From sequence record NC_129898.1: a stretch of 64,000 nucleotides of DNA. The stretch is one strand, 5' to 3'. Both the position numbers and the translations under genes were made by a program. Positions 1 through 64,000 of the stretch are shown here, piece after piece; the stretch's first letter is position 1; each line of letters starts with the position of its first letter. This DNA is from a phage. Below the pieces are notes generated by a model. The model ran no database searches. It was not told the origin of the DNA and saw nothing but the letters and a program-made list of their open reading frames with translations.

Positions 1-159
1 GATGATTATCTTCTCTCCTGAGGCGATATTACCTTGCACACTCACCGTTTGACCAACCTTGGATGTGCCAATCTTAGTGACTTCGAACATTACATCCCGA
101 ATTACCGTTGCATAATCGCCAGACACTTTCTTACCTTCTTTAGTGATCTCAATCTTCAT
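1..159 (-). CDS. hypothetical protein, N-terminal 53 codons only (gene runs off the window start)
   Basis: Open reverse frame from ATG at 159-157 with no stop to position 1; its ATG overlaps the TGA of the upstream gene (ATGA). Confidence 0.35.
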   Translation of the reverse strand, partial: MKIEITKEGKKVSGDYATVIRDVMFEVTKIGTSKVGQTVSVQGNIASGEKIII

Positions 160-395
160 ACACTGGGCTCCTTAAATGAATCTATGTAATCAATTAAATC
201 CCAAGCATCCCTATGACCTGTCAGAGGGTATACTTCTTCAAGAGGGATCATAGCAGTAAGTCTATCAAAAACCCAATCCGGACGCAACATCTTATGGTGA
301 TATTCCCACTCACCTTCTACAGACTTTTTCTGAGTGATCAGAATCTCTGTGTAGTGTTTTGCCTGTCTTGAGTAAATTGAAAATGACTTATACAT
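156..395 (-). CDS. hypothetical protein
   Basis: 79-aa ORF in the leftward operon; no recognisable motif. Confidence 0.45.
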   Translation of the reverse strand: MYKSFSIYSRQAKHYTEILITQKKSVEGEWEYHHKMLRPDWVFDRLTAMIPLEEVYPLTGHRDAWDLIDYIDSFKEPSV

Positions 396-432
396 AGATG
401 ACCCTCCCTCTTGTTGAAAACAAAATACACTA

Positions 433-717
433 CTACCAAGTCACTGTCAAGTAGGCAACCGTGTTATTTTTCTCCGGAGAGATGCCAACAACATCCACCT
501 GCAGACCTCCTGCCCTCAAATCTCCAACGATGTGTGGAAAGTAGTCTGAGAGGTGTGATGGGAGATTTATCGAAAATCCACATCCCAGAAAGCCTGCTAA
601 CGCTTTATTTTGTATATCCCCTACAATCGCATCATAAATAGAGTTAAGCTCGTCAGGAAGCGTTACAGGACGTTTTAGAGCTAACTGGTGCAACTTGTCC
701 TTAGCACTCATTTTCAT
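433..717 (-). CDS. hypothetical protein
   Basis: Track ORF 433-786 trimmed to the internal ATG at 717-715, which overlaps the methyltransferase stop (ATGA). Confidence 0.4.
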   Translation of the reverse strand: MKMSAKDKLHQLALKRPVTLPDELNSIYDAIVGDIQNKALAGFLGCGFSINLPSHLSDYFPHIVGDLRAGGLQVDVVGISPEKNNTVAYLTVTW

Positions 718-1247
718 TTCAAGTCTGCCTCTGGTGGTGCCAACCACATAAATGGCGGCAAGTCTAGACGGTTTTTCTTGTCCCATACAAAATATGCATA
801 TGCCTGCCCATCCGTTCTACCATTGGATTGGAATGACGGACGCTTAGATATTGTGATCACAGTGGTAGGTGCATTATCAAGCCACCATTCAAATCTGGCC
901 TTGCTTTCCAGAAAATTAAGACGCAAAAGCATAATAACTACATCGGCATCTTTCAACGCCTTGTCTACAAACTCACGAGCCAAGCTGTACGGTGGGTTGG
1001 TGATAATACAGTCAACATGGTTGTATTCTGTATTCAGATAGTCAACACCTTCTTGGATTTCTCCCCATGCAGATCCTAACGGCATACGGGAGTAGAACAC
1101 ACCTGAGGCACTATTCCTGCAAGGCTCTAAGTAAGTCCAGTCTTCTGGGAACGGAATAAGGTCATACAGCCCTTCTGCACACCACTCCGGTGTCACATAC
1201 TCATCGTAAGCGTTACGTTGTTCATCAGGTTTTCTAGCACAAGTCAT
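714..1247 (-). CDS. DNA methyltransferase (N6-adenine/N4-cytosine class, NPPY motif)
   Basis: Motif IV 'DCIITNPPYS' typical of amino-methyltransferases; no cognate restriction enzyme nearby. Confidence 0.65.
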   Translation of the reverse strand: MTCARKPDEQRNAYDEYVTPEWCAEGLYDLIPFPEDWTYLEPCRNSASGVFYSRMPLGSAWGEIQEGVDYLNTEYNHVDCIITNPPYSLAREFVDKALKDADVVIMLLRLNFLESKARFEWWLDNAPTTVITISKRPSFQSNGRTDGQAYAYFVWDKKNRLDLPPFMWLAPPEADLK

Positions 1248-1263
1248 GCAAATCTCCAGATCA

Positions 1264-1290
1264 TAAAAGCCCTCCGAAGAGGGCTTTAGG
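1264..1290 (-). terminator. terminator-like hairpin after the protease gene
   Basis: Minus-strand transcript AGCCCUC-uucg-GAGGGCU followed by UUUAU. Confidence 0.45.
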
Positions 1291-1298
1291 ATTAATGT

Positions 1299-2348
1299 TT
1301 AAGCTTCTTCGACAATTCCTGCGCCCAGGATTTTTTCATTGAGCTCTTTTGCTGTTTTAATAATATTGTCCACCAGACGCTTACGAGTCTTATCTTTCAC
1401 CTGAACTTCTTCTCCGCCGTTCAGGGTGGTTTTCAATTGGGACAAAATGTCCTGAAGCTCTACCACAGAGAATCGCTGCAGATCTTCCGAGGTAATCTCA
1501 CCCAGTGCAATCTTAACGGTCTCACCACTCTCCATCTGCAGATTCAGGAACACAGTGTGAACATCACCTTTCATACCATTTTCTTTTGCAGACTCAACAG
1601 CATGAACCAGCTCGTCCAAAGATGTGCATTGGTGAATCTCTGGCAGGCCTGCTTCGCCTAGCACACCTTCTTCATCACTTTTTGCCAAAAGCTTTTTCGG
1701 TTTCTGTCCATTCTGAATGCGCTGAATGTTTTCATCGTCCAGAATAATAGCACCAGTTCGAGATGCCAGCTCTTCTCCATCTAACCACACTTCGCCGCCA
1801 GCTGTGATGGATGCGATCTCATCTTCTGTTAGCACTCCACCGTAGTATTTTTCGATCAGGCGTTCAAAACGTTTCTTCCAGTAGTTGACCTGGGTATTCA
1901 TGTTCACACCGTTACCATAGGTGCCACCTTGATAATAGTGGAACATAAATTCTGTGTCCGGAGCCACAGTTCGTTCTTTGCAACCCATCCATAAGATTGT
2001 TCCTGCTGAACAGCACATCCCTTCAGCGTGTACAACAACGCTTGCCTGAGACTCGCGGAATGCCTGCAAATACGCCATAGCAATGTGAACGCAACCACCA
2101 GGGCTGTTAATGATTACACGGATACTTTCTTCTGGCTGAGCCATACGAATCGTCTGTAGACGAGACATATGATCTTGCAGGTCGTCCAAATCGTCAATAT
2201 AAAGAACGTGGTCAACAACAGGTGTTGGGTAGCTGTATGTTTCCATAATACCACCCGGCATACCAAACATTTTGTTACTCATAGGTTCGAAACCGTTCTG
2301 TTTTTCTTTCATGCCGTGTACCATGGTGCTGCGAGGTGTTAAATTCAT
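1299..2348 (-). CDS. ClpP/S49-like serine protease with C-terminal extension
   Basis: 'IINSPGGCV' ClpP-type motif and 'MCCSAGT' serine region; about 120 extra C-terminal residues. Confidence 0.65.
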   Translation of the reverse strand: MNLTPRSTMVHGMKEKQNGFEPMSNKMFGMPGGIMETYSYPTPVVDHVLYIDDLDDLQDHMSRLQTIRMAQPEESIRVIINSPGGCVHIAMAYLQAFRESQASVVVHAEGMCCSAGTILWMGCKERTVAPDTEFMFHYYQGGTYGNGVNMNTQVNYWKKRFERLIEKYYGGVLTEDEIASITAGGEVWLDGEELASRTGAIILDDENIQRIQNGQKPKKLLAKSDEEGVLGEAGLPEIHQCTSLDELVHAVESAKENGMKGDVHTVFLNLQMESGETVKIALGEITSEDLQRFSVVELQDILSQLKTTLNGGEEVQVKDKTRKRLVDNIIKTAKELNEKILGAGIVEEA

Positions 2349-2408
2349 GAGAAATCCTTAATATTGGAAGTTGAAAGCTATTTATTTAAACCTGATTCAC
2401 ATTTACCT

Positions 2409-2720
2409 TTATTTAGCAATCACTATAGAATACTTACGATTGTCAGAAGCATCACAGCTCAATGATTGCCAGTCTACCACATACCACGTATCATTGTCAA
2501 CAATTACTTTATCGCCTGTTCTGTAGCAGGTGCTGCTTTCAATAATCCTAGACTCGATAAAGAATCTGTGTCGGCGCTCACGTAGCAACGCTAAGTTGAT
2601 TATATTACCACCACTGTCCTTGGTCCACACATTCTTGGATCCTTTATTTGCCAAAATTGTCTCGCCGTTATATACAAACAGGCAGTATATTTTATTCAGT
2701 CTCTCTTGTATTGTAGCCAT
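2409..2720 (-). CDS. hypothetical protein
   Basis: Track ORF trimmed to the ATG at 2720 (AAGGAG RBS upstream); the track start at 2768 lies upstream of a predicted promoter. Confidence 0.4.
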   Translation of the reverse strand: MATIQERLNKIYCLFVYNGETILANKGSKNVWTKDSGGNIINLALLRERRHRFFIESRIIESSTCYRTGDKVIVDNDTWYVVDWQSLSCDASDNRKYSIVIAK

Positions 2721-2750
2721 ACTGTGTCCTTCTCCTTGTTTTGTCCAGTA

Positions 2751-2779
2751 ATAATATCTAAAGCTCACCTGTTTGTCAA
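2751..2779 (-). promoter_or_regulatory. sigma70-like promoter on the minus strand (TTGACA-17-TATTAT)
   Basis: Read on the reverse complement; downstream of a terminator-like hairpin at 2786-2815. Confidence 0.4.
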
Positions 2780-2823
2780 CAACTGTTTTAGATATTTAAG
2801 GGTGGAATAACCACCCTTCTGTA

Positions 2824-3612
2824 TTACTCGGAAACAGGAGTCCAAATATGATTTGCACGATCCTCAATAAGATTGAGTGCAATCTGACGGCCTAACCCGG
2901 AACGAACGACATCGTCTGGACTATCAAAGCTAATCATTCCAACCTCAGGATCTGGATGACGCGTAAAGAAATCTGTCACCCATGCAAGGCCAGATTTACC
3001 AGGGATGTCACGTTGGCTGTTATCGCCCATAATTACAAGGGTGGCCTGATCAGAGATCCTTGTGATAATTGACAACATTTCTTCAGGATTGGTTTGCTGT
3101 GCTTCATCAATAAGGACAAAGCATCGTTCATCAAAACTACGACCACGAATGCTTTCAACCTCACAAATCTCGATACGGCTGTTCTGACCGTCTCCAAGCA
3201 TTGCTGCAAAAGCACCTTTGCCAACACGACGACAAATCGTGTCCATCATGCTTCTAAGATAGGGCCACAGTTTCTGCATTGCATTTCCAGGTTTAAATCC
3301 TGAAGTCTTTCCTGTCTGAACGTAAGGGCGTGCAACAATGATCTTATCAATCTCGTTCTTGCGCAGAAGATCCCCTGCATATGCAGATGCCATGAATGTC
3401 TTACCGGATCCAAACACACCGTTTACAATGATAATCTTACGCGACCCTAGATAATCAAGATACTTTTGCTGCTTTTTATTCATTGGTCGGAGAGCTGGAG
3501 CGGTGTGCTCTCGTTCGTCAGCAAATTTTTCAGCAGCCTTACGCAGGCGATCAGATTTGCGAGCCTCTCTAGCTTCATCACGCATGCGTTTTGTTTCTTT
3601 AGCTCGACCCAT
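2824..3612 (-). CDS. phoH: PhoH-like ATPase
   Basis: Walker A 'GVFGSGKT', Walker B 'VLIDEAQ' and PhoH-typical C-terminal region. Confidence 0.85.
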   Translation of the reverse strand: MGRAKETKRMRDEAREARKSDRLRKAAEKFADEREHTAPALRPMNKKQQKYLDYLGSRKIIIVNGVFGSGKTFMASAYAGDLLRKNEIDKIIVARPYVQTGKTSGFKPGNAMQKLWPYLRSMMDTICRRVGKGAFAAMLGDGQNSRIEICEVESIRGRSFDERCFVLIDEAQQTNPEEMLSIITRISDQATLVIMGDNSQRDIPGKSGLAWVTDFFTRHPDPEVGMISFDSPDDVVRSGLGRQIALNLIEDRANHIWTPVSE

Positions 3613-3650
3613 GTTGGGACTCCTTTCAGATTGAGATGTGCCAAGTACTT

Positions 3651-4001
3651 TTACTGCAATAGTTTTTCAATAGCCGCTTCCATGCTGCTTGCAACAGCCT
3701 GAACTCGGATATTCATCTCTTCTTGGTGGATCAGCTCCTTAAGCTCTTTAATGGTAAATTCTTTAGAGAAACCTTCTACCATAATCTTGTGTAAGGCTTC
3801 TTGCGTGTCTACCTGCAAGAACTTTTCCAGTTTGTTGGCAGAGGCTTCTAAATCAGCCCGAATACGAGGGTCATCTGTGCGATTCAGCATCAGGCGTAAG
3901 CCATCAAGATTAGTAGAAATAGCGTCTGCATGTTGAGTAACTAATCGTGGCAAAATGAGATCTACAAACTTATTAGCCAAATCGATACGTTCTTGTGTCA
4001 C
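3651..4001 (-). CDS. hypothetical protein
   Basis: 116-aa ORF starting at GTG; its start overlaps the stop of the small upstream ORF. Confidence 0.45.
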   Translation of the reverse strand: MTQERIDLANKFVDLILPRLVTQHADAISTNLDGLRLMLNRTDDPRIRADLEASANKLEKFLQVDTQEALHKIMVEGFSKEFTIKELKELIHQEEMNIRVQAVASSMEAAIEKLLQ

Positions 4002-4111
4002 TGTTGCACCCCCTCTTCATCCTCATGATGTTTCTTTTCACGCTTGTGTTTTTTCTTAAGCTCAAGCGCAATCTCTTTTTTGTACGCCTTCTTCAAGGCC
4101 TTTTTAGCCAT
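3998..4111 (-). CDS. small lysine-rich basic protein (37 aa)
   Basis: Own translation MAKKALKKAYKKEIALELKKKHKREKKHHEDEEGVQQ; strong RBS (AGAGGAGGTG) and promoter-like TTGACA-18-TATAAT just upstream; below the track size cut-off. Confidence 0.3.
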   Translation of the reverse strand: MAKKALKKAYKKEIALELKKKHKREKKHHEDEEGVQQ

Positions 4112-4140
4112 TTGGCACCTCCTCTGCTTTCATTACGCTA

Positions 4141-4170
4141 ATTATAACCAACTTAACAAGACTTTGTCAA
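4141..4170 (-). promoter_or_regulatory. sigma70-like promoter on the minus strand (TTGACA-18-TATAAT)
   Basis: Read on the reverse complement, upstream of the small basic ORF. Confidence 0.4.
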
Positions 4171-4173
4171 CAA

Positions 4174-4647
4174 TTAGTCAACCTGAACCCAACCGCCTGC
4201 TACCTTTTTAAACATTCTTTGGTTATCACTGCCTCGGAATGGTTTCTTGGTTGGTAAATCTTTTACATACTTTCCATCAATGACGATATCAGCCAGTTTA
4301 AGAACATCACTAGAGATATGCTCAAATGTGAACCCAGTATACACAAGAATAGTTTTCTTGTCACCAAACTTTTCCTTAATTCTCCTCATAAGGTTGATAA
4401 TATCTGGCTCATTATAAGTAGCCAAAGGCTCTCCACCAAGTAAAGAAATACCGCATACAGATTCATTGTCTAAATCCAACAAAATTTTCTGCAAATCTTC
4501 TTCGGTGAACTCTCTTCCTTTATCTTTTGACCAAAATGCTTGATTAAAGCAACTGGGACAAGCGTGTGGGCACCCAGATACCCACAAAGCTGTCCTAATA
4601 CCTGGCCCCTCGGTGTAAGATATCTCTGTATACCCGACAATATTCAT
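4174..4647 (-). CDS. nrdG: anaerobic ribonucleotide reductase activating protein (radical SAM)
   Basis: 'GCPHACPSC' CxxxCxxC cluster; N-terminus aligns with NrdG when started at the ATG at 4647 rather than the track start at 4665. Confidence 0.8.
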   Translation of the reverse strand: MNIVGYTEISYTEGPGIRTALWVSGCPHACPSCFNQAFWSKDKGREFTEEDLQKILLDLDNESVCGISLLGGEPLATYNEPDIINLMRRIKEKFGDKKTILVYTGFTFEHISSDVLKLADIVIDGKYVKDLPTKKPFRGSDNQRMFKKVAGGWVQVD

Positions 4648-4760
4648 ACATACTCCGCATCGCATTTAGGACAATGCCAAATAAAATCGTCCAGTGCCTT
4701 ACACCAACGAAGATTGCAATGACAACCACACTTGCAAATTTTATAAATACCTGTAGACAT
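4644..4760 (-). CDS. small cysteine-rich (zinc-ribbon-like) protein, 38 aa
   Basis: Own translation MSTGIYKICKCGCHCNLRWCKALDDFIWHCPKCDAEYV; AGGAGGTG RBS; stop overlaps the nrdG ATG (ATGA); not in the track. Confidence 0.35.
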   Translation of the reverse strand: MSTGIYKICKCGCHCNLRWCKALDDFIWHCPKCDAEYV

Positions 4761-4823
4761 GCTGCACCTCCTAGTTTACTGTGTGACAACAATATGCAAC
4801 ATCCTTGTGACTTTTGTCAAGTA

Positions 4824-5786
4824 TCAGCAACCACAACTTCCGTAGTGCTTAACCCGTTCTATAACCTCCGCTTGCTTACCTTTATTGTAAGGACGGGAGT
4901 TTGGACTGGACAGATACCCGGATACACGTCTAATCACACTGATCGTTCCCTCTTCATGGTTTCCACACTCTGGGCATACAAAGCCTTTAGCTGTTGCACT
5001 GAACTCACCAGAGAATCCACACTTAAGACATTTATCCACAGGCTGGTTAATACCAAAATACATAATGTGTTTATATCCGAAATCAACAAGAGCTTCCAAA
5101 GCATCTAAGTTGTTTTTCAGATTTGGTGTCTCTATGTACCCAATGTTGCCACCAGAGGAGATCATAGCAAAACCTTCCTCATACTTCCACTTATCAAAAG
5201 GCGAGCTATTGATCCATACTGGCTGATGGAAACTGTTGGTGAGGTATTCATGCTCGTGCTTCAACACTTCTGGGTATTCACGATCCAGACAGGTTGCAGC
5301 TTTATAGCATAAACTCTCAGAAGGTGTGCCGTACAAGCTAAATGCTAGTCCACTTTCCTTCTTGTATCGCTCACAAGCATCTTTCATGTGCTGAAGGATT
5401 CCAAGAGCTAAAGCCTTGTCACCCTCTCTGCCCAAAATCTGACAGGTTTCATACACACCAATATACCCAATACTGATGGAAGCGTACCCGTCATAGAAGA
5501 GTTTATCGATACTCTCTTCAGGATCCAGGCTAGCAAGAGCTCCTTCACACCACATGATAGGGTTATGCCCTGCCTTTGTTCCTTTTAGACGGTTAACTCT
5601 TACAAGGTGAGCCTCATATGCCAAATCCAAATATTCGTCAAGAACTGCAAAGAAATCAACACCTTCCGTTTTAGCTTTTGCCGCAATCATTGGTAGGTTA
5701 AGGCTAACAACACCCAAGTTGAATCTGCCAAGGTATTTCTCCTCGCCTGTTACAGGGTCGCTATATTTCGATAAGAAACTTCTACA
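4824..5786 (-). CDS. nrdD: anaerobic ribonucleotide reductase, exon 2 (C-terminal part)
   Basis: Begins 'CRSFLS'; C-terminal zinc ribbon CLKC...CPEC and glycyl-radical motif 'RVSGYL'; in frame with exon 1 after removing 5787-6548. Confidence 0.7.
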   Translation of the reverse strand, partial: CRSFLSKYSDPVTGEEKYLGRFNLGVVSLNLPMIAAKAKTEGVDFFAVLDEYLDLAYEAHLVRVNRLKGTKAGHNPIMWCEGALASLDPEESIDKLFYDGYASISIGYIGVYETCQILGREGDKALALGILQHMKDACERYKKESGLAFSLYGTPSESLCYKAATCLDREYPEVLKHEHEYLTNSFHQPVWINSSPFDKWKYEEGFAMISSGGNIGYIETPNLKNNLDALEALVDFGYKHIMYFGINQPVDKCLKCGFSGEFSATAKGFVCPECGNHEEGTISVIRRVSGYLSSPNSRPYNKGKQAEVIERVKHYGSCGC

Positions 5787-6548
5787 CATTATGTTCAAGG
5801 TGGTTCGCAAGGCCACCCCCGCACCATTACGTGCTGCTGCATGTCCCCATGCAGATCAGACTATATCTTCACACTTAGTGTGTCTACCATTTCGAGTGTC
5901 ATCAGCTTACACCCTACACCGCTACATTCATCACGGTTAGTCGTTAGGCATTTCGTAACAGAACTCGTAATCATAGTTATTAGGTGCACCACGTTTCAGG
6001 ATAGCAGATATTCTTTTTCTATCTATTCCTAAAACATCAGCACAACATCTCAGACTCTTAAAGTGAATAACCACACCAGTTAATTTGTGGGTGGCTTTCA
6101 CCCCGTGACATCTTGTGTAAAAAGCATAACAGTTGTTGTCGTATCCTTCTTGAGTATTGTCTGGGCAAGCTCCCCACTCAAGGTTGTATACGCTGTTATC
6201 TTTCCTGTTGTCACCTTTGTGCTTAACATATGGTAAATTGTCTGGATTTGGTAAAAACGCTTCAGCAACAAGTCTGTGAACCCTTAGGCAAACAGTCTTT
6301 TTGTTCTTGCGTATCCTGACAAGACGGTAACCTGTGTTTATCTCTTCCCACGAATGAATAATTCTTTCATTTTCGTATCGGGTGCAATAAACATTGCCCA
6401 TCTCGTCAATTTCATAACCTTCAAAATCACGAATTTGTTTTCTCATTTCAGGACTCCTCTTAGTCAGGAGTTCTGTTACGTTTAGCACGGGATTGTCCGT
6501 TCTGGAGTTTCCCCGTTTAGATAGATTTTACATGAGCAGTTATAGTTT
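5787..6548 (-). mobile_element. group I intron in nrdD carrying an HNH homing endonuclease ORF
   Basis: Exon 1 ends in U (..AUGGGU) with a complementary guide 'GCUCAU' 11 nt into the insert; 'AAGAUAUAGUCU' resembles the group I core S element; hairpin CUGCAUG-GGGA-CAUGCAG; insert ends in G; splicing joins SMG to CRSFL in frame. Confidence 0.6.
5937..6446 (-). CDS. HNH homing endonuclease (intron-encoded)
   Basis: HNH-type region 'VHRLVAEAF...HKGDNRKDNSVYNLEW'; AAGAGGAG RBS before the ATG at 6446. Confidence 0.75.
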   Translation of the reverse strand: MRKQIRDFEGYEIDEMGNVYCTRYENERIIHSWEEINTGYRLVRIRKNKKTVCLRVHRLVAEAFLPNPDNLPYVKHKGDNRKDNSVYNLEWGACPDNTQEGYDNNCYAFYTRCHGVKATHKLTGVVIHFKSLRCCADVLGIDRKRISAILKRGAPNNYDYEFCYEMPND

Positions 6549-7709
6549 ACCCATGCTTGTTACTTTGCCGTCTGTTGAACCTGTCACTTTACGATTTAGT
6601 GGAACAGAAACAAAGTCAGGATAAATCCGCTCTGCAGAGCATTCTAGAGCCAATCGTTTCAAATCGTAGTTAGGATCCCCAGGGTTCATGTTGACACCCT
6701 CCTCTAAGAAGAACAGCACTTTAGGAAACACAGGGGTGATCCGTTCTTCACCAAGACCCATTTTGTGGACTTTCAAGTAGTTTTTGGTAATCATTCTACC
6801 AAAGACCGAGGTATCCAGTCCTAAACTTAATGTGATGAATGGAGTTTGCCCGTTGACAGAAGTTAACGTATTGATTTGGTAGAGCAAAGTTTGCATACTA
6901 TCAAACACGTCTTTATCTGTCATTTGCATTGCAACAGTCTCAGCATCTGGCAACCAATGCTCCTGACAAAATTTAAGGTTCTTCTCATAGGTTGCTTCAG
7001 CATACTGTGCCAGATAATGATCAATATGGCTCATGGTTTGACCACCATATTGAGCACTAGCTACTGCACTAGAGATTTGGCTAAGGATTGTTGTTGCAAC
7101 CCCTATTGACTTCGGCTTACTGACATGGGCGTTGCCAATGTTGAATCCGTTTTCCAGCATATCCGGATAATTTACCAAACAACAGTTTGTTAACGGACTG
7201 ATCAGGTAGTCAAGATCATGCACATGGATGAAGCCTTTGTTGTGCTCTTCGGAGACACGGTCTGGCAGGATCTGTGTTGATGCAAGATGTTTGCTAAGGA
7301 TGCCTGCAAGCAGGTCACGATGAGTGTGTACATGATTAGTAGGCTTATTTGCGTTTTCTTTTGTAAATTCATCACAAGTACGATCCAAGAAGCCACTAAT
7401 ATCTGCAAGCAGTTTTCCACCTGCCTCTCTGTTATTATCTCTTGTCTGTCTATACTGGATGTATTCTCTGGCTGCACATTTTAAACCCATATCCATAAGA
7501 GCATCTTCAACAAGGATATGGATATTTTTTACAGAGATCGTGCACTGGTCGGTTGGCAGATTGTTGGCAACAACTTCATTAACCGCACAGGCAATCCGGT
7601 AAGCTTCTTCTTCAGTATGTCCAGACTCAAGTAAGGCGGACTCTGCCGCCTTGATCACCTTAATTCCGTTATAAAACTCTTCTCTACCGTCCCGTTTTAC
7701 AACTTTCAC
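6549..7709 (-). CDS. nrdD: anaerobic ribonucleotide reductase, exon 1 (N-terminal part with ATP cone)
   Basis: ATP-cone-like N-terminus (VKRDGREEF...); the track ORF continues 3 codons into the intron before a stop. Confidence 0.7.
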
Positions 7710-7984
7710 TTTTTCTCTCCAAAACCATTCTTAACAAAAGAGATGAAATCGTCAGCACCACCTATGTGGATACTGTCAAGGTTGCTTTCCAAGAAGATCT
7801 GAGGCAACGTTCTGGGAACAAATGGGCTACACTTCTCGATAAGCTCTTCTTTTGTGTATCCCTCACCTAGCGTCTTGTATACGAAAGGTATGCCTTTGCT
7901 GACTGCAAATTCTTTTGCTCTTACACAATGTGGGCAGTTATCCTTGCCGTAAATGATGATGAAAAAAGATTTTTCGCAGCTCAT
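7706..7984 (-). CDS. glutaredoxin/NrdH-like redoxin
   Basis: 92 aa with a CPHC active site in a thioredoxin-fold context, next to the nrd genes. Confidence 0.6.
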   Translation of the reverse strand: MSCEKSFFIIIYGKDNCPHCVRAKEFAVSKGIPFVYKTLGEGYTKEELIEKCSPFVPRTLPQIFLESNLDSIHIGGADDFISFVKNGFGEKK

Positions 7985-7987
7985 ATA

Positions 7988-9076
7988 TTAAAACTCCCAA
8001 ATTTCTTCTTCAGCGTCGTTAACGGTTGTGTTGACGCGGTAGTCGGTGTTAGACATTTCCTGGTTAGCCGTCTGTTGCAGTGAAGGTTTCATCCACACCT
8101 GCATAAACGGTAGCGGGTCCTTTGTTGGCGGCACAAAGTCTTTGTCGATGTCGTAATAATCATAAATCGGTGAGCAGTTATAGTCAACCCATTCTTTAAG
8201 CAACGGGGAATTAAGACCTATAATCGCTCTTCCTTCGCTGAAAATATAGTCACTCCAACCGTACTCCTTGGTCCGCACTTCGTCAAGAATTTCTTTTAAC
8301 TCACCCTTAATCTCAAGAAAGCTTTGCTCCCATGCAGGATCATCAAGCAGGATATCGATGATAGCAAAATCACCTTTCGAATGCAGCATTTCATCAAGCA
8401 TAATTTTTTGAACAAGTTGTGCCACTTGAACAAAAATACCTTGCTCAGCTACTGCGAACGTACATGCAAAACTTGCAATAAACTCAATACTTTCTAGAGC
8501 TAAAAGTGCAAAAAGTGCTCTAAGGATACATTTCCGTACAACATCTTCTTCAACACTGGAAGGATCCAGTCGGTATTTTGCACCAATAACCTCAAGCTCT
8601 TGCATATATTTGACAATAACTCCAGATCTGCTCAGCACGTTCTGGTTTTCCTGAATCTCTTCTATAATCTCGCGAGCATTAGGAAGGCATTGTCTAACAA
8701 TCTCTGAGTAAGTTAGTGCATGAAGAACCTCAATCTCAGACTGCTTCATCAACAAGGTGAAAAGCTCACTGTTGGTGATAAATGGTGAAAACAGACAAAT
8801 GATAGATCTTGCTGCAACACTGTCTGCCTCCCATTGCCACATCAGTGTCTGCACCATCACATCGTAAGTTGACTTTGAGCATGTTACGAAATCAGAAATA
8901 GACTGTGACAAATCTACTTCGTCCTCTGCCCAATCTTGTTCTTTTTGTTTTTTGTATAGTTCAAACAGCTGTGGATACTTTTTGTTAATAGAGTCGTACA
9001 TCCCCATCTGCTGTCCTAGAAACAGCGGATAATCACCAGTTTTATGAGCAGTGTTCTCAGTATTAAATACGGACAT
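7988..9076 (-). CDS. nrdB: ribonucleotide reductase small subunit (class Ia)
   Basis: Ferritin-like protein of the right size immediately downstream of nrdA. Confidence 0.8.
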   Translation of the reverse strand: MSVFNTENTAHKTGDYPLFLGQQMGMYDSINKKYPQLFELYKKQKEQDWAEDEVDLSQSISDFVTCSKSTYDVMVQTLMWQWEADSVAARSIICLFSPFITNSELFTLLMKQSEIEVLHALTYSEIVRQCLPNAREIIEEIQENQNVLSRSGVIVKYMQELEVIGAKYRLDPSSVEEDVVRKCILRALFALLALESIEFIASFACTFAVAEQGIFVQVAQLVQKIMLDEMLHSKGDFAIIDILLDDPAWEQSFLEIKGELKEILDEVRTKEYGWSDYIFSEGRAIIGLNSPLLKEWVDYNCSPIYDYYDIDKDFVPPTKDPLPFMQVWMKPSLQQTANQEMSNTDYRVNTTVNDAEEEIWEF

Positions 9077-9082
9077 TATTCT

Positions 9083-9110
9083 ACCTCTAAAATGGGGCCG
9101 AAGCCCCTTT
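9083..9110 (-). other. intercistronic hairpin between nrdA and nrdB
   Basis: GGGGC-uucg-GCCCC hairpin with a weak U-tract on the minus-strand transcript. Confidence 0.4.
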
Positions 9111-9114
9111 TAAA

Positions 9115-11430
9115 TTACAGTGCACAACTTTCGCAATACGGATCTTCAACTGAACTATCTGCAATCAAAGGATAGTTCTTTCTGGTTTCATCTTCAGCCT
9201 GTTTCTTCGCGTGAAGCTCCTCTGTCAAAGAGTCACCAGCACCAACCCGAGAGTTTAAGTAATACCATGTCTTCATCCCGAATTTAGTAGCACGGATAAG
9301 ATACCCAAGCTGCTCCTTCATTGAAATTTTACCATCTTTCAACTTGGTGTAATCAATATATAGGTCAGCACTGATTGCCTGTCCTGTGAATTTTTGAATC
9401 ACAGCATACATATCAATCATGTCGTTAGTATCAACGTCCCAAGCCGAGGTATAATACTCTTTCAGTTCATCATATTCAGGAACGATAAACAGCACCTGCC
9501 CTTGTGGTGACTTTTTAAAGATAATGTGTTCACGGACAGGATAAACCCCGTTAGTGGTGTTTGTTGCCAACGAAGAGCTTTCATTAGGCATGTATGCTTC
9601 AAGAACGCTATTACGTAGTCCACCGTTTTCAATAATTTCTTTACGTAACCCTTCCCAATCCTGCTTAAGAGAAGGATCTTTCACCACACTATCGACCTCT
9701 TTGTTATAAGTGTCGATTGGTAACCAACCATCTGGGTATTTTGTTTTATGCATCCACTCGCAGACACCACGCTCTTTTGCCAATCGTAAACTTGCCTTAT
9801 GCAAGCTGTAGCTGTGGAGCTCTGCAAGATCGTGAACAAGCTGTTTACTTTCAGGAGATCCGTAAGCAACCTTGTGGCTGGCAATAAAATGTGCAACATT
9901 GGTAAGGCCAACCCCGATGGATCTGCGTTTTTTAACAGTGCTCTCCATATTTTCATACGGATATGTCATGATTTCCATAACATTGTCAATCATAAGCACA
10001 GTGTAGTATGCAACATCCTCATACTCCTCTGGGGTAACCCTTCCCGCTACAAGAGATGACAGGAAGCACAATGCAACTTCGCCATCATCAACATCGTACT
10101 TGAAGATATTACGCATATCTGAATAGCCTTTTGTCGGGAGGGCTATTTCTGCACACAGGTTACTTGAATAGATTACATCTTTAAAAGGTGTATGTCTATT
10201 CATCTCATCTGTCCAGTACACATACAATCTGCCAACCTCGGTACGCTGAGTGATCAGTTCAACAGCAAGGTCTCTAGCACGGATCCATGTTTTAGGAATG
10301 CTGTCATCTTTAGCAATACGATCAACCTCTGCATCAAACTCCTCCATAGACATGGTGAAGATACCCTCGTGCAGTTGAGGCGCGTGCTTATAGGAAACAA
10401 GCATCCAATCTAAATTCTTAGCCACACGGTTGATAAATGACCTATTAATACCTATAGAGTAGTCCATGGTGTTGATTCTTTTTGAAGCAACAGTCATAGG
10501 GTTTCTCAAACGGATTAGCTCATCAATCTGTGGGTCTAGCGCAAGAAATGATACCGTTGCCGAACCTCCGCGTGATTGTTGTCTATTCTCCTTAACCCCA
10601 GCATCAATACCTCGATAATATGGAAGCTTACCCATATGTTTAATAGTGTTACCACGAACACCATCACCTGCAGATCTTGATGATAAATAGTAGCCAATAC
10701 CTGCTTGGTTAACCGTCATTGTGTACGCAACTTCACGTGCCACACCAATAGATTTTGCTGTATCGTCAGCTTTTATTACACAACAAGATGCATACCCTGT
10801 CTTACCTGTGCGTAGACCGTTTAAGTACGGTGTCGGGGCATTGATCTTTAAGTCTGACAGATAAGTGTATAATTTTACAACATCGTCAATACGGCGTTCT
10901 TTCGGCATATTTTTCATGACAGCCATCGCTATCCCCATGAACATCATCTGTGGGGATTCGAACAGGGTGTCTTTAAGAGTATCCTTGATCCCGTATTTGT
11001 CTCGAAACTGTTTAAGGACTGCATAGCCATAACCAAGGTCTTTACTGTGATCAATAACAGTGTCTAAAGTGTTTAACTCGGTAAAGCTATAACCCATATC
11101 CTCCCAATACCCTTTATCAACCATGGTGTTGTAAAATGATGGTAAGGAAGGGATCTTTGTAAATCCTCCAAAAGCCTCTTTATAAATCTGACCGATAAGA
11201 ACACGACCAGCCATACGAGAATGTGCTTCGTCCTTACGGCTAACACAGGAGTCTATAATAGCTTGGTTAACTTCTTTGGTTGTGCATCCATCATACAGCC
11301 GTTTGTATGCATCAAGTGCAATATGTGACCAATTGCCGTTACCGTCGTCACCGAAAATAGCTGCCTTATTTAAACGTTCCGGATCGAATGCCACTTCACA
11401 TCCGTTGCTTTTAATTACCTTGGTGATCAA
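9115..11430 (-). CDS. nrdA: ribonucleotide reductase large subunit (class Ia)
   Basis: N-terminal ATP cone, conserved 'SNLCAEIALPT' active-site region and C-terminal Cys pair (CESCAL). Confidence 0.9.
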   Translation of the reverse strand: MITKVIKSNGCEVAFDPERLNKAAIFGDDGNGNWSHIALDAYKRLYDGCTTKEVNQAIIDSCVSRKDEAHSRMAGRVLIGQIYKEAFGGFTKIPSLPSFYNTMVDKGYWEDMGYSFTELNTLDTVIDHSKDLGYGYAVLKQFRDKYGIKDTLKDTLFESPQMMFMGIAMAVMKNMPKERRIDDVVKLYTYLSDLKINAPTPYLNGLRTGKTGYASCCVIKADDTAKSIGVAREVAYTMTVNQAGIGYYLSSRSAGDGVRGNTIKHMGKLPYYRGIDAGVKENRQQSRGGSATVSFLALDPQIDELIRLRNPMTVASKRINTMDYSIGINRSFINRVAKNLDWMLVSYKHAPQLHEGIFTMSMEEFDAEVDRIAKDDSIPKTWIRARDLAVELITQRTEVGRLYVYWTDEMNRHTPFKDVIYSSNLCAEIALPTKGYSDMRNIFKYDVDDGEVALCFLSSLVAGRVTPEEYEDVAYYTVLMIDNVMEIMTYPYENMESTVKKRRSIGVGLTNVAHFIASHKVAYGSPESKQLVHDLAELHSYSLHKASLRLAKERGVCEWMHKTKYPDGWLPIDTYNKEVDSVVKDPSLKQDWEGLRKEIIENGGLRNSVLEAYMPNESSSLATNTTNGVYPVREHIIFKKSPQGQVLFIVPEYDELKEYYTSAWDVDTNDMIDMYAVIQKFTGQAISADLYIDYTKLKDGKISMKEQLGYLIRATKFGMKTWYYLNSRVGAGDSLTEELHAKKQAEDETRKNYPLIADSSVEDPYCESCAL

Positions 11431-11657
11431 TTTGCTTCCTCCACTTCATCAACGTATTTATCAAGGCAGGTATCAGTATCTTGTTGGATAAAGGTATCCT
11501 CTTCTACGGAGATATTTATAATTTTACCTGTATACTCGTCATAATAAACATCATCATACATTTTAATATCATTTGTCAGGCCGTTGAACCAAAGCCAACC
11601 AACATACTCTGACCGACTTGCAAAACCAAGATCCTTCCACTTGGAGTTATGACTCAT
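11427..11657 (-). CDS. hypothetical protein
   Basis: Track ORF trimmed to the internal ATG (MSHNSKW...) to avoid a 68-nt overlap with the upstream gene. Confidence 0.35.
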   Translation of the reverse strand: MSHNSKWKDLGFASRSEYVGWLWFNGLTNDIKMYDDVYYDEYTGKIINISVEEDTFIQQDTDTCLDKYVDEVEEAN

Positions 11658-11667
11658 CTTCACCACC

Positions 11668-12168
11668 TTAGCTTTCAATACCGAATAATTTTTCCAGGCG
11701 ATGCAGATCTTCAAAATTGAAAGGTTCATCAACAATATGAATATCTTCAGCCTTTTCAGATTGTTTTGTATACTTTCTTACATTAACACGATCTTCTACA
11801 GGGATATCATACGGAAGATCTTGAACAAGCATTGCCTCACCGGGTGCTTTATCTACATCTAAAATATCTACACCGTTATACATTTGCGGGTATCTAAAGT
11901 CTGCACGCATGACACCAGCAAATACATCTGCCTTTCGATAATGGGTTGGCTTATTTTTGCATCGAACGTTTTTTCCACGAAGAACATCAATATTTTTTAA
12001 ATCAAACCCTACAGCAAAGAGTGCAGCTCGGAGACCGTTTCGTGTGCGAACGTTAAATCCGGGAACAGTAGATAGGAAATCTAAAGTAACTGAAATAAAT
12101 GTCTTTTTAGGAATCATAACATTACTCATATCTGTCTCCATTTCTGGCTCACCAACAAAGTGAGCCAT
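11668..12168 (-). CDS. hypothetical protein
   Basis: 166-aa ORF between nrdA and thyX; no motif recognised. Confidence 0.5.
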   Translation of the reverse strand: MAHFVGEPEMETDMSNVMIPKKTFISVTLDFLSTVPGFNVRTRNGLRAALFAVGFDLKNIDVLRGKNVRCKNKPTHYRKADVFAGVMRADFRYPQMYNGVDILDVDKAPGEAMLVQDLPYDIPVEDRVNVRKYTKQSEKAEDIHIVDEPFNFEDLHRLEKLFGIES

Positions 12169-12227
12169 TATTATAGATTATCTGATGCTATTAGTCAACA
12201 CAAAAGTTACCTATCGCTGTGATAGGA

Positions 12228-13211
12228 TTAACCTTTCATGAAGTGGTTATTAAGCAGCTGTCTGTGCTGAACCCACCCACAAAAGTTGGCAGACCAGAAT
12301 TTACCATCACGGTCTTGATGGGTTACACCTTCCTGCCAAACACAGCTGTCCTGTGTGATTTCACATGAAGACAGGTAGTAGTTTAAACGTTCCATTGCGT
12401 TATCGTGATCCATAGGTGTTGCCTGGTGCTCGTAGGGGCTTGCATGAATACGATCCCCACCAATCAATTTTTTAGCCACACTGTCTGCCTTTTCAAACGT
12501 GCTGTCAATATTTCGATAAGATACTTGTGCACAGCAACTAGCACTAATAGACAGAGCTTCTTTAGTATCGAGAATGCAGAGCTTTCCTTCTGTGTCACGT
12601 ACAGCGTAGTTAAACTCTCCGTCCAAATAAACATGCTCTACATATGGGGTGTGCCATTGACCCGGTTTAAGGATTTCAGGAGTGCTATTCATAATAGCAT
12701 CCTGCATGCAATTAGCCAACATCTGAATCGTAGGATCCGCATCGTGCCAGCAACGTAGGTGGAAAAAATTATTCCACTCGGTGCTTGTTACAACTGTTTT
12801 CATGCGCTGAAACGGCTCTACTAAGCGGTTACATACTTGCTTATGGTAACCAGCAAGGGCGAACTTCTCTGCATGCCAAGCGGCGTTTTTTGCAGCTTCT
12901 TTCCAAAACTCTTCAGGGGTCATCTCCATGTCAGTGTATTCTACACGGATCTTTTGATCGTGTTCCCCTCCATCTTCCATTCCTCGCTTATTTACACCGA
13001 AGCGAACTGGCATTGCCGGATTCTCAACAATCTGCTGCAGCATCTTGCTGACAGGCACTGCACGAGAAGACATGGCGTTTCGGCTGAACATTCGATGTGT
13101 CATAAGCTCTGAGTGAATAATTCGAGGATATTCTAGCTCAAAAGTAGTGATACGCTTACCTTTCTCGGAAATGCTGTCGGCAATAATCTTTGCAGTGCAC
13201 AGTTTTAGCAT
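12228..13211 (-). CDS. thyX: flavin-dependent thymidylate synthase
   Basis: ThyX signature 'THRMFSRNAMSSRA' (RHR..S....S.R family motif). Confidence 0.85.
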   Translation of the reverse strand: MLKLCTAKIIADSISEKGKRITTFELEYPRIIHSELMTHRMFSRNAMSSRAVPVSKMLQQIVENPAMPVRFGVNKRGMEDGGEHDQKIRVEYTDMEMTPEEFWKEAAKNAAWHAEKFALAGYHKQVCNRLVEPFQRMKTVVTSTEWNNFFHLRCWHDADPTIQMLANCMQDAIMNSTPEILKPGQWHTPYVEHVYLDGEFNYAVRDTEGKLCILDTKEALSISASCCAQVSYRNIDSTFEKADSVAKKLIGGDRIHASPYEHQATPMDHDNAMERLNYYLSSCEITQDSCVWQEGVTHQDRDGKFWSANFCGWVQHRQLLNNHFMKG

Positions 13212-13411
13212 TATTTAGCTCTCCTTGTTTTAATTTTGGAAATTTCGTCTGGGTTTATGTTGGCCTTAAATGCAAGGTATCTGTTAAACATATCGGAGCA
13301 CATATCTTGGGTGATCCTAGAGGCATACACCAGCTTACCGCCCAGATCATACACCTCTATCCAGTCACCGTATCTGACTACAGGATCGCCACCTTTAGAA
13401 CATCTGCCCAT
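13211..13411 (-). CDS. hypothetical protein
   Basis: 66-aa ORF, tightly packed. Confidence 0.35.
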   Translation of the reverse strand: MGRCSKGGDPVVRYGDWIEVYDLGGKLVYASRITQDMCSDMFNRYLAFKANINPDEISKIKTRRAK

Positions 13412-13412
13412 T

Positions 13413-14006
13413 TCAAATACCTTCTAAAAACTTCCCTATTTTATACCAGCTGTTAGCGGTATAGTCAACACTAACCTTCAACTCCTCGAATTGCTCGTAA
13501 GGAGTGTCTTTTAAGATTTTAATAACTTCAGGACGTGAAGCGAATTGATTCAGGTATTCATGCCTGTCGTCAATTATAACATCTACAGCCACATTACCTT
13601 TGAAATGTGTGGCGTAGAAGCCGTGACCCTGGGTGTGATCGTCCAGATCCATAAAATCGCTGGTCCAACGCTTTAAGAACCTTGATTTAGATGCAAGGTG
13701 ACCTTTCTTACATACAGAGATAAATGCAAGCTTGTGACCACGAGCCACCAAATCTTTCATAACCTCAATAGCCCCCTCTTCAGGCTTAAGAAAGTCGTAG
13801 AGGAACGGGTCACTCCAGAAATCAAAAGGCCCTATGATGTTTTCTTTGGGGCGATCAGGCCAATACTTTGACAGATCGTAATACATCAGTCCGTTAGAAG
13901 GTTTAGCGACTGTCTTGCTGGCTGGGCCATACAAACGCTCTAGCCATTCCCACCATGCTGTTCCTGAGTCTACCAGTGTTAAATCTACATCAATTCCGAT
14001 CAGCAT
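13413..14006 (-). CDS. HAD-superfamily phosphatase (putative nucleotidase)
   Basis: HAD motif I 'GIDVDLTL' at the N-terminus; nucleotide-metabolism neighbourhood. Confidence 0.55.
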   Translation of the reverse strand: MLIGIDVDLTLVDSGTAWWEWLERLYGPASKTVAKPSNGLMYYDLSKYWPDRPKENIIGPFDFWSDPFLYDFLKPEEGAIEVMKDLVARGHKLAFISVCKKGHLASKSRFLKRWTSDFMDLDDHTQGHGFYATHFKGNVAVDVIIDDRHEYLNQFASRPEVIKILKDTPYEQFEELKVSVDYTANSWYKIGKFLEGI

Positions 14007-14011
14007 TGTTC

Positions 14012-14614
14012 TCAGACCTCTTTAGCATCAATATACTTGCACACAATCTCAGATGCGCACTCCCAAGGAGCTCCCTCAGGGTTAACAACATCAAACTCGA
14101 TACCTTTTATCCCGTTCTTCTCTAGGCTAAGGTAAGTTCTGGAATCATTTCCCCAATCATATCCTGCACGGTGGATACGGAACAGTAGAAGATCGCCACC
14201 TGTGCTGTATGCGTACTCGCCAAGGCATGCCAGCTCCTCTTTGAAGCCACCATCGGAGTAAACAACAACCCCTTTACCTTCAGGGAAATCTTTCTTCAAG
14301 GATGCGACTGCGGCCTTACCGAAAGCATCTTCACCAAAGATAGGTTTAATCAGATTTTCACTACAATGGATCATCCATTCTCGCGGAGAAACATGCTTGC
14401 CGTCTATCATTAAGAACGGGCACGGTTCTTCTTTGTAGCGGCGATCATAAAGTGCATTCCACAACTGTGGTGAAATACCAGCTGCCTTAATTGCCACACT
14501 GAATAGCATTTCCTTTACCTCGCGGTGATGCGAGTTTGGAATGGCTTCCAACAAAAGATCTGCGATATGGTCTTTTCCAGAACTTGGTGGAGCATTAAGA
14601 ACAATAATATCCAT
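14012..14614 (-). CDS. P-loop kinase, dNMP-kinase-like
   Basis: N-terminal 'NAPPSSGKD' resembles the phosphate-binding loop of phage dNMP kinases. Confidence 0.45.
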   Translation of the reverse strand: MDIIVLNAPPSSGKDHIADLLLEAIPNSHHREVKEMLFSVAIKAAGISPQLWNALYDRRYKEEPCPFLMIDGKHVSPREWMIHCSENLIKPIFGEDAFGKAAVASLKKDFPEGKGVVVYSDGGFKEELACLGEYAYSTGGDLLLFRIHRAGYDWGNDSRTYLSLEKNGIKGIEFDVVNPEGAPWECASEIVCKYIDAKEV

Positions 14615-14817
14615 TAAAAACCTCCGTGGTATTCTTCAACTGCATCAATAATACTTTTACACTTATCTACCAGTTCGTTAGCTACTACGGCATCGTCTTC
14701 CCAAACAGCCTCCTCAATCTGATCAAGCAGTGATCGCATCTTATTCATCATTTCTGGAACAAAGCTTTCTGAAAAGCTGTCTGGGATTGTTAACTCTGGT
14801 GTCATTGCGGTCTCCAA
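14614..14817 (-). CDS. hypothetical acidic protein
   Basis: 67-aa ORF. Confidence 0.35.
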   Translation of the reverse strand: METAMTPELTIPDSFSESFVPEMMNKMRSLLDQIEEAVWEDDAVVANELVDKCKSIIDAVEEYHGGF

Positions 14818-14832
14818 TCATACTGTGCGTTA

Positions 14833-15291
14833 TTAGAAGTTTGTTTTTACACGTCCCTTTTCATCTACTTCGTTGTTAGCTAAAAGCGTTACAAAGTCTG
14901 TAAAACGAACATGAAGAACTCTTTTCTTATCCAGGTATCCTAAAGCCACACCTGAGAAATTTACCATCAAAGGTGCTAAAGAAGCTCTAGCACTGAAATG
15001 CTGCTGTTCCACTCTTCCAACACCCTTAGTATAAGAAGGGTTGAGATTGTAAGTTCTGAATCCAAGTTTTGTTGGAGCTTTAGAATTAAAAACAACTTTA
15101 TAACGTTTCTTACTCAGCTTATGTTCCAGAATAAGCATGCCCTTTTCGCCACGGATAAGCTGAAAATCTGTAAAATGCTCTTTTAAGACAAAAGGTAGTG
15201 CCAGCCCCATAGCCTGCCCCCTTTGCACGGCTGTCTCACCAAAAGCTTTTGCATCAGTAAGCTCTTTAGTCAAGTCTATACTTTTGATCAT
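14833..15291 (-). CDS. hypothetical protein
   Basis: 152-aa ORF. Confidence 0.45.
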   Translation of the reverse strand: MIKSIDLTKELTDAKAFGETAVQRGQAMGLALPFVLKEHFTDFQLIRGEKGMLILEHKLSKKRYKVVFNSKAPTKLGFRTYNLNPSYTKGVGRVEQQHFSARASLAPLMVNFSGVALGYLDKKRVLHVRFTDFVTLLANNEVDEKGRVKTNF

Positions 15292-16102
15292 ACCTGGTCT
15301 CCAAAATGTATTGTAGTTCTTTCTTGCCTATACTCTTCATTCCAGCAGTCTTACCTGCTTCTTCTTGAAAAGAAGAATAGCATTCAGCAAACACTCTGTC
15401 AACACCATCAACTAAAGATTTTATGAAATATGTTGATTCTTCAGATTTTGGGTCATCCTTCCCCAATACTTTTCCAGCATTATACCCAACACGCCTTATG
15501 CAGAAGTCGTAGTCATCTGGTGTACTAAAAGAAAATAGCTTATTCTCCCCAATCTCTACAGGATCCCTATTGCACACCTTTTTCTCCCAAATTTGGAAAA
15601 CACATGGCACGTCATAAGGTTTGCCGTTGAGTAAAAACGAGTTCTTGGGGCACCTTTCGCTGTAAATAAGGTGCATCGACATGTCCAGTTTGTTTGCAAA
15701 AAATATTTTTTCAAATGTCCGTGGCAAGATGAAGGCTATAGCCCCACCAGGCTCTAGCAATGATGCACAGTGGTTAAAAAACTTGCAAGCTAAAGACGAA
15801 TTTTTGCCGAATGGAGGATTACCTATGAAGACATCAGCTTTAGGGTACACCTCTAAGAAGTTTGCCTTAATACACGGTGTTGGGCCTTCAAATTCAGGAT
15901 CTGGTACCAAATCGTACGACAGTATCTCTGAAAATAGTTTTGAAAAAGAACCCTTTCCAGCAGAAGGCTCAACGTATGCACAACTCCCATACTTACCTTT
16001 TACTTTACCAACAAGATATTCTGCATACTCAGGGTCTGTGTAATATTTGTCGTTGGACTCTTTCTTGCTCAAGGTGCCTCCAAAATGAAAAGGGAGGCGC
16101 AA
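15266..16102 (-). CDS. SAM-dependent methyltransferase (NPPF motif, probable DNA N6-adenine methyltransferase)
   Basis: Motif IV 'VFIGNPPFGKNSS'. Confidence 0.55.
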   Translation of the reverse strand: MRLPFHFGGTLSKKESNDKYYTDPEYAEYLVGKVKGKYGSCAYVEPSAGKGSFSKLFSEILSYDLVPDPEFEGPTPCIKANFLEVYPKADVFIGNPPFGKNSSLACKFFNHCASLLEPGGAIAFILPRTFEKIFFANKLDMSMHLIYSERCPKNSFLLNGKPYDVPCVFQIWEKKVCNRDPVEIGENKLFSFSTPDDYDFCIRRVGYNAGKVLGKDDPKSEESTYFIKSLVDGVDRVFAECYSSFQEEAGKTAGMKSIGKKELQYILETRYDQKYRLD

Positions 16103-16117
16103 GCCTCCCTCTACTTG

Positions 16118-17101
16118 TCAGATTATCTGAATCAGGGTGTTTTTCATCTCTTCTCGGGTACGGATGTTGTTACGATCACGAACAACAGACCCACAACCTT
16201 CGCAGCGGTAGGTTTTAAATGCACTCAGTTGAGTATACGCCAAAGCCTCTTCCTCGTGAAGGTGTTCTCCACCACAACGTGGGCAACGAACTTTTGACTC
16301 CTCATCTTGGTAGTACAACGACATGTTGGGGTGCTGCTTAGCAAACGGACGCGCCAGCAAATACAGTCCTTCCAGAGACAAGATGTCCCCAACATTATAC
16401 TCCCGCATCTGTTTAAACGCCTCAAGATCACCATGAACACACTTGATCCACATTTCAAATGTGTGGTCAATTAGTTTCTGTCTGGCCAGTTGGAAGTATT
16501 TACATGCATACTCTAACGTGTTTGCATTCAAACGGAATGCCTTTTTAATCATCTTGAGGGTGTCAACCTCTTTGTATGGGCTTGTTGGCGGCAAACCGTG
16601 AAATGCAAATCGTTGGTTAGCCCACCCACAGTCAAAACCAGAGTTGTGTGCTACTGCGACATCACATTTATCCAAATAATACCACAAATCTTGAATCAGC
16701 TCAAGATCGTTGTGGATATCCTCGCCCCACATTTTGTAATCAGGAAGAGCACAGTCAACCACGCTAGGGCTGTCTAACCATTTACCTGCGAAAGTTAGCA
16801 TATAGGGCATAATTTCAATACCGCAGGTTTGAATGTTGGTCTTATAATGCCCAAAGAACCAGCCGTTTGTTGGGGATGTCTCTGTATCATACACCCAAAC
16901 TTTAGCACCTTTGTGTTCTTCAAGGAAGCGCTCCGTTGCCTCTCCTACAATCTCTGACATATTCTCTTGTGCACGTTTAAGCTGTAGCCGGATCCAGCTC
17001 TCACGTGACTCACTACCTAAAAATTCACGAGCAATTTGTCTATTAGTGTATCCCTGTTGCTTCAGTGTTAAAATTTGCTCAAGAGTTAACTTTGTCATCA
17101 T
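16118..17101 (-). CDS. DnaQ-like 3'-5' exonuclease with N-terminal HTH and C-terminal zinc ribbon
   Basis: Exo motifs 'VWVYDTETS' and 'HNSGFDCGW'; C-terminal CPRCGG...CEGCGS. Confidence 0.6.
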   Translation of the reverse strand: MMTKLTLEQILTLKQQGYTNRQIAREFLGSESRESWIRLQLKRAQENMSEIVGEATERFLEEHKGAKVWVYDTETSPTNGWFFGHYKTNIQTCGIEIMPYMLTFAGKWLDSPSVVDCALPDYKMWGEDIHNDLELIQDLWYYLDKCDVAVAHNSGFDCGWANQRFAFHGLPPTSPYKEVDTLKMIKKAFRLNANTLEYACKYFQLARQKLIDHTFEMWIKCVHGDLEAFKQMREYNVGDILSLEGLYLLARPFAKQHPNMSLYYQDEESKVRCPRCGGEHLHEEEALAYTQLSAFKTYRCEGCGSVVRDRNNIRTREEMKNTLIQII

Positions 17102-17113
17102 CGTTAAGATTCC

Positions 17114-17335
17114 TTAGTAAAACTGAAGAATGTCTTTTAAAGCGAAGTCACGATATTCGCCCTTGTCTACATCAAATGCATGCATCAACCACTGCTCTTC
17201 TTTATGATACTCTGTAGATCCAAACCATAAACTAGGCTCAGTAACGCAGCGATCTGCAACAACACCTTTCCAGTTACGGTATTTCATTCTGATCAGAACT
17301 GAATCGCAAGGATTGAATACCTTTTTCATCCCCAT
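17114..17335 (-). CDS. hypothetical protein
   Basis: 73-aa ORF; overlaps the upstream gene end by about 60 nt, so the start is uncertain. Confidence 0.3.
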   Translation of the reverse strand: MGMKKVFNPCDSVLIRMKYRNWKGVVADRCVTEPSLWFGSTEYHKEEQWLMHAFDVDKGEYRDFALKDILQFY

Positions 17336-17879
17336 AGAAATCTCTCTCCTCAGTTTTCTTTATAAACTCCTGCATGTATGCCTCAATAGCCTCATGCTTG
17401 GTGTACTCTGAATTAATGACAAGATCGAGATCCGATTCTGCCCGTGCAATAATCGTAGCCTTAGAGCATCTCCTCAAGAACTTTGTCATATCATCTCTGT
17501 AGTTTTTGTGGAGCGGGAAGTCGCTGTAGTCTTTCTCCAGATAGTCAGCCATCCGGCGCAACGCCTCTGATAAACTGCAATCTGTGTACTCGTTACAGTA
17601 TTTCATCCAGTATTTAAGCACATACCCCTCGAAGGTATTAGTGCATTGGGACAAAACACCCCTGCAACGACCAGTCAGATGATCATGATCTAAACAAGGC
17701 TTACGAAGTGGTTCACACAAGATCGGATCAAGACCATCCTGCTCTTCTGACAATTCTTTTCGAAAGTTGGCTATGTCCTTAGAATCTTTTAGCCACCCGC
17801 TATGAACGGGGGCTTTGACAGCTTTCTTTCTTATTTTACGCTTTGCGATAATCCCTCCAGATGCGCCCTGCCTATCCAA
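17274..17879 (-). CDS. endonuclease VII-like Holliday junction resolvase
   Basis: 'PCLDHDHLTGRCRGVLSQCTN' matches the endonuclease VII zinc/His-Me core. Confidence 0.65.
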   Translation of the reverse strand: MDRQGASGGIIAKRKIRKKAVKAPVHSGWLKDSKDIANFRKELSEEQDGLDPILCEPLRKPCLDHDHLTGRCRGVLSQCTNTFEGYVLKYWMKYCNEYTDCSLSEALRRMADYLEKDYSDFPLHKNYRDDMTKFLRRCSKATIIARAESDLDLVINSEYTKHEAIEAYMQEFIKKTEERDFYGDEKGIQSLRFSSDQNEIP

Positions 17880-18460
17880 TAAGCATCTGCAAGATCGGCC
17901 TTACCTTGTACCAAATTGATCCCATCCAGGAACCCCGGTTCAGATACTTCGCAGGCCTTAACCATCAACTTTTTATCCATCGTAACAGGTTTCTTCACAG
18001 TATGCTCTTTACCTGTCCTTTTGTCAAGCTTTTTCTTCTCCTCAAAAGCAAGTTCTTCAGGAAGATGACTACGAGCAAACTTTTTGGCAGTTGTTGGTGT
18101 CACTGTGTGGACCTTAAACAGGCCGTCATTTTCACAATCTGCTAAAGCATCCCAAAGCATAACTTCAAGACCATAAAACAACCCAGCCAGTTCACGTGTG
18201 GCATCTCCTCGCGATCCGAAGGAGAGCCCTTCCATAACCACGGTGTCAACGCCGTGCGTGTGGATATAATATCTAACCTGTTTGCAGATCCAGTCAATAC
18301 GCTCAGCAGCTGTTGCAAAAGAAACCGTCCCTGGTTTCTTTTCTTTTGCAGACGAGCTTTGGGTTCGTAACACAACCTTATGAACAGGCCTACCATCGTC
18401 CCATACAACGCAGGCCGTGTGGGTAAGAGACTGGTCTATAGACAGCAGTCTTTCTCTCAT
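17831..18460 (-). CDS. RuvC-like (RNase H fold) resolvase/nuclease
   Basis: N-terminal 'LSIDQSLTHTACVV' resembles the RuvC-type first catalytic strand. Confidence 0.45.
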   Translation of the reverse strand: MRERLLSIDQSLTHTACVVWDDGRPVHKVVLRTQSSSAKEKKPGTVSFATAAERIDWICKQVRYYIHTHGVDTVVMEGLSFGSRGDATRELAGLFYGLEVMLWDALADCENDGLFKVHTVTPTTAKKFARSHLPEELAFEEKKKLDKRTGKEHTVKKPVTMDKKLMVKACEVSEPGFLDGINLVQGKADLADAYWIGRAHLEGLSQSVK

Positions 18461-18783
18461 GCTGTCTCCTCTTCATCTGGGGCATAAGCTTTGTCTTTGA
18501 ACAACACAAGGGAGCAAAGCTTAACATCTGTTTCCACACTGGTAAACATGCATAACCGCTCGCCCTCGATCAGCTCACAGTCCTCTTTTAAAACAGCAGA
18601 CCATACACGATCATCTGCGTAATCATCAGTATACAAGATGTATGCAATAGTGTCATCTTCATACAACCGCCACATACCTGTGGCAACAATAAATGTATTT
18701 TTTGTTTTAATGGTGCCTGTTGTATGGTCATCCTCAAAAACAGCTTCCATAATTGCATTATCTACAGAGTTTTTAGTCATCAA
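18457..18783 (-). CDS. hypothetical protein
   Basis: 108-aa ORF. Confidence 0.4.
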   Translation of the reverse strand: MMTKNSVDNAIMEAVFEDDHTTGTIKTKNTFIVATGMWRLYEDDTIAYILYTDDYADDRVWSAVLKEDCELIEGERLCMFTSVETDVKLCSLVLFKDKAYAPDEEETA

Positions 18784-19919
18784 ATTGCTCCAACATTTCT
18801 AAGAACATTAACAAGTTTTGTTTGGTCATTGAATGATCGCTTCATATACAAACAGTCGAAAATTATACTCATCCACTGACCTACGGAAATCCTACGGTCG
18901 ATACCATTGAAATCAGTATACTTAACGGCACCTTTCGGAAACCATTTTTTATACTGATCAATGATTGCTAACCACATCTCCTTCGGTGTGCTGCACTGAG
19001 ACAGCAAGGAGAATGCAGATGCATCTCCAAACTTTCCTTTACCAATAAGCCCTTGGTAAGGCTTAATATTGTCAGCTGAGTCACCACATAGCATTTGATA
19101 ACCGAAGAACAACATTCCATACCCACCAACATCTCCGTTTGGTTTCATGAATATGTTACCCATACCGTTATCAATAAGCATAGGAGTTTCTCTTACAAAA
19201 TCACCTTTATCGTTCCTCATCGGATCGAATACAAGCCCAGGAAGTGTTCGCTGGTCCTTATCTATAGAGATAATAAACTTGTTGAACTTACCTGTTTTCT
19301 GGTAGTGGTTCCAACCTTCAAATTGCTGGATAGCTAACCAGTCGTCAGCTTCAATACCGTTGATCACCTGAGCGTTATACTGCTTTTGGAGATACTGTCT
19401 TGCATCTTCAAGCAACAGTGGTCGAAGAGTATTGTTACGGTTGGCTTTATATCGTTCCGGCATGGGAAGATCTAGTCTGAAATTACCTGTGCCTCCAAGC
19501 ACTCCTACGCACCGATCTTCAGGAATACCAAGATAGTTAAGGACTGCGTTAGCTTTACACTTAATTGTGTGCAAGCAGTTCTCTACAGGATCAGGGGTTT
19601 GGATATCCAAGACATCGAAATCTTCACGTGTCCACGGAATAAACTCCTTGCCAGCTTTTTTACATGCAGCTTCACGGTTGGTGTTCTCAGCCTTTAACCA
19701 ACCGCCAACTGCGTTCTTCTGCCTCCCCCAAAACTCTGTTCGTGTTTTGAACACCTTCTTACGTCCGGAGGCTTTATGTGTTACCTCAATTGTCCTTTTT
19801 TCACAACTTGCTGCAGCTTGATATGCAACCTGATCGAAGTCATAATAAACTATAGCGTCAGGTTCAAGAAGATCAGCTAGACAATCTATGGACTCAATAA
19901 GTGGATATTCTCTACTCAA
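18780..19919 (-). CDS. 5'-3' exonuclease / flap endonuclease
   Basis: 'VINGIEADDWLA' and 'CGDSADNI' metal-binding motifs of the FEN family. Confidence 0.75.
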   Translation of the reverse strand: MSREYPLIESIDCLADLLEPDAIVYYDFDQVAYQAAASCEKRTIEVTHKASGRKKVFKTRTEFWGRQKNAVGGWLKAENTNREAACKKAGKEFIPWTREDFDVLDIQTPDPVENCLHTIKCKANAVLNYLGIPEDRCVGVLGGTGNFRLDLPMPERYKANRNNTLRPLLLEDARQYLQKQYNAQVINGIEADDWLAIQQFEGWNHYQKTGKFNKFIISIDKDQRTLPGLVFDPMRNDKGDFVRETPMLIDNGMGNIFMKPNGDVGGYGMLFFGYQMLCGDSADNIKPYQGLIGKGKFGDASAFSLLSQCSTPKEMWLAIIDQYKKWFPKGAVKYTDFNGIDRRISVGQWMSIIFDCLYMKRSFNDQTKLVNVLRNVGAI

Positions 19920-20220
19920 AGACCCTCCTGTTAGTTACTCTGCAAGATGGTTGGATGCTGTAATGGAATGCATCATCACTCTCTGCAATAAGCGACTCAA
20001 CATCCCAATATTTTTCAAAAAGGAACGGATTAGACCCCCAGTGGTGGGTTATTTTCATCAAGGAGTCTGGTATCAGATAACCAGAGATCTTAACTACATC
20101 ACCAGGTTGAATTGTGTTTTCATGAAGGTTGCTTGCCTTCTTCAGGATCATACCTTTATGATTCTCGTTTGCATACAACTGGACAATATCTTTATCTTCA
20201 ACAATAAAAATTTTAAGCAT
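19912..20220 (-). CDS. hypothetical protein
   Basis: 102-aa ORF. Confidence 0.4.
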   Translation of the reverse strand: MLKIFIVEDKDIVQLYANENHKGMILKKASNLHENTIQPGDVVKISGYLIPDSLMKITHHWGSNPFLFEKYWDVESLIAESDDAFHYSIQPSCRVTNRRVFE

Positions 20221-20279
20221 ACCTAGTTCTCCTAGTTTATAAATATCTGACTGATACTATCAGATTAATGACACTTTTG

Positions 20280-20573
20280 TCAAGACTTTTTAGTCTTCCT
20301 TGGAGAGCTTTTTGTTGATCTTTTCCGTTTGTGGTAGATTCCAAGTGCAGCGTTTTCTTGTGCGCACGTTTTAACAGTTCTCAGACAAGAACTTTCAGCT
20401 TTAGGCAGGTTTAACTCCCACCAACCAAGCCAGTAAAGTTCTGATTCAGACAACTGCTCAGATTCAGCCTTCCGATACAATGATTGCATACCTCTAATAA
20501 TGTCGTCCAGAGGCGTATCGAATACAAAAGCTGTCTTATCAAATTTCTCTTTTACAGGTTTCTTAGCCATCAA
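20280..20573 (-). CDS. hypothetical protein with basic C-terminus
   Basis: 97-aa ORF. Confidence 0.4.
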   Translation of the reverse strand: MMAKKPVKEKFDKTAFVFDTPLDDIIRGMQSLYRKAESEQLSESELYWLGWWELNLPKAESSCLRTVKTCAQENAALGIYHKRKRSTKSSPRKTKKS

Positions 20574-21027
20574 GGTAACCCTCTATCCACGAAAAGTCAG
20601 TCTTCCATTCCGGAACTTTACTAAGCTCACGCCACTCTGCAAAGCAGTCTCGGTAATAGGCCTCTGCCATACCTTTAGTGATCTTATTCACCTTAGCCAA
20701 CTGATTAACTGCCTGAGCATACTTCCCACGGATATTTGCTAACCCAGGGTGCACCGATGTGTGACAATCCGGGCACAGAGCTATCAGTCCGACAAGCCGG
20801 ATCACCCCCTCTTCGAAGGTGTAAAGTTCATGACACTCCACAGGGTGTTTGCTACCTTTGCCGCCACACACCTCGCAAGTGTAGTTGGCCTCTCTGTAGC
20901 ACTTCTTACGGATCTTATCCCACTCACTCTTCTTCACAGCGTTTCGGAGGTTATTATACCAAGCTGTTTCTGGGATCAGTTGTACAATAAGCCTGCGTTC
21001 AGACTTCATTAAACGTCCGTCTTCCAC
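20563..21027 (-). CDS. HNH-family nuclease
   Basis: 'CEVCGG...HPVECHE...CPDCHTSVH' arrangement. Confidence 0.5.
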   Translation of the reverse strand: MEDGRLMKSERRLIVQLIPETAWYNNLRNAVKKSEWDKIRKKCYREANYTCEVCGGKGSKHPVECHELYTFEEGVIRLVGLIALCPDCHTSVHPGLANIRGKYAQAVNQLAKVNKITKGMAEAYYRDCFAEWRELSKVPEWKTDFSWIEGYLDG

Positions 21028-21036
21028 GTATCCTCC

Positions 21037-21243
21037 TCATTCAAAGAAATGGGTGCGAGGGCAGGAACCTGCCTCACCTTGCTTCACAAGCTCATATAGC
21101 TCACCTTGGCTTGTCTCATAAAGGCAAATACGTTTACCATTGTCCCGATATACATCTACAAGGTACGCTGTCTCACCTGCAAACACGACACCACAGGCAA
21201 GGCATGCAGCCATGAACAAAATTGCCAACAGAAAATCTTTCAT
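21037..21243 (-). CDS. small membrane-anchored or secreted protein
   Basis: N-terminal hydrophobic segment FLLAILFMAACLACGVVFA; lies directly downstream of the endolysin gene. Confidence 0.4.
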   Translation of the reverse strand: MKDFLLAILFMAACLACGVVFAGETAYLVDVYRDNGKRICLYETSQGELYELVKQGEAGSCPRTHFFE

Positions 21244-21306
21244 AGTTAAATCCTCCTTAACATTCTATGAGGTAACAATACCACGTCCGTGTGGTCATGT
21301 CAATGA

Positions 21307-21777
21307 TTAATCTAGGACAACACCGCCTGACTTTTTAAACACCTCGATCAACTTTTCGATCTTCTGTTCGTGCTGACCGTACCCTGCACCTGGAAGGCTT
21401 GCCCATCGAGATCTGCAAAGATGGATGGCCTGGTGAATACGACCTTCATCAATATCATCGAGCGCCTTACACTCACGGATCAGTTGCAACGCAATCTTGT
21501 CCTGACTGGCAGGGCCAAAATCTGGTAATCCTAACTGTTTCATATAGTGTTTAGCAAACTTCTCCAGAATCTGGTAACGCCCAGCAGCAGAGGAGGTAAG
21601 TTTAGCATTTAGCTTAACGTAAACACCTGGATGCTTACTGTAATCGCTAAACAGCTTGCCCCCGACTATGACATCGTAGCCCCGATCCTTGGTAGGTTGT
21701 CTACCATTATCTGTACCTTCTGAATATGCGATCATATCCAAGAAAGCTTTTCGTTGAACATTTTTATCAAGTTTCAT
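21307..21777 (-). CDS. endolysin, lambda R-type lytic transglycosylase
   Basis: Near-collinear match to lambda R (QRKAFLDM..SEGTDNGRQ..GYDVIVGG..AGRYQ..WASLPGAGYGQ) as recalled from memory. Confidence 0.9.
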   Translation of the reverse strand: MKLDKNVQRKAFLDMIAYSEGTDNGRQPTKDRGYDVIVGGKLFSDYSKHPGVYVKLNAKLTSSAAGRYQILEKFAKHYMKQLGLPDFGPASQDKIALQLIRECKALDDIDEGRIHQAIHLCRSRWASLPGAGYGQHEQKIEKLIEVFKKSGGVVLD

Positions 21778-21918
21778 TTTTCATACTCTCCAGTTCACTC
21801 ATAACGAGCCCTGATCAGCACGTGGCTAGGTTGCACAGTGCATACATCAGGGCATATGTAGGTGCCAATTGAAAACACTCATTCAATTGGCTACCGTTAT
21901 CTACTAAACATACCTACA

Positions 21919-23202
21919 CTATTCCAGAACATCCCAAGTGTCTGGATTAACATTTCGGACGCAGATACCGACAGGGAATTGGTAGTTGTTGTCTTCTGTC
22001 CTTGCTTGATATTTAAAGGTGACAAACTTGCCGATCATTTCCTGCATCCTGCTATAGCTACGCTCCTCGTGCGTGCCTTTCATCTTCATTTTAACAACGA
22101 TGCCTTCCTTGTCAACGCAGATAAGAACACCCTCATCATTCTTATCTTTCTCAACGTCAATAACTTTCACCTCTGCGTCGTTGAACTTTTTCCATTTCAA
22201 TGCTTCAGATGTTCGCTGACCGTATTCGTATTTACCACAGAAGTTACGCATGATAGTACCTTCATACCCTTCGGACATGAATACACCAACAGATTCTTCG
22301 CAATGATCAACTGTGTACGCAATCTCTGCGTCAACAACCTTGATATGGTCAAGCATCAGAGTGGTAATGGTATCTTCTGCATCCATAAGATCCTTGCAGC
22401 GTCCAGACTCTGTTTCTGGATCCCACCACACCTTGTCACTAGGGATATCAAAAATGTGATACTCTAAGTCATAGCTACAGTACCCTCCGTAACGCAAATC
22501 ATCACGAACAGGCTCAACATCAACAGGAATATCTACCTTATTGAAGTTTTTGTATGTTGATAAGCCTGCCTTAATTGCGGCATGACGGCGTTTTTTATCT
22601 GCCTCGTAGTCTTTATCGATCTCGGCCTGAATCTCTTCCTGTGTGCGCCACCGTTTAGCAAGAGACACTATTTTCTGCAGAGGCAGACCATGAATATAGA
22701 TCTCTCCGTCGAGCTGTTTAATCCCGGTGGTGAAGTGGAAAGAACGAAGTTGCTCCAGAAGCTTTCCTTGAATAGGGTAGGACTTATTACCACGGGAAAT
22801 AAATTTAGGCTCCCCATTTTGGAAAACAACAAGTAGACGAAGGCCATCTAACTTACGCAAGATCCAGCAAGGTAATTTAAGTGCCTTTCCACGCTTCAGG
22901 TAGTCATGCACCAGCATGGGTAAAAGGTCAACGCCCTGCTCGCAATCTTCCATATTTTCAACATACCCCAGACGGACTTGTTTTTCCCACTTACTGATCG
23001 CTTCCAGCTCAGCCTGTTGCTCAGCTGTAGTTTCATTGGCACGACCAACGTTCTTAGGTGTGCAGATCGTCTCTTTGTATTGCAGTTTACCGTCAAGCTT
23101 GCCAAACTCTACGATAACCTTATCACCATCCGTGAATACTTTCCACTGTTGGTAGCTGCCATCTTTGTTCAGTGCGTACAGTGTTGTTTTGATCTGATGC
23201 AT
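21919..23202 (-). CDS. DNA ligase
   Basis: Adenylation motif I 'RKLDGLRL' and downstream 'SEGYEGTIMR'. Confidence 0.75.
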   Translation of the reverse strand: MHQIKTTLYALNKDGSYQQWKVFTDGDKVIVEFGKLDGKLQYKETICTPKNVGRANETTAEQQAELEAISKWEKQVRLGYVENMEDCEQGVDLLPMLVHDYLKRGKALKLPCWILRKLDGLRLLVVFQNGEPKFISRGNKSYPIQGKLLEQLRSFHFTTGIKQLDGEIYIHGLPLQKIVSLAKRWRTQEEIQAEIDKDYEADKKRRHAAIKAGLSTYKNFNKVDIPVDVEPVRDDLRYGGYCSYDLEYHIFDIPSDKVWWDPETESGRCKDLMDAEDTITTLMLDHIKVVDAEIAYTVDHCEESVGVFMSEGYEGTIMRNFCGKYEYGQRTSEALKWKKFNDAEVKVIDVEKDKNDEGVLICVDKEGIVVKMKMKGTHEERSYSRMQEMIGKFVTFKYQARTEDNNYQFPVGICVRNVNPDTWDVLE

Positions 23203-23471
23203 TACTCAGCCTCTTCCTTAAAAATTTTAAACATCTCTTCTTTGCTCATTACCAACCAGTCTCCCATAAAGTCAACTAACCAATCCCCTTGGTACAAGAC
23301 AAGGTTACCAAACGGCTCGACAAGCTCGCACATGCGAAGAATATCTCTGGTTCGAACAGGTGACGATGTAAACACACCTGTATCAATCCACCGTTGCAGA
23401 TCAGATACTGATGAAGAGCTTCCGTCAAACTGGTGTGCCTCTACAGGTTTAGCAAGATTAAATAACGGCAT
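23202..23471 (-). CDS. hypothetical protein
   Basis: 89-aa ORF. Confidence 0.4.
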   Translation of the reverse strand: MPLFNLAKPVEAHQFDGSSSSVSDLQRWIDTGVFTSSPVRTRDILRMCELVEPFGNLVLYQGDWLVDFMGDWLVMSKEEMFKIFKEEAE

Positions 23472-23766
23472 TGCAGTCCTCCTTCTCTAATAGGTCTTTT
23501 ATCGGGTAAACAAGCAGGTGCGGATCGTAATAACTTATAGTCTTATTCTGCCACACTATGAACTTAATTACAACTAAATTTACCACATCTTTATCCCCAT
23601 GTAGTCCAACACACAAATTTGTCCATATTTTGTGGTTGAATACTTTGCTGTCGATGTAGATCTTAGTGTCAAACTTATCCTCTATCCTACCTATAAGTTT
23701 AACCAATTCTTTCATCTGATCACCAAACACAGCATCGTTTTCAAGATCTCTGGAGTGCTTGTACAT
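23458..23766 (-). CDS. hypothetical protein
   Basis: 102-aa ORF. Confidence 0.4.
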   Translation of the reverse strand: MYKHSRDLENDAVFGDQMKELVKLIGRIEDKFDTKIYIDSKVFNHKIWTNLCVGLHGDKDVVNLVVIKFIVWQNKTISYYDPHLLVYPIKDLLEKEDCNAVI

Positions 23767-23830
23767 AACTTTCTACCTCACTTGCATACTTTCCGAAACA
23801 AGTAAAGCCGGGATCGCCCCGGCTATGTTA

Positions 23831-24544
23831 TTAAATATATTCTGTTACATCCTTGAAGCTCGAAGGCTTCATAATCTTACCTTTACTGTCGAGGAATATG
23901 ATAACTTTATTTCCGTTGTAGAATTCTTCTTTAGCAACAAAACCTTCATAGCGACCATCAAAGCGTCGCTCAAGATCTTTAATCTCCAACTCGATGAGTT
24001 GTTCAGCAGGCATATCTGCACTGGCACCGTGTGAATACCGCAGATGGTTGACGCGTGCAAACTTGCTGTCATTAGATTTTAGAACCTTCCGCATCATCCC
24101 GCACACATCACCGCGAAGCTGGAACAGCAAAGCTGTTGACAACTCTGCTAAGCGGTAAGCAGACGCTCTTTGCTTAGAGGTATTTTTCGCAGCGATCAGT
24201 GTATCATAAAATTCACCGATCTTAAACTTAAGACCTCGCGGATTATCAAACAGGTTTGACCACTTTTCATGGTTATCGTTAACAAGATAAGCGGCATAAC
24301 TTGTGACAACGTGAAGATCGCAGGCCTCTTTTAGGAGATGATCCCCACCATCACCTTTCTCCAACTCTTCCAAAACTTCATTGAACTCTTCCTCAATGAA
24401 ACTCAGCTGAAGTTCGAATGGTGTGTATGATTTTTTCACTTTAGCTGCTACACGGTTCCAATTTTCCACCCAGTTGGCAGACCAAAGGTAGTTTTCAGGC
24501 TGAGACAGTTTTTCCAGGTTGTCGATCAGTTTAGTATTCAGCAT
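23831..24544 (-). CDS. putative MazG-like nucleotide pyrophosphohydrolase
   Basis: Acidic 'EEEFNEVLEELEKGD...LKEACDLH' pattern resembles the MazG EExxE..D motif; weak. Confidence 0.35.
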   Translation of the reverse strand: MLNTKLIDNLEKLSQPENYLWSANWVENWNRVAAKVKKSYTPFELQLSFIEEEFNEVLEELEKGDGGDHLLKEACDLHVVTSYAAYLVNDNHEKWSNLFDNPRGLKFKIGEFYDTLIAAKNTSKQRASAYRLAELSTALLFQLRGDVCGMMRKVLKSNDSKFARVNHLRYSHGASADMPAEQLIELEIKDLERRFDGRYEGFVAKEEFYNGNKVIIFLDSKGKIMKPSSFKDVTEYI

Positions 24545-24558
24545 TAAAAGGCCTCCGC

Positions 24559-25320
24559 TTACAGTTCCATAAAGTTTTCTACGATGTCAATGAATGTTTT
24601 ATCAGAGAAAGCGTCAACCGCCCCGTTAAACCAAACTGGGATGCCGCGATCCTCATACTGGTAAATGTCACTACGTGAAATGCCATTCTCCCCTAAATGC
24701 TGTGAGTCGTATTTGTTAACGATCAGTAGTTTAGTCCCCTTATTACAGGCAGGGAATAGCTCCCAGTTAAAATTGATAACTGTGTTGGAGCACCCTACAA
24801 GGATAACCATATCATTGCTCGTCAGAGAAGTCAACAGGTCATACATGTCTACATACTTTGGAGCTACTTCTCCGAAGAACACTACATTAGGCTTGACCCA
24901 AGTATACTCGCTTGCATCTACCTCAGAGTATCCAATGTCTTTAATGACGTCATTCCCTTCATCATCCTCGTAGACTATTTCTGGCAAATATCCGTGGACA
25001 TGTAAAATATCTTCATGTTTTACACCAGCACGCTCCAGCAAATCATCTACATTGGTGGTCAGGTTGATCACACGACCAGACCAGCGGGAATACCATTCAG
25101 CTATCCGGAGATGTGCAAGGTTAGGATCAACACTGCCCAGAGCTACACGCCGTGCATTATAAAAGTCATGCACCTTATAGTAGTTCTTGGCAAAGGTGTG
25201 GATGTTACACACCTCATCGATGCTGAAATTCTCCCACATTGCAGTGCCACCAGATCGGAAAGTTGGGATACCAGATTCAGCGCTCAAACCAGCACCGGAG
25301 ATAATGATCAGTCGTCGCAT
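24559..25320 (-). CDS. Sir2-family (sirtuin-like) NAD-dependent enzyme
   Basis: 'ISGAGLSAESGIPTFR', 'TTNVDDL', catalytic 'HVHGY', 'VFFGE' and 'LVGCSN' sirtuin motifs; no zinc-ribbon cysteines. Confidence 0.8.
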   Translation of the reverse strand: MRRLIIISGAGLSAESGIPTFRSGGTAMWENFSIDEVCNIHTFAKNYYKVHDFYNARRVALGSVDPNLAHLRIAEWYSRWSGRVINLTTNVDDLLERAGVKHEDILHVHGYLPEIVYEDDEGNDVIKDIGYSEVDASEYTWVKPNVVFFGEVAPKYVDMYDLLTSLTSNDMVILVGCSNTVINFNWELFPACNKGTKLLIVNKYDSQHLGENGISRSDIYQYEDRGIPVWFNGAVDAFSDKTFIDIVENFMEL

Positions 25321-25328
25321 AAGTGTCC

Positions 25329-25679
25329 TCAGTAGATGTTTTGTTTAATTTCTATTCCAAACTTTTTAAACGAGTCAGCAGCAAGCATGAATTTACGAGC
25401 CGCTGATGGGTTAGAAGTATGCACGAAAATCTTCACGTTGTCAACTACAGGAGGCTTACCAAATACAAATTTTTCCTCCAGTATGCAGAAGCAATCGTAT
25501 CCTTCAAAAATTTCTCCCAAGTCGCTGTCAAAATGCCACTCAGAAACGCGTCTATATAGCTTTCCCTTGTCATTAATGAAATCCATGAACTCAGAAGAAC
25601 TCTTTAGCCAAAGAGCGTCTGGGAGCCCATAATTTGACGGATCTCTCAAATCATCTAGCCACACAATCAGCTTCTTCAT
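25329..25679 (-). CDS. hypothetical protein
   Basis: 116-aa ORF; its ATG overlaps the RNA ligase stop (ATGA). Confidence 0.45.
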   Translation of the reverse strand: MKKLIVWLDDLRDPSNYGLPDALWLKSSSEFMDFINDKGKLYRRVSEWHFDSDLGEIFEGYDCFCILEEKFVFGKPPVVDNVKIFVHTSNPSAARKFMLAADSFKKFGIEIKQNIY

Positions 25680-26611
25680 TGCATATAGTCCTCGTTGTGG
25701 AAATAGCAGTCAAGTATCTCACGGCGTTCCTGCTCCAGGAGGCAATTCCACACATCTTCTGTGTAGTTTCTACGAATGAAGTTTACCATGCCGTAAAACT
25801 CTTCGTCAACACGTTTAAAGATATCATCATCCCAAATCTTCCAAGCTCTACCCCTCATTACGACCTTCCGTGCCAGATAGTAGGGAGACTTGATCTTTAG
25901 TTGCAGGTCATAAGGGTAGTAAGGCTTACGGATCATATACCCTTCGCCCCTTGTTTCTGCAGCCAACTCTTTTGCATAGCTGAACGGAATTTCACGCACA
26001 GTGTGAGGACGTTTTGCACCAAGGTATTTGGCAATACCGTCTAAAGCTGCTTCTGGTAGCATTATTCCAGAATCATTGTATCGGCAACCGATCAAATAGG
26101 CACCATGATCTTCCTGAACAATATGCGGGTCTGAAGGGTGACAAATTTCAAACATGAATGTCATGTTTTCATGGCCCATAACCTTCTTGATAAGATCTAA
26201 ATTACCACATTGCTCCTGGATTGTTTCCTTTGCGAGGTTACAATATGGAGAATCAAGAGACCCTGTTGTTGAGAACAACAGTTCACCTTTGTGAGATGAT
26301 ACCACACCAAGGAATCCGTTCTTTTTCTCTACCGCCGTCACAAGTTTATTGTCAGGCAGGTTGGTGGAATTTTCTCCCAAGTTAAACACTTTTGTGAAGG
26401 GCCATGCCACAACATTTCCTTCATTACCGACAACAATTCCTCGGCACTCTAGTAAACGCGGAGACAAATGCCATAGATTGTTGTAAAATACTTTTCTGGC
26501 ATATTTATAGATCTTTAACCCAAGATCTGGATAATACCGACTGGTTACAAGACCTTTATTCACTAAATCATCTGCATTAAAATACTTCATCATACATTCC
26601 TCGTTTGTCAT
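25676..26611 (-). CDS. RNA ligase (Rnl1-like)
   Basis: N-terminal 'LLECRGIVV' matches the T4 RnlA 'ALECRGIMF' region; 'EKKNGFLG' nucleotidyltransferase motif I variant. Confidence 0.6.
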   Translation of the reverse strand: MTNEECMMKYFNADDLVNKGLVTSRYYPDLGLKIYKYARKVFYNNLWHLSPRLLECRGIVVGNEGNVVAWPFTKVFNLGENSTNLPDNKLVTAVEKKNGFLGVVSSHKGELLFSTTGSLDSPYCNLAKETIQEQCGNLDLIKKVMGHENMTFMFEICHPSDPHIVQEDHGAYLIGCRYNDSGIMLPEAALDGIAKYLGAKRPHTVREIPFSYAKELAAETRGEGYMIRKPYYPYDLQLKIKSPYYLARKVVMRGRAWKIWDDDIFKRVDEEFYGMVNFIRRNYTEDVWNCLLEQERREILDCYFHNEDYMQ

Positions 26612-26654
26612 TTTGTCACTCTATCTTGCCACACAAATAAACTAGTGTCAACAC

Positions 26655-26683
26655 TTGAAATGAACAAAAGAGTTATGTATACT
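26655..26683 (+). promoter_or_regulatory. sigma70-like promoter (TTGAAA-17-TATACT)
   Basis: Hexamers with 17-nt spacer about 30 nt before the kinase gene. Confidence 0.4.
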
Positions 26684-26711
26684 ACCATTAAAATTAAAAC
26701 GGAGGATTACT

Positions 26712-27122
26712 ATGTCTAAAATGCTATATATCGTGCGTGGTCTACCAGGTTCTGGCAAATCAACACTGGCAAATGCACTATCTTTAGAGGGGCTGTACCC
26801 ACATTTTGAGAACGACATGTTCTGGTACGACGACGATGGAAATTACAACTGGGATGCAAGTAAAGTAACACTTGCAGCAAAATGGTGCAAAGATAACGTA
26901 GAAGATATGATGCGTATGGGATACGACCGTGTCGTGGTAAGTAATACGTTTACAAAAGAAAAACATGTGCAAGAATATGTTGACATGGCAATCAGTCATG
27001 GGTATAGTTATACTGTGATCGTGGTTGAAAACCGCCACGGTAATAAGAGCATTCATGATGTTCCAGATAGGGTTGTGGACCGTATGGAGCGTGAGCTTAA
27101 AAACTGCATTAAACTAAAATGA
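26712..27122 (+). CDS. polynucleotide 5'-kinase (P-loop)
   Basis: 'YIVRGLPGSGKSTLA' Walker A and 'VVVSNTF' resembling the T4 Pnk kinase domain. Confidence 0.6.
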   Translation: MSKMLYIVRGLPGSGKSTLANALSLEGLYPHFENDMFWYDDDGNYNWDASKVTLAAKWCKDNVEDMMRMGYDRVVVSNTFTKEKHVQEYVDMAISHGYSYTVIVVENRHGNKSIHDVPDRVVDRMERELKNCIKLK

Positions 27123-27129
27123 GGGATGT

Positions 27130-27684
27130 ATGAAATATTTTGTAACAAGCGATACACACTTTCTCCACCAGCGAGTCATGGAGTTTGATTCATGTCAAAA
27201 ACACAGATCTCAGTATGATCACAATCTTGACAGTATGAACGAAGGAATCATTGCAGAGTGGAACTCTGTTGTATCACCAGAAGACACTGTGTTTCACTTG
27301 GGCGATATTGCATGCACTAAGGATAAGAATATCAACAACTTATTTCCAGATATTCTAAATATGTTGAACGGACATATTATTCTTGTTCGTGGTAACCATG
27401 ACACAAGGACGACTGTCAGAATTATGAAAGAGTTCGGTAATGAGGTTGTAGATTATTACGAGCTTCGCCACAACAAGAATTTGATCTGTATGAGCCATTA
27501 CCAGTTTGCAAAGTGGAACAGAAAGCCTCACGGATCAGTCCAACTGTTCGGTCATGCTCACGGAACCACACAGCAGTTGTTTGGCAGGCAGTTTGATGTC
27601 GGTTGGGATGTGTGGGGGAGACTCTTACCATTAGAAGAGGCATACCGTATTGCAATGAGTCTTGCTATTGACAGCGGGGAGTAA
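27130..27684 (+). CDS. calcineurin-like metallophosphoesterase
   Basis: 'VTSDTHF', 'HLGDIA' and 'VRGNHD' metal-binding motifs. Confidence 0.8.
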   Translation: MKYFVTSDTHFLHQRVMEFDSCQKHRSQYDHNLDSMNEGIIAEWNSVVSPEDTVFHLGDIACTKDKNINNLFPDILNMLNGHIILVRGNHDTRTTVRIMKEFGNEVVDYYELRHNKNLICMSHYQFAKWNRKPHGSVQLFGHAHGTTQQLFGRQFDVGWDVWGRLLPLEEAYRIAMSLAIDSGE

Positions 27685-27731
27685 TCCCTGCTATTTTAAA
27701 GAAAATTGCCACACAAGGAGAATCAGGAGAT

Positions 27732-28082
27732 ATGAAAGAGGAGGATAAGCTGCCATACCTTAAAGTCCCATTTGGAATACTGTCTATGTCAAAAGTTTTG
27801 AATGATACAACTGGAGAGGTTGTTGTTCTTGACTTGTATGACAAGATCGTATACTGCTACCTGCACAACTGGTATAAGCTTGGAGGAAATTCACGCTTCA
27901 CACCCAGCACAAGGAAAATTGCAGCAGATGTTGGGATAAAGAAAACAAAAGCAGCAGCGTGCGTTAAAACTTTAGAATGTGCAGGAGTGGTTGAAATATC
28001 CACACAAGGGAGAGGTAAAAGATGCACATTTTCCAAAGTTTTGCCACCAGAAGAGGTTATTCGAATGTCAACAACTGGTTAG
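27732..28082 (+). CDS. putative winged-helix DNA-binding protein
   Basis: 'STRKIAADVGIKKTKAAACVKTLECAGVVEI' has an HTH-like pattern; immediately upstream of the iteron array. Confidence 0.45.
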   Translation: MKEEDKLPYLKVPFGILSMSKVLNDTTGEVVVLDLYDKIVYCYLHNWYKLGGNSRFTPSTRKIAADVGIKKTKAAACVKTLECAGVVEISTQGRGKRCTFSKVLPPEEVIRMSTTG

Positions 28083-28156
28083 ACCAGTAAAAACTTAAAT
28101 ATCTGTACTATAAGGATTCGTATGTTTTATGTCCATCCAAGAGCAGAGGGTAGTAA

Positions 28157-28238
28157 CTGTCCGTGATACGGACACTACTGTCCGTCACGCGGACACATCT
28201 GCCCGTAATACGGACACTAACTGTCCGCAATACGGACA
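28157..28238. repeat. four tandem 18-bp palindromic iterons (CTGTCCGT-NNN-ACGGACA)
   Basis: Copies at 28157-28174, 28178-28195, 28199-28216 and 28221-28238, spaced 21-22 bp start to start. Confidence 0.85.
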
Positions 28239-28380
28239 CATAAAGAATATAACTAAAATAACTAAATAATAAAAAAAAATAAAAGATCTAGTAATTATGG
28301 TACTAAAGTACATATACTTAACTTATGTAGAATATACTAGATCCTAAGTACCATGTTTTAAATTTATTACTTACTATTGG

Positions 28381-28705
28381 TAGTGTCGGCCCTTCATTGG
28401 CACTCGCCTACGAGGGGCGAGATGCCGGGCCTCCATAGTGCACACAATGACAGGAGTGCATACATGCAGGACTGTTAACATGTGTGGGAGCGAAGCTATA
28501 GCGCAGGCCAAAGGCCGAGCACTAATGTGGACCACCGACGAAAGCTTGCCAGCGCCGTAAGGAGTCGGTTGAGAGCCTCCCGCGCGAGTTTAGTTAAAGT
28601 TTATGTGTGGAAACGGACAGGAAGGCCCCTAAATCGCCACACAGCTGCGTAAACTATACCAAGTAAGGCAATCGCACCAGTTTGATAGAAAAGCTCGTTA
28701 CAAAG
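28381..28705 (+). ncRNA. candidate structured non-coding RNA, class unknown
   Basis: GC-rich ORF-free region with many local helices (GGCCC..GGGCC, CTCGCC/GGCGAG, GGCCaaaGGCC, CCGAC..GTCGG, TGTGTGG..CCACACA) and GNRA-like loops. Confidence 0.25.
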
Positions 28706-28746
28706 CGATACAGTGAGTTTTTCTATAACTTGAAGAGGAGGCAGTT

Positions 28747-29325
28747 ATGAGTTCACGCAAAGATGACCGCGAAAAGATTGCAAAACGTTATCAGAATGAA
28801 GAACAGATGGAGAAAACTTTCAAGTGGAAGCCAGGTTTCCAGCGTAATCATTCTAACGCTCGTGATCGTAAGCATCCGGATAAGTGGCTAACACCGCCAA
28901 ATGATGGCATGCAGGTTGGTGATGAGAAGGAGCTATCGCCTGGAAAAGATGGCAACTACATTCGCACTAAGGACGCTGGTCCAAAGGATGACAGCTATCT
29001 TGTAGATAAGGTTCTTGATGGTATTGATGTAGATGTTGACACCACACGGAACTTTTTTCTTGGGTGGTATCGCACAGGTTTTTTCGACATCAAGGCCATT
29101 CGTCGTGTTTGTGATATTAAAAAGTCTGCATATGATGACGACTCGTTACATCGCACCCTGAGGCAATATTCAGAAAGATATGGTCATCCGGTTATCACTC
29201 TTGACGATGTTGACGAAGTGATGTATCATGCAGAGGTTGTTGCAGGCAGATTTGGTGATGCATATCTTGATATCCTTTCTGCAAACGATGAGGTAATGTT
29301 GAATAAGATTTACTACGAACGTTGA
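28747..29325 (+). CDS. hypothetical protein
   Basis: 192-aa ORF with GAGGAGG RBS. Confidence 0.55.
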   Translation: MSSRKDDREKIAKRYQNEEQMEKTFKWKPGFQRNHSNARDRKHPDKWLTPPNDGMQVGDEKELSPGKDGNYIRTKDAGPKDDSYLVDKVLDGIDVDVDTTRNFFLGWYRTGFFDIKAIRRVCDIKKSAYDDDSLHRTLRQYSERYGHPVITLDDVDEVMYHAEVVAGRFGDAYLDILSANDEVMLNKIYYER

Positions 29326-29335
29326 GGAGAGCTTA

Positions 29336-29524
29336 ATGAACAATCCGGTAGCAAAGAACTGTAATAAGTTCAACAAGTCTGCAATTCACACTGACAGGAA
29401 AAAGAGCTGGTCACCGGACATTGACGAGGAGCTTGAGAATTACTTTGAAGATCTGGTTACCAATGCAGGTGAGGTTGCGATTAAAGAATACGCAGACAGG
29501 AGGGATAAGGCCGGAATCTGTTGA
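29336..29524 (+). CDS. hypothetical protein
   Basis: 62-aa ORF. Confidence 0.35.
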   Translation: MNNPVAKNCNKFNKSAIHTDRKKSWSPDIDEELENYFEDLVTNAGEVAIKEYADRRDKAGIC

Positions 29525-29549
29525 CAAAAATAATGTTACCTGATAAGAT
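29521..29549 (+). promoter_or_regulatory. sigma70-like promoter (TTGACA-17-TAAGAT)
   Basis: Consensus -35 with 17-nt spacer; a second extended -10 'TGATACAAT' lies at 29572-29580. Confidence 0.45.
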
Positions 29550-29600
29550 CTGCAATATGATGTGATACAATTTTAACTTACGAGGTCTACAGGTAATGCT

Positions 29601-29843
29601 ATGTTTAAGGTTAAGCTCGTTTTCCGTTCCATGAATGAGGATTATTTAGAAGATGAAGGTGAATTTCGTGCACTAGATGATGCAATAGATTTTGCCAACG
29701 ACTTAGCTTGTATGAACACGGGTTATGGGTTGTGTTGTTGGGACGGTGGTATTCAGATCGGTGATAGCAAAATCTTCTACTTCTACCCTGAGCCGGATAA
29801 CAAACAAATTAAGTATGTTTTATTTATTTGTGCTTTACAATGA
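29601..29843 (+). CDS. hypothetical protein
   Basis: 80-aa ORF. Confidence 0.4.
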   Translation: MFKVKLVFRSMNEDYLEDEGEFRALDDAIDFANDLACMNTGYGLCCWDGGIQIGDSKIFYFYPEPDNKQIKYVLFICALQ

Positions 29844-29844
29844 G

Positions 29845-30130
29845 GTTGTTTTCGTGTATCATGATGAATATCCAATTTAAAGATGAATTTGATGGCTTTA
29901 TCTCCGGATGCTTTGAAACAGGGTTCGGAGAATGCTGAGTTCCCATTAGAGGGCTTGATAGTGCACCACACTTAAAATGGTAGGGGCAGCCAGCACATGA
30001 CGATGTGACCCCAGCCAACCTGTAATAAGGTCGAGCCAAAGCGCGGTAATGGGTCTCTGGTAACCCACTTGTTGGGTCTTGTGGTCCAGGACGCTGGGCA
30101 AGTCGCAGGGAATACCACCCTGCGGCGAAC
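29845..30130 (+). ncRNA. candidate structured non-coding region, class unknown
   Basis: GC-rich; only overlapping multi-frame antisense ORFs; helices such as CGCAGGG-aatacca-CCCTGCG and GGGG..ACAT-gacg-ATGT..CCCC. Confidence 0.2.
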
Positions 30131-30159
30131 TTGACAATCAGTATTTGCCGTGATAAAAT
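30131..30159 (+). promoter_or_regulatory. sigma70 promoter (TTGACA-17-TAAAAT with TG extension)
   Basis: Near-consensus hexamers; the track ORF start at 30131 falls inside it, so the gene is started at 30188. Confidence 0.55.
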
Positions 30160-30187
30160 CCACCTATCACGTGATAATGGAGGAAAC

Positions 30188-30526
30188 ATGGCGGATACAA
30201 CTAAAAAGCGTCGCCGTAGAGGCAGACCTCTGAAAGAGGAGTCCAACGCCATTCAGCTAGAGAAGAACATTCTTGATATGAAGGAATCTTTTATAGCGAT
30301 GGTTCCAGAAGCTCACAAAGTTTTAAGAGAGCTGATGTTGGATCCGAAAACCAAGCAAAATATTCGTCAAAGCATTGCAGAGTATGTTCTTGATAAGGCA
30401 GACCGAATGCAGGAAGAATATGATGAGATGTTTGGTGAAGAGGAAGAGGTGGTAGTAGAAGAGGCTGAAAAACCAGCACCTTTTATGCCATTTACCACAG
30501 AAATACAGCCTGTTAGCAATAGCTAA
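30188..30526 (+). CDS. hypothetical protein with basic N-terminus (possibly DNA-binding)
   Basis: Started at MADTTKKRRRRGRP with GGAGG RBS; acidic C-terminus. Confidence 0.5.
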   Translation: MADTTKKRRRRGRPLKEESNAIQLEKNILDMKESFIAMVPEAHKVLRELMLDPKTKQNIRQSIAEYVLDKADRMQEEYDEMFGEEEEVVVEEAEKPAPFMPFTTEIQPVSNS

Positions 30527-30535
30527 AATATTTTC

Positions 30536-30564
30536 TTGACAAACTTTGCTTAACAGTGTAATAT
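30536..30564 (+). promoter_or_regulatory. sigma70 promoter (TTGACA-17-TAATAT) ahead of the tRNA cluster
   Basis: Consensus -35 and good -10 about 60 nt before the first tRNA. Confidence 0.5.
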
Positions 30565-30622
30565 TGTAAACATGGTCTCCCACCTTTTCTGGCGGCTAAG
30601 GTGTAAAAGAAAGCCACCCAGT

Positions 30623-30697
30623 GCCCTGTTAGCTTAGTGGATAAAGCAGCGGCCTTCTAAGCCGTTGACACTGGTTCGAGTCCAGTACGGGGTGCCA
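30623..30697 (+). tRNA. tRNA-Arg (anticodon TCT)
   Basis: Hand-folded cloverleaf: acceptor GCCCTGT/ACGGGGT, anticodon loop CTTCTAA, T-loop GGTTCGAGTCC, encoded CCA. Confidence 0.75.
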
Positions 30698-30827
30698 AGT
30701 TCTTTTTAATGTAGCTTACTTTAGCAGAGTAAATCTTCGGCAAGTGGCGGTAACCACTTTACCGATACCTCATAGTTAGTGGTGAGAACACTAGCTATTT
30801 TAAAAAGAATTTAAATATTAGTATTTA

Positions 30828-30915
30828 GGTGAGTTAATTCCGTAGGGGTAGCGGGGCAGACTGTAAATCTGTTATCATTGCGATTCGGGTGGTTCGACTC
30901 CATCACTCACCACCA
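30828..30915 (+). tRNA. tRNA-Tyr (anticodon GTA)
   Basis: Acceptor GGTGAGT/ACTCACC, anticodon arm CAGACTGTAAATCTG as in E. coli tRNA-Tyr, long variable arm, encoded CCA. Confidence 0.8.
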
Positions 30916-31029
30916 AATTTATATTTTTAAATGCATAAATCATACAGATAATGGCATTGATATTTATCGTCGTTTATACTAGTCACTAACTGCTCGAAAA
31001 TCAGTGTCATTATCAGTATTGTTTATAAA

Positions 31030-31120
31030 AGAGGGTAGGGAGCAATGGTGCTCAAGCGGTCTTGAAAACCGTCCCGTTGAGGATGACTCGATGATGGTTC
31101 GATTCCATTATCCTCTGCCA
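31030..31120 (+). tRNA. tRNA-Ser (anticodon TGA)
   Basis: Acceptor AGAGGGT/ATCCTCT, anticodon loop CTTGAAA, 20-nt variable arm, T-loop GGTTCGATTCC, encoded CCA. Confidence 0.75.
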
Positions 31121-31218
31121 TATTGTTGACCTTGTAATTAAGCGAAAGCCGGAAGCAGAACCGGATTATCAAATGTTACAGTCGTCATCGCCGACTAGCC
31201 ACATGGTCAACATATTGC

Positions 31219-31315
31219 GCTAGGTAAGCCCTTTGGCAAGGGCGAGGATTTTTAATCCTGAAAATAGACGAGGTAGTCGTTGAATACATAGATGGTTCGA
31301 TTCCATCACCTAGCA
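31219..31315 (+). tRNA. tRNA-Lys-like (anticodon TTT) with atypically long variable region
   Basis: Acceptor GCTAGGT/ACCTAGC and anticodon arm GAGGA-TTTTTAA-TCCTG are canonical, but about 30 nt separate the anticodon stem from the T arm and CCA is not fully encoded. Confidence 0.4.
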
Positions 31316-31321
31316 CCTTTT

Positions 31322-31397
31322 GCTGATGTAGCACAATTGGCAGTGCAATTGATTTGTAATCAATAGGTTGCAGGTTCAAGTCCTGCCATCAGCACCA
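31322..31397 (+). tRNA. tRNA-Thr (anticodon TGT)
   Basis: Acceptor GCTGATG/CATCAGC, anticodon arm ATTGA-TTTGTAA-TCAAT, T-loop GGTTCAAGTCC, encoded CCA. Confidence 0.85.
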
Positions 31398-31398
31398 T

Positions 31399-31473
31399 GG
31401 CCCTGTAGCTGGAAGGTTCAAGCAAGCGACTCATAATCGCCAGACGGTGGTTCAATTCCACCCAGGGCCACCA
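31399..31473 (+). tRNA. tRNA-Met or tRNA-Ile2 (anticodon CAT)
   Basis: Acceptor GGCCCTG/CAGGGCC, anticodon loop CTCATAA, T-loop GGTTCAATTCC, encoded CCA. Confidence 0.75.
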
Positions 31474-31484
31474 AATTATAAATA

Positions 31485-31561
31485 CTCCGCGTAGCTCAGC
31501 TTGGTAGAGCGCCTGATTTGGGATCAGGAGGTCGAGTGTTCGAATCACTCCGTGGAGACCA
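31485..31561 (+). tRNA. tRNA-Pro (anticodon TGG)
   Basis: Acceptor CTCCGCG/CGTGGAG, anticodon arm CCTGA-TTTGGGA-TCAGG, T-loop GTGTTCGAATCAC, encoded CCA. Confidence 0.8.
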
Positions 31562-31607
31562 CCTTTAGTTATACTTTAAACATATACACACAAAAGGAAC
31601 CTTTAAA

Positions 31608-31877
31608 ATGTATACACTTAAAATTGTAGAGCGTGTAAATCCAACCCATACTGTAGATTTTCGTGACGATTTCAATCCTCTGGCTGTAAATCTTCGAGAG
31701 TCATATCATGAACTCAGCTGCGATGCAGTGGTGGTCTTTTTTGAAGACAACTCTGAAGGGGCGGTAGCTTGTGTTGTTGATAGTGAGCAGAAGTTTTATA
31801 TTTACAGAGATGTAGATGCATACTTGATGAATGAAAATGCAGTTACTGTTAGAATCATCCACCGAGTGCCTCGATAA
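31608..31877 (+). CDS. hypothetical protein
   Basis: 89-aa ORF after the tRNA cluster. Confidence 0.45.
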   Translation: MYTLKIVERVNPTHTVDFRDDFNPLAVNLRESYHELSCDAVVVFFEDNSEGAVACVVDSEQKFYIYRDVDAYLMNENAVTVRIIHRVPR

Positions 31878-31930
31878 GTATTAGTCTCCTTTTAGTTAGT
31901 TTCGATCTATTTAGGTTACTCAATTTTAAC

Positions 31931-31966
31931 CCGCCCCGTTAGCTGTATAGCTGCGGGGTTTTTTCG
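31931..31966 (+). terminator. rho-independent terminator-like hairpin
   Basis: CCGCCCCG..CGGGG stem followed by TTTTTT. Confidence 0.45.
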
Positions 31967-31982
31967 TTTCTGGAGCCTTAAA

Positions 31983-32381
31983 ATGATTTCAGTTTTAACA
32001 TGGCTAGGTAGGTATAGAGGGATCATAAAAGGTTTAGTTTTTGCAGCTGCTCTAGGCACAGCATACCTTGGGGCCGTGTATTGGTTTAACTCTAAGCTTA
32101 ACGCTGCTTATCAGGAAGGTGTAACAGCAACAGAGTTGAAGTGGGAGCAGATCCTTGACCAGCAACAAAAGCGAGCCGACAGGATTAAAATGGGACATGC
32201 CGAGGAGGTGAAAAACCTTGAAAAATCCCTTTCTGACTTACAGGATAAGCTGGAGGCAGCTAAGATGGCAGGTAAAGAAAAGCAGATTATTTACCTCCAG
32301 TCACCTGAGGGTAAGAAGTCAACACTCCCTGACCAGCTTATAGATATCTATAACGAGAGCATCAATCAGGAGGGTAGATGA
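31983..32381 (+). CDS. i-spanin (Rz-like)
   Basis: N-terminal transmembrane helix (IIKGLVFAAALGTAYLGAVYWF) followed by a coiled-coil-like periplasmic domain. Confidence 0.55.
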   Translation: MISVLTWLGRYRGIIKGLVFAAALGTAYLGAVYWFNSKLNAAYQEGVTATELKWEQILDQQQKRADRIKMGHAEEVKNLEKSLSDLQDKLEAAKMAGKEKQIIYLQSPEGKKSTLPDQLIDIYNESINQEGR

Positions 32382-32665
32382 GAGCCACCGTATTATTAGT
32401 TGCTTGCTTGCTTCTGTGCGGATGCGCGACAAGTGTCGAAAAAGAATATAAGATTGATCCTCCGGATGTGGGAAGATTGATTGTTAAACCGCCCGAAGGT
32501 GCTATGAAGCCTCCTGCTAAAGCTATACCTTTAAAGAAAGGTGCGCCTGATGCGGTGAATTCTGGCATTATGAGGGATAATAACCTGTCTTGCAGTAATG
32601 ATAGGGCTAAATTGATCATTTTGCAAGACTATATTAGAACACTGTTTCCAAAGGAGAGAGGTTAA
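32378..32665 (+). CDS. o-spanin (Rz1-like lipoprotein)
   Basis: Signal peptide with lipobox-like LLLCGC and proline-rich mature part; ATGA overlap with the i-spanin gene. Confidence 0.55.
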   Translation: MRATVLLVACLLLCGCATSVEKEYKIDPPDVGRLIVKPPEGAMKPPAKAIPLKKGAPDAVNSGIMRDNNLSCSNDRAKLIILQDYIRTLFPKERG

Positions 32666-34212
32666 TGTCTAAGATTTACGGACCGTGTTCTGAAAAGCAG
32701 AAGATGATCCTTGAAAACGATGCAGACATTCTTGTCATTGGTGGTGCGGCTGGTTCAGGTAAGTCGTTCCTCCTGCAGTTGATGCCGCTTAAAATTATTG
32801 ATGATCCGCACAGCTCTGTGGTTATGTTCCGAAGAACAACTCCACAGTTGGAAGGTGAGGGTGGGCTATGGCCTAAAGCAGTAGCTATTTACAGTGATCT
32901 GCCTGAAAACATTAAACCAAAGTTCAGAGAGAAGGATCATAAGTTTATTTTTCCACGGTTTGATCCGAGCACTGGCAAGTGGGACAGGAGCAAAAAAGGG
33001 GCCGTTGTAAAATACTGCCACATGGAGTATGTCCAAGATAAGCTTAACCATCAAGGCCTTGAGTACACCATGGTTTGCTTCGATGAAGGCACGCAATTCG
33101 AATGGGAGCAGATAGACTATTTGATGTCTCGTCTGCGATCTCAGTCAAAGTATCCATCAAGAATGGTTATCAGTTGTAACCCCGACTCAGAACACATGCT
33201 TGCCAAACTGGTTAGGTGGTGGTTGGACGATGAAGGGTATCCAGATCCGGAGAAATGTGGTAAGAAAAGATATTTTATCCGACGCGACGGTGAGTTTATC
33301 TGGGGAGACTCTAAAGAGGAGTTAATAGAGAAATACACCACGGTTAACGGACTGGGTGTGGAGATCAAGCCAAGACCGTTGTCATTCTCGTTTATAGGTG
33401 CAACAATTTTCGATAATCCTGTCTGCTTGAGAGACAACCCAGAATACCTTGCTTTCCTTGAAGGTCTACCAGAGCTTGAAAAAGCCCAGCTTCTTCATGG
33501 CAACTGGTTTGCCAAACCTGAGGGTGCAAACTATTTCCAAAGATCTTTCCTTCGTGATGCCGATAGAGTACCTCTTGGATCAGTATCTTGCAGGGCATGG
33601 GATAAGGCAGGAACCGAGAGAACTTCCGGTAATAAATTTCCTGACTTTACTGCCAGTGTTAAGGTAAGTAAAGATAGCGACGGTTTTTATTACCTGTCCG
33701 GGGATTATTGTCCTGAGAACGTGGATGACGGTAGGTATTCCACAGGTCTGGAAGGTAAGTTCTGTAAAAAGGCTGGGGAACGAGATGTGATCATCAGGAA
33801 ACAGGCGCAGTTTGATGGAGATGATTGCATAATCGTATTTTCTGTGGACCCCGGTCAGGCAGGTAAGAGTGAGTTCTTAACCTCGTCCAGATCCTTGCTC
33901 GCCGAAGGGTTCAGGGTTGAAGAAGATCCGATGCCTTCCAACAAATCTAAACTGACAAGGTTCTCACCTTTTGCCAATCTTGCCCAACAAGGAATGGTGA
34001 GGATTGTAAAATCCAGTTTCCATCCTGACACTCTGGAAGCATTTTTGACTGAACTTGAAAAGTTCAACGGGGAAAGATCAACATTTAACAGAAAAGACGA
34101 CTGGGCCGACTGTGTAGCTTCTGCGATTAATTTCCTGGAGAAAGAGGAGGTAGCGCTGCCTTGTGTTATTCCATCAATCTCATCACCTTCTATGTTCAAG
34201 CGTTTTATCTAA
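32665..34212 (+). CDS. terminase large subunit
   Basis: Walker A 'GGAAGSGKS', Walker B 'MVCFDEGTQ', C-terminal nuclease-like region. Confidence 0.9.
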   Translation: MSKIYGPCSEKQKMILENDADILVIGGAAGSGKSFLLQLMPLKIIDDPHSSVVMFRRTTPQLEGEGGLWPKAVAIYSDLPENIKPKFREKDHKFIFPRFDPSTGKWDRSKKGAVVKYCHMEYVQDKLNHQGLEYTMVCFDEGTQFEWEQIDYLMSRLRSQSKYPSRMVISCNPDSEHMLAKLVRWWLDDEGYPDPEKCGKKRYFIRRDGEFIWGDSKEELIEKYTTVNGLGVEIKPRPLSFSFIGATIFDNPVCLRDNPEYLAFLEGLPELEKAQLLHGNWFAKPEGANYFQRSFLRDADRVPLGSVSCRAWDKAGTERTSGNKFPDFTASVKVSKDSDGFYYLSGDYCPENVDDGRYSTGLEGKFCKKAGERDVIIRKQAQFDGDDCIIVFSVDPGQAGKSEFLTSSRSLLAEGFRVEEDPMPSNKSKLTRFSPFANLAQQGMVRIVKSSFHPDTLEAFLTELEKFNGERSTFNRKDDWADCVASAINFLEKEEVALPCVIPSISSPSMFKRFI

Positions 34213-34215
34213 GTG

Positions 34216-34244
34216 TTGCCAATCTTAATTAGATGTGGTAGAAT
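34216..34244 (+). promoter_or_regulatory. promoter-like element (TTGCCA-17-TAGAAT with TG extension)
   Basis: Between the terminase and portal genes. Confidence 0.4.
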
Positions 34245-34314
34245 AGAGTAATCGGAGATACTAGCCCTCTGACACGAGGGCTATTTTGTTATACTGTTTT
34301 GAGGGGTAAAGCTT

Positions 34315-35871
34315 GTGTCCAAAAAGAACCGCAGGAAACACAACGCCACAGCCAAAACTGTGAATAAATCTGGGAACGCAGGCGCACCAACTCATAATGT
34401 TCGTATGAGTGAGATCGGTTCTGGCGCACTTTCCCAAATTATGGCAGAATCACAATCTATGATGGTTGAGGAATTGCGTTGGCCTCAGCTGATTGCCACA
34501 GTGGAGACTATGAAATGTGATTCCACAGTTGCTACTGCCTTAGATACAAAATATGTTTTCATCACGAAAGCATTTAATGATTTTAAGATCCTTTATAATG
34601 TTAAAAGTGAAGACTCTAAGAAAGCTGCCGAGCTTATAGAGTATTCTTTGCGTAATTTGGCAAACCAGCAAACTCTTCGAGATATTGCAAGAAGCGCAGC
34701 TACCTTTAACGAGTATGGTTTTTCACTGTTTGAGAAAGTATACCGCAGAGAGAAAGAAGGTAAATATGCCGGGATGCTTCTTATTGATAAAATTGCATTC
34801 CGACCTCAGGCCAGTTTGTCCAGATCAGAGCCGTTTGTCTTTGACAAGAATAGTAGAACACTGACAGGTATTTATCAATCACCTAATGCATTTCTAAACA
34901 CGCAGAATGCACGCTGGGCTGGTCCTCTTGCTGCAATGCCTTCAAAAGGCTTTAACGAGCCTGAAATTTTCATCCCTGCCAAGAAGCTTATGCTCATGAC
35001 CTTGTCAGGAACAGAGTCTAATCCTGCAGGTGTGTCACCGATGATAGGTTGCTACAGATCTTTCCGTGAGAAAGTTCTGATTGAAAACCTTGAGGTTGTT
35101 GGCTGCTCCAAAGACCTTGGTGGTGTGCTTGAGCTGAAAATTCCTTCCAATATTCTGAACAAGGCCAGCATTGACCCGAATTCAATGGAAGGGAGAATGG
35201 TTGCAGATCTTATGCTTGACGCAGCAAATGCCCACAGTGGGGAGCAAAGTTTCTTTATACTTCCGTCTGATAGAGATAAGTCTGGTAAAGAGCTTTACTC
35301 CATGACCCTGAAGGGTGTTGACGGCATGGGTAAGCAGTATTCAACTAAAGATTTGATTGATGCCCGTAAGAAGGCGATTCTTGACCGTTTCGGTGCTGGA
35401 TTTATTAACCTCGGTAACGATAACGTTGGATCCTTCTCCCTGTCTGAGTCAAAACAGTCTATCCATGGGCATTTTGTTCAGCGTGATATAGATATTATCA
35501 CTGAGGCCTTCAATAAAGATCTTATTCCACAGCTTCTGGCATTGAATGGTATCATCCTTGAAGATGATGATATGCCTAAACTGAAACCTGGTCTGATTGA
35601 AGAAGTGGACATGGAGAGCTTCTCCAAGTTTGTCCAGAGGATCGGTGCTGTAGGTTATTTGCCAAAAACTCCTGCAGTAATTAATAAGATTCTTGAAGTA
35701 GGCGGGTTTGATGAAAGATTTGACGAGGACATGGATCAGGAAGAGCTAATGAAACTCTTGGGCCAGGACATCAGTAGAGCTGGTGATGGAATGGCTGCAG
35801 GATCCACTGGCAACGGCACTTCTAAGATGTCATCAACCAGAGATAACTCCATATCTAACATGGAAAATTAA
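34315..35871 (+). CDS. portal protein
   Basis: 518-aa ORF immediately downstream of the terminase gene; GTG start with GAGGGG RBS; assigned by position and size. Confidence 0.65.
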   Translation: MSKKNRRKHNATAKTVNKSGNAGAPTHNVRMSEIGSGALSQIMAESQSMMVEELRWPQLIATVETMKCDSTVATALDTKYVFITKAFNDFKILYNVKSEDSKKAAELIEYSLRNLANQQTLRDIARSAATFNEYGFSLFEKVYRREKEGKYAGMLLIDKIAFRPQASLSRSEPFVFDKNSRTLTGIYQSPNAFLNTQNARWAGPLAAMPSKGFNEPEIFIPAKKLMLMTLSGTESNPAGVSPMIGCYRSFREKVLIENLEVVGCSKDLGGVLELKIPSNILNKASIDPNSMEGRMVADLMLDAANAHSGEQSFFILPSDRDKSGKELYSMTLKGVDGMGKQYSTKDLIDARKKAILDRFGAGFINLGNDNVGSFSLSESKQSIHGHFVQRDIDIITEAFNKDLIPQLLALNGIILEDDDMPKLKPGLIEEVDMESFSKFVQRIGAVGYLPKTPAVINKILEVGGFDERFDEDMDQEELMKLLGQDISRAGDGMAAGSTGNGTSKMSSTRDNSISNMEN

Positions 35872-35938
35872 AAATTATCAACACAGGGGGTTGCAAAACC
35901 TCCTTTGGCGTGATAAAATAATCCACATGGGGAATAAG

Positions 35939-36358
35939 ATGCCACAGGAAGAAATGATTTCCTACGAAATCATCTACGAACCTGACACTAAAGATGCTCA
36001 CGGTGAGTGGATGAGTAAAGACACCATCAAAAAGGCTAAAGATAACTGGGACGCAGCATACGCCGCAGGACTAGTTTCTGAAAACCTTTTTCACTTGACC
36101 TCTACAGATGCTTTCACTATTGAAAAGACGTGGATTCAAGAAGAGTTTGATGTTGTAGTAATTGGCACTGAGCAGGTCATCAAGGCTGGCTCTTGGGTTG
36201 CTAAAGTTAAATACAATAATCCTGAATTATGGGAAGCTAAGAAGGCTGGCATTGTTGGTGGCCTAAGCATTCAGGCAACAGGTAATGTTGATGAAGAGAC
36301 TGGTGAAATTACCAACGTAAACTTCGGGATCAGTGTTGTAGAAGAGGGCAATGAATAA
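35939..36358 (+). CDS. hypothetical head-module protein
   Basis: Track ORF 35783-36358 overlaps the portal gene; trimmed to an internal ATG (alternative 35927). Confidence 0.35.
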   Translation: MPQEEMISYEIIYEPDTKDAHGEWMSKDTIKKAKDNWDAAYAAGLVSENLFHLTSTDAFTIEKTWIQEEFDVVVIGTEQVIKAGSWVAKVKYNNPELWEAKKAGIVGGLSIQATGNVDEETGEITNVNFGISVVEEGNE

Positions 36359-37335
36359 TGTCTGAAAAAACGATTACTATTAAAGAGAAGGGGATTGCCC
36401 TGTGCCATAAGGCGCAAGGCTATAGCGCTAACAACAGACCTGTATCTCTTTTGATGAAGAGTGATCTTCAGCCTGAGCAGTTAACAGACGATATTGTTAA
36501 GGCACTTCGCCAAGTTACTGTGGAGCTTAGTTTTGAAGAATACCTGCGTCGTTTCTTCGATATGTGGTATGATGATGCCAAAGCACTTGCACACATGCTT
36601 GGTTTTGAGATTGAAGAGGAAGCTTGGGCTAAAGAGCATCCTGATTGGGAATGGGCGCAAGCTGACGCAGAGTCTTGTATTGCATGGCTGGAAGAGCGTT
36701 GTGATAACGTGACCATTCATAAAGCTGCAAAAGAAGGCAAGCAGCTTAGTGTGGTAGATCAGTACAGCCTGCTAAAAACACAACAGATTTTTGAACAAGT
36801 AACCGCTGATCTCTTCGATAAAGAAGGGAACCTGATCAAGGCGGTACAGGAACCTACTGAGGTAGATAAAACTACCGAGGTGGATGATGTTGCAAAATCC
36901 GCAAATACCGAGGAGAATCCGGTGGACGTAACCAAAACTAAAGAGTATCTGGATCTGCTGAAGCAAGTAGAAGAGCTGAAAGCAACCCAGAGTAAAGCTG
37001 AAGAAATCATCAAGGCTCAGGTTGAAGTTGAAAAAGCTAAAATGCTGACTAAAGCTCAAGCTTTAAGCTTTGTTGGTGAAGAAGATCATGCAACCCTGGT
37101 TGACTTCATGCTGGAAAAAGCTAACGAACCTATTGTAGCTATGCTGGAGAAAGCTCAAGCCAAAATTGAAGAGCTGGAAGCAGAGGTGCATAAAACCAAA
37201 GAAGAGTTTGCCACCACTGAACATGGTAATGATGGCGAACCTGTTGTGGATGATATTGCAAAATCCGCAGAAGAAATTCTTGCTGAAAACGTTGCAAAAG
37301 CACTTGCTCGTGCACGTGCAGAATCTACTAAATAA
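36358..37335 (+). CDS. putative scaffolding protein
   Basis: Acidic, helix-rich, with internal repeats (DDVAKSA..., DDIAKSAEE); sits between portal and capsid genes. Confidence 0.45.
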   Translation: MSEKTITIKEKGIALCHKAQGYSANNRPVSLLMKSDLQPEQLTDDIVKALRQVTVELSFEEYLRRFFDMWYDDAKALAHMLGFEIEEEAWAKEHPDWEWAQADAESCIAWLEERCDNVTIHKAAKEGKQLSVVDQYSLLKTQQIFEQVTADLFDKEGNLIKAVQEPTEVDKTTEVDDVAKSANTEENPVDVTKTKEYLDLLKQVEELKATQSKAEEIIKAQVEVEKAKMLTKAQALSFVGEEDHATLVDFMLEKANEPIVAMLEKAQAKIEELEAEVHKTKEEFATTEHGNDGEPVVDDIAKSAEEILAENVAKALARARAESTK

Positions 37336-37355
37336 GACATTAACGGGGGAAATAA

Positions 37356-37745
37356 ATGATTACCGCTCAATATTCTGATATCGTGCTCGGCAAAGTTGAT
37401 TCTAGCGATGCTGGCTACAATTTTAAAGAGATGGAAATTACACTGACAGAGCACCATCATGCTGGTACTGTTGTAACAAAAACTGGCACTATCGCTAACG
37501 ATGATGGCTCAGATGTTTATGGTGTTATTGTAGACCGAGCTCTGGTAAAAGATGCAGGAAAAGTTCATCTCGCTGAGCCTCTGCAAACAGGCCAGAAATA
37601 TAAACTGGTTGTTGCAGTTCACGGTGTTACCTTTGCAAAAGATAAGCTGCTGGGGTCTAACGGTGAAGCAGCTAAGCAGGCTGTTCTTGAAAAGCTTGAA
37701 GCTCTGGGTAACAAAGTTCACGTCCAGACTCTTGGTGAAGAGTAA
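37356..37745 (+). CDS. putative head decoration protein
   Basis: 129-aa protein immediately upstream of the capsid gene; assigned by position and size only. Confidence 0.35.
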   Translation: MITAQYSDIVLGKVDSSDAGYNFKEMEITLTEHHHAGTVVTKTGTIANDDGSDVYGVIVDRALVKDAGKVHLAEPLQTGQKYKLVVAVHGVTFAKDKLLGSNGEAAKQAVLEKLEALGNKVHVQTLGEE

Positions 37746-37793
37746 GCCCTAAATTGTTCGGGAAAATATTTAAGTTTTACTTTGGAGAAATAA

Positions 37794-38804
37794 ATGATTA
37801 CTCGTAAAGATGAATTTGGCATTGTTGATTTAGGTGCTACTCTGGACCTTGTTCCGCGTCAATTTCGCCTGATCACCGGTATGGATCTGTTCGAAACTCG
37901 TCTTGGCACCTCAACAATTGCTCAGATCGAGCGTGTTGATGAAGTTGTAACCGACATTCCGGCACGCCGTCGTGGCGGTGAGCGTAACTACGTTGGTAGT
38001 GAACGTGCTCAGGTTAAAAACCTGAACATCCCGTTCTTCCCTCTGGACAAAGGCATCACTGCCGCAGATGTTCAGAACTTCCGTCGTTACTTCACCCCTG
38101 ACGCTCCGAAAACTGTTCAGGATGTAGTAACCCGCGTTGTTCGCCGTATCCGTGTTTCTCATGAAGCACTGCGTGAGAAAGCGCTGTTCCAGGCTATTCT
38201 GGGTAAATCCTATGCACCTGGTGACACCACCTGTCAGTATGATTACTACACTCTGTGGGGCGTGTCTCAGAAGTCTGTTGAGATTGACCCTGCAAAAGCA
38301 GATCAGGATCCTATGGAGGTTCTGGAAGAAGCTCGTCTGCACATCGCACTGCAAGCTGGTGATAACGCAGCTGGCTACCGTATTGTAGCTCTGTGCTCAC
38401 CAGAGTTCTTCAGTGCTATTACCCATCACCCGCTGGTAGAACTGGCATACACCTATTACGGCTCTGCTCAGGAACCTCTGCGTCGCCGTCTGGGTGCTGG
38501 CGGTCAGGACAGCGTATACCGTGTGTTTGAACATAAAGGTATCACCTTTATCGAAGATATCTCTGGCAATATTCCTAAGAAAGAAGCTCGCATTCTGCCG
38601 ATGGGTATTGATCAGATGTTCCAGCTGCACTTTGCTCCGGCAGATGATGTTAACGAAGCAAACACTCCAGCACAGGAACTGTACATGTGGTACAAACACT
38701 CTGCATACCTGCGTGAAGAGAAGATTGAATCTGAAACTTCTATGCTGGCAGTTAACACCCGTCCAGAGTTGGTTGTTAAAGTAACTCTGAAAAACGGTGG
38801 CTAA
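37794..38804 (+). CDS. major capsid protein
   Basis: 336-aa ORF with strongly biased high-expression codon use, in capsid position, followed by a strong terminator. Confidence 0.7.
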   Translation: MITRKDEFGIVDLGATLDLVPRQFRLITGMDLFETRLGTSTIAQIERVDEVVTDIPARRRGGERNYVGSERAQVKNLNIPFFPLDKGITAADVQNFRRYFTPDAPKTVQDVVTRVVRRIRVSHEALREKALFQAILGKSYAPGDTTCQYDYYTLWGVSQKSVEIDPAKADQDPMEVLEEARLHIALQAGDNAAGYRIVALCSPEFFSAITHHPLVELAYTYYGSAQEPLRRRLGAGGQDSVYRVFEHKGITFIEDISGNIPKKEARILPMGIDQMFQLHFAPADDVNEANTPAQELYMWYKHSAYLREEKIESETSMLAVNTRPELVVKVTLKNGG

Positions 38805-38828
38805 TCACTAAGGTGATTCATCCCATAT

Positions 38829-38860
38829 GGGGAGGGGGTTCTCCCCTCCCCTTTTTATTT
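38829..38860 (+). terminator. rho-independent terminator
   Basis: GGGGAGGGGG-ttct-CCCCTCCCC hairpin followed by TTTTTATTT. Confidence 0.7.
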
Positions 38861-38884
38861 ATTAGGGTTTAACAGGAGTGTCCC

Positions 38885-39700
38885 GTGAAGAGAGCCGTAT
38901 ATCCAGTTGAGTATGATCCTCTATTAAGAGTTTTCAACAATCAGTTAAGTTTCTATCAATTTTTAGCACAATATAACCCAGAAATCAATGTTGGTTTATC
39001 AGCCCTGCTGCCACCAACAGAATTCGTTATTGGCAGTGTTCACTATCCGTGCAGAACGATTGTAGACTTCTTCGAGAAGATTGCAAAACACACAGGCCTG
39101 CCAATTGATACTGGTATTTCAACTATCCGTATGGGTGTTATTCTTCTGTTCTTCACAGAGAACCTTGATGAAAGCACTTTAACACTGCAAAGCGGTGATG
39201 TCAATATCACACTCACCCCGTCAGTGTTTAAAGAGGTAGATGCCGCTTTCAAAGTTTCCGTGGCAGAGGGCCATCTGTGGGATCCTGCAGGGATGCCTAA
39301 AAAAGTGACCATAAACGATGAGCAATGCAGCATTGTTTATGAAGAAGATACCCAAACTTTCACCATCGAATGGCCTAAGAAACGCTCTCAGGTTGTAAAT
39401 CTTGGACTGACCTCTACAGTGGCCCCAGAGCCTGAACCTGAAGTTCCGGAACCACCTCTTGAGGGTGACGGTGAAGGTCCTGTAGCAGATCCACAAGATG
39501 TGGCTGTAGCCTCTTTCGCATCTGCAGCTGTTGAGAATAAGGATGAAATCCTTAAACAGGCCGCAGCTCTTAACAACGAAGATGACAAAAGTGGTTCAAA
39601 AGATGCACTCCAAACCTTTGCTAAAGAGTATGGTGTTACCTTAAGTAAGGCAAAAACTTTCCAAAATATGATGAAAGATTTTGAGGCTGCACTGGCATAA
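38885..39700 (+). CDS. hypothetical structural protein
   Basis: 271-aa ORF with an acidic, proline-rich linker. Confidence 0.45.
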   Translation: MKRAVYPVEYDPLLRVFNNQLSFYQFLAQYNPEINVGLSALLPPTEFVIGSVHYPCRTIVDFFEKIAKHTGLPIDTGISTIRMGVILLFFTENLDESTLTLQSGDVNITLTPSVFKEVDAAFKVSVAEGHLWDPAGMPKKVTINDEQCSIVYEEDTQTFTIEWPKKRSQVVNLGLTSTVAPEPEPEVPEPPLEGDGEGPVADPQDVAVASFASAAVENKDEILKQAAALNNEDDKSGSKDALQTFAKEYGVTLSKAKTFQNMMKDFEAALA

Positions 39701-39708
39701 TTTTGTTA

Positions 39709-39744
39709 AGGCCCCTTCCAAGTCAGGAATGGGGCTTTATTTTT
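39709..39744 (+). terminator. rho-independent terminator
   Basis: GGCCCC..GGGGC hairpin followed by TTTATTTTT. Confidence 0.55.
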
Positions 39745-39759
39745 ACGAGGTATTTTCAA

Positions 39760-40380
39760 ATGGCATGGTATGAAGATGAAGAGATTATCCCGTCCCCTCC
39801 TGACCATGATGGCGTAGTCGATACCCCAGAAGAACCACCAAAAGAAGATCCTGCACCTTCTGAACCTGATCCAGACCAACCTCTTATTGATATTATGAGG
39901 TTATTGCTTGGCAATGTTGATGAGGAAACACTTCCTGATGAGGTAATTAAAACATTCCTCGACATGGAGAAGCTGAAACTAAATTACCCGGCAAATCCTG
40001 ATAAGCTACCCCTGCTTAAGTACAATGTGCTTGTGCAGCTTGTGCGGTGGCTGATGATGCAGGAAGTGTCTAGCGGTAATGCAAGTATAACTTCCCGTCT
40101 GGAAAAAATAGGTGATGAGACCATAGAGATTCGTGGTGGATCTTCCTACGCCCAGTGGAAAGATTTCCTTGATTGGCTGCTGGCACACCCAGACTATGTA
40201 GACTCAGAGCTAGATGCTTATAGCAGAATGATTATCATTGGCGGTGTTCGTGTAGACGAGGGAATTCGGGTTAAATTCAATGAAAACAGTAACGGCCCGT
40301 TCGATGTTCAGGGGATTACACCTATCAGTGGTCTAAATAATCAACCTCCTCGCCACCCAAGACGCAAACGCAGTTTTTAA
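39760..40380 (+). CDS. hypothetical structural protein
   Basis: Trimmed to ATG at 39760 because the track start lies within the terminator hairpin. Confidence 0.45.
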   Translation: MAWYEDEEIIPSPPDHDGVVDTPEEPPKEDPAPSEPDPDQPLIDIMRLLLGNVDEETLPDEVIKTFLDMEKLKLNYPANPDKLPLLKYNVLVQLVRWLMMQEVSSGNASITSRLEKIGDETIEIRGGSSYAQWKDFLDWLLAHPDYVDSELDAYSRMIIIGGVRVDEGIRVKFNENSNGPFDVQGITPISGLNNQPPRHPRRKRSF

Positions 40381-40386
40381 AAATTG

Positions 40387-40415
40387 TTGCTTTTGATGTA
40401 TCTTTGTGGTAAAAT
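40387..40415 (+). promoter_or_regulatory. promoter with extended -10 (TGGTAAAAT)
   Basis: Motif TGGTAAAATACA is shared with the promoter at 43908-43936. Confidence 0.45.
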
Positions 40416-40433
40416 ACATTAGTGAGGAATATA

Positions 40434-40898
40434 ATGCTAAAGGTTAAATGTCAAACTAGGTTCAACCTAAAGCGTTTAGATCGCTTTTACAAAGACCTTG
40501 TGAAACTAGAAAGCAAAACAATAACCTACGGCTTTTATGATGAACCTCACCCGTCAGGCTTAAATATGGCAACATTGGCAGCTATTCACAACTTCGGTTG
40601 GAACGGGCTGCCTGTTCGCAATTTCATGGAGACGGCCTTTGCATTTCACAGCACGCAACTGCAGACCTTGACAGAAAAATTGTTGAGAGCTATGGCTAGA
40701 GGATCAAGTGCAGAGGCTGTTCTTAAGCAGATGGGGGACACAGGGGCCAAAGCTATCCAGTTTGTTATTGAGGCTGGGCAGTTTAGTAACCCTACTGTTA
40801 GTGAGAAGTGGGCACAAGAGAAGGGCTTCAACGAGGCTATGCGGCATTACGATGTGCTGCTGGAATCTGCAACCTTTAAAATTGGACAGCAAAAATAA
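40434..40898 (+). CDS. hypothetical structural protein
   Basis: Started at ATG 40434 (GAGG RBS); the track start is a GTG at 40422. Confidence 0.45.
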   Translation: MLKVKCQTRFNLKRLDRFYKDLVKLESKTITYGFYDEPHPSGLNMATLAAIHNFGWNGLPVRNFMETAFAFHSTQLQTLTEKLLRAMARGSSAEAVLKQMGDTGAKAIQFVIEAGQFSNPTVSEKWAQEKGFNEAMRHYDVLLESATFKIGQQK

Positions 40899-40907
40899 GG
40901 GGGTTGA

Positions 40908-41333
40908 GTGGCAGCAGGTTATAAGCTGATAGGAAAGAACAGGCTAATACCCCGTAAAACATTCAAAGGTCGCCACAGAGTGTATAACAAAACAGTTGGT
41001 GGTCCTTTTGCTAACGAGGGGTTAGAACTTGAGTATGAAGAGTTTGATGTCTTAGAGTGTGTTGTGCAGCCGTTGACAGGAAGGGCAGCTAAAGATTACT
41101 CCTCTCAAATAAATCCTGAAGGTGACAGACAGTACGAGGCTTTTACAGTTTACTCCTCAACCAAGTTGTACAGTCCAGATGAAGGAACATATGCAATGGC
41201 TGATCAAATTCAGCTGCCTGACATCCGTGGTGACTTGAAATGGTTTACCGTTTTAAAATGCGATGCATATGTAACGTCTGGTGGTGGAAGATATAGATTT
41301 TTTGTGGTAGAAGAGCCTGAAGGAGAAGATTGA
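40908..41333 (+). CDS. hypothetical structural protein
   Basis: 141-aa ORF, tightly packed. Confidence 0.45.
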   Translation: MAAGYKLIGKNRLIPRKTFKGRHRVYNKTVGGPFANEGLELEYEEFDVLECVVQPLTGRAAKDYSSQINPEGDRQYEAFTVYSSTKLYSPDEGTYAMADQIQLPDIRGDLKWFTVLKCDAYVTSGGGRYRFFVVEEPEGED

Positions 41334-41884
41334 TGGAAGCTTTCGAAAAAGTTTTTTCTGATCTTGAAACAACCATTGCTAAGCTTGTCAAGGTTGCCAC
41401 AGGAAGAACTGTAGTTCTGGCAGAAAGCTCTACCATACCGAAGCCGGAAGGTGAGTTTGTACTTTTACAAACCTTGGCGATCAATCCAACCACTTGGGAA
41501 GATAACGAGTTTCAAGATGCGGAGGGTAATGCTTACGTAACACACAGTTACACTGTTACTTATCTGTTAACAGCTTATCGTGGCAGGGCATATGCTGCAC
41601 TTAGCAGAGTATTGCAAGCAATAAATCTTCCAATGTTTTATGACAAGTATTTCCCTCTGGGATCGTGCTTTGCTTACTCTAACAATTCAACAATCTCCCC
41701 TCAAAGGGTGCCGTTGAATAAGCAGACGTATGAAAATAGAGCCACGGTAATGCTGACATTTAACGTAAGGTTTGTTGAGACAGACATTGGGGCTTTTGAG
41801 GATCTTCAGGGAATTAAGGCTGAAATAACCACACACTTCCCTTCACCCAATTCTGATAAATCGGTTACAGACAGTGGTCAGTAA
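41330..41884 (+). CDS. hypothetical structural protein
   Basis: 184-aa ORF overlapping the upstream stop. Confidence 0.45.
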   Translation: MMEAFEKVFSDLETTIAKLVKVATGRTVVLAESSTIPKPEGEFVLLQTLAINPTTWEDNEFQDAEGNAYVTHSYTVTYLLTAYRGRAYAALSRVLQAINLPMFYDKYFPLGSCFAYSNNSTISPQRVPLNKQTYENRATVMLTFNVRFVETDIGAFEDLQGIKAEITTHFPSPNSDKSVTDSGQ

Positions 41885-41956
41885 TCGTTATAATTGTGTA
41901 GTGTAATGATTACACTGCGTGTTTGATATCCGTGCACAGATATTAAGAGGAAACAA

Positions 41957-43333
41957 ATGCCATATTTAGATAAAGTGGTAGATGTTACAGTTAACCTCGG
42001 AACCCAGCCTATTGACACTGTAGGTTTCGAAACTCCGCTGTTCATCGCTATCCACAACAACTTCACTGAGCGAGCTCGCGTATATGCGGAGCTGGATCAG
42101 ATGGTGGAAGACGGTTTCGCACAAGGCTCTGCAGCTTATGAGTTTGCAGCAAAAGCTTTCGGCGGTGTATTCCCTCCGCAGTATGTTATGATCGGCAGAC
42201 AGGCAAAAGAAAAAACCACTGTAGATTTTAAAGGTATTGCTGCCGCAGCTGATACTGATGTCGTAATGACTATTGCAAAAGGTAGCTACAATACTTCTCT
42301 GATAGTGCCTATCTCTGGTGGAACAGGTGCAACTCAGATTGCAGAGTCAATGAAGACTAAAATTGAAGCAGATGATAGCTTGAACGATATCACTGTAGCG
42401 GCTGAAGACGGTGTTCTCACCATCACGGGTGACTGTACTGTTGGTTATCATACTGGTAACTATACAATCAAAAATATCGCCAATGCTGAAAAACCTTCTA
42501 CAGTAGTTGATAAGATCAATGCTGAGCGTGACAATTGGTACTTCCTGTGCCATGAAGACCACACCGACATTGAAGCATGTGCTAAGTGGGCTCAGGCTAA
42601 CTACAAGCTGCATGTCTACTCTACTGCAGAAGATGTGACTGGTAAAGATAATAACATCGCCACCAAACTAATGGCTGCACAATATGACAGTGTTGGCATG
42701 TACGATCCTCGTGCAGATAAGGACTTCCCGGAGGGTGGTATCATAGGTGCTATGGCATCCAACGATCCGTCCTATGGTGACAGTTTGCACTTAAAACAGA
42801 TGCCGGGTGTGATTGCACCATCTTTGACTTTAACTCAGCGTATGGCGATTTGGGAAAACCACGTTAACTTCTATAGAATGATTAACGGTGTCGGCGCTTT
42901 CTGGGAAGGTAAGTGTGCTTCAGGTCAGTATGCAGACGCTATTCGTTTTGCACACTGGATCAAGTTCAGATCTGAAGAATCCATGTTCGGGTACATGCAT
43001 CGCCGCTCCAATATGGGTTTAAGCATGAAGATGTCTGATGATGATCTTCCGGTTATCAAGTCTGTTCTGATGAACAACCCGATCAATACTGGCATTAAGA
43101 ATGGTGCGATCCTGACAGGTTTTGACGAAGACAACAATGTGTTCTACGACCCGATCATCACAGTTCCTAAACGTGCAGAAATCCCAACCAATCAGTTGGC
43201 TGCTCGTGTTCTGGAAGGTGTGAAAGTAGAACTGGTGTATAACAACGCCCTGCACTTCGTTCGTATCCGGATCAACGTCCTCCTGGACAAAGTTGGTTCT
43301 AAATCCACCAATGCTGTTGCAATGACTGAATAA
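41957..43333 (+). CDS. major tail protein (sheath-like or large tube protein)
   Basis: 458-aa ORF with high-expression codon use, upstream of a 157-aa tail protein and the chaperone/tape-measure genes. Confidence 0.5.
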   Translation: MPYLDKVVDVTVNLGTQPIDTVGFETPLFIAIHNNFTERARVYAELDQMVEDGFAQGSAAYEFAAKAFGGVFPPQYVMIGRQAKEKTTVDFKGIAAAADTDVVMTIAKGSYNTSLIVPISGGTGATQIAESMKTKIEADDSLNDITVAAEDGVLTITGDCTVGYHTGNYTIKNIANAEKPSTVVDKINAERDNWYFLCHEDHTDIEACAKWAQANYKLHVYSTAEDVTGKDNNIATKLMAAQYDSVGMYDPRADKDFPEGGIIGAMASNDPSYGDSLHLKQMPGVIAPSLTLTQRMAIWENHVNFYRMINGVGAFWEGKCASGQYADAIRFAHWIKFRSEESMFGYMHRRSNMGLSMKMSDDDLPVIKSVLMNNPINTGIKNGAILTGFDEDNNVFYDPIITVPKRAEIPTNQLAARVLEGVKVELVYNNALHFVRIRINVLLDKVGSKSTNAVAMTE

Positions 43334-43343
43334 GGAAGACTAG

Positions 43344-43817
43344 ATGGAAACTCAAATTTTAACTCCTTATGCATATGACCCTAAAAAGGTCAAACTGTAT
43401 CTGATGCAGCAGCGTGTCACTGGCTTCGCTGCTGACACCAAGATCGTTGTTTCAAGAAACGAAGACAACATCTACCCTCACGTCGGTGTGGATGGTGAAA
43501 TGTCTGCAGCTCTGTCTCGTAACCAATCTGGTGTTATGACTGTGTCCTTGCAGAACACTTCTGTATGGAACGCTTACCTTTCTGACTGGCAGAAACAGGC
43601 ATCTATTACTGGTCTGGTATTCTTCCCGGTTCTGCTGGAAGGTAGCCAAGGTCCTGGTATTTCTACAATCGGTTGGATCCAGAAACAGCCTGACCTGACT
43701 TATGGAACCGAAGTAGGTCAACTGGACTGGGATATCGGTATTCTGGATGCATGGCTCAACCGTGACAACATCACTGGTGCTCTCACTGGCCTCGCAGGTC
43801 TTGCAGGTATTATCTAA
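43344..43817 (+). CDS. tail tube-like protein
   Basis: 157-aa ORF between the major tail gene and the chaperone pair; followed by a terminator. Confidence 0.45.
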   Translation: METQILTPYAYDPKKVKLYLMQQRVTGFAADTKIVVSRNEDNIYPHVGVDGEMSAALSRNQSGVMTVSLQNTSVWNAYLSDWQKQASITGLVFFPVLLEGSQGPGISTIGWIQKQPDLTYGTEVGQLDWDIGILDAWLNRDNITGALTGLAGLAGII

Positions 43818-43835
43818 GGGCACACTTTAGCATAG

Positions 43836-43866
43836 GCCTCACCTTCGGGTGGGGCTTTTTGCTTTT
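43836..43866 (+). terminator. rho-independent terminator
   Basis: GCCTCACC-ttcg-GGTGGGGC hairpin followed by a T-run. Confidence 0.6.
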
Positions 43867-43907
43867 ATGGTTTTGACACACGCTCTTGAATTGCTTGAAA
43901 GGTTAAA

Positions 43908-43936
43908 TTGACAATGCACCGTAATCATGGTAAAAT
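43908..43936 (+). promoter_or_regulatory. sigma70 promoter (TTGACA-17-TAAAAT with TG extension)
   Basis: Consensus -35, 17-nt spacer, TGGTAAAAT. Confidence 0.55.
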
Positions 43937-43979
43937 ACACAAATATGGTGCACAACATGACTAATAAGGATGCTATAAA

Positions 43980-44453
43980 ATGGCTATAAACTTTAGACCT
44001 ACAACAGAGATTGATTTAGCAGGGCACAACTTTGTGATCACCCACTGGGGTCCGATGAAAGCAATGAAAAACATGCCTAAAATCGGTAAGATTGTGGCTG
44101 TCCCGCTAGGTGCTATCGGTGGATCTATTCTCTCAGGCGGTCAGAATATGGCAGAGGTCCTTCCTACAGCCCTGGCTTACCTGTTCCAAGAACTTGATGA
44201 TAACTCTATTGAAGAGTTATTTAAAATCTTGTTCGAAGATATTACCGTGGATGGTGTGGATAAGCTTAACCCTGATGTTGTGTTTGCAGGGCATCTGCTG
44301 GAGATGATTAAGCTGGCAGGTAAGGTTCTGGAGGTTAACTACGGCTGTTTTTTCACACAAGACGGTTTAGGAAGCCTTCTGGAGATGTTACAGCAGATGG
44401 GTATGATTCAGCAGGTGAACAATCTGGATCAGACTCCGGAAGAGCAGGAATAA
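43980..44453 (+). CDS. tail assembly chaperone (G-like)
   Basis: 157-aa acidic protein directly upstream of the tape measure gene; contains slippery TTTTTTC at 44347-44353. Confidence 0.6.
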   Translation: MAINFRPTTEIDLAGHNFVITHWGPMKAMKNMPKIGKIVAVPLGAIGGSILSGGQNMAEVLPTALAYLFQELDDNSIEELFKILFEDITVDGVDKLNPDVVFAGHLLEMIKLAGKVLEVNYGCFFTQDGLGSLLEMLQQMGMIQQVNNLDQTPEEQE

Positions 44454-44713
44454 GCAAGGTTGTTGTGAGGGCCAGTGAGTGGGCAGCCAAGAACAGTTCA
44501 CTCAACTGGTTCGACTTTCTTTGGTGCAGGGTGCTCAAGAATTTCAAAGGGGAAAATTTTGAATCGCTAAATCTTGCAGATATGGCGTATTTCCTGAAGC
44601 TCTGTGAGTATCTTGATATCGAAGAATTCCTAGATACCGTCCAAAACAGGGAAATGGAGCGGGAGCAGAAGGCTGCCGCAGCTGCTGCGAAAGCTAAACG
44701 CAGGAGAGGATAA
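43980..44713 (+). CDS. tail assembly chaperone frameshift product (GT-like)
   Basis: The -1 frame is open from 44312 to 44713 and overlaps the G-like ORF; slippery heptamer in the overlap. Confidence 0.45.
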
Positions 44714-44718
44714 TCTAA

Positions 44719-44756
44719 GGGCCGGATTCCTTTTCTGGGATCTGGCCCTTTTTATT
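44719..44756 (+). terminator. terminator-like hairpin
   Basis: GGGCCGGAT..ATCTGGCCC stem followed by TTTTTATT. Confidence 0.45.
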
Positions 44757-44767
44757 ATGAGGAAAGC

Positions 44768-47107
44768 ATGGCTACAAACAAAATAGTTGCCACAACAGTC
44801 AACAAGATTGGCTTTGAGATAGAGAACTCCTCCTACAAAAAAGCTGTAGAGAAAATTCGCAGTATTGGGAGGGAGTTCAGGAAACTGGGCGAGGATTTTA
44901 ACTCAGCCAACCCAATGAGTAGATGGCAGGCAGTGGCTGTTAAAACCCAGCAAACAATGCAGCGGGTTGCCAGACAGCAATCTCAGGCAAATGCTAAACT
45001 TCACAGGGAGAGCGTAGCACAAGCCAAGAAAGAGGCTGCAGTAAGGGCTGCAATAGAACGTAGGGAAAACGCAAGACGTAAACAGGCTGTAGGTAATCTT
45101 ACCGCTAAAAATCCAGAAATGGCCAGGATGCGTAAGTTCTACCAGCAGCAAGCTAAAGAGGCCAAAAAGGCTGCCAAATCTACACCAGTGTCTTACGGCG
45201 GTTATAAGGCACCAAAGGCAAGAGTTTTGGCTAATGCCAAATCTTTCAAGTATATCCCAGGTAACCCTAATATGGGTGGTGTGGCTTCCGACCCTAACCT
45301 TGTGAAAGCTCAGACAGCCGCTATGAATCGTTATCATAGACAGCTAAGAAGAGACAGTAAAGCTGGTATGGATAATAAGCTTATGTCTGATCGTGAGGCA
45401 AGGAGAACCCACCTCTACAACTCTGCGATAAGACTTTCTGCCAAGTATGGGGCCGGATTCCGTGGAAGCTTGGCAGGATACTCAGAGTTAGAGTCCAGGT
45501 TTGCTCGCGGGGAGATGAAAAAGTCAACCTTTAACGCCCACCTGTCAGCTCTGCAGTCTGGATTTAAAAGCGCCACCAGCCAAACGCTTACACTAGGTGA
45601 TGCCATGAGGGACTTACGTAGGTCTGTTATTAATGCAACAGCTGCGTATACTGCTTTCTCTGGATTTACTGCTGTGAACAGATCTGGTCACATGATGGAG
45701 GGGGCAAGTGCTGCTCTTACTGCTGTTACTGGAGATCCAAACAAAGCCAACAGTGAGGTTGCGTTTGTCCAGCAAGAGGCTATGCGTCTTGGTTTTGATC
45801 TCAAATCTGGTCTTCAAGGTTACGCCCAGATGGCGGTAAACGCCAAAAACCAGATGACAAATCAAGAGGTGCATGAGCTATTCTCTGCATACTCACAGTA
45901 TGCTGCTGCTTACGGTGCCGATGAGGTAAAATACCAGCGTGGCATCATGGCAATCCAGCAAATGCTCGGTAAAGGACAGGTAATGTCCGAAGAACTGAAG
46001 CAACAACTTGCTGAAGCATTGCCTGGTGCATACGAACCTTTTATCAAAGCCACCAAAGAGGCTTTTGGTCTTTCTGAACTATCCATGGATCAGTTCATGG
46101 ACATGATGAAGAAAGGTGAGGTTAAAACAGCCAAGATCATGAAGTATGTGGCTAAGTACATGAACGAGGCATCTGCAGCTGGTTATGAAAGAATGCAGAA
46201 GTCTAACGTACTGGCAGAAAACAGGCTGAAAACCTTCATCGAACTATCTCGTCAGAAGCTGTTCACCCGTTGGGCTGATGAATTAACAGAGTTCTATTAT
46301 ACACTGATTCGCACAGGTGAGACTTTGCAATTTGTGTGGGATGCCTCTGGTGATTTTGTTAGCGGGTTTGTGAGAGGCCTCAACTGGGTAGTTGGTGAAC
46401 TAAACAATACCATAGTCAAGATCCGCATGTTTTTCCTTGAATGGGGGATTAAATGGGGATTCATAACAGCTAAGACGAAGGAATATTCTGAAGAGCTTAA
46501 TGACACCTTTAGCTATGCTAAATGGGCAGGGTTTGCTGCTGCCATCATGCTGGTAGTGAACGCCCTGACAAAAGGTTTTGTCATGGCATCTATGCTTGTA
46601 AAAACCTTCAAATTCCTTAGTTCTATAAGAGGCGCAGCTGGAGCAGCAGGTGCAGGTGCAGCTACCACAGAAGGATCTGGTGGTGGTGCGGCAGGAAAAG
46701 GGGGAGGTGGCCTCAAGACACCTGGCGGTAAAGTTGGCCTGCTTGGGAAGCTTGGTATTATCGGTACAATATTAAGTGCCGGGGAGTTATTTAATGACCG
46801 TTTCAACCCGCTGAGTGAGAGAAATCAGCAACTGGATACTATCAGCGATATGATTCGCAAAGATATCATATCGGGAGGTAACGGGTTTGTTGATCCTTTG
46901 GACACCTTACCGGGAGGGACTCTTCCGTTGCCGGGTGGTCCTGGTTTTGCTTCTCAATTAAGAACTATGGAAATGCTACCTTTAGAGATCAGTGATGGCA
47001 AAATCACGATTTCAATAGATGAGGGGGAGTTTAGCAAAATACTTGATGCAAAACTTGAGTGGGAGAATAACAAAGATATTAACTTTATGTCAACAGATCT
47101 TTGGTAA
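44768..47107 (+). CDS. tape measure protein
   Basis: 779 aa, helix-rich N-terminal two thirds, hydrophobic segments and Gly-rich stretch near the C-terminus; follows the chaperone pair. Confidence 0.75.
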   Translation: MATNKIVATTVNKIGFEIENSSYKKAVEKIRSIGREFRKLGEDFNSANPMSRWQAVAVKTQQTMQRVARQQSQANAKLHRESVAQAKKEAAVRAAIERRENARRKQAVGNLTAKNPEMARMRKFYQQQAKEAKKAAKSTPVSYGGYKAPKARVLANAKSFKYIPGNPNMGGVASDPNLVKAQTAAMNRYHRQLRRDSKAGMDNKLMSDREARRTHLYNSAIRLSAKYGAGFRGSLAGYSELESRFARGEMKKSTFNAHLSALQSGFKSATSQTLTLGDAMRDLRRSVINATAAYTAFSGFTAVNRSGHMMEGASAALTAVTGDPNKANSEVAFVQQEAMRLGFDLKSGLQGYAQMAVNAKNQMTNQEVHELFSAYSQYAAAYGADEVKYQRGIMAIQQMLGKGQVMSEELKQQLAEALPGAYEPFIKATKEAFGLSELSMDQFMDMMKKGEVKTAKIMKYVAKYMNEASAAGYERMQKSNVLAENRLKTFIELSRQKLFTRWADELTEFYYTLIRTGETLQFVWDASGDFVSGFVRGLNWVVGELNNTIVKIRMFFLEWGIKWGFITAKTKEYSEELNDTFSYAKWAGFAAAIMLVVNALTKGFVMASMLVKTFKFLSSIRGAAGAAGAGAATTEGSGGGAAGKGGGGLKTPGGKVGLLGKLGIIGTILSAGELFNDRFNPLSERNQQLDTISDMIRKDIISGGNGFVDPLDTLPGGTLPLPGGPGFASQLRTMEMLPLEISDGKITISIDEGEFSKILDAKLEWENNKDINFMSTDLW

Positions 47108-47120
47108 TAAACAGCACACA

Positions 47121-47145
47121 GGGGGCTCCGGCCCCCTTTATTTTA
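47121..47145 (+). terminator. rho-independent terminator
   Basis: GGGGGCTCCGGCCCCC hairpin followed by TTTATTTTAT. Confidence 0.6.
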
Positions 47146-47151
47146 TCGGTG

Positions 47152-47180
47152 TTGTAAAAACGGCTATTTTATGATACAAT
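47152..47180 (+). promoter_or_regulatory. promoter with extended -10 (TGATACAAT)
   Basis: TTGTAA-17-TACAAT with TG; same extended -10 as at 29572-29580. Confidence 0.4.
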
Positions 47181-47213
47181 ATTTAGATGGTATCGGAGTG
47201 TCCTGGAGAGGTT

Positions 47214-48098
47214 ATGCCAAGCAATATAGTTGATGAAAAAGACCTGTACAAGCCTCAAGAGGTTAAATCTCCAAAGGCTGAAAAGGCAGAACAGCAAACT
47301 GAAAGCGATGTAAAGTACACTATGTTTGTCAGCGGTCTTAACTATGGTGGTCGCAATACGGAGATGAAGGGTAAAAACTTTACTAACGATCTTGCCATCA
47401 TCTTCGATCAGATTGAGAACTACTCTTTCAAACATACTGTTGATAAGACTGATTTTGCGGTGGAAGATAAATCTACCCTGTCAGACCACGCTGTAATTAA
47501 AGATGGTGTATTTTCTTTTACTGGTAGGGTAAATACATCACCACATATAATCTATGAGCAAAACTACATTGACAGGAATACTGACTCTAAAAACCCTGCA
47601 GCATCTATGCGACCGGGCGCTGCACTGGAGGCTTTGACTGAGATCATTAATAAGCGCCAGTTGGTTTCTTTGGTTACCGAGGAAAGACTCCTTGAGAACT
47701 ACATCATAACCAGCCTTTCTGCCAACAAGTCTGTTGGTGAAGGTGCTGCGATGGTGTTTGATGTAGAACTTACAGAGTTCCGCACATTCTACTTGAACAA
47801 GGTTGTTAATGCAACTGTATACAGCAACCCTAAGAAAGTAGGCAAGACCCAGCAAAAAGGTGCTGTCAACGACTGTAAGAATGGCAGTAACGTAGGTAAC
47901 AAGAGGGACACAGGGGCATTTGCAGACACTGCCTCCACAAATGCCGCAGAAGAGTGGCAGCCATACAAATCTATGATGTGGACGGATGAAAACGGTGTTA
48001 CCCAATCCGCAGCAGATTGGTATTATCAGGAATATGGAAGACCTTCTACCATAGTCCCATCTGAGCAGGGAAACTACAACAAAGTTAACGGAAAATAA
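47214..48098 (+). CDS. tail/baseplate protein
   Basis: Started at ATG 47214 (GGAGAGG RBS); the track start 47187 lies in the promoter. Confidence 0.45.
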   Translation: MPSNIVDEKDLYKPQEVKSPKAEKAEQQTESDVKYTMFVSGLNYGGRNTEMKGKNFTNDLAIIFDQIENYSFKHTVDKTDFAVEDKSTLSDHAVIKDGVFSFTGRVNTSPHIIYEQNYIDRNTDSKNPAASMRPGAALEALTEIINKRQLVSLVTEERLLENYIITSLSANKSVGEGAAMVFDVELTEFRTFYLNKVVNATVYSNPKKVGKTQQKGAVNDCKNGSNVGNKRDTGAFADTASTNAAEEWQPYKSMMWTDENGVTQSAADWYYQEYGRPSTIVPSEQGNYNKVNGK

Positions 48099-48110
48099 GG
48101 GGAGCGTGTA

Positions 48111-48491
48111 ATGGAACTTAAAGATTGGTGCATAATCACCTTTGTGTGGGACATTGACGGCTTTCCTGATCAAACCATGCGTGTTGTTTTAGACAATGAG
48201 ACGTATGAAATGCGTATGCAATGGAATGAGAGGGATGAGTCCTGGTGGTTATCTCTTGGTCCGGTAGGTGACAGCCCTTTAGTAACTAGAAAAGTAACAG
48301 CTTGTCAAGATATTCTAGACGGACTGCATTACAGAGACGATTTACCGAAAGGTAGATTGATGGTGCTGTCGTTTAAAGACGATCAATATTGGGGAAGGGT
48401 TGGAAGATACAACCTTGGAGCAAGGTCTGAGCTGCAACTTGTATACGGTACCCCAGTTGATCTTTACAAGGAACAGCAAGGGTTAGAATAA
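48111..48491 (+). CDS. tail/baseplate protein
   Basis: 126-aa ORF in the tail operon. Confidence 0.45.
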   Translation: MELKDWCIITFVWDIDGFPDQTMRVVLDNETYEMRMQWNERDESWWLSLGPVGDSPLVTRKVTACQDILDGLHYRDDLPKGRLMVLSFKDDQYWGRVGRYNLGARSELQLVYGTPVDLYKEQQGLE

Positions 48492-49489
48492 TGGCAGAGT
48501 ACAGACGTAGAACATGGCGACTGTTGTTTGGTCGTCCTGTAGAGCATGGCGGTAAATCAAAAACCAATATCCCAAAATCTGTTGAAAAGAAAGGAGAGAG
48601 TGATTCCGGAGTTTATGAGATTAGTTCGGACACTGGTGCTGCCAATATAGAGTTTGACATACAAAAGGACAATACCAAAGAGCCAAACAAAGGCTATGTG
48701 ACAGTTTACAACCTGTCTGACGATACAGTTAACTATCTAGATATGCATCAAGCTGATGCTCTTGCAGTTATGTTTGAGGCTGGCTATGATAATGAGAACC
48801 AGTTGATATTCTCTGGAACTGTAGAGTTTGTTGAGGACAGATGGGAAGGCCCGACCAGAAAAACTAAGTTCATCTTTGGGGATGGCACTGAGAACATCAT
48901 TAAGTGCCAAAGCACAAGATCTTATCAGAAAGGTACACCTCTGAACTCTGTGCTTAATGACCTACTGAAGGATATGAACTTGCCAAAAGGTAGGGTTGTT
49001 GGTTTTGGAAACCAGACTTTGCAATACTCTATGGCTTTCTCTGGAAACACTGCAGAGAACCTCCGCAGGTTTGCAAGGCTGACCAACTCGACGTTTAGCG
49101 TTCAGGATGGGGCTTTGTATTGGACCAAGGTTGGAAAAAGGTTCAAGGATTCTGTGTTTGAAATAAGTGCAGAATCTGGGATGCACGGATCACCTACTCC
49201 TAAAAACCCAGAACCTGCTAAAAAACGAAAAGCTAAAGCTGCTGCGAAAGGTGGCACAAGTAAGAAAAAGAAAAACCCGAGAGAGGATGTTGGTCTTACT
49301 GTAACCACATGTCTCAACGGAGCTATCCTCCCAGAGTCCACCATTTATCTTAAAAGCAGGCAGTACACAGGCTTCTATAAGGTGATCACAGTGCATCATA
49401 AGGGCACCATAGAAGGTGGTGATTACACTACAGAGCTTGGCCTTGGGGAAACAGTGGGTGGAGTTGTTGACAAAACTGAGGAGGTATAA
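48491..49489 (+). CDS. putative baseplate hub protein
   Basis: 332-aa ORF preceding the spike-like gene; assigned by position. Confidence 0.35.
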   Translation: MAEYRRRTWRLLFGRPVEHGGKSKTNIPKSVEKKGESDSGVYEISSDTGAANIEFDIQKDNTKEPNKGYVTVYNLSDDTVNYLDMHQADALAVMFEAGYDNENQLIFSGTVEFVEDRWEGPTRKTKFIFGDGTENIIKCQSTRSYQKGTPLNSVLNDLLKDMNLPKGRVVGFGNQTLQYSMAFSGNTAENLRRFARLTNSTFSVQDGALYWTKVGKRFKDSVFEISAESGMHGSPTPKNPEPAKKRKAKAAAKGGTSKKKKNPREDVGLTVTTCLNGAILPESTIYLKSRQYTGFYKVITVHHKGTIEGGDYTTELGLGETVGGVVDKTEEV

Positions 49490-50166
49490 TGGCAATAAAT
49501 AGGAAAGATGCTGCTGTAAGATCCTTTATAGAAAAAATAATGAGGGACTACCACACCAGTATCAGGGCCAGAGTTGTCAGTGTAGATTACAGTATCCCCT
49601 CCGCAGCAGTGCAGCCAATAGCTGAAACCACGTTTGATGACGGAGATGTTGAGAGATACCCTCTTATCTATGATGTGCCAATCCAGGTGATGTCTGCAAA
49701 CAGTGGGAAGGCAAGGTTAACACTTCCTATTAAGGCTGGAGATGTTGTAGGATTGCAGTTTTCAGAGAGAAATGAAAACAATAATGATGATCAACAAACT
49801 CACGGCCTGTTTCCAGGGTGGGCAATAACCTCTGTTCATTCAGACTCTAACGCTCTGCAGATCGATCCTGATAATGTAGAGTTATGGAATGATAGGGTTT
49901 ATTTTAAGCTTACACCTTCTGGTGATTTTGAGCTTCAAACACCCGGTGGGACATTACGGTGCGACAGCAGCGGGGAGTTTTCTTTCACCAACGGAGCTGC
50001 CAATTTACGAGCTGCTGTGGACGGAAATATTAGAATGAATGGTGCCACAATAGACCCATCGGGCAGAATCATAACTGCTGCTGGTGTGGATTTGGACTCA
50101 TTCTATGCAGAATATAAAGGTCATACCCACTCTTGCCCTGATGGTGAGACAAGTGGACCGCACTAA
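49489..50166 (+). CDS. baseplate central spike-like protein
   Basis: C-terminal 'HTHSCPDGETSGPH' HxH tip motif resembling P2 gpV-type spikes. Confidence 0.5.
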   Translation: MAINRKDAAVRSFIEKIMRDYHTSIRARVVSVDYSIPSAAVQPIAETTFDDGDVERYPLIYDVPIQVMSANSGKARLTLPIKAGDVVGLQFSERNENNNDDQQTHGLFPGWAITSVHSDSNALQIDPDNVELWNDRVYFKLTPSGDFELQTPGGTLRCDSSGEFSFTNGAANLRAAVDGNIRMNGATIDPSGRIITAAGVDLDSFYAEYKGHTHSCPDGETSGPH

Positions 50167-50178
50167 TAGAGGGCTTGC

Positions 50179-50895
50179 ATGGCTACGCTTTATAGTGATA
50201 TATTGATGGACCCACAGACAGGCGATTTGGCGATAGACAAAGGTCTTAAGTTGATAGACTCGAACCAAGTAAGTCTGCGCCAGCGCCTGTGGATGAGGTT
50301 TAATACCTGGAAAGGGAGCTGGTACTTTGACGAATTGTTTGGCTTCCCTTATATGGACTTTCTTAGCAAGAAAGTCATGAAGACTGTTCTTGATAACAAG
50401 ATTATGGAAGTGGCAAGACAAGAGCCGGATGTGCTAAACATCATAAACTTCCAATCTACCATGGATCGAAGATCGAGAACATATCAAGCGTTCTTTGAGG
50501 TTGTTACCAAGGAGAACGAGATTGTAAGACTTGCTTTCGTAGGTCTTGATCAGTTTACCTATCCACAACCTGATTCTGGGACAACCTCTCTATGTGATGA
50601 TGAAGGTTGGATTAAGTGGGCTAATAAACTGTATTACCTGATCAACTTCAGGTTGCCTAGAACCGGGGATGCCACATGGTGGAACCAGTATGCTGGTCCT
50701 GAGATGGAAAACCCGATCCCTGTAGGATCTCTGTTGACTCAGGATAAAGATCTGCTGATGACCGAGGCAGAACAAACCATTAACCGCAATACCTGGACGC
50801 TTGCTCCAGATGAGCGCGAATACTCTGGTGTTATTGCTACCTCTAATGATGAGGCTATTGCCAACCAGTCTGGTCGTGCTATTGATGTTAACTAA
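50179..50895 (+). CDS. baseplate wedge protein (gp25/W-like N-terminus)
   Basis: N-terminal region loosely resembles gp25/gpW-like baseplate proteins. Confidence 0.35.
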   Translation: MATLYSDILMDPQTGDLAIDKGLKLIDSNQVSLRQRLWMRFNTWKGSWYFDELFGFPYMDFLSKKVMKTVLDNKIMEVARQEPDVLNIINFQSTMDRRSRTYQAFFEVVTKENEIVRLAFVGLDQFTYPQPDSGTTSLCDDEGWIKWANKLYYLINFRLPRTGDATWWNQYAGPEMENPIPVGSLLTQDKDLLMTEAEQTINRNTWTLAPDEREYSGVIATSNDEAIANQSGRAIDVN

Positions 50896-50904
50896 GGAGA
50901 AATC

Positions 50905-51573
50905 ATGGCTGTAGCTTATCCTACAATACCAATTCCAGATCTTGAAGATGCAGAAACAGTCCTGAGTGATGACTTCTTGGTTGTCAATCAGACTGATGGG
51001 ACAAGAAAGGCTAAGATTGACGATGTTGTCAACGATCTCAGCATTACCAAAATAGTCTATTTCACAGAGGGTGGTTATCTTAAGAGCAAGAAGGACTTTG
51101 CTTATGACCCAGAGACCAAGCGCTACTACACGTGGAACGGGGATTATCCTAAAATAATCCTTCCAGACTCTACTGTAGAGGGTGCTGGAGGTGTGTCTGC
51201 AAAAGCCTGGTCTGTTTTTGGGGAGCTTGCTGCAACTTCTTCTGGCAGAATAGTTGATTACGGATCTATTGGTGGTCAGCTTGATATGGATCTTGAAGTT
51301 GCGGACACTTTTAAAGTTCGACTAACTTCAAATACCACAATCTCTTTTGAAAATCAAACAGAAGGCCTTGAAGGGGTGGCGAGAACTATAACCGTATGCA
51401 TTACTCAGACCTCTGGAGGCAACAAAGTCTATTGGCCTGATAATGTTAAATGGGCATACGGAAGAGATCCTATCCTAACATTTACAGCTGGTGCAACAGA
51501 TATTTTCAAGTTAGAAACCTACGACAACGGGCTAACTTGGTACGGGGCACTGATTATAGCAGGAGCTATCTAA
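50905..51573 (+). CDS. tail fibre/tailspike N-terminal anchor-domain protein
   Basis: N-terminus paralogous to the first ~110 residues of the 1479-aa fibre (DDFLVVNQTDGTRKAKIDDVV vs DDYLVVQQPDLTRRVKIGDVV). Confidence 0.5.
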   Translation: MAVAYPTIPIPDLEDAETVLSDDFLVVNQTDGTRKAKIDDVVNDLSITKIVYFTEGGYLKSKKDFAYDPETKRYYTWNGDYPKIILPDSTVEGAGGVSAKAWSVFGELAATSSGRIVDYGSIGGQLDMDLEVADTFKVRLTSNTTISFENQTEGLEGVARTITVCITQTSGGNKVYWPDNVKWAYGRDPILTFTAGATDIFKLETYDNGLTWYGALIIAGAI

Positions 51574-51574
51574 G

Positions 51575-54172
51575 ATGCGTATTCAACACAACATTGATAA
51601 CGTATTTCAGATGATTGAGGGGCACAGGAAGTGCCTCGATAACAACACAGGCATTACCAATCTCCCCACGCAGAACAAACTGGTAAACCAGGATGGACTT
51701 ATAGCGTCAGGTTGGTCAGGGAGTAAGATAAATAATGATTGGGCAATGCATGAAGCTCAGGCTGTGTTGATTCTGGGGTACATTGAGGCATACAGGGCAT
51801 CAAAAAGCGATTTTTACCTAGATAGGGCCAAAGAAGCTTGGGAAGCCTACAACAGTCATCTTCTGGGTGCCTATGCAGTAGAAAGTAAAATGCAAAGATT
51901 GTCCCACTACCCATTATCCACAGATGGGGTTCCATCACATGGTGGATTTAAAGATGTAGTGGTGTCTTTTACCAATGGTAGAGGAAAAATCCCAGCTGGA
52001 TCTCCGACATGGGGGGAATACTTAGACAAGGCATTCCAAGCGTATAACGGTGTGCTAGGAAGAAACACTGTAGACTCTGATGTTTACGGCGGCACAGATG
52101 CTAACCCAAATTGGACAACATCTGGATTAAGTTGGTGGGTTGAGTGGTATATAGCATGGGATGGTAACCGCTATTGGGCCAACGGTAGCATAGCCGACAG
52201 TGGTCATACGTCTGTAGAGTTCGGCACAATCCAACTGCAGGATAAGGGTGTTACAGGCAGCCACAAGGTAACCTACTGTGTAAGATTGCCACAAGAGCAG
52301 GGTGGATCGGTGATACCTGCTGGATCCCCTGTAATTGTAAATCCTATAAATGTGGTTGCAGACAATCAAGCCCCAGAGTTGGATGGGGAAGAAATGTGGT
52401 GTGACGCTTGTTATCAACTCTACACCTTGACAGGTGAGGAAAAGTATTACACAGCGTTTAAGCAGTCTTACAACAAGCTGCTTAATTTCAGCGATATAAA
52501 TGCCTACGACAAACTGTTTAGAAAGACCACGTTAATTAAGGCACCGTTCACAGATGGTACTTGTCTAGTCGCAGGAACAGTTCCTGTCATGAGCAGGGAC
52601 AGCGACGGGTATATCAATTTTAGAATGAACGCACGTCAGCCTTGCGAAATAATTCAAAAAGGGACTACATACAAGATAGGCAGAGATGCTGAAATTGTTA
52701 TGAATTTCGGAGGAGAAGGGGTTCTGTTCCAGCCACACTTCATCCTTAACGATGGCAACAATAACAAAAAACAGTATAGGATAGGTGTCCCTTTTGGAGG
52801 GGCAGAGGTAACAGAGACAGTTGCCAAGGTTACTGATTTCGTAGAGGTGGTTGGTAAAGATGGTAACCCGTATCTCTTACCAAAAGAGGAAAACATTGTC
52901 GTAAGCGGTGGCGCTAGTGTTAGTATGCAGTATGATACCGACATTTATAACCACTCCGACAACTTCACCCGTTGCAACATAGCAAGAGGCAAGGTAACTT
53001 TCAATTTTGGAAGAGAGATTTCTTTAAACTCAGTAACTTATCGATCAGATGATGAGATGATAAGGGTCAAATTTCTTGACAAAGACCGTTGGTTATGGTA
53101 TGCTGATCTATATGCCACTAATGGACAATGGATAACAGAAACTCTTACCCTAGGTGATTTTAAACTAGACCCAACACAACCTCATCACACAGAAGATGAG
53201 ATTAAACCTTTCTTTGCTAACCCTAAAGGAATTACCTCTGTAGATTTCAGTCTGAGCGACAGGCAGATAGGCAATGGCTTGTTCGATCTGTATTGCGTCA
53301 ACACGCTGCCACAATTTTATGTTGCAGATAGGGATGCTTATCTGATCTGGTTTAGTGTATGGATGGCAAGCAAGACAGAATCAACAGCCAAGGTTGGTGA
53401 TTGCTATGTCAGAAACTACAAGCAAGGTGCCTACAGGCACACCCCAGGTGTGTTCCCTGCCGGAAAGGTGATAGACAAGGAAAATTATCTCTTAGAGGAA
53501 AGGCCAAATTGGCCCTATCCTGGAATGCAATATCCGGTAGTCTACTGTATGGGTGCGGAAAACATAGATCGCCAAAGATTGGCAAATACCATTGGATTTA
53601 TGTACGACTCCCAAGTTTGGTATAACAACACATTTAAAACAGAAGGGCCAGTTGCATCTCGCTATGTATGGCAGAGGGGTAATGAGGGGTTGACTGGTTG
53701 GTGGGAGATGGTAGATAACTCTAAACTCCAATCAAGAGCCTTTGTTGCTGCGTGTCGCACACTATATGAGCTTAAGAAACATAAAGAACCTGTTGATGAA
53801 AGACTGTTCCTGTTCTGCCAGAAATGGGCATGGTTCCTCAACAGATTCCAGTCATCTCATTCCGGAAATCTTCCTACAGACTTCAACACCTCAGGAGGAT
53901 ATTCTTATCAAGACAGAGGTGACAGGATGTGGGTGGTAGGTGAATGGCTTGCAGGTTGCTGCTGGCTAGGCCTTTGTGGGTATTCAGAGACAATACCTCA
54001 AATAGATATTGTTGTAGAAGCCTGTGTGAAGTTACTGCAAAAGCACCACTTCATTAACGGGGATAATGTTTTAAACGGCTGCTGGGCAGTTTCTGATCCG
54101 GTAGGCTATCACTCTGGCGAAATCCTTCGCGGTCTGGGACTTTATGCTCAATACCGTGGATTGTACCTTTAA
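51575..54172 (+). CDS. tailspike-like protein, possible glycan-degrading domain
   Basis: 865 aa starting 2 nt after the anchor-domain ORF; N-terminal region suggests an alpha-helical toroid-type fold (weak). Confidence 0.45.
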   Translation: MRIQHNIDNVFQMIEGHRKCLDNNTGITNLPTQNKLVNQDGLIASGWSGSKINNDWAMHEAQAVLILGYIEAYRASKSDFYLDRAKEAWEAYNSHLLGAYAVESKMQRLSHYPLSTDGVPSHGGFKDVVVSFTNGRGKIPAGSPTWGEYLDKAFQAYNGVLGRNTVDSDVYGGTDANPNWTTSGLSWWVEWYIAWDGNRYWANGSIADSGHTSVEFGTIQLQDKGVTGSHKVTYCVRLPQEQGGSVIPAGSPVIVNPINVVADNQAPELDGEEMWCDACYQLYTLTGEEKYYTAFKQSYNKLLNFSDINAYDKLFRKTTLIKAPFTDGTCLVAGTVPVMSRDSDGYINFRMNARQPCEIIQKGTTYKIGRDAEIVMNFGGEGVLFQPHFILNDGNNNKKQYRIGVPFGGAEVTETVAKVTDFVEVVGKDGNPYLLPKEENIVVSGGASVSMQYDTDIYNHSDNFTRCNIARGKVTFNFGREISLNSVTYRSDDEMIRVKFLDKDRWLWYADLYATNGQWITETLTLGDFKLDPTQPHHTEDEIKPFFANPKGITSVDFSLSDRQIGNGLFDLYCVNTLPQFYVADRDAYLIWFSVWMASKTESTAKVGDCYVRNYKQGAYRHTPGVFPAGKVIDKENYLLEERPNWPYPGMQYPVVYCMGAENIDRQRLANTIGFMYDSQVWYNNTFKTEGPVASRYVWQRGNEGLTGWWEMVDNSKLQSRAFVAACRTLYELKKHKEPVDERLFLFCQKWAWFLNRFQSSHSGNLPTDFNTSGGYSYQDRGDRMWVVGEWLAGCCWLGLCGYSETIPQIDIVVEACVKLLQKHHFINGDNVLNGCWAVSDPVGYHSGEILRGLGLYAQYRGLYL

Positions 54173-54175
54173 CAT

Positions 54176-54198
54176 AGGGGGCTGTTTGCCCCCTTTCA
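54176..54198 (+). terminator. weak terminator-like hairpin
   Basis: GGGGGCTGTTTGCCCCC followed by TTT. Confidence 0.3.
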
Positions 54199-54207
54199 GG
54201 AGAAAGA

Positions 54208-57200
54208 ATGGCTGATATTAAAGTTGTCAGAATTGAATCTCTTCCTGCCACTACCGCAGTGGCAGAGGATGATTACCTGGTTGTTCAACAACCAGACCTG
54301 ACCCGTCGTGTAAAAATTGGCGATGTTGTCCATATAGATGGGACTGTTTCTCATGTAATCTCCTTTAAGGAAGGTGGTAAGTTAAACGGCCCAATGGATT
54401 TTGCCTACTTCGAAGAGGAAGACCTCTACCTGCGTTGGAAAGGCGAATTTCCGCACACTGTTCCTGCACTGTCTTCACCGTACGCCGATGGTGGGATTAC
54501 CGATGCTGCATGGATGGTATATACAGACCCGTCCTTAAGAGAGGAGCTGGAGTCTACCATTGGCGCATCTATGATCATGACAGCCGAGGGGCAGTCTGTA
54601 CAGGATGTAATGGATGTTACTGTTCAGACAGCCAACGATGCCAAAGCACTTGCACAGCGGGTAGATTTTGGTACGGTGCATACTGTAGGCGATGTCATTC
54701 ACCTTGTCAACTTTGTTGGTCCTGCAGTTATTGAAGAGGGAAGAACTACTAACTACCCTTCTGAAGCAGCTGGTGAAAAATTTCTGAACGGTGTGGTATC
54801 TCGTCGTGATACTACAACTGTTGATGGTATTTTCCGTGGCGCTACCTCCGGAGCCATGTATACCATTGCAGTAACCAACGGTGTAGCAACAACAAAAAGA
54901 ATAGCACTTCGTGATGAATTTAAACGCCTGGAGGCAAACAATCCAACAAGAACAGTTATCCGTGCTGGAGATGATTTAAACACGGCAGGGTACTTGCAGC
55001 TTGATGCAACAGGCCGTTGGGGTATGTGGAACCAGCAAACAGCCTCGTGGCAACCTCTTGCTATAGAGCAAGGCGGTACAGGAGCCAGAGATGCCGCTGG
55101 AGTCCGTATCAATATCGGTGCTTTCTATAAGCAACGTGCAGCCCTTGAGGCAAATTTCAATATCAATAACTTAACTGGTAATCAGGACGGCATATACTAC
55201 CAGCCAATGACTGCTAATGCAACTGAGGAAAATGGTTATCCTGCAGGTTCTGGTGCTGGTCACTTGATTGTTTGGCAGAACAATGCTAACGGTGGCACAG
55301 GCTGTCGTCAGGAATACTATCCATTCTCTAACGTGGATGTTTGGTATTTGAGAACCTATCAGGCCAACACAAACCAATGGACTGCATGGCAGCCGATGGT
55401 CAGACCTCGGAATGATGACACCTTCAGATCTCATATCGGCCTTGGTAAAAACAACTCACCTGCTTTCGGGCACCTTTACTTAGCTCAGTACTCAGGAGAT
55501 GTTAAATCTGCCTCAGGTATTCTCCATGGAGATAAATATAACACTGATGGTGTTCTTGAGCATGGTTATAGGATCTACTCAGAGGTAAGAAACGACAATA
55601 AGGCTTGGTTAACAATCCACCTGCACAAAGGTGCAAAAGGATCTGAAACTCATCGGTATTTGGGTTTCCGCGAAGATGGTGTATTAGACTGTCCTAAATA
55701 CATGCAGGTTGGGGATCTTACTGGTCAGCTGACAAACTGGGGACTTGGAGAATGGATTCGTAGTTCAGGGGCAGAAAGAGGGTTCTGGGGTTCCAAGAAA
55801 GCCGCTAAGATGGTCGTCTGGGATGGCGGTATGGATGAATCTGGTAATGGTACTCTAGAATGGGGTGTTTATAACAACCGGAAGGCCAAGTGGGAACCTT
55901 TACCTCAAGCCGCAGGTGGCACTGGGGCTACAACCCTGGCAGATGCTCAGAATCTGTTCAAAGTTCCTATAGCTGCGGGTGTCAAAGATTTCTTAACACT
56001 GCCAAGAACTGCAGGGATGGAAGATGGGAAATACTACCCAATCATCGTTAGAACAGATCCGTATTATGCTCCAGCAACTGGCACTGATATTACCCTAGTC
56101 ACCAGATCGTCATCTGGCGGTGACCCTATGAACTGCGCCACCTTACAGTGTCACTATAGAACTGGCGGTTGGACAGATAGAGGGGACTCTTTCTACGGGG
56201 TAGTGAATTTCTATCAAAATGAAAAAGCACTTCTTGGGATGGTTGCTCCAACAAGGGGTAAACAAGAGTATGTTGCTTTCTATGCAGAGGCTCGTGCTTT
56301 CCCTGTCAGCATATACGCAAGCAGAAATGTTGTCGAAGTGTTTACCAGAGAGCAAGATTATCAAGTCGGCTCTGTAACAAACAATCAGGACGGTGTTAAG
56401 TTCGTTGCACCTCTCCAGTCAGCAGATTTAAATCTGGCTGTTCTCGGAGATAACAATACCAACACCAGACCTATTGTTGACTTCAAAGGTACCTCTGGGT
56501 TCTACACTGGCGGCGGCACACAGTGGCACTATATAGGCACTGCTGAACGCTATGCGGTGATGAGCAAAATGAACATGCCTAAAGTCGAACTATGGGCTGA
56601 CGGTATTGACTATTTGTGCTACGGCAGTCCTAGAAAGGCGTTATTCTCTAACGCAGGATTCCAGTGTGCATCAGATGGGACAGATGATCTTACTAACGGT
56701 ACGTTTACCTCTAAATGTGGTAATGGTGCTGGCCTCCAAGGTCAAGCAGAGTTCAGGTCTACTCCAGAAGCTGGTCAAGTTATTGTTCGTGATGTTGTAG
56801 GTTCCGCTCACAGATTCTACAATTTCAACAAAGACGGTACTTTCTCGGCCCCTGGTGGTTTTGTATGCCACACAGGTGCAGACTGGAACAACCAGTTCGG
56901 AAATAATAATCCGTCCAAAATACTGGCTGGCAACGTCAACGGGCCTGAAGGTTCAATGGTTGTTGGCGGGTTGTCTGTGGCGTTTTCTGGAAACTATGCT
57001 TTCCAGATGGCAGGTCGTTTAGATCAGCTGTACACCCGTTCCATAGAGCAGGGTAACCACAGAGCGTGGAACAAAGTTATTCAGCACCGTGGTCAAGGGT
57101 TGGGGACTAGCGACCTTAACGATTACAAAGCGGATCGCGAAGGTATCTACCATCAAGAGGCAAATGCCAACGCCACAGCGGAAAGACACTACCCACCAGG

Positions 57201-58647
57201 ACAGCAGATGGCTGGTACGCTGATCGTGCTTAGAAACTCTGCCAACGAGGGTACAGGGTGTGTCCAGATATATAAAATGTATCTTGGAGGAACGTGGGAA
57301 AGGTACTATAATAACACTGGCAGCGGAATGAACTGGAGCCCTTGGAAGAGAACGAGCTTCCCAGAAAGTACAACTGCCCCAGTCATGCCTGACCTGTGGT
57401 TGCCTTTAACCTCTAATCTAAAACCTGTACTAGGTGAAGGTGAGATGGTGTTCTCCAGACCTTCTACAGCAACATATTTCACTAAGCGCGGTGTCATGGC
57501 TGTTGCACAGGCAAACCAACCACGTTTCGAAAGAGATGGTCTGCTCATTGAAGGTCAAAGGACAAATCTGATGCTTAATAGTGAGGACCCGAGCAAGTGG
57601 GGGGCAAGTCAACAGATCACTGTTGGCAACACTGTAACAAACACTAACGGAACAAAAGGTGCAAGATTTACAGTAAACACCATATCCGGTGTAGAAACAA
57701 CGGCGTTAAACCTGGCTACAGTTCCAGCCACTCGGGGTGCAGATGTGACAGGTGATGAGAAATTTTGTACTGGATCTATTATTGCAAGAGGTGGTAAAGC
57801 TCACCAGAGACTGCGTGTAAGATTCGACATGTATAACGGATCCACCACAGTATTCCAGGGTGATGCCTATGTTAACCTGTCAACACTTGAAGTTAAAACA
57901 ACAGGTGGTGCAGCTGGGAGAATTAAAGTAAAAGCTGAGAGATGGCAAACAGCCGGACCTGCTTGGATAAGGGTTGTTGCTACGTTTGAGGCAGCGGCCT
58001 CTGACATGAATATTGGGTGCCAGTTCCAGATTTCACCACCGGAGGGTTCTCAACATGCCGTAGGGGATTGGATTGACGTCGCAATACCTCAGTTTGAGTT
58101 AGGATCTTGTGAGTCCTCGTTTATCCCTACAGGGTCTTCACCAGTGACTAGGGCAGCAGACCTTTGTAAATTCCCAATGACTGATAATTTAGCACCTAGA
58201 CCGTTCACCATCGCCGCTACGGTGGATGCCAACTGGAGAGGTTGGGGAAAAGCTCCTAACGCAGCTCCTAGGGTTATTGATACAGAGCTCCATCAATCCG
58301 GTGCTGCATTTATCATGGGTTTTGGCTCTTCAGCAAATATTGCAGATGATGGTTACCCATATTGCGATATTGGCGGTTCAAACAGACGTGTCTATGAGAT
58401 GGCTAAAACACGTAAATTGAAGATTGGGTTCAGGATAAAAGATGACGGTAAAACCTGCTCTTTTGCTAACGGATTGGTAAGTACGGAAACGCAATCTTCT
58501 TGGGAATTCCTGGCAGGAGGCGCTTTCATCCGTATCGGTGGGCAAACCGCAACTGGTGAAAGACATTTGTTTGGTCATATCAAGGATATAAGGGTTTGGA
58601 ACTCTGCACTGACCGACACCCAGCTTATGATGGAGAGTGTTGAATAA
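54208..58647 (+). CDS. large tail fibre protein
   Basis: 1479 aa; N-terminal anchor domain shared with 50905-51573; two paralogous internal modules. Confidence 0.7.
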   Translation: MADIKVVRIESLPATTAVAEDDYLVVQQPDLTRRVKIGDVVHIDGTVSHVISFKEGGKLNGPMDFAYFEEEDLYLRWKGEFPHTVPALSSPYADGGITDAAWMVYTDPSLREELESTIGASMIMTAEGQSVQDVMDVTVQTANDAKALAQRVDFGTVHTVGDVIHLVNFVGPAVIEEGRTTNYPSEAAGEKFLNGVVSRRDTTTVDGIFRGATSGAMYTIAVTNGVATTKRIALRDEFKRLEANNPTRTVIRAGDDLNTAGYLQLDATGRWGMWNQQTASWQPLAIEQGGTGARDAAGVRINIGAFYKQRAALEANFNINNLTGNQDGIYYQPMTANATEENGYPAGSGAGHLIVWQNNANGGTGCRQEYYPFSNVDVWYLRTYQANTNQWTAWQPMVRPRNDDTFRSHIGLGKNNSPAFGHLYLAQYSGDVKSASGILHGDKYNTDGVLEHGYRIYSEVRNDNKAWLTIHLHKGAKGSETHRYLGFREDGVLDCPKYMQVGDLTGQLTNWGLGEWIRSSGAERGFWGSKKAAKMVVWDGGMDESGNGTLEWGVYNNRKAKWEPLPQAAGGTGATTLADAQNLFKVPIAAGVKDFLTLPRTAGMEDGKYYPIIVRTDPYYAPATGTDITLVTRSSSGGDPMNCATLQCHYRTGGWTDRGDSFYGVVNFYQNEKALLGMVAPTRGKQEYVAFYAEARAFPVSIYASRNVVEVFTREQDYQVGSVTNNQDGVKFVAPLQSADLNLAVLGDNNTNTRPIVDFKGTSGFYTGGGTQWHYIGTAERYAVMSKMNMPKVELWADGIDYLCYGSPRKALFSNAGFQCASDGTDDLTNGTFTSKCGNGAGLQGQAEFRSTPEAGQVIVRDVVGSAHRFYNFNKDGTFSAPGGFVCHTGADWNNQFGNNNPSKILAGNVNGPEGSMVVGGLSVAFSGNYAFQMAGRLDQLYTRSIEQGNHRAWNKVIQHRGQGLGTSDLNDYKADREGIYHQEANANATAERHYPPGQQMAGTLIVLRNSANEGTGCVQIYKMYLGGTWERYYNNTGSGMNWSPWKRTSFPESTTAPVMPDLWLPLTSNLKPVLGEGEMVFSRPSTATYFTKRGVMAVAQANQPRFERDGLLIEGQRTNLMLNSEDPSKWGASQQITVGNTVTNTNGTKGARFTVNTISGVETTALNLATVPATRGADVTGDEKFCTGSIIARGGKAHQRLRVRFDMYNGSTTVFQGDAYVNLSTLEVKTTGGAAGRIKVKAERWQTAGPAWIRVVATFEAAASDMNIGCQFQISPPEGSQHAVGDWIDVAIPQFELGSCESSFIPTGSSPVTRAADLCKFPMTDNLAPRPFTIAATVDANWRGWGKAPNAAPRVIDTELHQSGAAFIMGFGSSANIADDGYPYCDIGGSNRRVYEMAKTRKLKIGFRIKDDGKTCSFANGLVSTETQSSWEFLAGGAFIRIGGQTATGERHLFGHIKDIRVWNSALTDTQLMMESVE

Positions 58648-58979
58648 TGAATACTTTTACCCTTTGGTTCACTGGCAGGGAGGATTTTAACGGTTTCATG
58701 GACGAAATCGGCTTTTACGAGAACGAGGTGTTGCAAAACACCCTTCTTGTAGAGGTTGTCGGGTTCATTTACACAGAAACTGAAGACACTTATGAGGCCG
58801 AGGACGAGTTTGGCAACATGGTTGTCTACCCAGTTTGCGAGAAAAGTAAATTGTTTTATGTCAACGTTCTGGCTCTGGACGAGGATGCAGAAAACATCGT
58901 CTCGAAAAGCGGAAAAGTTGTAGATCCGATAAGGTTGAACATGTTCGACCAATCAGTATCTACCTTGGAAGCACTTTAA
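58647..58979 (+). CDS. putative tail fibre assembly/chaperone protein
   Basis: 110-aa acidic ORF overlapping the fibre stop (ATGA). Confidence 0.4.
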   Translation: MNTFTLWFTGREDFNGFMDEIGFYENEVLQNTLLVEVVGFIYTETEDTYEAEDEFGNMVVYPVCEKSKLFYVNVLALDEDAENIVSKSGKVVDPIRLNMFDQSVSTLEAL

Positions 58980-58985
58980 AGTATT

Positions 58986-59014
58986 GCCCTCGCTTCGGCG
59001 GGGGCTTTTTGTTT
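58986..59014 (+). terminator. rho-independent terminator
   Basis: GCCCTCGC-ttcg-GCGGGGGC hairpin followed by TTTTTGTTTG. Confidence 0.6.
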
Positions 59015-59076
59015 GTATTGCGTATTAACTTAAAATCTGGTAAAATAACTACCATAATTGTTAACCGGGAGGCACA

Positions 59077-59667
59077 ATGTTTTTATGGGAAAGGCCTAGA
59101 TACCTTCCAGACATTAGACTGGAGCTACTGGCAGACATCGTTACATTTAAAAGCCCGTTTACAGGTAAGACGCAAAAAGTCACCTATGCCACGCCTAACT
59201 GGAAGGGCACTTTGACGGTTTCCAATATCAGCGAGTCTCAGTTGTTGGAGCTTAAAAGTTTTGTTGATCAGGTTTACAAAGATGGAAATATTTTTCTTAT
59301 CAAGGCTTATGGGCATTCAGTTACCTCCAACGAGCCAATCGCTCTTGGACCAACCGGTAACGACGATTTTTTGAAGACGGTTGGTTGGGAGCCTAACAGG
59401 GATATAGCCAGAGCTGGGGATAAAATATCTGTCAATGATGAGTTGAAAGTGGTGACAGCCTCAGTACGAAGTGATGGTGTTGGGGCCGCTGTTATAAACA
59501 TATCTCCAAGACTTAGGAAACCTATTGCCGCAGGGGATACCATGAAGATAATAACTCAATCTCCGAAGGGTAGATTTCATATCAGGGATCTTTATAAAAT
59601 TAAGCAAAAGGTTGATGCTATGCAGAAAGGTGACAATATAGTTATCAACTTCTTTGAGGATTTCTAA
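59077..59667 (+). CDS. minor tail protein
   Basis: 196-aa ORF with GGGAGG RBS. Confidence 0.45.
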   Translation: MFLWERPRYLPDIRLELLADIVTFKSPFTGKTQKVTYATPNWKGTLTVSNISESQLLELKSFVDQVYKDGNIFLIKAYGHSVTSNEPIALGPTGNDDFLKTVGWEPNRDIARAGDKISVNDELKVVTASVRSDGVGAAVINISPRLRKPIAAGDTMKIITQSPKGRFHIRDLYKIKQKVDAMQKGDNIVINFFEDF

Positions 59668-60220
59668 GATGATAAGAGCGCCATTAGATAATTTATTTCT
59701 TGAAAAGCTAGAGCTTGATGGTGTTGAGATCTTAATTGCTGCAAAGCTAGAGCTGCCAACAGGGACTGTCAGGGTGTGCTCAGGAACTGGTGTTGTGGTG
59801 ATTGAGGGGCAACATTTTATAGGGATAGGTGGATCAGCAACATTGACTGCTGTGTCTGAGAAAGATGCCACCAACTTCGGATCTGTGGTAGCAACATTGA
59901 ACGGGTTTGATCCTAAATATGTTGGCGATCTACTGAAGACGGAGTACTCTGGTTGCCGTGCCACGTTATATATCACCGCTATGGAGAATGGTTTACCTGT
60001 CACAACTAATGGCTTGTTTGACGGCCTTATAACAGACATGGCTATTCAGACAGGGGAGAATAGTGCTCTGTCCATATCCATCTCTTCCATCTTCAACAGC
60101 TGGTTAAGAGGTTTTCCTTATCGATACACAGAGGAAAGCCATAGTTCAAGAAACGATAATGACAGATTTTTTAAATATGTAGATCAGGTGGCGAGCCGCC
60201 CGATCATTTGGGAGGTTTAA
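59654..60220 (+). CDS. minor tail protein
   Basis: 188-aa ORF overlapping its neighbours. Confidence 0.45.
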   Translation: MRISKMIRAPLDNLFLEKLELDGVEILIAAKLELPTGTVRVCSGTGVVVIEGQHFIGIGGSATLTAVSEKDATNFGSVVATLNGFDPKYVGDLLKTEYSGCRATLYITAMENGLPVTTNGLFDGLITDMAIQTGENSALSISISSIFNSWLRGFPYRYTEESHSSRNDNDRFFKYVDQVASRPIIWEV

Positions 60221-60645
60221 TGAGCACACATCCTCGTTTAGTAGACTGGCAAGAAAGGTTGTGGAAAGTATTTGACGAAGAAGCCACCGTCCCGTTTGAA
60301 TGGGGATTCCACGATTGTTGCACTTTTGCTGCTAAGTGTGTTGATGCCCAATACGGAACAGATTTTCTTTCTAACTTTGAAGGAACGTATAAAACAGAGT
60401 TGGAAAGCAAGAGATGGTGCATGCTTCGTTTCAAAACCACACACCTGCCTACTGTTTTTGATCTCTTTTTGACTCGACTGGATACTCCTAAACAGGTCCA
60501 GCGTGGTGATATTGTTATTTTCGAAGGTCTGAACGGCCTCACCGCTGGTGTGTTTTGGAACAACCTGATTTGGGCGAAAGGTGATAAAGGGATCTTTACG
60601 TTCGATATGAAAGATTCTATCGTTGTTGATGTCTGGAGGTATTAA
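60208..60645 (+). CDS. minor tail protein, possible NlpC/P60-like peptidase fold
   Basis: 'GFHDCCTF' Cys-containing motif with downstream His; weak. Confidence 0.35.
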   Translation: MGGLMSTHPRLVDWQERLWKVFDEEATVPFEWGFHDCCTFAAKCVDAQYGTDFLSNFEGTYKTELESKRWCMLRFKTTHLPTVFDLFLTRLDTPKQVQRGDIVIFEGLNGLTAGVFWNNLIWAKGDKGIFTFDMKDSIVVDVWRY

Positions 60646-63600
60646 TGCCAATTGCAATGATTGATAACATCGTTGCTTCTGCAAGATCTTCAAGTTATGA
60701 CTGGAACGCATCCAAGGCAGCTCTGGCTGACAGCCTGAACACTGTTACCACCAGAACTCTGGATAAGATTTTCGAGGGCAACAAATCTTACAGAAGTCAG
60801 CAAGATAGACAAAAGCTTCTCAGATCTTCTGCTGCACCTTGCTCTGTAGTATATGGAAAGACACGCACATCTGGATTGCTTGCGTTTTTGGAGCAGGACA
60901 GGGACAGAACCCTTCATTGTGCTATTGTTCTTGCTAATCATCCCTTGGAAGGCATAGAAGATATACTTATCGACGGTAATCCTATTTCTTCGTATGGCGA
61001 TTTGGTATCGTGGGAGTTACATAACGACAGGAAAACCTCTGATCCTTTCATGGGCACACACTGCCCTTCATGGTCACCAGACATGATAGGCAGAGGGATC
61101 AGTTGGCTACGTGCCAGCTTCAAGTTTGACCCCAACAAGTTTCCTTTTGGGTTGCCAAACGTTACACTCGTCAAGGTTGGTAAAAAATGTTATGATCCTC
61201 GTATCAGTAAGGAGGTGTATACCAATAACGCTGCCTTGGTGATTCTGGACTACCTAAGAACGTACCTCAAATGTCCCGACGAAACTATCAACTGGGAGTC
61301 CTTCAAGGAAGCTGCCAACATATGTGACGAAGCTGTAAGAAACGCAGACGGAACCAGTGAGCGTCGTTACACCATTAATGGTGAGTTTGACATGGATGAA
61401 GCACCAGCAAGTATTATGGCAGAAATGCTGAAAGCTTGTGGTGCAGATCTTAGCTATGTAGCTGGTAAATATGGTCTGCTGGTAGGTGCATACTATGGCC
61501 CGGCAACAATGACACTGAGTGAGGACTGTGTTTGCGGTGAGGTTAAGATCTATCCGGAAGCCTCCTTCGATAAAAGATCGAACACAATAACTGGCAGATT
61601 CACCAGTCCAACCAAAGGGTATTCTGAAACAGACTTCCCATCGGTGTTCGTACCTGAGTGGGTAGAGAAGGATGGAGAAAGAAAGATAATTGATATAGAT
61701 TATCGTTTTGTTACCAGTCCTTATCAAGCTCAGCGTGTTTCCGCAATATTCTTAAGACGTGCCAGAGCTGGCAGGATTATTGAAGTAACCTGCAATATGC
61801 GGGGTTTTAAATTTAAGCCTGGGCGTTACGTTACGATGGACCTTCCAAGTATTGGTATAGTGGGCCAAGAAATGAGGGTTCTTGAATGGGAGTTCACCAA
61901 AAAGGGCGGTGTCAAGGTAAAACTCCGTCAAGATGCTAAAGAGTGGAATGATGCCACAGGGCAACTTCCAGACTCTGGAGATGTAAATATTCCGATATCT
62001 CCATCTGGTGTAGCTCAACCGCAAAACTTCAGATACTCTGTTCTTCAAGCCGGGGAAGTAACTCACGGTGTTTTGGCTTGGGACAACGTTGGGACTTATG
62101 CTCAAAACATTGTGCAGGTAAGAAAGAACGGAGAGATTATTTGGACAGCACAAACAGTCGAGCAGTTTGTCCGCGTAGAGGGATTGACCAAAGGGTCATA
62201 CACAGCAACCGTGGTTGCAACATCTTATAAAGGTGGTGTATCTCCAGAAGCGTACTGCGAGTTTAACATTCAGGCACCTGAAGCCCCGGTTTCTGTAGAA
62301 GTTAAGCAGGGATACTTTGCTATCACCCTGATTCCGCACAGCAGGGACTTAGCAAGTGTAAGCACCCAGTATGACTTTTGGACATCTGGTATGACAAGGT
62401 TGCCGGACACAAGTGATGCAACCGTTACTTCAAAAGCCACCCGCATGGGTGTTGGTTCAACTTGGACATCTGAAGGTCTGCAGAACGATAAGATTTATTA
62501 TTGGTATATTCGAACCACAAATGCTTTTGGTAGTTCTCAGTTTGTAGAGTGTGCTGCACGCTGCTATACCTCCATTGAAGATTTGATGCCTCAGATAGAT
62601 GCTGAATTTAAAAAGACAGAAACTTATAAAGAGTTGATGAGCACTTTAGATTCCTCTATTGAAGAGGTTGAAAATCGTGTCACAGAACTTAACAAGTACA
62701 TGGACGGAAGGGTAGATGAGGCATTCCAACAACTTGGGGATAGGATAGGTGCTGTAGTTACAGAGACAACTCAGAAGTTTGAGGATGTCAATGGCAATAT
62801 CACAGCGCTGGATAAGAAACTTGTTGCTGCACAGAACAAGTTCACCAACGATCTGAACACTGAAAGTGGAAGACTGGCATCCCTGATTGAGACAACCAAT
62901 AAAGCAACCACTGATCTTCTGAACAAAAAGACAGAGGCTTTAGATGAGAAATTGGTTGCAGCCAAAGGGGAGTTGGTAGAACAAATAGGTGGAGTGGAGA
63001 GCGGATACCTTGCCGGAGATAAAACTCTGGATGGCAAGATCAATACCCAGAGAACAGAACTTGACGCAAGCATCTTGAGCACCAATAAGGCGACAGTGGA
63101 TCTTCTTAACAGGACCTCTGAAACTCTGGATCAAAAGATCAGTCAGACAAACGCGACGGTATCTAAGAACTATACCACCCTTGACGGTAAGATAACTACC
63201 GCAAAAACTGATCTCAATACCTTGATTGCCAATACCAACAAGGCCACCACAGATTTGTTGAATCAGAAAACCTCCGCACTGTCGGAGCAGATAACTTCTG
63301 CACGTGGGGAGATTTCTACCAACAAACAGGCGATTGCGGATTTGGATGGTAAGCTGACCTCCACAAAAACAGTACTGGACGCTACAATCTCCGATACCAA
63401 CAAAGCAACTGTGGATCTTATTAACGGCACAGCGTCAGCTATTCGTCAAGAACTTGCTGTTGCTAAGCAGGAGATCATTGATGATGTTGGGGATGTATCA
63501 GAGCTAAGAGCTGCAGTGGCTACAACATCTAAGGCTGTGACCGACTTAGAGGGCAAAGTAAATGCTCAATGGGGCACAAAAATACAGGTAGACTCCGCAG

Positions 63601-64000
63601 GGAATAAGTATGTGGCAGGTATCCAATTGGGAATGGAAGGTTCTGGAGGCCAAGTTCAATCATACTTCATGGTTAGTGCAAACAACTTTGCGGTATACAA
63701 CCCTGGGAATGGAACAGCAACCCTTGCTTTCGCAATTAAGAACAACCAAGCGTTCTTGAAAGATGCCTTTATAGAGAACGGGACGATCTCTTCTGCCAAG
63801 ATTGCACAAGAAATTTCGTCTAACAACTACGATGGCAACGGGTACCATAAATACGGTTGGTATATTAACAAGAACGGGCACGCCCAGTTTATGGATGTGT
63901 GGGTGAAAGGTAACATCAACGCTAGTGCAGGTAACTTCACAGGGGCAGTTAACGCCACCAGTGGTACCTTCCGTGGGGATGTTTATGCCAATAATGGTAG
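60645..64000 (+). CDS. large tail fibre/host-specificity protein with FN3-like domain and C-terminal periodic repeats (3' end beyond window)
   Basis: ATG at 60645 overlapping the upstream stop; frame read through to the window end without a stop (hand translation); FN3-like segment; repeated TNKATTDLLN..K..L units. Confidence 0.65.
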   Translation, partial: MPIAMIDNIVASARSSSYDWNASKAALADSLNTVTTRTLDKIFEGNKSYRSQQDRQKLLRSSAAPCSVVYGKTRTSGLLAFLEQDRDRTLHCAIVLANHPLEGIEDILIDGNPISSYGDLVSWELHNDRKTSDPFMGTHCPSWSPDMIGRGISWLRASFKFDPNKFPFGLPNVTLVKVGKKCYDPRISKEVYTNNAALVILDYLRTYLKCPDETINWESFKEAANICDEAVRNADGTSERRYTINGEFDMDEAPASIMAEMLKACGADLSYVAGKYGLLVGAYYGPATMTLSEDCVCGEVKIYPEASFDKRSNTITGRFTSPTKGYSETDFPSVFVPEWVEKDGERKIIDIDYRFVTSPYQAQRVSAIFLRRARAGRIIEVTCNMRGFKFKPGRYVTMDLPSIGIVGQEMRVLEWEFTKKGGVKVKLRQDAKEWNDATGQLPDSGDVNIPISPSGVAQPQNFRYSVLQAGEVTHGVLAWDNVGTYAQNIVQVRKNGEIIWTAQTVEQFVRVEGLTKGSYTATVVATSYKGGVSPEAYCEFNIQAPEAPVSVEVKQGYFAITLIPHSRDLASVSTQYDFWTSGMTRLPDTSDATVTSKATRMGVGSTWTSEGLQNDKIYYWYIRTTNAFGSSQFVECAARCYTSIEDLMPQIDAEFKKTETYKELMSTLDSSIEEVENRVTELNKYMDGRVDEAFQQLGDRIGAVVTETTQKFEDVNGNITALDKKLVAAQNKFTNDLNTESGRLASLIETTNKATTDLLNKKTEALDEKLVAAKGELVEQIGGVESGYLAGDKTLDGKINTQRTELDASILSTNKATVDLLNRTSETLDQKISQTNATVSKNYTTLDGKITTAKTDLNTLIANTNKATTDLLNQKTSALSEQITSARGEISTNKQAIADLDGKLTSTKTVLDATISDTNKATVDLINGTASAIRQELAVAKQEIIDDVGDVSELRAAVATTSKAVTDLEGKVNAQWGTKIQVDSAGNKYVAGIQLGMEGSGGQVQSYFMVSANNFAVYNPGNGTATLAFAIKNNQAFLKDAFIENGTISSAKIAQEISSNNYDGNGYHKYGWYINKNGHAQFMDVWVKGNINASAGNFTGAVNATSGTFRGDVYANNG

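Follow-up and report, generated by a model that had tools for sequence, protein, structure and literature searches.

Two genes on the minus strand of a Vequintavirus genome are best explained as encoding solitary DNA N6-adenine methyltransferases, gene 1 methylating GATC and gene 2 methylating GTAC, which would give the phage a narrow immunity to restriction; we assign this reading as a whole a probability of roughly 0.7. The window, that is, the whole stretch of 64,000 nucleotides that we analyzed, is 98% identical to FV3-like phages (rV5/FV3-like E. coli phages), and both genes sit amid genes for replication and nucleotide metabolism. A sequence-only reading had picked out the two genes by their motif IV tetrapeptides, NPPY in 714-1247 (−) and NPPF in 15266-16102 (−), and had proposed that two orphan amino-methyltransferases with different target specificities protect the phage DNA against host restriction. 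This finding is real, yet largely known. Both genes carry a DNA N6-adenine methyltransferase annotation in >100 phage records and one of them has already been characterized, both of which the sequence-only reading had missed, together with two further methyltransferases in the phage. In its complete form, the genome of this type of phage contains four methyltransferase genes, 2/4 of them outside the window; the count of two thus holds for the window alone. Coordinates are collected in Table 1.

Table 1. Positions of the two methyltransferase genes and of the signals upstream of them
Feature	Coordinates	Strand	Basis
Gene 1, 177-aa orphan DNA N6-adenine methyltransferase, GATC-specific	714..1247	−	ORF, translation, phrog_799, identity to Bas51 protein
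Gene 1 upstream signals: GC-rich hairpin 1287-1266, then GGAG ribosome-binding site 1257-1254	1254..1287	−	Sequence reading
Gene 2, 268-aa orphan gamma-class (TaqI-like) DNA N6-adenine methyltransferase, predicted target GTAC	15266..16072	−	ORF, TTG start, phrog_5172, PADLOC
Gene 2 upstream signals: terminator-like hairpin 16112-16089, then GGAGG ribosome-binding site 16081-16077	16077..16112	−	Scan and sequence reading

The motif IV sequences are not chance tetrapeptides. The gene 1 product reads ...CIITNPPYSLA..., with NPPY at residues 84-87 of the translation, and has upstream of it a motif I of the EPxxGxG type (EPCRNSASG); the gene 2 product reads ...VFIGNPPFGKN..., with the motif I EPSAGKGSF upstream. 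Motif I lies ~40 residues ahead of motif IV in both proteins, with no inserted domain, and motif IV keeps its N, P, P and G/F in all of the 65 and 71 homologs of the two gene families. Profile searches against PHROGs matched gene 1 to phrog_799 'DNA methyltransferase' (5e-67) and gene 2 to phrog_5172, a phage methyltransferase family (5e-125). The AlphaFold models, of high confidence (pLDDT 88 for gene 1 and 91 for gene 2), both show a Rossmann-fold methyltransferase with alternating strands and helices. Structure searches at E<=1e-3 returned >50 PDB methyltransferase matches for gene 1 and >500 for gene 2, the best in each case being N6-adenine methyltransferases.

We then considered the class to which gene 1 belongs. 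Its motif order is the same as that of the M.TaqI-like gamma class, with ~90 residues after motif IV and no separate domain; it scored 13.3 bits, under the curated threshold, against the Pfam gamma-class models and gave a marginal match (1e-3) to the PADLOC type II methyltransferase models. Gene 1 also resembles the small phage Dam family (PF05869 'Dam'; TIGR01712 phage_N6A_met), whose members are ~170-aa solitary phage enzymes with a (D/N)PPY motif, and the gene-1 homolog P0203 bears PF05869 in precomputed data. The similarity is weak and lies around motif IV. Because gene 1 falls below both curated cut-offs (19.2 versus 28.1 bits for PF05869; 16.1 versus 97.05 bits for TIGR01712), its family, phrog_799, is at best a distant sister of the small phage Dam family. 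An alpha-class Dam identity was ruled out by the absence of a PF02086 match, none being found at E<=1 for gene 1 or gene 2, and by the motif order without an inserted recognition domain. The alpha-class Dam enzymes of E. coli and T4 (PF02086) make the same product as gene 1, G(m6A)TC, but their sequence relationship to it is undetectable and their motif order differs, which represents convergence on one target. The GC-rich hairpin upstream of gene 1 is directly 3′ of the stop codon of a ClpP-like gene; it is missing from the list of a consensus terminator scan, the likely reason being that the T run is taken up into the stem.

The activity of gene 1 can be read from Bas51 (Escherichia phage WalterGehring, MZ501111), a separate Vequintavirus isolate. 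Its protein bas51_0176 is identical to the gene 1 product at 177/177 residues, with no protein-level difference, and its gene occupies the corresponding place in the genome, downstream of the one for the ClpP-like protease. Profiling of virion DNA by nanopore sequencing, which the sequence-only reading had put forward as a check, exists in published form for Bas51, and shows that the virion DNA is modified, the 6mA calls giving a GATC logo (PMC12548924). In the same study (PMC12548924, PLoS Biology 2025), mutations that escape retron defense, D69G, D79G and T83P, fell in the 'Bas51 N6 adenine methyltransferase'; bas51_0176 is the sole Bas51 methyltransferase with D69, D79 and T83. The m6A calls at GATC/GTAC/other sites numbered 1405/509/576 in wild-type Bas51 and 35/511/349 in the T83P mutant (PMC12548924, S4 Table), in which GATC methylation was almost wholly lost (PMC12548924). 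Since GATC occurs 703 times in the Bas51 genome (1406 adenines) and GTAC 258 times (516 adenines), 1405/1406 of the GATC and 509-511/516 of the GTAC adenines are methylated, and both motifs are therefore saturated. Methylation of GTAC does not require gene 1 (509 calls in the wild type versus 511 in T83P). The assignment of GATC to gene 1 thus has direct genetic evidence, obtained with an identical protein. With two fully methylated m6A motifs, GATC and GTAC, in the virion DNA of a near-identical phage, the proposal of two specificities stands, and action on phage DNA is established for the gene 1 protein and very probable for gene 2.

The coordinates given for gene 1 proved correct, whereas those of gene 2 need a different start. 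The mechanical ORF of gene 2 extends over 15266-16102 (−), but the true start is the TTG at 16072 and not 16102; GGAGG lies ahead of it and the resulting product has 268 aa, in agreement with the FV3 and Bas51 annotations. Positions 16073-16102 are an extension of the mechanical ORF into the terminator-like hairpin, whose 10-bp stem has 6 G-C pairs and is followed by a T run. This hairpin was the top-ranked terminator-like site in the scan and comes after the stop codon of the gene for the DNA polymerase exonuclease subunit.

Gene 2 shows the gamma-class layout, in which motifs X/I, IV and VIII follow one another and precede a C-terminal target-recognition domain. This domain, ~130 aa long (residues ~140-270), is conserved, and R203, R204 and G206 are among its invariant residues. 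Foldseek matches of gene 2 include M.TaqI, M.BseCI, CamA and type I M subunits. A motif-by-motif alignment to M.TaqI, a gamma-class enzyme specific for TCGA, spans the TP motif through the strand after motif IV, with shared TP, EPxxGxGxF, acidic motif II and GNPP[YF]G elements, then a helix and a strand 'FxxP.T[FW]'. M.TaqI, which likewise has a C-terminal recognition domain, is among the best structural matches of gene 2; however, the two share only ~20% identity with a TM-score of ~0.4, their C-terminal domains are not superposable, and their targets differ. Against PF07669 (Eco57I), gene 2 scored 17.5 bits, below the curated cut-off of 25.3 bits, and the threshold of PF02384 (N6_Mtase) was likewise not reached.

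The family of gene 2 points to restriction-modification (RM) systems. Gene 2 matched the REBASE-derived MTase_II models of PADLOC, namely PDLC03255 at 2.4e-32, with residues 8-253 aligned to profile positions 2-249 of 269, and PDLC03256 at 5.4e-25. Among cellular homologs, 21/80 loci have a conserved ~217-aa ORF following on the same strand (median gap 26 nt), one member of which matches PADLOC REase_II at 7.7e-11. Judged from gene neighborhoods, the type II restriction enzyme with which the bacterial homologs appear to be paired is absent from the phage: a search of the window and of the whole Bas51 genome with the profile of this partner gave no match (best E 1.7). The ORFs flanking gene 1 and gene 2 gave no nuclease or restriction-enzyme match in Pfam, PHROGs or PADLOC, in agreement with the earlier statement that neither gene has an adjacent endonuclease. 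The EndoVII gene (17274-17879) and an HNH homing endonuclease (5937-6488) were considered as restriction partners and rejected.

In the mechanism that we propose, the phage would express gene 1 and gene 2 from its nucleotide-metabolism/replication block and use S-adenosylmethionine to methylate its own DNA as it replicates. Gene 1, a minimal 177-aa enzyme, methylates the GATC adenine on essentially every site, as experiments on the identical protein show; the GATC mark of the virion is ascribed to the phage enzyme because host Dam cannot match phage replication. Gene 2 would have descended from the type II RM methyltransferase family, its restriction partner having since been lost, and would most likely write GT(m6A)C on every virion GTAC site, as elimination and enzyme class suggest. 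The expected immunity would extend no further than nucleases whose GATC- or GTAC-containing sites must be unmethylated, so that the blocked enzymes would be of the MboI/DpnII, RsaI/HpyAXII and KpnI types and possibly MutH. The mechanism would also entail a cost, which has been demonstrated: methylated GATC in retron msDNA triggers abortive-infection retrons. Indeed, bas51_0176 triggers retrons Asa1 and Squ1, and its expression is toxic in E. coli (PMC12548924); this cost is the sole demonstrated phenotype of gene 1.

Any protection must be narrow. Vequintavirinae are 'exceptionally susceptible' to RM systems, and Bas51 plates at ~1e-4 on EcoRI and forms zero plaques on EcoRV or EcoP1I. Because these enzymes restrict the phages so strongly, protection is plausible only against enzymes that cut GATC or GTAC. 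The same weak general protection lends some weight to a different view, on balance unlikely, that the two proteins are real DNA methyltransferases selected for phage DNA metabolism rather than for anti-restriction. Methylated GATC might spare the fast-replicating phage DNA from MutHLS cutting, or, as in phage P1, the marks might serve replication, packaging or gene regulation. The location of both genes in the replication and nucleotide-metabolism region is in keeping with such a role, as is the low level of methylation left by host Dam alone (35/1406 GATC adenines in T83P); furthermore, because the hosts are Dam+, the GATC mark gives no edge against the host's own systems. On the other hand, GT(m6A)C has been shown to prevent cutting by GTAC-specific enzymes (RsaI and R.HpyAXII), and gene 2 is derived from an RM family. 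Bas51 methyltransferase mutants are viable, with K-12 titres within ~2-3 fold of the wild type, so that no essential role is evident. A role in DNA metabolism can coexist with narrow immunity.

Gene 2 is the best candidate for the GTAC writer and probably is that enzyme, by elimination. Bas51 has three amino-methyltransferase-like ORFs only, 0070, 0176 and 0200, and bas51_0200 is gene 2; E. coli K-12, to our knowledge, has no GTAC methylase. The remaining ORF, bas51_0070, lies outside the window and encodes a beta-class PF01555 enzyme with all catalytic motifs present. An E. coli methyltransferase with 96% identity to it is encoded in a defense island, with a 912-aa DEAD/DEAH helicase immediately downstream, in what looks like the usual type III mod-res arrangement. 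The bas51_0070 type is a truncated, type III Mod-like copy captured from an E. coli defense island, and in the annotation of several depositors it appears as a type III Mod subunit. It is improbable, in our estimation, that the homolog of bas51_0070 makes the GTAC mark while gene 2 acts on another DNA target among the 'other' m6A calls, even though 349 such calls remain in T83P and bas51_0070 combines its full set of catalytic motifs with retention at >=95% identity in ~86 Vequintavirus records. Beyond the truncation, type III Mod enzymes recognize asymmetric sites of 5-6 bp, and we know of none with a 4-bp palindromic target; a 5-bp motif methylated on one strand would yield ~275 sites per 140 kb, comparable in magnitude to the 349 'other' calls. 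By contrast, the type II family of gene 2 has a size (~269 aa) typical of enzymes with short palindromic targets.

A precedent for GTAC methylation by gene 2 is M.HpyAXII of Helicobacter pylori, a small gamma-class adenine methyltransferase that makes GT(m6A)C (PMC2588503), the mark predicted for gene 2. The two are likened by description: the motif IV Asn is at position 87 in M.HpyAXII and at position 85 in gene 2, counted from its true start, but M.HpyAXII has 331 aa and a PabI-family partner, unlike the ~217-aa family beside the gene-2 homologs. Known GTAC methyltransferases share <18% mutual identity, and beta-class enzymes acting on this site exist, M.RsaI and M.MjaV, both of which produce m4C; this counts against the assignment to gene 2. 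Avoidance of GTAC sites at cellular loci with the methyltransferase and restriction enzyme gave no signal (O/E 0.84 versus 0.87). We would give even odds to the combined statement that gene 2 writes GT(m6A)C on Vequintavirus DNA and branched off, as an orphan, from a large uncharacterized type II RM family.

It is highly improbable that gene 2, rather than acting on DNA, methylates RNA (rRNA/tRNA m6A, as METTL5, Ta1320 and TrmN do) or protein for host takeover, since full-length type II RM models match it and a type II restriction enzyme is the conserved neighbor of its bacterial homologs. RNA methylation by the NPPF protein was the scenario that the sequence-only reading had named as its own refutation. 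In its catalytic core, gene 2 is nevertheless about as similar to RNA m6A methyltransferases as to those acting on DNA: NPPF is motif IV of METTL5-type enzymes, the gene 2 family profile finds Ta1320 at 7e-4 and METTL5 at 0.05 versus M.TaqI at 0.04, TrmN is the top Foldseek match with PH1948 among the top ones, and JGI calls some gene-2 homologs 'predicted RNA methylase'. METTL5/Ta1320/PH1948 and TrmN share the Rossmann core and NPPF with gene 2, but the matches are weak, with a query-normalized Foldseek TM-score of 0.42-0.45 for METTL5/COG2263-type enzymes, and are confined to the N-terminal core of ~110-180 residues. Rather than over the full length, Ta1320 aligns to profile positions 4-109 of 261 (E 7e-4). 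These RNA enzymes lack the conserved ~130-aa C-terminal domain, which the full-length type II DNA methyltransferase match includes. Also, GTAC, a DNA mark without an assigned writer, needs an enzyme.

If the target of gene 2 is GTAC and is family-wide, the partner enzymes would be restriction enzymes of a new family, with GTAC as the sequence that they cut. The ~217-aa partner is without a Pfam or NCBIfam model, and the RM family related to gene 2, consisting of a ~269-aa gamma-class methyltransferase and the ~217-aa restriction enzyme, comprises ~6,000 clusters at 50% identity.

Translation of the two minus-strand ORFs confirmed motif IV of amino-methyltransferases in both: the 177-aa product of gene 1 contains ...CIITNPPYSLA... 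and that of gene 2 ...VFIGNPPFGKN..., each with an AdoMet motif I ahead of it (EPCRNSASG and EPSAGKGSF, respectively). The PHROG matches of gene 1 (phrog_799, 'DNA methyltransferase', 5e-67) and gene 2 (phrog_5172, 'unknown function', 5e-125) and the predicted structures, which are high-confidence Rossmann methyltransferases (pLDDT 88 and 91, respectively), agreed with this assignment; every Pfam and NCBIfam match of either protein fell under the curated threshold. Since the profiles of the two families pick up each other weakly (2e-4 and 1e-6), we regard the genes as distant paralogs. The sequence-only reading had taken them for orphan amino-methyltransferases with no endonuclease beside them. 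This interpretation was broadly right, and indeed neither gene is flanked by an ORF for which Pfam, PHROGs or PADLOC shows a nuclease or restriction-enzyme signature. The start of gene 2 was corrected to a TTG preceded by a GGAGG ribosome-binding site, as in the FV3 and Bas51 annotations; the 30 nt beyond it represent the ORF running into a terminator-like hairpin, which comes after the stop codon of the upstream gene. In both genes, a GC-rich hairpin lies directly after the upstream stop codon and just ahead of the gene's own ribosome-binding site, which suggests attenuated read-through expression of both methyltransferases.

Both genes have been annotated ever since rV5 and FV3 were sequenced. 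In the FV3 RefSeq record, gene 1 is a 'DNA methyltransferase' (FV3_00115), and gene 2, named for its similarity to the rV5 gene so called, is a 'putative DNA N6-adenine methyltransferase' (FV3_00094); near-identical copies of both occur in more than 100 Vequintavirus records. The seeming truncation of gene 2 in phage VB-EcoM-WM, where a CDS of 411 nt was entered together with an ORF on the opposite strand, is an annotation artefact, and the gene is not a pseudogene; its DNA is colinear with the window at 97% identity, with no gaps and no stop codons. A further NPPF in the window belongs to a 123-aa ORF that is unlike both methyltransferase profiles, and was rejected as an extra amino-methyltransferase.

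Gene 1 is experimentally CHARACTERISED, via an identical protein of Bas51 (Escherichia phage WalterGehring, MZ501111). Escapers of Bas51 from the retrons Asa1 and Squ1 have been selected, and D69G, D79G or T83P, when rebuilt in Bas51, abolished retron defence; nanopore 6mA calls gave a GATC logo, GATC methylation was nearly gone in T83P, and the enzyme was toxic on expression in E. coli (PLoS Biology 2025, PMC12548924). Among the four methyltransferases annotated in the whole Bas51 genome, bas51_0176 alone combines D69, D79 and T83, and the gene 1 product is identical to it at 177 of 177 residues. Methylated adenines at GATC, GTAC and other sites numbered 1405, 509 and 576 in the wild type and 35, 511 and 349 in T83P (PMC12548924 S4 Table), a methylome that bears out the two target specificities predicted for the pair. 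By our count, Bas51 contains 703 GATC sites, that is, 1406 adenines. With 1405 of these methylated in the wild type and 35 in T83P, the phage enzyme marks essentially every GATC, and host Dam almost none. By function, gene 1 is Dam-like; by family, it has no PF02086 match (alpha-class Dam) and lies outside the small phage Dam family PF05869/TIGR01712 by the curated thresholds. The 227 'other' m6A calls that were lost in T83P along with the GATC enzyme are possibly its star activity.

Self-protection against host restriction had been put forward as the likely role of both genes, and as a purpose we infer it for two short motifs only. G(m6A)TC blocks enzymes of the MboI/DpnII type, and the mark of M.KpnI is GGT(m6A)CC. 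RsaI and R.HpyAXII are blocked by GT(m6A)C (PMC2588503). Because both marks block cognate enzymes, motif-specific protection makes mechanistic sense; gene 2, for its part, comes from an RM family. The Vequintavirinae have been described as 'exceptionally susceptible' to RM systems (BASEL); in the BASEL raw data, the efficiency of plating of Bas51 was about 1e-4 on EcoRI and 0.1-0.5 on EcoKI, and no plaques formed on EcoRV or EcoP1I. As neither GATC nor GTAC occurs in any of these four recognition sites, the restriction of Bas51 is evidence against a broad protection, though compatible with a narrow one. Bas51 methyltransferase mutants are viable on K-12, and the phenotypes demonstrated for gene 1 are costs only, namely retron triggering and toxicity (PMC12548924). 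The enzymes may also have a housekeeping function, for instance in keeping MutH from cutting at unmethylated GATC or in regulation of the Dam type, and this could coexist with protection.

Gene 2 is the obvious candidate for the second saturated m6A motif of Bas51, GTAC, and we put the probability that it writes this mark at about 0.75. Bas51 contains 258 GTAC sites (516 adenines), with 509 adenines methylated in the wild type and 511 in T83P (S4 Table against the genome), and the methylation was assigned to no enzyme in PMC12548924. By these counts, GTAC is saturated, and its methylation is independent of gene 1. E. coli K-12 is not known to have a GTAC methylase, so that the writer must be phage-encoded. 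When all ORFs of Bas51 and the window were scanned by motif and profile, only three amino-methyltransferase-like proteins came up: bas51_0070, bas51_0176 and bas51_0200, the last of which shares 95% identity with gene 2. The remaining one of the four annotated methyltransferases, bas51_0074, carries a Dcm-like C5 annotation and would produce no m6A; both it and bas51_0070 are absent from the window. A gamma-class type II enzyme of ~270 aa is a typical writer of 4-bp palindromes. M.HpyAXII of H. pylori, which makes GT(m6A)C, is gamma-class like gene 2, and has its catalytic Asn at position 87, against position 85 in gene 2. Known GTAC methyltransferases are very divergent from one another. For rV5-like and Phapecoctavirus phages, a literature search (RsaI, KpnI, nanopore, methylation) turned up no usable data from restriction digests or on methylomes.

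As another of the three amino-methyltransferase-like proteins, bas51_0070 might write the GTAC mark in place of gene 2, which we consider rather unlikely. It represents a third adenine methyltransferase carried by Vequintaviruses. Over the first ~440 residues of a 567-aa E. coli methyltransferase, present on 24-29 of 5,426 complete E. coli chromosomes, its identity is 96% in protein and 95% in DNA. In strain SMN152SH1 this gene lies in a defence island in the order MAD1 HTH protein, SNF2 protein, Abi protein, hypothetical protein, methyltransferase and 912-aa DEAD/DEAH helicase, the last two forming a mod-res-like pair, and in the records of several phage depositors the phage gene is entered as a type III Mod subunit. 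Type III Mod enzymes recognize asymmetric sites of 5-6 bp, of which they methylate one strand. Such a motif would occur a few hundred times in 140 kb, which is of the order of the 349 m6A calls outside GATC and GTAC that remain in T83P. With its truncation, bas51_0070 has the look of a Mod subunit captured recently from a defence system that is type III-like or associated with methylation; if so, it would be of more interest for anti-defence than both window genes.

Gene 2 belongs to a large family, which comprised 832 matches in a word-indexed search; an exhaustive search gave 5,976 representatives of clusters at E<=1e-3, 1,604 of them at <=1e-30. Sequence and fold searches reach only the Rossmann core, and separate neither DNA from RNA substrates nor one specificity from another: among solved structures, the catalytic core alone was matched, with TM-scores of about 0.4-0.5, by DNA enzymes (M.TaqI, M.BseCI, CamA, type I M subunits) and RNA enzymes (TrmN, PH1948/Ta1320, METTL5), and the viral structure library returned uncharacterised relatives only. 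The REBASE-derived type II methyltransferase models of PADLOC matched gene 2 over its full length, C-terminal domain included ('Type II methyltransferase' PDLC03255, 2.4e-32, residues 8-253 on positions 2-249 of a 269-position profile; PDLC03256, 5.4e-25), and by these profiles it belongs to a type II RM methyltransferase family. Many homologs carry PF26055 in precomputed annotations; our Pfam search gave no match to it, and searchable papers do not mention it. The contexts of the metagenomic homologs P0069 and P0075 gave no lead, being rich in ORFans and having ankyrin, RCC1 and patatin proteins nearby.

With one genome scanned for each prokaryotic species, 145 relatives of gene 2 were found. 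In 21 of the best 80 loci, the methyltransferase is followed on the same strand by a conserved ORF of ~217 aa (median gap 26 nt), which lies about 20-30 nt downstream of the methyltransferase match. This family, found in Rhodobacterales, Sphingomonadales, Verrucomicrobia and others, has the invariant motifs HGK-FE, D, P-x-x-x-K ('PTSIK') and QRRLQCS. It has no sequence relative in Pfam, NCBIfam or the PDB, and is recognized solely by the PADLOC profile 'Type II restriction enzyme' (PDLC03460, 7.7e-11); it is probably an uncharacterised restriction endonuclease family. The full-length type II match and the restriction-enzyme neighbour together favour DNA as the substrate of gene 2, and make any other, including the RNA that the earlier reading had considered, highly improbable. 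The partner-enzyme profile found nothing in the window or Bas51 (best E 1.7); thus, the phage gene 2 is a true orphan. No 4-bp palindrome was differentially depleted between cellular loci with methyltransferase plus restriction enzyme and those with the methyltransferase only.

As a discovery this carries little weight, and nothing in it is new in kind: gene 1 had been characterised before, and gene 2, an orphan of a type II family, had been annotated. The new points are modest, namely the GTAC specificity proposed for gene 2, its corrected start codon and the tie between its family and a family of uncharacterised restriction enzymes; of practical use is the clearing up of the methylome, the digests and the gene 2 family. 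Vequintaviruses are popular as therapy and model phages. Methylation of GATC and GTAC explains resistance to DpnII/MboI, RsaI and probably KpnI in diagnostic digests, as well as the phages' sensitivity to methyl-dependent enzymes and retrons.

Over its first 17 kb, the window shares 98% identity with FV3-like Escherichia myoviruses, which belong to the rV5-like genus Vequintavirus, and 113 phage records cover at least 80% of this part. The two genes lie in a minus-strand block of nucleotide-metabolism and replication genes. Within it, nrdD (anaerobic ribonucleotide reductase) is a split gene, whose insertion is also present in VB-EcoM-WM and absent from FV3 and Bas51, both of which have a different insertion elsewhere in the gene.

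Features of the window and of related loci
Feature	Position	Strand	Remarks
Gene 1	714-1247	-	NPPY
Hairpin and GGAG site ahead of gene 1 ATG	hairpin 1287-1266	-	comparable to gene 2's
Gene 2 ORF	15266-16102	-	NPPF; true start TTG 16072
Hairpin ahead of gene 2	16112-16089	-	terminator-like
Block with both genes	714-16102	-	ClpP-like protease, PhoH, NrdG/NrdD, glutaredoxin, NrdA/B, ThyX, 5'-nucleotidase-like protein, dNMP kinase, DNA polymerase exonuclease subunit
nrdD	4824-7709	-	split gene
nrdD exon 1	~7709-6548	-	ended by in-frame TAA at 6542-6540
nrdD insertion	~6547-5751	-	~800 nt; HNH homing-endonuclease ORF 5937-6488 inside
Group I intron match in insertion	6071-5837		RF00028, 32.9 bits, sub-threshold
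nrdD exon 2	~5750-4824	-
Other NPPF ORF	46403-46771	-	rejected
VB-EcoM-WM gene 2	PQ014731.1, L001 17813-18619
bas51_0070	MZ501111 64456-65781 = L004:14456-15781		441 aa; beta-class PF01555, 4e-42
E. coli SMN152SH1 567-aa methyltransferase	L008:8998-10704		defence island at tRNA-Sec
Cellular loci with ~217-aa ORF	L012, L024, L034, L041, L043, L044, L049, L054, L055, L063, L064, L066-L068, L070, L072, L073, L077, L079, L080, L088

Dozens of records labelled as Campylobacter jejuni phages (MG065635-MG065690; 'Campylobacter phage A140, C12, A13b ...') are 93-99% identical to E. coli Vequintaviruses in the region that includes both methyltransferases. Either their host label is wrong or the records are contaminants, probably.

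Follow-up and report, generated by a model that had tools for sequence, protein, structure and literature searches.

The open reading frame (ORF) at positions 1299-2348 of the window (the whole 64,000-nt stretch of phage DNA analysed here, from record NC_129898.1) most likely encodes a non-structural serine protease that works in the infected cell. More specifically, we consider it probable that this gene is the Vequintavirus ortholog of rV5 gp122, that its product is a ClpP-fold serine protease with no part in the capsid, and that the protease of the head is instead the product of the gene at 35939-36358. The head module is in this respect ordinary: its own maturation protease adjoins the scaffold gene, and for this reason we do not regard the gene at 1299-2348 as a misplaced capsid protease.

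On sequence grounds, the source phage is a coliphage of the rV5/FV3 type, and the flagged gene is one that has long been annotated as a ClpP-like protease, with a putative function. The ORF proposed in the initial annotation is genuine, and its main parts are the following:

1299..2348, minus strand: ClpP-like serine protease ORF of the rV5 gp122 / FV3 ORF114 family, with an ATG start and 349 aa
1749..2216, minus strand: ClpP-fold core (aa ~45-200), with an AF2 pLDDT of about 90
2007-2009, 1938-1940 and 1791-1793, minus strand: candidate catalytic codons for Ser114, His137 and Glu186, respectively (codons checked)
1314..1562, minus strand: lineage-specific C-terminal domain (aa 263-345), modelled as a beta-hairpin plus three helices

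The protein is 99.7% identical to FV3 ORF114 and 96% identical to V5/rV5 gp122, and its PHROG family is phrog_5410 (E 1e-154). By this identity the gene is already known, since both rV5 gp122 and FV3 ORF114 carry a ClpP annotation. These two and the “ClpP-like protease” of the BASEL Vequintaviruses are the same gene, with identity over all 349 aa, and the gene here does not differ from them in any material way. The rV5-type relatives also have the surroundings in common, i.e., the 103-aa ORF, PhoH and methyltransferase neighbours, the predicted promoter P121 and the predicted terminator t122. By tblastn, 841 phage records contain homologs; in the records examined, the ClpP-fold protein appears to be a second, non-structural protease. 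A fold search of BFVD with the protein returned only further phage “Clp protease” annotations, and nothing relevant was found in the searchable literature on functional work with phage-encoded ClpP-like proteases.

The ClpP-like part of the original label is well founded. The Pfam family CLP_protease (PF00574) matches aa 59-168 at 51.1 bits (E 1.9e-13; cut-off 20.2), as it also matches all 40 homologs tested, and the AlphaFold2 core (aa 45-220) can be superposed on ClpP chains of known structure with TM values of about 0.65-0.73 relative to the target, over ~165 aligned columns. When this core is compared with the PDB by Foldseek, the top 50 matches are all ClpP (E about 1e-9), and the model includes a handle-like helix at aa 150-169. 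Ser114 aligns with the ClpP nucleophile and His137 with the ClpP general base. All 40 homologs (40-96% identity) and six phage lineages retain these two residues and the NSPGG oxyanion-hole motif unchanged, which indicates selection for catalysis. Six individual residues (N81, G84, G85, S114, M135 and H137) are unchanged across the Vequintavirinae, ICP1, nt-1, PAK_P2, VBP47, a Sugarlandvirus and E. coli ClpP. Most of the lineages compared have an acidic residue, Asp or Glu, at the third triad position: it is Glu186 here and Asp in ICP1, nt-1, VBP47 and the Sugarlandvirus, and several sister genera have Gln. Cellular ClpP (MEROPS S14, E. coli) has the same fold, Ser-His pair and NSPGG motif, but the identity to it is only about 20%, its catalytic Asp is replaced by Glu or Gln in the phage family, and the phage protein has an additional C-terminal region of 150 aa.

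The “S49-like” part of the label does not stand. The S49/SppA models reach 15.6 bits (TIGR00706; cut-off 155) and there is no significant match to an S49 Pfam family, so that the S49 assignment was dropped; because His137 is conserved, an S14-type catalytic centre is favoured over a Ser-Lys dyad.

A C-terminal extension is present as first described, but its length is about 150 aa (aa 201-349) rather than 120. It begins with a partly disordered linker (aa 201-262) that connects the core to the C-terminal domain. The Pfam families SAP, Rho_N and HeH have no match in this domain in any of the 40 homologs, and a profile built from the domain recovers, among 1.84 billion representatives, five family members plus three repeat proteins (cadherin-like and others), which we judge to be spurious matches. 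At the opposite end of the protein, aa 1-41 are predicted to be disordered and do not align to the N-terminal axial loops of ClpP.

The initial annotation started from the premise that a lambda-type capsid uses an S49/ClpP-fold protease, saw no recognisable protease in the head module, and offered a displaced prohead protease as one of two readings of the ORF. The content of the head module argues otherwise on each point:

34315..35871, plus strand: portal protein (Pfam Portal_Mu, phrog_113)
35939..36358, plus strand: predicted maturation protease of the XkdF / Peptidase_S78_2 type (PF14550, phrog_1530)
36358..37335, plus strand: scaffold homolog of 325 aa, rV5 gp62 (phrog_2970)
37356..37745, plus strand: head decoration protein (phrog_2680)
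37794..38804, plus strand: major capsid protein of the lambda gpE family (Phage_cap_E 136.5 bits, phrog_29)

The interval 35939-36358 had itself been named as a place where the identification of a different prohead protease would refute the idea, and a profile search finds a distinct one there. PF14550 matches this plus-strand ORF at 64.6 bits (E 1.2e-17; cut-off 24), over profile positions 8-123 of 126. The maximal ORF starts with a GTG at 35783, which overlaps the portal gene, and the protein is 139-191 aa long (35783/35939..36358). The portal gene precedes it and the scaffold homolog follows it, with the decoration and major capsid genes next in the module. The coat protein of the Phage_cap_E family is found here together with a protease of the PF14550 type.

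The head gene order is the same in ICP1, with gp125 as the protease and gp124 as the scaffold. The ICP1 “capsid protease” gp125 is 41% identical to the head protease here, and both contain DAHG and GLSI motifs, although the ~110-aa C-terminal region of gp125 (278 aa) is missing from the present protein. The scaffold homolog is 28% identical (E 2e-11) to ICP1 gp124, which has been demonstrated experimentally to be a scaffold (PMC10945586), and the homolog of the decoration protein in rV5, gp61, has mass-spectrometry evidence. Orthologs of the head protease were detected in virions (W70_136 and CB7_5), and in annotations its orthologs bear the names maturation protease or prohead protease, the second of these in phage EduardKellenberger. 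The head protease sequence has no match among PDB sequences and NCBIfam models. Judged by these comparisons, the product of 35939-36358 is probably the capsid maturation enzyme, with a candidate His/Ser pair. Since this XkdF/S78_2-type enzyme occupies the canonical head slot, is a homolog of ICP1 gp125 and has orthologs in the virions of W70 and CB7, the reading of the ClpP-like ORF as a displaced prohead protease is not supported.

The location of the ClpP-like gene in a metabolic block was described correctly. It sits between PhoH and a DNA methyltransferase gene, with NrdG and NrdD nearby, on the strand opposite to all structural genes examined, and the large distance to the head module, given as ~30 kb, measures about 33.6 kb. 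Its immediate surroundings are:

1263..1284, minus strand: predicted intrinsic terminator hairpin (GCCCTC-TTCG-GAGGGC-TTTTAT)
2409..2720, minus strand: 103-aa ORF, homolog of rV5 gp121 (phrog_5456, E 3.8e-39)
2751..2779, minus strand: predicted sigma-70-type promoter (TTGACA-17-TATTAT, 11/12 consensus positions)
2824..3612, minus strand: PhoH-like ATPase (Pfam PhoH 160.9 bits), a conserved near neighbour

The predicted promoter is at the same site as the predicted rV5 P121, and the hairpin, which begins 14 nt 3' of the ClpP-like stop codon, is identical to the predicted rV5 t122. In this predicted unit the ClpP-like gene comes second, after the 103-aa ORF (ATG at 2720, with AAGGAGAAGG just before it), and it shares its strand with the replication and nucleotide-metabolism genes. 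A putative late-promoter motif is confined to the plus-strand structural block.

The 103-aa ORF is 31% identical to Mydo gp128, which is encoded upstream of the Mydo ClpP-like gene. A ClpS-like adaptor role was considered for this ORF and rejected, as it has no Pfam match and its sole PHROG match is phrog_5456. Annotations also place PhoH and the ClpP-like gene together in Mydo, PcCB7V, ICP1 and eugene 12A10. The case for PhoH as a partner ATPase is one of synteny, with PhoH annotated a short way upstream in the Vequintavirinae, ICP1 and eugene 12A10 but not in the four other lineages examined, and we did not adopt it.

The other reading offered initially, a protease with a non-structural role, is supported indirectly by this predicted sigma-70-type unit with its terminator, on the strand of replication and nucleotide metabolism. 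Three further observations point in the same direction, of which the first is the composition of virions. Prohead proteases often exit the capsid, and absence from virions is for this reason weak evidence. Nonetheless, the protein was undetected in all three virion proteomes consulted (rV5, W70 and CB7): no entry of the rV5 MS table has the mass of gp122 (38541), none of the 28 W70 virion proteins belongs to phrog_5410, and the term “Clp” does not occur in the main text of the CB7 paper, its virion MS table included.

The second observation is the timing of the homolog in ICP1, gp211. This protein has a ClpP-like core that is 35% identical to the one here, in a total of 326 aa, and its gene is downstream of PhoH in an Nrd/ligase block. 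Both gp211 and the PhoH protein gp208 are classed as middle-late, whereas the capsid cluster gp122-126, including the protease gp125, is late. That the homolog is middle-late and not early is, however, a point against the proposed reading. Like the present protein, gp211 has a C-terminal extension, but the two extensions have no detectable similarity, and its third triad residue is Asp as opposed to Glu.

The third observation is the position of the gene in more distant phages, since six other phages that we examined have the homolog away from their head genes. Phage nt-1, which is T4-like, encodes gp21 in the head cluster, and a separate ClpP-like gene occurs in addition between frd and uvsX. 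In PAK_P2 and VBP47 the homolog is among unannotated ORFs, away from the annotated head genes, and in the Sugarlandvirus it is between a dNMP kinase and the lysis genes, again outside the annotated head genes.

We suggest that the ClpP-like protein would assemble into a ClpP-like ring, with Ser114-His137-Glu186 as the candidate catalytic centre proposed from the sequence. Its presumed site of action is the cytoplasm of the infected host, midway through infection, and its targets may be host or phage proteins or peptides. Canonical docking of the host ClpX or ClpA is probably absent, because the N-terminal axial-loop region and the Tyr60/Tyr62 residues of ClpP are not conserved. The C-terminal domain of 80 aa is expected to emerge on the apical, ATPase-binding face, where it could gate the pore or recruit substrates.

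A broader proposal, which we make tentatively and consider rather doubtful, is that these proteins form a widespread non-structural ClpP-related clade, exapted from ClpP-like head-maturation proteases and active in the middle-late period, perhaps together with a PhoH-like ATPase. Homologs of this clade occur in the Vequintavirinae, ICP1, eugene-like vibriophages, Pakpunavirus, the T4-like Mylasvirus, N4-like phages and a Sugarlandvirus, and possible roles include the breakdown of host or defence proteins. A protease-triggered CBASS is reported to restrict the Vequintavirinae phages Bas48-59, and the ClpP-like protease could be the activity that is sensed. With two proteases in such a phage, it would be useful to learn which of them triggers the sensing.

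Of the alternatives to a non-structural protease acting without the host ATPases, the one that survives best, although we think it unlikely, is a true ATP-dependent ClpP substitute, in which a tetradecamer of the phage protein docks with host ClpX or ClpA and redirects degradation for the phage. The ClpP fold, the conserved Ser and His with an acidic third residue, and the handle-like helix at aa 150-169 of the model are all in keeping with this idea, and many GenBank records carry the annotation “ATP-dependent Clp protease proteolytic subunit”. The “ATP-dependent” label has been transferred by similarity only, however, and the models specific for ClpP itself score far below their thresholds (the equivalog TIGR00493 gives 34.2 bits, with a cut-off of 308.6, and PRK00277 gives 39.1, with a cut-off of 249). 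The N-terminal 41 residues are predicted to be disordered, unlike the axial loops of ClpP. In ClpP a hydrophobic pocket with Tyr60 and Tyr62 (E. coli numbering) takes part in docking the IGF/L loops of ClpX or ClpA. The positions that should correspond to these tyrosines hold Arg77 and Ile79 here, without variation among the close homologs, and differ from one lineage of the phage clade to another. From the architecture of ClpP, the 150-aa C-terminal extension would also be expected to emerge near the face on which the ATPase docks.

A second alternative, which we consider very unlikely, is that the ClpP-like protease enters or acts on procapsids and processes scaffold, portal or internal proteins, either alone or together with the XkdF-type enzyme. 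The best curated HMM for the ORF is NF045542, “head maturation protease, ClpP-related” (65.6 bits, E 4.8e-18), which exceeds the cellular ClpP models (34-41 bits), and PHROG head-maturation families match with E values between 1e-16 and 1e-24. Among the S49 peptidases, lambda gpC is the analogue of such ClpP-related head maturation proteases. In small phages such as Vibrio phage K231, a relative with ~30% identity (gene 4 of K231) serves as the head-module protease; the peak of the ICP1 homolog is middle-late and overlaps the onset of late expression; and mature virions can lose proteases. Against this, 65.6 bits is far under the NF045542 cut-off of 120, and the canonical head slot is already filled by a PF14550 protease that scores above the Pfam cut-off and is found in the virions of relatives. 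A member of the NF045542 family would be expected in the head module, between the portal gene and the scaffold or coat gene, while the gene here is separated from that module by 33.6 kb and faces the other way from the structural genes examined, with a predicted sigma-70-type promoter and a terminator of its own. The protease of the head module belongs to another family. In addition, nt-1 retains gp21 and has its ClpP-like gene among replication genes, and the homolog was undetected in the three virion proteomes. A morphogenetic ancestry or a side role is possible, because NF045542 is the closest model and a relative is part of the K231 head module.

The weakest alternative, which we regard as extremely improbable, is a catalytically inactive ClpP-fold scaffold, decoy or inhibitor that, for example, poisons host ClpP rings: other systems have inactive paralogs of ClpP (ClpR), and several genera have Gln as the third triad residue, but the 40 homologs and the six phage lineages retain the nucleophilic Ser, the His and the NSPGG motif without exception.

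The head module of the window is laid out as follows.

32665-34212 (+), large terminase (Pfam Terminase_6N and 6C, phrog_979)
34315-35871 (+), portal (Portal_Mu, phrog_113)
35783/35939-36358 (+), head protease (PF14550, phrog_1530)
36358-37335 (+), 325-aa scaffold homolog (phrog_2970)
37356-37745 (+), decoration protein (phrog_2680)
37794-38804 (+), major capsid protein (Phage_cap_E, 136.5 bits)

The initial annotation held that this module has no recognisable protease, an anomaly that does not exist: the ORF at 35939-36358, which was named there as a place to check for another prohead protease, matches PF14550 (Peptidase_S78_2, "putative phage serine protease XkdF") over nearly the full profile (E 1.2e-17; 64.6 bits, cut-off 24). 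The maximal ORF begins with a GTG at 35783, giving an 89-nt overlap with the portal gene, and the Pfam domain starts at the ATG at 35939. The protein is 41% identical (tblastn) to ICP1 gp125, which is labelled "capsid protease", and its homolog in phage EduardKellenberger is labelled "prohead protease". The gene order in ICP1 is alike (terminase, portal, gp126, capsid protease gp125, scaffold gp124, decoration gp123 and coat gp122). The scaffold role of gp124 has been shown by experiment (PMC10945586), and the window's 325-aa protein is 28% identical to it (E 2e-11). W70 and CB7 are other Vequintavirinae phages with published virion proteomes. Mass spectrometry of W70 virions identified the portal W70_137, the "capsid maturation protease" W70_136 (phrog_1530), and members of phrog_2970, phrog_2680 and phrog_29 (PMC11370258); in CB7 virions the same approach found CB7_5, a "putative prohead core protein protease" encoded between the portal and a 40-kDa protein (PMC7344957). 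The 2013 rV5 paper lists the gene merely as a conserved hypothetical protein (PMC3606486). Phrog_1530 itself is labelled "DNA methyltransferase", which is why the capsid protease appears under that name, or as a hypothetical protein, in many rV5-like, Phapecoctavirus-like and other records.

Two further observations concern this module. The scaffold homolog gave 913 spectra in purified W70 virions, where it is abundant (PMC11370258), and appears, with fewer peptides, in the rV5 and CB7 virion lists (PMC3606486, PMC7344957); scaffold in virions is unusual, and scaffold fragments may stay inside the capsid. In addition, the C-terminal 44 aa of a 271-aa protein (38885-39700, +) match phrog_1051, "minor head protein inhibitor of protease" (E 1.9e-7), a match that could bear on how the head protease is controlled.

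The ClpP-like gene belongs to a well-known phage group. The first 6 kb of the window match 296 phage records by megablast, mostly Escherichia and Salmonella phages and many of them in Vequintavirinae, with Escherichia phages EPFV3 and FV3 (genus Vequintavirus) closest at 98% identity. The FV3 ortholog is labelled [quoted passage not shown], and the rV5 counterpart is gp122 (349 aa, 38,541 Da; PMC3606486), so the gene is a long-annotated one and not a new finding. A functional characterisation of its family was not found in the searchable literature. As side observations, records MG065662-MG065689 ("Campylobacter phage A1xx", host Campylobacter jejuni) share 92-96% identity with coliphage Vequintavirus in the region that was compared, and their host label looks doubtful; the large terminase (32665-34212, +) is one intact 515-aa ORF in the window, and the rV5 terminase gene is described as interrupted and spliced (PMC3606486).

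The gene and its associated elements are the following, all on the minus strand.

2779-2751 (-), predicted sigma-70-type promoter (TTGACA-17-TATTAT, 11/12 consensus positions)
2720-2409 (-), 103-aa ORF with a good Shine-Dalgarno sequence, between the predicted promoter and the ClpP-like ORF
1299..2348 (-), ClpP-like ORF, 349 aa
1284-1263 (-), predicted hairpin terminator (GCCCTC-TTCG-GAGGGC-TTTTAT), after the ClpP-like ORF

The product has a ClpP fold and conserved Ser and His residues. Residues 59-168 match Pfam CLP_protease (51.1 bits, cut-off 20.2), and the protein has its own PHROG, phrog_5410 (E 1e-154). In an AlphaFold2 model built with 40 homologs, residues 1-41 are predicted to be disordered, aa 45-220 have a pLDDT of about 90, aa 223-263 make up a poorly defined linker, and pLDDT is 70-83 in a C-terminal domain (aa 265-343). 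The top 50 Foldseek matches in the PDB are ClpP chains only (E about 1e-9, TM about 0.65-0.73 relative to the target). Ser114 (CCSAG) aligns to the ClpP nucleophile and His137 (MFHYY) to the general base in HMMER alignments to solved ClpP chains, a placement that is independent of the E. coli reference used below. N81, G84 and G85 (the NSPGG oxyanion motif), S114, M135 and H137 are invariant across six phage lineages and E. coli ClpP. The position of the catalytic Asp (aa 186, codon 1791-1793, -) is Glu186 in Vequintavirus and Gln in several sister genera, but Asp in ICP1, nt-1, VBP47 and a Sugarlandvirus, with Ser and His invariant throughout. Of the original "ClpP/S49-like" description, the ClpP part thus stands by CLP_protease and Foldseek, and the S49 part is rejected, since S49/SppA models score far under threshold and the conserved His is in keeping with an S14-type centre.

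Judged by sequence, the protein is ClpP at the domain level, but no ClpP ortholog. Scores below cut-off on both TIGR00493 (34 bits against 308.6) and NF045542 ("head maturation protease, ClpP-related"; 65.6 against 120) place it between the two families, somewhat nearer the phage head-protease group; in K231 and similar small phages, a 30%-identical relative serves in the head module. In E. coli ClpP, Tyr60 and Tyr62 belong to the pocket for the ClpX/ClpA loops. In an alignment of phage homologs with the E. coli sequence, the N-terminal axial loop has no counterpart in the ClpP-like protein, and the two Tyr positions are occupied by an invariant Arg77 and Ile79. The "ATP-dependent" label is thus unsupported.

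The C-terminal extension noticed earlier is real, although it comprises about 150 aa beyond the core rather than 120. Modelled alone, aa 263-345 form a beta-hairpin followed by three helices (pLDDT 80-94), in which F293, E297 and R322 are invariant. Among 1.84 billion representative proteins, a profile search found this domain in the gene's own family only; the extension of the ICP1 homolog is unrelated in sequence, and shorter homologs (182-244 aa) lack the domain. ClpP C-termini sit on the apical surface, so seven such domains could cap a ring.

The ClpP-like gene lies outside the structural block, in a unit with the predicted promoter and terminator at its ends; the same elements were predicted in rV5 as P121 and t122. 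It is flanked by genes for a DNA methyltransferase (714-1247), the 103-aa ORF, PhoH (2824-3612), NrdG and NrdD. An HNH-type homing endonuclease ORF (5937-6488), annotated likewise in FV3, appears to split the NrdD region (4824-6488, -). The 103-aa ORF (phrog_5456, rV5 gp121) has no Pfam match, and a 31%-identical counterpart lies upstream of the ClpP-like gene of Proteus phage Mydo. The putative late-promoter motif of rV5, TGGTAAAATA, has three exact copies in the window, where chance would give 0.26, and all three are plus-strand sites in the structural block. A variant that differs by one base closely precedes the portal gene; like the promoter and terminator, these sites are predictions.

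34237-34246, 40407-40416, 43928-43937 and 59038-59047 (+), TGGTAAAATA sites, including the variant

The ClpP-like protein is undetected in virions of relatives. The mass of gp122 is absent from the rV5 mass spectrometry table of 19 proteins (PMC3606486), none of the 28 W70 virion proteins belongs to phrog_5410 (PMC11370258), and the term "Clp" does not occur in the main text of the CB7 paper, including its virion table (PMC7344957). Homologs of the core are present in 841 phage records (tblastn), and we examined eight loci besides the window. T4-like nt-1 has the gene between frd and uvsX and also encodes gp21, in the cluster gp20-gp68-gp21-gp22-gp23. ICP1 gp211 follows PhoH gp208 within the Nrd/ligase block, and RNA-seq assigns gp205-211 to the middle-late class and the capsid cluster gp122-126 to the late class (PMC7567579). 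The gene lies between PhoH and DNA ligase in eugene 12A10, between dNMP kinase and lysis genes in a Sugarlandvirus, and among unannotated ORFs in PAK_P2 and N4-like VBP47, outside any annotated head genes in the last three. It is downstream of PhoH and upstream of a methyltransferase in Mydovirus and Certrevirus, and Seunavirus EspYZU15 has an equal ORF layout with unannotated neighbours. A PhoH-like ATPase gene is found 1-4 small ORFs upstream in the window, Mydovirus, Certrevirus, ICP1 and eugene 12A10, but not in nt-1, PAK_P2, VBP47 or the Sugarlandvirus. This proximity could reflect inherited synteny or a functional link; the two ICP1 genes share the middle-late expression class (PMC7567579).

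The predicted transcription signals, the virion lists, the gene's setting in other phages and its presence alongside a canonical head protease favour a non-structural role for the ClpP-like protein. We propose that it forms a ring-shaped serine protease, whose targets would be host or phage proteins or peptides in the cytoplasm of the infected cell, during the middle or middle-late phase of infection. It would probably not use the canonical docking of host Clp ATPases, and its lineage-specific C-terminal domain may control access or recruit substrates. A recent preprint describes a protease-sensing CBASS that restricts Vequintavirinae phages Bas48-59 with a specificity unlike that for T4 gp21; the phage protease is not named there, and the trigger could be either the ClpP-like or the head protease of the window. 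Vequintavirus accounts for 118 records with the ClpP-like gene (at least 95% identity) and 117 with the head protease (at least 99%), so the two proteases appear to co-occur.

Follow-up and report, generated by a model that had tools for sequence, protein, structure and literature searches.

The window, a 64,000-nucleotide stretch of phage DNA (sequence record NC_129898.1), derives from a Vequintavirus, that is, an rV5/FV3-like E. coli myophage, and across region 4100–4900 it has 98.6% identity with phage EPFV3-03/2025 and 97.6% with FV3. The genes of the neighborhood are encoded on the minus strand in the order nrdB, glutaredoxin, nrdD, a small ORF, nrdG, two small ORFs, phoH, and clpP, and the nrdD gene of the window is interrupted by an insert with an HNH endonuclease ORF. 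From upstream to downstream, the nrdD–nrdG junction contains the following features.

4824..5816, minus strand: 3' part of nrdD, encoding the glycyl-radical domain and NrdD's own CxxC…CxxC zinc ribbon (Pfam: NRDD, Gly_radical); 63 nt upstream of the small ORF
4820..4791, minus strand: match to a sigma-70-like promoter, TTGACA-18-CATATT, in the interval from the nrdD stop to the small ORF (consensus scan, 10/12)
4772..4765, minus strand: Shine-Dalgarno sequence of the small ORF, AGGAGGTG, read from the sequence; a 4-nt spacer, CAGC, separates it from the ATG at 4760..4758
4644..4760, minus strand: small CDS encoding a Cys7 mini-protein, a member of PHROG phrog_20137 (ORF listing, PHROG match, pN/pS, invariant cysteines)
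4663..4665, minus strand: in-frame upstream ATG, non-conserved, the nrdG start in the FV3 RefSeq annotation (locus comparison)
4653..4656, minus strand: GGAG within codons Ala35-Glu36 of the small ORF, which ends 5 nt short of the nrdG ATG and may serve nrdG as an internal Shine-Dalgarno sequence (from the sequence)
4644..4647, minus strand: ATGA stop/start overlap of the small-ORF TGA (4646..4644) and the nrdG ATG (4647..4645) (from the sequence)
4174..4647, minus strand: nrdG, encoding the class III RNR activase of 157 aa that starts with MNIVGY (TIGR02491, PHROG 626)

The small ORF consists of 38 codons followed by TGA, begins with ATG, and encodes MSTGIYKICKCGCHCNLRWCKALDDFIWHCPKCDAEYV (38 aa), in which the seven cysteines occupy positions 9, 11, 13, 15, 20, 30, and 33. 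The ORF listing confirms the ORF, the exact peptide, and the seven cysteines given in a preliminary description of this DNA, and the strong ribosome-binding site reported there corresponds to the Shine-Dalgarno sequence 4 nt upstream of the ATG. AGGAGG is kept at this site in Vequintavirus relatives, with ATGAGG in one; in distant relatives the site is also rich in purines but of different sequence (AAGGAG, CAGGAG, and AAGAGGTG). The translational coupling to nrdG proposed in the same description stands as well, the TGA and ATG overlapping as ATGA in the window and likewise in L001–L006, L010–L015, and L024 among the homologous loci. GCGGAGTA is conserved even where nrdG does not come next (rV5 and L016), so the peptide also constrains the GGAG site. 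The promoter-like match at 4791..4820 contains a hairpin-forming repeat in its spacer; its hexamers are conserved within the genus and not in L005, L012, and L016, and the distant relatives differ in sequence there. We can only infer that this match may function as a promoter.

The 157-aa form of NrdG scores 148.8 bits against TIGR02491 (curated cut-off 126.1), with residues 3–147 aligned to profile positions 2–152 of 154, and position 1 of the PHROG 626 profile is the Met of MNIVGY. The alternative start that the preliminary description had weighed, the upstream ATG at 4665, is present only in FV3-type loci and L010. It is missing or closed off by a stop in L002, L005, L006, L011, and L012–L015; these eight loci have a stop four codons ahead of MNI and no start codon in the interval. 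These alignments indicate that MNIVGY is the true start of nrdG, as the preliminary description had assumed, and that the nrdG start in FV3-type records should be moved there.

The small ORF matches phrog_20137 over its entire length (E = 6.3e-30, 103.9 bits, residues 1–38 on profile positions 1–38 of 38), a family that includes XRA40531.1 (EPFV3-03/2025), YP_008530353.1 (JES2013), and UniProt A0A9E7SGM6 (phage A51.2). FV3-type phages carry 100% identical copies at the same site between nrdD and nrdG, with no structural difference. In BFVD/UniProt, the 38-aa "uncharacterized protein" of phage A51.2 is 81% identical to a 41-aa homologue. The family is already in GenBank, UniProt, and PHROGs and so is not new; the ORF had been called unannotated, which is correct for the ORF track that accompanied the preliminary description and incorrect for many public records. 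Many GenBank entries annotate it as a 117-nt "hypothetical protein," with nrdG starting from the overlapping ATG. Some RefSeq records give it the product name "ribonucleotide reductase," a name that no similarity to RNR proteins supports and that looks copied from the neighboring gene. The FV3 RefSeq record omits the small ORF and gives nrdG in a longer, 492-nt form.

The distribution of the small ORF is narrow. About 120 of 50,697 phage records carry it, all of them in Vequintavirus and one sister clade, compared with 2240 phage records that contain NrdG homologues, and in these ~120 myophage genomes it always lies between nrdD and nrdG. A scan of 185,579 species genomes of bacteria and archaea yielded no homologue. 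An exhaustive phmmer search of 1.84 billion representative proteins gave five matches, only three of which are true clusters; the other two (P0004 and P0007) are repeat or low-complexity artefacts. A homologue search using the peptide padded by two upstream codons found only three close clusters, and a metagenome scan found only further Vequintavirus copies and one spurious match in high-GC bacterial sequence (L030). The small ORF has no meaningful match in Pfam and no family in NCBIfam, where L37ae is matched at E = 1.8, and the literature on Vequintavirus transcriptomics, on nrdD/nrdG and "zinc ribbon," on rV5, and on ZifS contained nothing bearing on it. The Vequintavirus-specific GSCGC tail at the C-terminus of NrdD was considered as a co-occurring partner feature and rejected, L012 and L016 carrying the ORF with an NrdD that lacks the tail.

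The question of whether the reading frame is conserved in homologous regions, raised in the preliminary description, can be answered using loci gathered from GenBank phages, IMG/VR, metagenomes, and Logan assemblies. The small ORF is intact in 22 of the 24 loci fetched. Over its 27-codon core, pN/pS calculated by the Nei-Gojobori method is 0.05–0.32 in every pair and 0.13 when summed over all pairs (289 synonymous vs 166 non-synonymous differences); between the window and L012 alone, there are 12 synonymous differences in 14.5 sites and 4 non-synonymous differences in 66.5 sites (Fisher p = 8e-9). Variable columns are distributed over codon positions 1, 2, and 3 as 10, 4, and 18, and indels are of whole codons and located in the N-terminal part; the family members are 36–54 aa long. 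In an alignment of 10 homologues, all seven cysteines are invariant, as are NLRW, LDD, I27, W28, P31, E36, and Y37, for a total of 22 invariant columns of 38; His14 and His29 vary. The constraint is also seen in comparisons with the distant relatives L012, L016, and L024, which are contigs of 130–140 kb whose PhoH proteins are ~51% identical and for which pS is ~0.8. Against these genus-level relatives, the small ORF is the best-conserved protein of the neighborhood, with a pN of 0.06–0.11 as compared with 0.12–0.16 for NrdD, 0.32–0.38 for NrdG, and 0.33 for PhoH. This substitution pattern indicates that the small ORF is a genuine protein-coding gene of Vequintavirus-like E. coli myophages and that the peptide itself is the selected product. 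Three copies are lesioned, by a TGA at Cys9 in phage nimi, by a C-terminal frameshift in phage Alma, and by a deletion that fuses codon 20 to an rV5-type ORF116 in contig L031, from which it follows that the small ORF is dispensable for propagation.

Structure prediction provides an indication of what the peptide may be. The AF2 model of the window peptide has four short strands and a pLDDT of 50, a quality too low for a fold search; the model of the 41-aa homologue, in which the first knuckle is the canonical CKHC, has a pLDDT of 74 and suggests a three-stranded sheet flanked by two cysteine knuckles. The best matches of the latter model in a Foldseek search of the PDB are all zinc ribbons (TMq 0.66–0.76, rmsd 0.9–1.3 Å), with E-values of at least 0.17 because the domain is tiny; they comprise Rpb9/C11 of RNA polymerases (TMq 0.70–0.76, rmsd ~1 Å), Thermus thermophilus ZifS, and a NUDIX N-terminal ribbon. 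The second knuckle of the small protein, CPKC (C30 and C33), is invariant; the first is C9-K-C11 (CxC) in the window and CKHC or CKDC (CxxC) in the 41- and 54-aa homologues, and the spacing between the two is 18 residues, within the range of about 15–20 expected of zinc ribbons. A sequence profile search of the PDB matched only the IWHCPKC knuckle of eL43, and hhalign against NrdD's own C-terminal zinc ribbon aligned only the 8-residue CPxC knuckle. Judging by the 41-aa model, the small protein would resemble the ribbons of Rpb9/C11/TFIIS, eL43/L37ae, and ZifS in its fold, and it has the IWHCPKC knuckle in common with eL43. Unlike them, it makes up a whole protein, is far shorter, conserves seven cysteines where they conserve four, and has a CxC knuckle in the window, and the sequence relation is not significant (E ≥ 0.16), which supports assignment to a fold class and not to a family. 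Lar-like restriction-alleviation proteins and other small phage zinc ribbons are weak fold and profile neighbors, tiny and phage-encoded like the small protein, and act by binding; this likeness is at the level of the fold only (E = 0.3), and nothing points to an anti-restriction role for the small protein. The zinc-ribbon-like cysteine pattern described earlier is supported, and we assign the small protein to a zinc-ribbon-like fold class; it most likely folds as a zinc ribbon and is predicted to bind zinc.

A copy of the small ORF is also found in a genome that is not that of a myophage. The SP6-like podophage vB_EcoP_ACG-C91 has an unannotated copy that is 74% identical, retains all seven cysteines, and matches phrog_20137 with E = 4.9e-23; neither NrdD nor NrdG was found in this genome by tblastn (E > 0.07) or in its annotation. 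The copy replaces, exactly from start codon to ATGA, a 38-aa CxxC…CxxC ORF that the other Vectreviruses have upstream of DNA ligase, and the flanks of the swapped ORF are otherwise 98% identical. The K1E/SP6-like Vectrevirus ORF that normally occupies the slot (WVW77647.1; weak match to phrog_13972) has the same size, zinc-ribbon-type cysteine pairs, and ATGA coupling. It differs from the small ORF in having four cysteines instead of seven and an acidic tail, and no homology between the two is detectable beyond one CPxC knuckle (hhalign probability 45%, 8 columns). The replacement is known from this single genome.

We hypothesize, with a probability of about 60%, that the small ORF encodes a portable zinc-ribbon mini-protein that binds a highly conserved partner and forms a module independent of nrdG rather than a cofactor of NrdG. 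The knuckles C9/C11 (CxxC in the longer variants) and C30-P-K-C33 would be the likely four metal ligands, leaving Cys13, Cys15, and Cys20 free to coordinate a second metal or to contact a partner. Given the strong Shine-Dalgarno sequence and the overlap of its stop with the nrdG start, ribosomes that complete the small ORF may re-initiate on nrdG; the protein so made would probably act through binding a highly conserved protein or nucleic acid, whether of host or phage origin. The independence from NrdG is suggested by the comparison of loci. As an object, the small ORF is ordinary, one more small uncharacterized and probable zinc-ribbon ORF of a lytic phage; its top conservation locally and its ORF-for-ORF transplant into an unrelated podophage make it a clean candidate for a phage micro-protein functional screen.

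The main rival, a reading that we consider unlikely, is that of an accessory metalloprotein of class III RNR, i.e., a mini rubredoxin or zinc ribbon that would serve NrdD or NrdG, for example by donating electrons to the [4Fe-4S] cluster of NrdG, by chaperoning metal, or by binding to the C-terminal domain of NrdD. This is essentially what the preliminary description had proposed from the position of the ORF, and if the small protein acts on NrdD it would be a new component of class III RNR biology. The invariable location between nrdD and nrdG in the myophages that carry the ORF fits this reading, as do presumed co-transcription and ATGA coupling with nrdG in most of them, a divergence that tracks that of NrdD and not that of NrdG across genus-level distances, and knuckles that resemble those of rubredoxin (CxxCG in the 41-aa homologue, and DD-aromatic-CPxC). 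A precedent exists in YfaE, a small [2Fe-2S] ferredoxin that is encoded in the E. coli nrdAB operon and serves class Ia NrdB; as the small protein would be, YfaE is a small cysteine-ligated metalloprotein inside an RNR operon, but it has an 84-aa plant-type ferredoxin fold with no sequence or fold relation to the small ORF, and it co-occurs broadly with its RNR partner, which the small ORF does not. The resemblance to rubredoxin is also limited, there being no match to PF00301 in Pfam at E ≤ 1 and only the knuckle, 9 columns, aligned by hhalign (probability 33%); the rubredoxin pattern CxxCG … CPxCG has its knuckles ~29 residues apart as compared with 18 in the small ORF.

The comparative evidence weakens the functional argument from position. 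The small ORF is missing from the other phage nrdDG operons that we examined: in Certrevirus phiTE, Justusliebigvirus PD06, and IMG/VR contig L007, nothing separates nrdD from nrdG, the two genes being directly adjacent or overlapping, and in a Felixounavirus unrelated genes lie between them. It has no cellular homologues, and it is present in ACG-C91, a phage without a class III RNR. The NrdG of the rV5 clade has had its first ~125 residues exchanged and is 52.2% identical overall; the small ORF that accompanies this allele still shows 89.5% identity, with 97–100% for NrdD and the downstream genes. Similarly, the small ORF of L012 is 87.5% identical and its NrdG 54.1% identical. Neither co-occurrence with nrdD and nrdG across lineages nor co-evolution with NrdG (rV5 and L012 identities) is therefore observed; both would be expected of a dedicated accessory factor of these enzymes. 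The host of ACG-C91 has its own NrdD. Given the constant position in the myophages and a divergence that follows NrdD, a link to class III RNR, above all to NrdD or host NrdD, keeps some probability. In a bolder version, which we regard as improbable, the small protein would be a metalloprotein invented by the phages as a partner for the catalytic subunit of class III RNR, acting on both phage and host NrdD; action on host NrdD would explain its usefulness in ACG-C91. Such a partner could, for example, carry single electrons in the manner of a rubredoxin or clamp the C-terminal domain of NrdD, with its glycyl radical and zinc ribbon, to tune activation or oxygen sensitivity. Class III RNR would thereby gain its first described small subunit with a dedicated accessory role.

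Returning to the portable, partner-binding zinc ribbon that we favor, its coupling to nrdG can be viewed in light of the other arrangements of the locus. In the rV5 clade, extra ORFs (ORF115 and ORF116) lie between the small ORF and nrdG and the small ORF ends in TAA; in L016, the small ORF also ends in TAA and nrdG does not follow directly. In turn, nrdG is ATGA-coupled to the upstream gene in every arrangement examined, whether this is the small ORF, nrdD (phiTE and PD06), ORF116 (rV5), or the fusion ORF of L031; the coupling is thus a feature of nrdG and not of the small ORF. This regularity could suggest that the small ORF is purely a translational-coupling device that delivers ribosomes to the nrdG start and whose peptide has no function, a view to which we give very little credence. 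The strong purifying selection on the peptide (the invariant cysteines, NLRW, LDD, and CPxC) is contrary to it, as is the ~90% identity that the ORF keeps in rV5 and L016 despite the absence of nrdG directly downstream; the pN/pS values largely refute this reading.

The conservation of the nucleotide sequence might instead be caused by something else that overlaps the small ORF, be it an ORF in a different frame (such as rV5 gp109) or on the opposite strand, or an element that acts as RNA or DNA, but we consider this scarcely credible. The rV5 RefSeq record does have gp109, a 75-aa ORF annotated across the small ORF in a different frame, and the hairpin and promoter-like site are located just upstream. 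However, stops interrupt the frame of gp109 in L004, L005, L011, L012, and L016, and gp109 is evidently an out-of-frame call; relatives have stops in both of the other sense frames and in two of the three antisense frames. The remaining antisense frame, whose wobble positions coincide with those of the sense frame, has no stop within the core in any relative, although its pN/pS is higher (0.23 vs 0.13 in the sense frame). An Rfam scan found no RNA family over the small ORF. The sense ORF agrees with the conservation of its ATG, Shine-Dalgarno sequence, and stop, with the insertion and deletion of whole codons, and with a transplant into ACG-C91 whose limits are exactly those of the ORF.

Finally, the presence of seven cysteines in 38 aa directly upstream of a radical-SAM gene could bring to mind a SCIFF/ranthipeptide-like RiPP precursor modified by the adjacent enzyme, which we judge to be extremely improbable given that no SCIFF model in NCBIfam matches at E ≤ 10, that the ORF persists in ACG-C91 without any radical-SAM gene, that its predicted fold is that of an ordinary zinc ribbon, and that the neighboring protein, at 157 aa, is a canonical NrdG equivalog that lacks SPASM and any other additional domain, its Pfam domains being Fer4_12 and Radical_SAM only.

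The nrdD gene is split into two ORFs in the window by an insert that bears an HNH endonuclease ORF:

6540..7709 and 4824..5816, minus strand: nrdD, two ORFs interrupted by the insert
5817..6539, minus strand: insert in nrdD
5937..6488, minus strand: HNH ORF of the insert
5837..6071, minus strand: sub-threshold match to Intron_gpI (Rfam; 32.9 bits, E=9e-6)

The nrdD genes of rV5 and JES2013 are insert-free, that of FV3 carries an insert at a different position from the window's, and that of L012, a distant relative of the window, contains two. This variation in the presence, position, and number of inserts among relatives marks nrdD as a hotspot of mobile introns and homing genes. In O157 typing phage 14 (L005), a 386-aa endonuclease-like ORF of the HNH type (1779..2939; phrog_681/559) separates nrdD from the small cysteine-rich ORF, which is present as a 41-aa CKHC variant with a differing upstream region.

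The stretch that separates the nrdD stop from the small ORF contains a hairpin (GCCACA-AGGA-TGTGGC) in L002, rV5 (L008), and other homologous loci. The distant relative L016 has GAGCACA-AGGA-TGTGCTC at about 3950..3970, in which base pairing is preserved with other bases, and the window has an imperfect copy:

about 4796..4811, minus strand: GTCACA…TGTTGC, within the spacer of the promoter-like site (TTGACA-18-CATATT)

This hairpin could be a terminator or, alternatively, a processing or stability element of the nrdD mRNA.

Members of the rV5 clade possess a different nrdG allele (regions L008 2633..3475, L016 4142..4789, and L031 652..1310). Compared with the window's protein, the N-terminal ~125 aa of rV5-clade NrdG are ~50% identical and the last ~30 aa are identical. 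Upstream of this allele lie ORF115 (35 aa, basic) and ORF116 (78 aa, phrog_3249), the latter of which is ATGA-coupled to nrdG in the rV5 clade. A deletion in contig L031 has joined codon 20 of the small ORF to the C-terminal half of ORF116.

The RefSeq annotation of rV5 (NC_011041) places a 75-aa ORF, rv5_gp109 (2436..2663), over the small ORF in another frame; this is probably a mis-call, because that frame contains stops in the homologous loci L004, L005, L011, L012, and L016. The FV3 RefSeq entry extends nrdG too far, to a non-conserved ATG. Two phages carry natural lesions in the small ORF itself: the Cys9 codon is changed from TGT to TGA in nimi (L011, MN850626; 2525..2527), and a frameshift near 2605 in Alma (L009) changes the last residues and lengthens the ORF to 61 aa. 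Either lesion could be genuine or could stem from a sequencing error.

Phage SHAK7163 (L017) encodes a distinct 38-aa zinc-ribbon ORF (899..1015; MTCPNCGSEETEHVVMSDTYHFYFCHSCDTTIEEEEAV) with DNA ligase ATGA-coupled downstream, and other K1E/SP6-like Vectreviruses have the same type of ORF before DNA ligase. The Vectrevirus ORF weakly matches phrog_13972, labelled "DNA ligase"; this label and "ribonucleotide reductase" for phrog_20137, the family of the small ORF, look like borrowings from the adjoining gene.

Eighteen GenBank records (MG0656xx) bear the name "Campylobacter phage", with C. jejuni given as the host. Over the small-ORF region they share ~90% identity with E. coli Vequintavirus, and they are probably mislabelled or contaminant genomes.

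Located 3' of nrdG is an ORF annotated as a hypothetical protein, with a promoter-like match ahead of it:

3998..4111, minus strand: 37-aa Lys-rich ORF (MAKKALKKAYKKEIALELKKKHKREKKHHEDEEGVQQ)
4170..4141, minus strand: perfect (12/12) sigma-70 consensus match

This Lys-rich ORF is 95-100% conserved within the genus and about 53% conserved in distant relatives.

Follow-up and report, generated by a model that had tools for sequence, protein, structure and literature searches.

Group I introns in phage nrdD have long been known from T4 (PMC2988022), and nrdD is reportedly the RNR gene that is most often split in phages (PMC3653736). The introns of the T4 td, nrdB and nrdD genes are called self-splicing, and the nrdD intron is mobile (PMC2988022). 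Spliced nrdD introns have also been described in gut jumbo phages (Jug; PMC12880540). The paper on phage rV5 mentions introns only in the terminase gene, and a literature search found no paper describing a Vequintavirus nrdD intron. GenBank holds copies that are 99.9% identical to the intron considered here, one of which is labelled 'HNH homing endonuclease, Phage intron'. The element is already known in kind and annotated in related public phage genomes; it is real and ordinary.

The window, a stretch of 64,000 nt (NC_129898.1), comes from an rV5-like (Vequintavirus) coliphage. Its nrdD region is 99.2% identical to that of Escherichia phage EPFV3-03/2025 and approximately 95–98% identical to those of many relatives, with all genes of the region encoded on the minus strand, where nrdB is followed by glutaredoxin, nrdD and nrdG. 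A first-pass annotation had described two nrdD ORFs parted by 762 nt that contain an HNH gene (5787–6548), and this arrangement was found on the minus strand. Taken together, the evidence makes it very probable that positions 6548..5787 are a structurally intact phage IA2-type group I intron that splices and homes as proposed below. The gene may be considered in three parts:

7709..6549, minus strand: nrdD exon 1, 1161 nt (387 codons), ending ...AGC AUG GGU; contains the ATP-cone and the N-terminal half of NrdD (Pfam ATP-cone, NRDD positions 1-263) and is colinear with rV5 gp108
6548..5787, minus strand: the probable group I intron, 762 nt, starting AAACUAUAACU and ending ...AUAAUG, with its terminal G at 5787
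5786..4824, minus strand: nrdD exon 2, 963 nt (320 codons and stop), starting UGU AGA AGU UUC; contains the finger-loop cysteine, the glycyl-radical domain and the Zn ribbon

The boundaries are defined by a comparison with rV5, in which nrdD is uninterrupted. At the DNA level, the two sequences match up to position 6549 and the match resumes at exon 2, with the break falling at exactly the same nucleotide. Since the first and last bases of the intron differ from the neighbouring exon bases, the boundary is unable to slide. The joined exons are in frame (...TSMG/CRSFLS, the slash marking the junction) and encode a 707-aa NrdD that is colinear with rV5 NrdD (gp108) and identical to it at 695 of 707 positions. 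The junction of the joined exons reads ...AGCAUGGGU-UGUAGAAGU... (6549 to 5786), and the splice-site sequence is ATGGGT/TGC in rV5 as compared to TGTAGAAGTTTC in the joined window exons. The first-pass annotation had predicted that excision of 5787–6548 restores ...SMG/CRSFL... in frame from exons of 1161 and 963 nt, that the intron ends in G, and that an alignment to intron-less nrdD would serve as a check; the rV5 alignment sets identical boundaries, confirms the frame and fixes the last intron base as the G at 5787. Across nrdD, the window and rV5 differ at 105 nt and at only 12 aa, and both exons are open frames under strong purifying selection.

The insert divides the Pfam NRDD profile at position 263/263. 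A conserved NrdD motif at the junction, which the earlier annotation had named, is real: MGC aligns to T4 NrdD ...SPMGCRSFLS, and the cysteine is residue 290 by count along the alignment. In the structure of T4 NrdD, this residue is the finger-loop cysteine that bears the thiyl radical. The critical cysteine of the NrdD finger loop is highly conserved, and a Met of the loop is conserved as well (PMC4493059). As the guide of the intron pairs with the exon end at the finger loop, it pairs with the Met-Gly codons of the enzyme's most conserved motif. Insertion at the most conserved motif is usual for phage introns.

The elements of the fold were located by hand, with coordinates on the minus strand. 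They are given below from 5' to 3' with the intron ORF and its upstream hairpin in place:

6556..6549, minus strand: P1 5' strand, GCAUGGGU, the last 8 nt of exon 1; final U in a U·G wobble
6545..6541, minus strand: candidate P10 strand CUAUA, which can pair with the exon-2 start UGUAG
6537..6530, minus strand: P1 3' strand and internal guide sequence, GCUCAUGU, intron nt 12-19
6525..6485, minus strand: 5' core, from P3 to the P6 5' strand, by RNAalifold and covariation
6525..6520, minus strand: P3 5' strand UCUAUC, followed by J3/4 UAA
6516..6511 and 6492..6487, minus strand: P4, ACGGGG/UCCCGU
6506..6496, minus strand: P5, UCC/GGA
6486..6485, minus strand: P6 5' strand GC
6480..6468, minus strand: P6a 5' strand CGUAACAGAACUC, partner of 5966..5954
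6471..6453, minus strand: RBS hairpin ACUCCU-GACUAAG-AGGAGU, dG -12.4 kcal/mol, z = -3.3
6446..5937, minus strand: intron ORF, 169 aa (510 nt), with its own ATG and AGGAG upstream
5966..5954, minus strand: P6a 3' strand GAGUUCUGUUACG, inside the 3' end of the ORF
5949..5948, minus strand: P6 3' strand GC, 3' of the P6a 3' strand
5942..5859, minus strand: 3' catalytic core, by Rfam alignment, RNAalifold and P7.1 covariation
5942..5938, minus strand: P7 5' strand GACUA, partner of UAGUC
5937..5918, minus strand: P7.1
5914..5894, minus strand: P7.2
5888..5883, minus strand: P3 3' strand GGUAGA
5882..5870, minus strand: P8, CACAC-UAA-GUGUG
5869..5859, minus strand: J8/7 and P7 3' strand, AAGAUAUAGUC
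5854..5837, minus strand: P9, CUGCAUG-GGGA-CAUGCAG
5834..5821, minus strand: P9.1
5817..5799, minus strand: P9.2, GGUGG...CCACC, followed by the 3' tail to the terminal G (5787)

In P1, GCAUGGGU pairs with GCUCAUGU so that the final exon U lies opposite G12 at the splice site. P6a is a perfect 13-bp duplex that closes the ORF-containing loop; pinkbiff, F97 and others have an equivalent duplex of different sequence. The window copy retains every core helix intact, and the reading of the insert as a group I intron with a complete, IA2-like core is supported. The IA2 label rests on two features, the presence of P7.1/P7.2, both of which covary, and sequence kinship to T4-type introns. Several of these elements had been picked out in the first-pass annotation and hold up on inspection: an exon-terminal U with the guide GCUCAU 11 nt into the insert (intron nt 12-17, window 6537..6532), the P9 hairpin, and an S element, AAGAUAUAGUCU at 5869..5858, that agrees letter for letter with the Rfam group I consensus. 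Its overall reading as a group I intron is likewise supported, by the rV5 boundaries, RNAalifold, covariation at 54 introns and the Rfam scores of ORF-less orthologues.

Inserts occur at the identical codon boundary in phi92 (279 nt), ECGD1 (290 nt), VEcB (770 nt), the Felix-O1-like phage pinkbiff (742 nt) and Vibrio phage F97 (819 nt). The phi92 insert has no ORF and is annotated as a 'spliced variant', and in ECGD1 the annotation is a joined CDS. Viral contigs were scanned for the pattern ATGGGT-N8-16-GCTCAT-N-TAAAA, which identified at least 120 loci, and at least 75 of these have a J8/7 element downstream. With the 3' ends of the relatives set by NrdD homology, viral contigs and phage genomes together gave at least 54 distinct introns, all ending G/UGY; the conservation of the terminal G among the metagenomic relatives is partly circular because that base was required when the 3' ends were defined. 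By tblastn, the NrdD proteins of most hosts of the 54 same-site introns are only approximately 25–46% identical to the window protein. ORF-less copies of 192-355 nt with an intact core are also found at the site.

The 54 introns were examined for covariation. The base that follows GCUCAU, which was unconstrained in the scan pattern, extends P1 by pairing with exon position -7 in 50 of the 54 introns (C:G 26, G:C 20, U:A 3 and U:G 1). P3, a long-range pairing that spans the ORF, is 94.4% paired; this figure falls to 72% when partners are shuffled, with none of 2000 shuffles as high as the observed value, and to 52% when the register is slid by one. P3 presents compensatory pair types at every position. 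P7.1 is 99.4% paired against 78% in the shuffled control (0 of 2000), also with compensatory changes. Hairpins of 5 bp or more adjoin J8/7 in 93% of the introns (P8; 50% at control positions) and come after P7 in 100% (P9; 74% at control positions). P7 gives no covariation evidence because GACUA/UAGUC is invariant, and the duplex-length shuffle control for P6a was uninformative since AT-rich sequence yields long chance duplexes. When five ORF-trimmed or ORF-less cores from four lineages were submitted to RNAalifold with no structural constraint, 11 helices were recovered (P1, P3, P4, P5, P6, P6a, P7.1, P7.2, P9, P9.1 and P9.2), and 26 of the 67 pairs were compensatory.

These data bear directly on the possibility of a split gene without splicing, in which NrdD would be made as two polypeptides that assemble after translation, as reported for NrdA of Aeromonas phage Aeh1 (mobE). 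Phages are documented to have RNR genes that are split and yet function with no splicing (PMC3653736, PMC7344957), many GenBank records annotate two separate nrdD CDSs, and a GTG at 5816, the only in-frame start near exon 2 and 30 nt upstream of it, could serve the downstream half. However, this GTG lies inside the P9.2 hairpin with no convincing Shine-Dalgarno sequence. A complete group I core that is kept by compensatory substitutions across dozens of lineages is left unexplained without RNA folding and splicing, as is the persistence of the ORF-less copies, which have an intact core and no endonuclease function. A gene split by a free-standing endonuclease (Aeh1 nrdA/mobE type) would have no ribozyme around the endonuclease gene and would have separate translation signals for its downstream half, whereas the ORF of the window is flanked by a ribozyme core. 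A split gene of this kind is thus very unlikely, and a spliced group I intron remains the preferred reading.

The first-pass annotation had also suggested a comparison with Rfam. At the gathering threshold of 50 bits, a scan of the window found no intron. A permissive scan matched RF00028 at 5837..6071 with 32.9 bits (E = 2.4e-6 for the region and 1.3e-4 window-wide), a score below the threshold. In the alignment, P7, the P3 3' strand, P8, J8/7 and P9 are convincing. The placement of P1/P2 by Rfam inside the ORF was rejected as an artefact, the actual 5' part being upstream of the ORF. The ORF-less orthologues at the same site all exceed the gathering score (phi92 70.6, ECGD1 70.4 and L060 70.5 bits), whereas every ORF-containing same-site copy that was scored reaches 33–39 bits. 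From this difference, the sub-threshold score is most likely due to the 510-nt ORF in P6a and not to a defective core. The window core is approximately 91% identical to the ORF-less copy scoring 70.5 bits, and the exon 2 product of L060 NrdD is 97.8% identical to that of the window. The approximately 250 nt of non-coding sequence that flank the ORF match the group I model and covary. The RF00028 match and the exact colinearity of the excision with an intron-less allele are beyond chance.

The insert is present in 17 of the 297 phage records that match the nrdD region. In five phages whose nrdD regions differ from that of the window by approximately 1–4%, the intron itself is 99.9% identical. 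Relative to intron-less rV5, the window has 12 differences within exon 2 nt +0 to +29, against a background of approximately 1.5 per 30 nt; these are mostly synonymous, with one amino-acid change. No position between -30 and +89 differs between the window and the intron-plus phage JEP1, with normal divergence in the exon sequence around this tract; the two spliced nrdD genes differ by 5.6% overall. Co-conversion is a recognised hallmark of homing (PMC2988022), and on sequence grounds the patchy distribution within Vequintavirus and the flanking co-conversion tract would indicate recent homing. A remnant of this HNH ORF, its last codons, survives in ECGD1, and phi92 and L060 keep none of it, which fits the usual cycle in which endonuclease genes are gained and lost.

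A comparison with phage FV3 downstream of the site was discarded as invalid, the exon-2 allele of FV3 being different and indel-containing. FV3 and JEP1 have a second, upstream insert after codon 287, for which no Rfam match was obtained at E <= 0.001; this site is empty in the window.

An alternative in which the intron is dead, with a decayed ribozyme or context and nrdD inactivated as a tolerated pseudogene, may also be considered. NrdD, a class III RNR, is dispensable for phage growth in air, the candidate P10 of the window copy lies 3 nt away from P1, to which it is adjacent in many relatives, and the window copy scores under the Rfam threshold. Nonetheless, all of its core helices are intact, its core closely resembles an ORF-less copy that passes Rfam, the exon frames are open with 12 aa against 105 nt changes relative to rV5, and the same intron recurs nearly unchanged in five other phages. 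Decay of the intron is therefore highly improbable, and a structurally intact intron is retained as the working model.

The intron ORF had been described as an HNH endonuclease, and it is of the HNH type. It aligns over its whole length to I-HmuI (PDB 1U3E; aa 3-166 against 4-172, E = 6e-8) and to PHROG 59 'HNH endonuclease' (E = 4.5e-32). The HNH motif HKGDNRKDNSVYNLEW (aa 76-91) has an intact H..N..N. Two Pfam matches fall below their cut-offs, HNH_3 at 20.1 bits (cut-off 24.8) and I-HmuI_NUMOD-like at 18.3 bits (cut-off 27). The product is a predicted I-HmuI-like HNH homing endonuclease with a NUMOD-like C-terminal module. The 3' strand of the RBS hairpin is the Shine-Dalgarno sequence of the ORF, and the 5' strand of the hairpin shares 4 nt with the end of the 13-bp P6a. 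Hairpins that sequester the RBS have been described for T4 intron endonucleases (PMC2988022), and by analogy the hairpin in the window may have a regulatory role. A promoter scan yielded nothing above chance, and no counterpart of the T4 endonuclease promoter arrangement.

The stop codon of the ORF overlaps the P7 5' strand. Nearly all ORFs of the family either overlap the P7 5' strand or end no more than approximately 10 nt from it, and therefore the same loop is used. Approximately half of the family ORFs are relatives of the window HNH protein (30–91% identity). Those tested from the remainder encode GIY-YIG enzymes, and the NUMOD-like module recurs in one of them.

Phage RNR genes commonly contain inteins and free-standing HNH genes (PMC3653736), but an intein, or a free-standing endonuclease gene between gene halves with no RNA-level element, is extremely improbable here: translation in the exon-1 frame would end after two codons of the insert (AAA CUA UAA), so the insert is not translatable with the host protein and intein identity is contradicted by the sequence, the ORF is provided with an ATG and a Shine-Dalgarno sequence of its own, and the non-coding flanks match and covary as a group I intron.

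From its structure and homology, the group I intron would be transcribed within the nrdD mRNA and would be expected to splice. The guide GCUCAUGU would pair with the last eight exon bases GCAUGGGU, including the Met-Gly codons, to form P1 with a U·G at the splice site, and the P3-P9 core, with its P3/P7 pseudoknot and J8/7, would fold around P1. An external guanosine would attack the 5' splice site, and the terminal G (5787) would then dock and lead to exon ligation (...SMG-CRSFL...) and full-length, 707-aa NrdD. The 169-aa I-HmuI-like HNH enzyme is encoded in the P6a loop, outside of the catalytic core. Judging by its homology, this enzyme may nick or cut the intron-less nrdD alleles of co-infecting relatives, with repair copying the intron and a few dozen flanking exon bases (homing).

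For annotation, what many Vequintavirus records give as two 'NrdD' fragments separated by a 'hypothetical protein' or 'winged helix' gene would amount to one spliced gene and a homing endonuclease, and counts of split genes in phage genomes may be inflated by such cases. The nrdD intron opens no new question. It has the character of a textbook selfish intron, situated at the most conserved spot of an enzyme and with visible signs of a recent spread among related coliphages.

The breadth of the introns at the Gly/Cys site, and the guide in common with the T4 intron, are mildly interesting. Only tentatively, and with some doubt, may the relatives be put forward as an nrdD intron lineage of at least 54 members that is fixed on the Gly/Cys finger-loop boundary and apparently undescribed as such, whose passenger has been repeatedly exchanged (I-HmuI-like HNH or GIY-YIG, sometimes sharing the NUMOD-like module) and whose ribozyme is a sibling of T4 sunY with the identical guide GCUCAU. 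If this were true, one core would have moved between two P1-compatible nrdD sites (AUGAGU and AUGGGU), for example by reverse splicing or through its capture by a new endonuclease.

Among known systems, the introns of phi92 (NC_023693) and ECGD1 (KU522583) have the same insertion point (ATGGGT/...G/TGT) and the same guide sequence. Their aligned core is 86% identical to that of the window and both pass RF00028. Unlike the window intron of 762 nt, they measure only 279 and 290 nt after loss of the endonuclease gene, and their NrdD proteins are only 64–69% identical to window NrdD. VEcB, a relative of these two phages, keeps an ORF that is 91% identical to that of the window.

The T4 sunY intron self-splices. 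This intron (T4/U5 nrdD) and the window intron share the host gene, an IA2-type core with P7.1/P7.2 and the guide GCUCAU, and the T-even nrdD introns of U5 and F2 are 72–74% identical to the window core from the guide through P9. The T-even site differs in being approximately 110 codons upstream, with an exon hexamer of AUGAGU instead of AUGGGU. The T-even ORF is positioned 3' of the core and not in P6a, and it encodes I-TevII, which is a GIY-YIG enzyme and not HNH (PMC2988022).

I-HmuI, the HNH nicking endonuclease from the DNA polymerase group I intron of Bacillus phage SPO1, is colinear with the window ORF over the full length (174 and 169 aa, respectively; E = 6e-8). Both have an HNH motif and a NUMOD-like C-terminal DNA-binding module and are located inside a phage group I intron. 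They differ in host gene and target, and sequence identity is low. I-HmuI nicks one strand; for the window enzyme, activity and target are predicted from structure and homology.

The ORF of the T4 td and nrdB introns (I-TevI and I-TevIII) is looped out of an extension of P6. These introns have different genes and guides from the window intron, and short stretches of the td 3' core are approximately 93% identical to that of the window. As in the window, the RBS that precedes the ORF lies within a sequestering hairpin (PMC2988022), the intron is of the IA2 type, and it interrupts a gene of nucleotide metabolism at a highly conserved, catalytically critical codon.

At least 54 distinct introns occupy the nrdD Gly|Cys codon boundary in highly diverse phages (IMG/VR contigs L013-L132; for example loci L075, L093, L034 and L017). 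The P6 loop carries I-HmuI-like HNH genes in some of these introns and GIY-YIG genes in others, one of the latter with the same NUMOD-like module, while further introns at this site lack an ORF and are 192-355 nt long.

The exon sequence downstream of the site was compared with that of intron-less rV5. The first 30 nt of exon 2 (window 5786..5757) differ at 12 positions, only one of which changes an amino acid (TGTAGAAGTTTCTTATCGAAATAT in the window vs TGCCGGAGTTTTCTTAGCAAATAC in rV5). Over its first 14 nt, TGTAGAAGTTTCTT, exon 2 of the window exactly matches that of the intron-containing phi92-like phages, whose NrdD is elsewhere just ~64-69% identical to that of the window. The pattern fits co-conversion; it may perhaps also indicate that the occupied site is immune to the endonuclease.

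A hairpin covers the Shine-Dalgarno sequence of the intron-encoded endonuclease.

Window 6471..6453 (-), hairpin over the endonuclease Shine-Dalgarno sequence

It overlaps P6a by 4 nt, at the outer end of that 13-bp helix, so this hairpin and the full P6a cannot form at the same time. The hairpin is kept in the phi92-type introns despite the absence of the ORF, where it reads CUCCC/GGGGG with a compensatory inner pair.

In FV3, JEP1 and others, a second insert of ~800 nt with another HNH gene follows nrdD codon 287; the corresponding site in the window, 6849/6850, is empty.

FV3 (L002) 1203-2000, second nrdD insert
JEP1 (L003) 1203-1999, second nrdD insert

This insert had no group I match in Rfam at E <= 0.001 and may be either a divergent intron or a free-standing endonuclease.

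Around two dozen "Campylobacter phage" records (GenBank MG065639-MG065690), which give Campylobacter jejuni as the host, share 94-97% identity with the E. coli Vequintavirus nrdD region of the window, and their host labels look questionable. The window also contains tRNA genes.

30623..31558 (+), at least six clustered tRNA genes (Rfam RF00005)
31030..31116, weak tRNA-Sec-like match in the cluster region

The window intron was also compared with the T-even nrdD (sunY-type) intron.

Phage U5 (L010) 183-414, T-even intron core, compared with window 6537..5837
Phage F2 (L009) about 1400-1620, T-even intron core, compared with window 6537..5837

The cores are 72-74% identical and the guide GCUCAU is common to both introns; however, the T-even intron lies ~110 codons upstream, at the exon hexamer AUGAGU rather than AUGGGU. 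A single ribozyme lineage seems to be present at two P1-compatible sites in nrdD.
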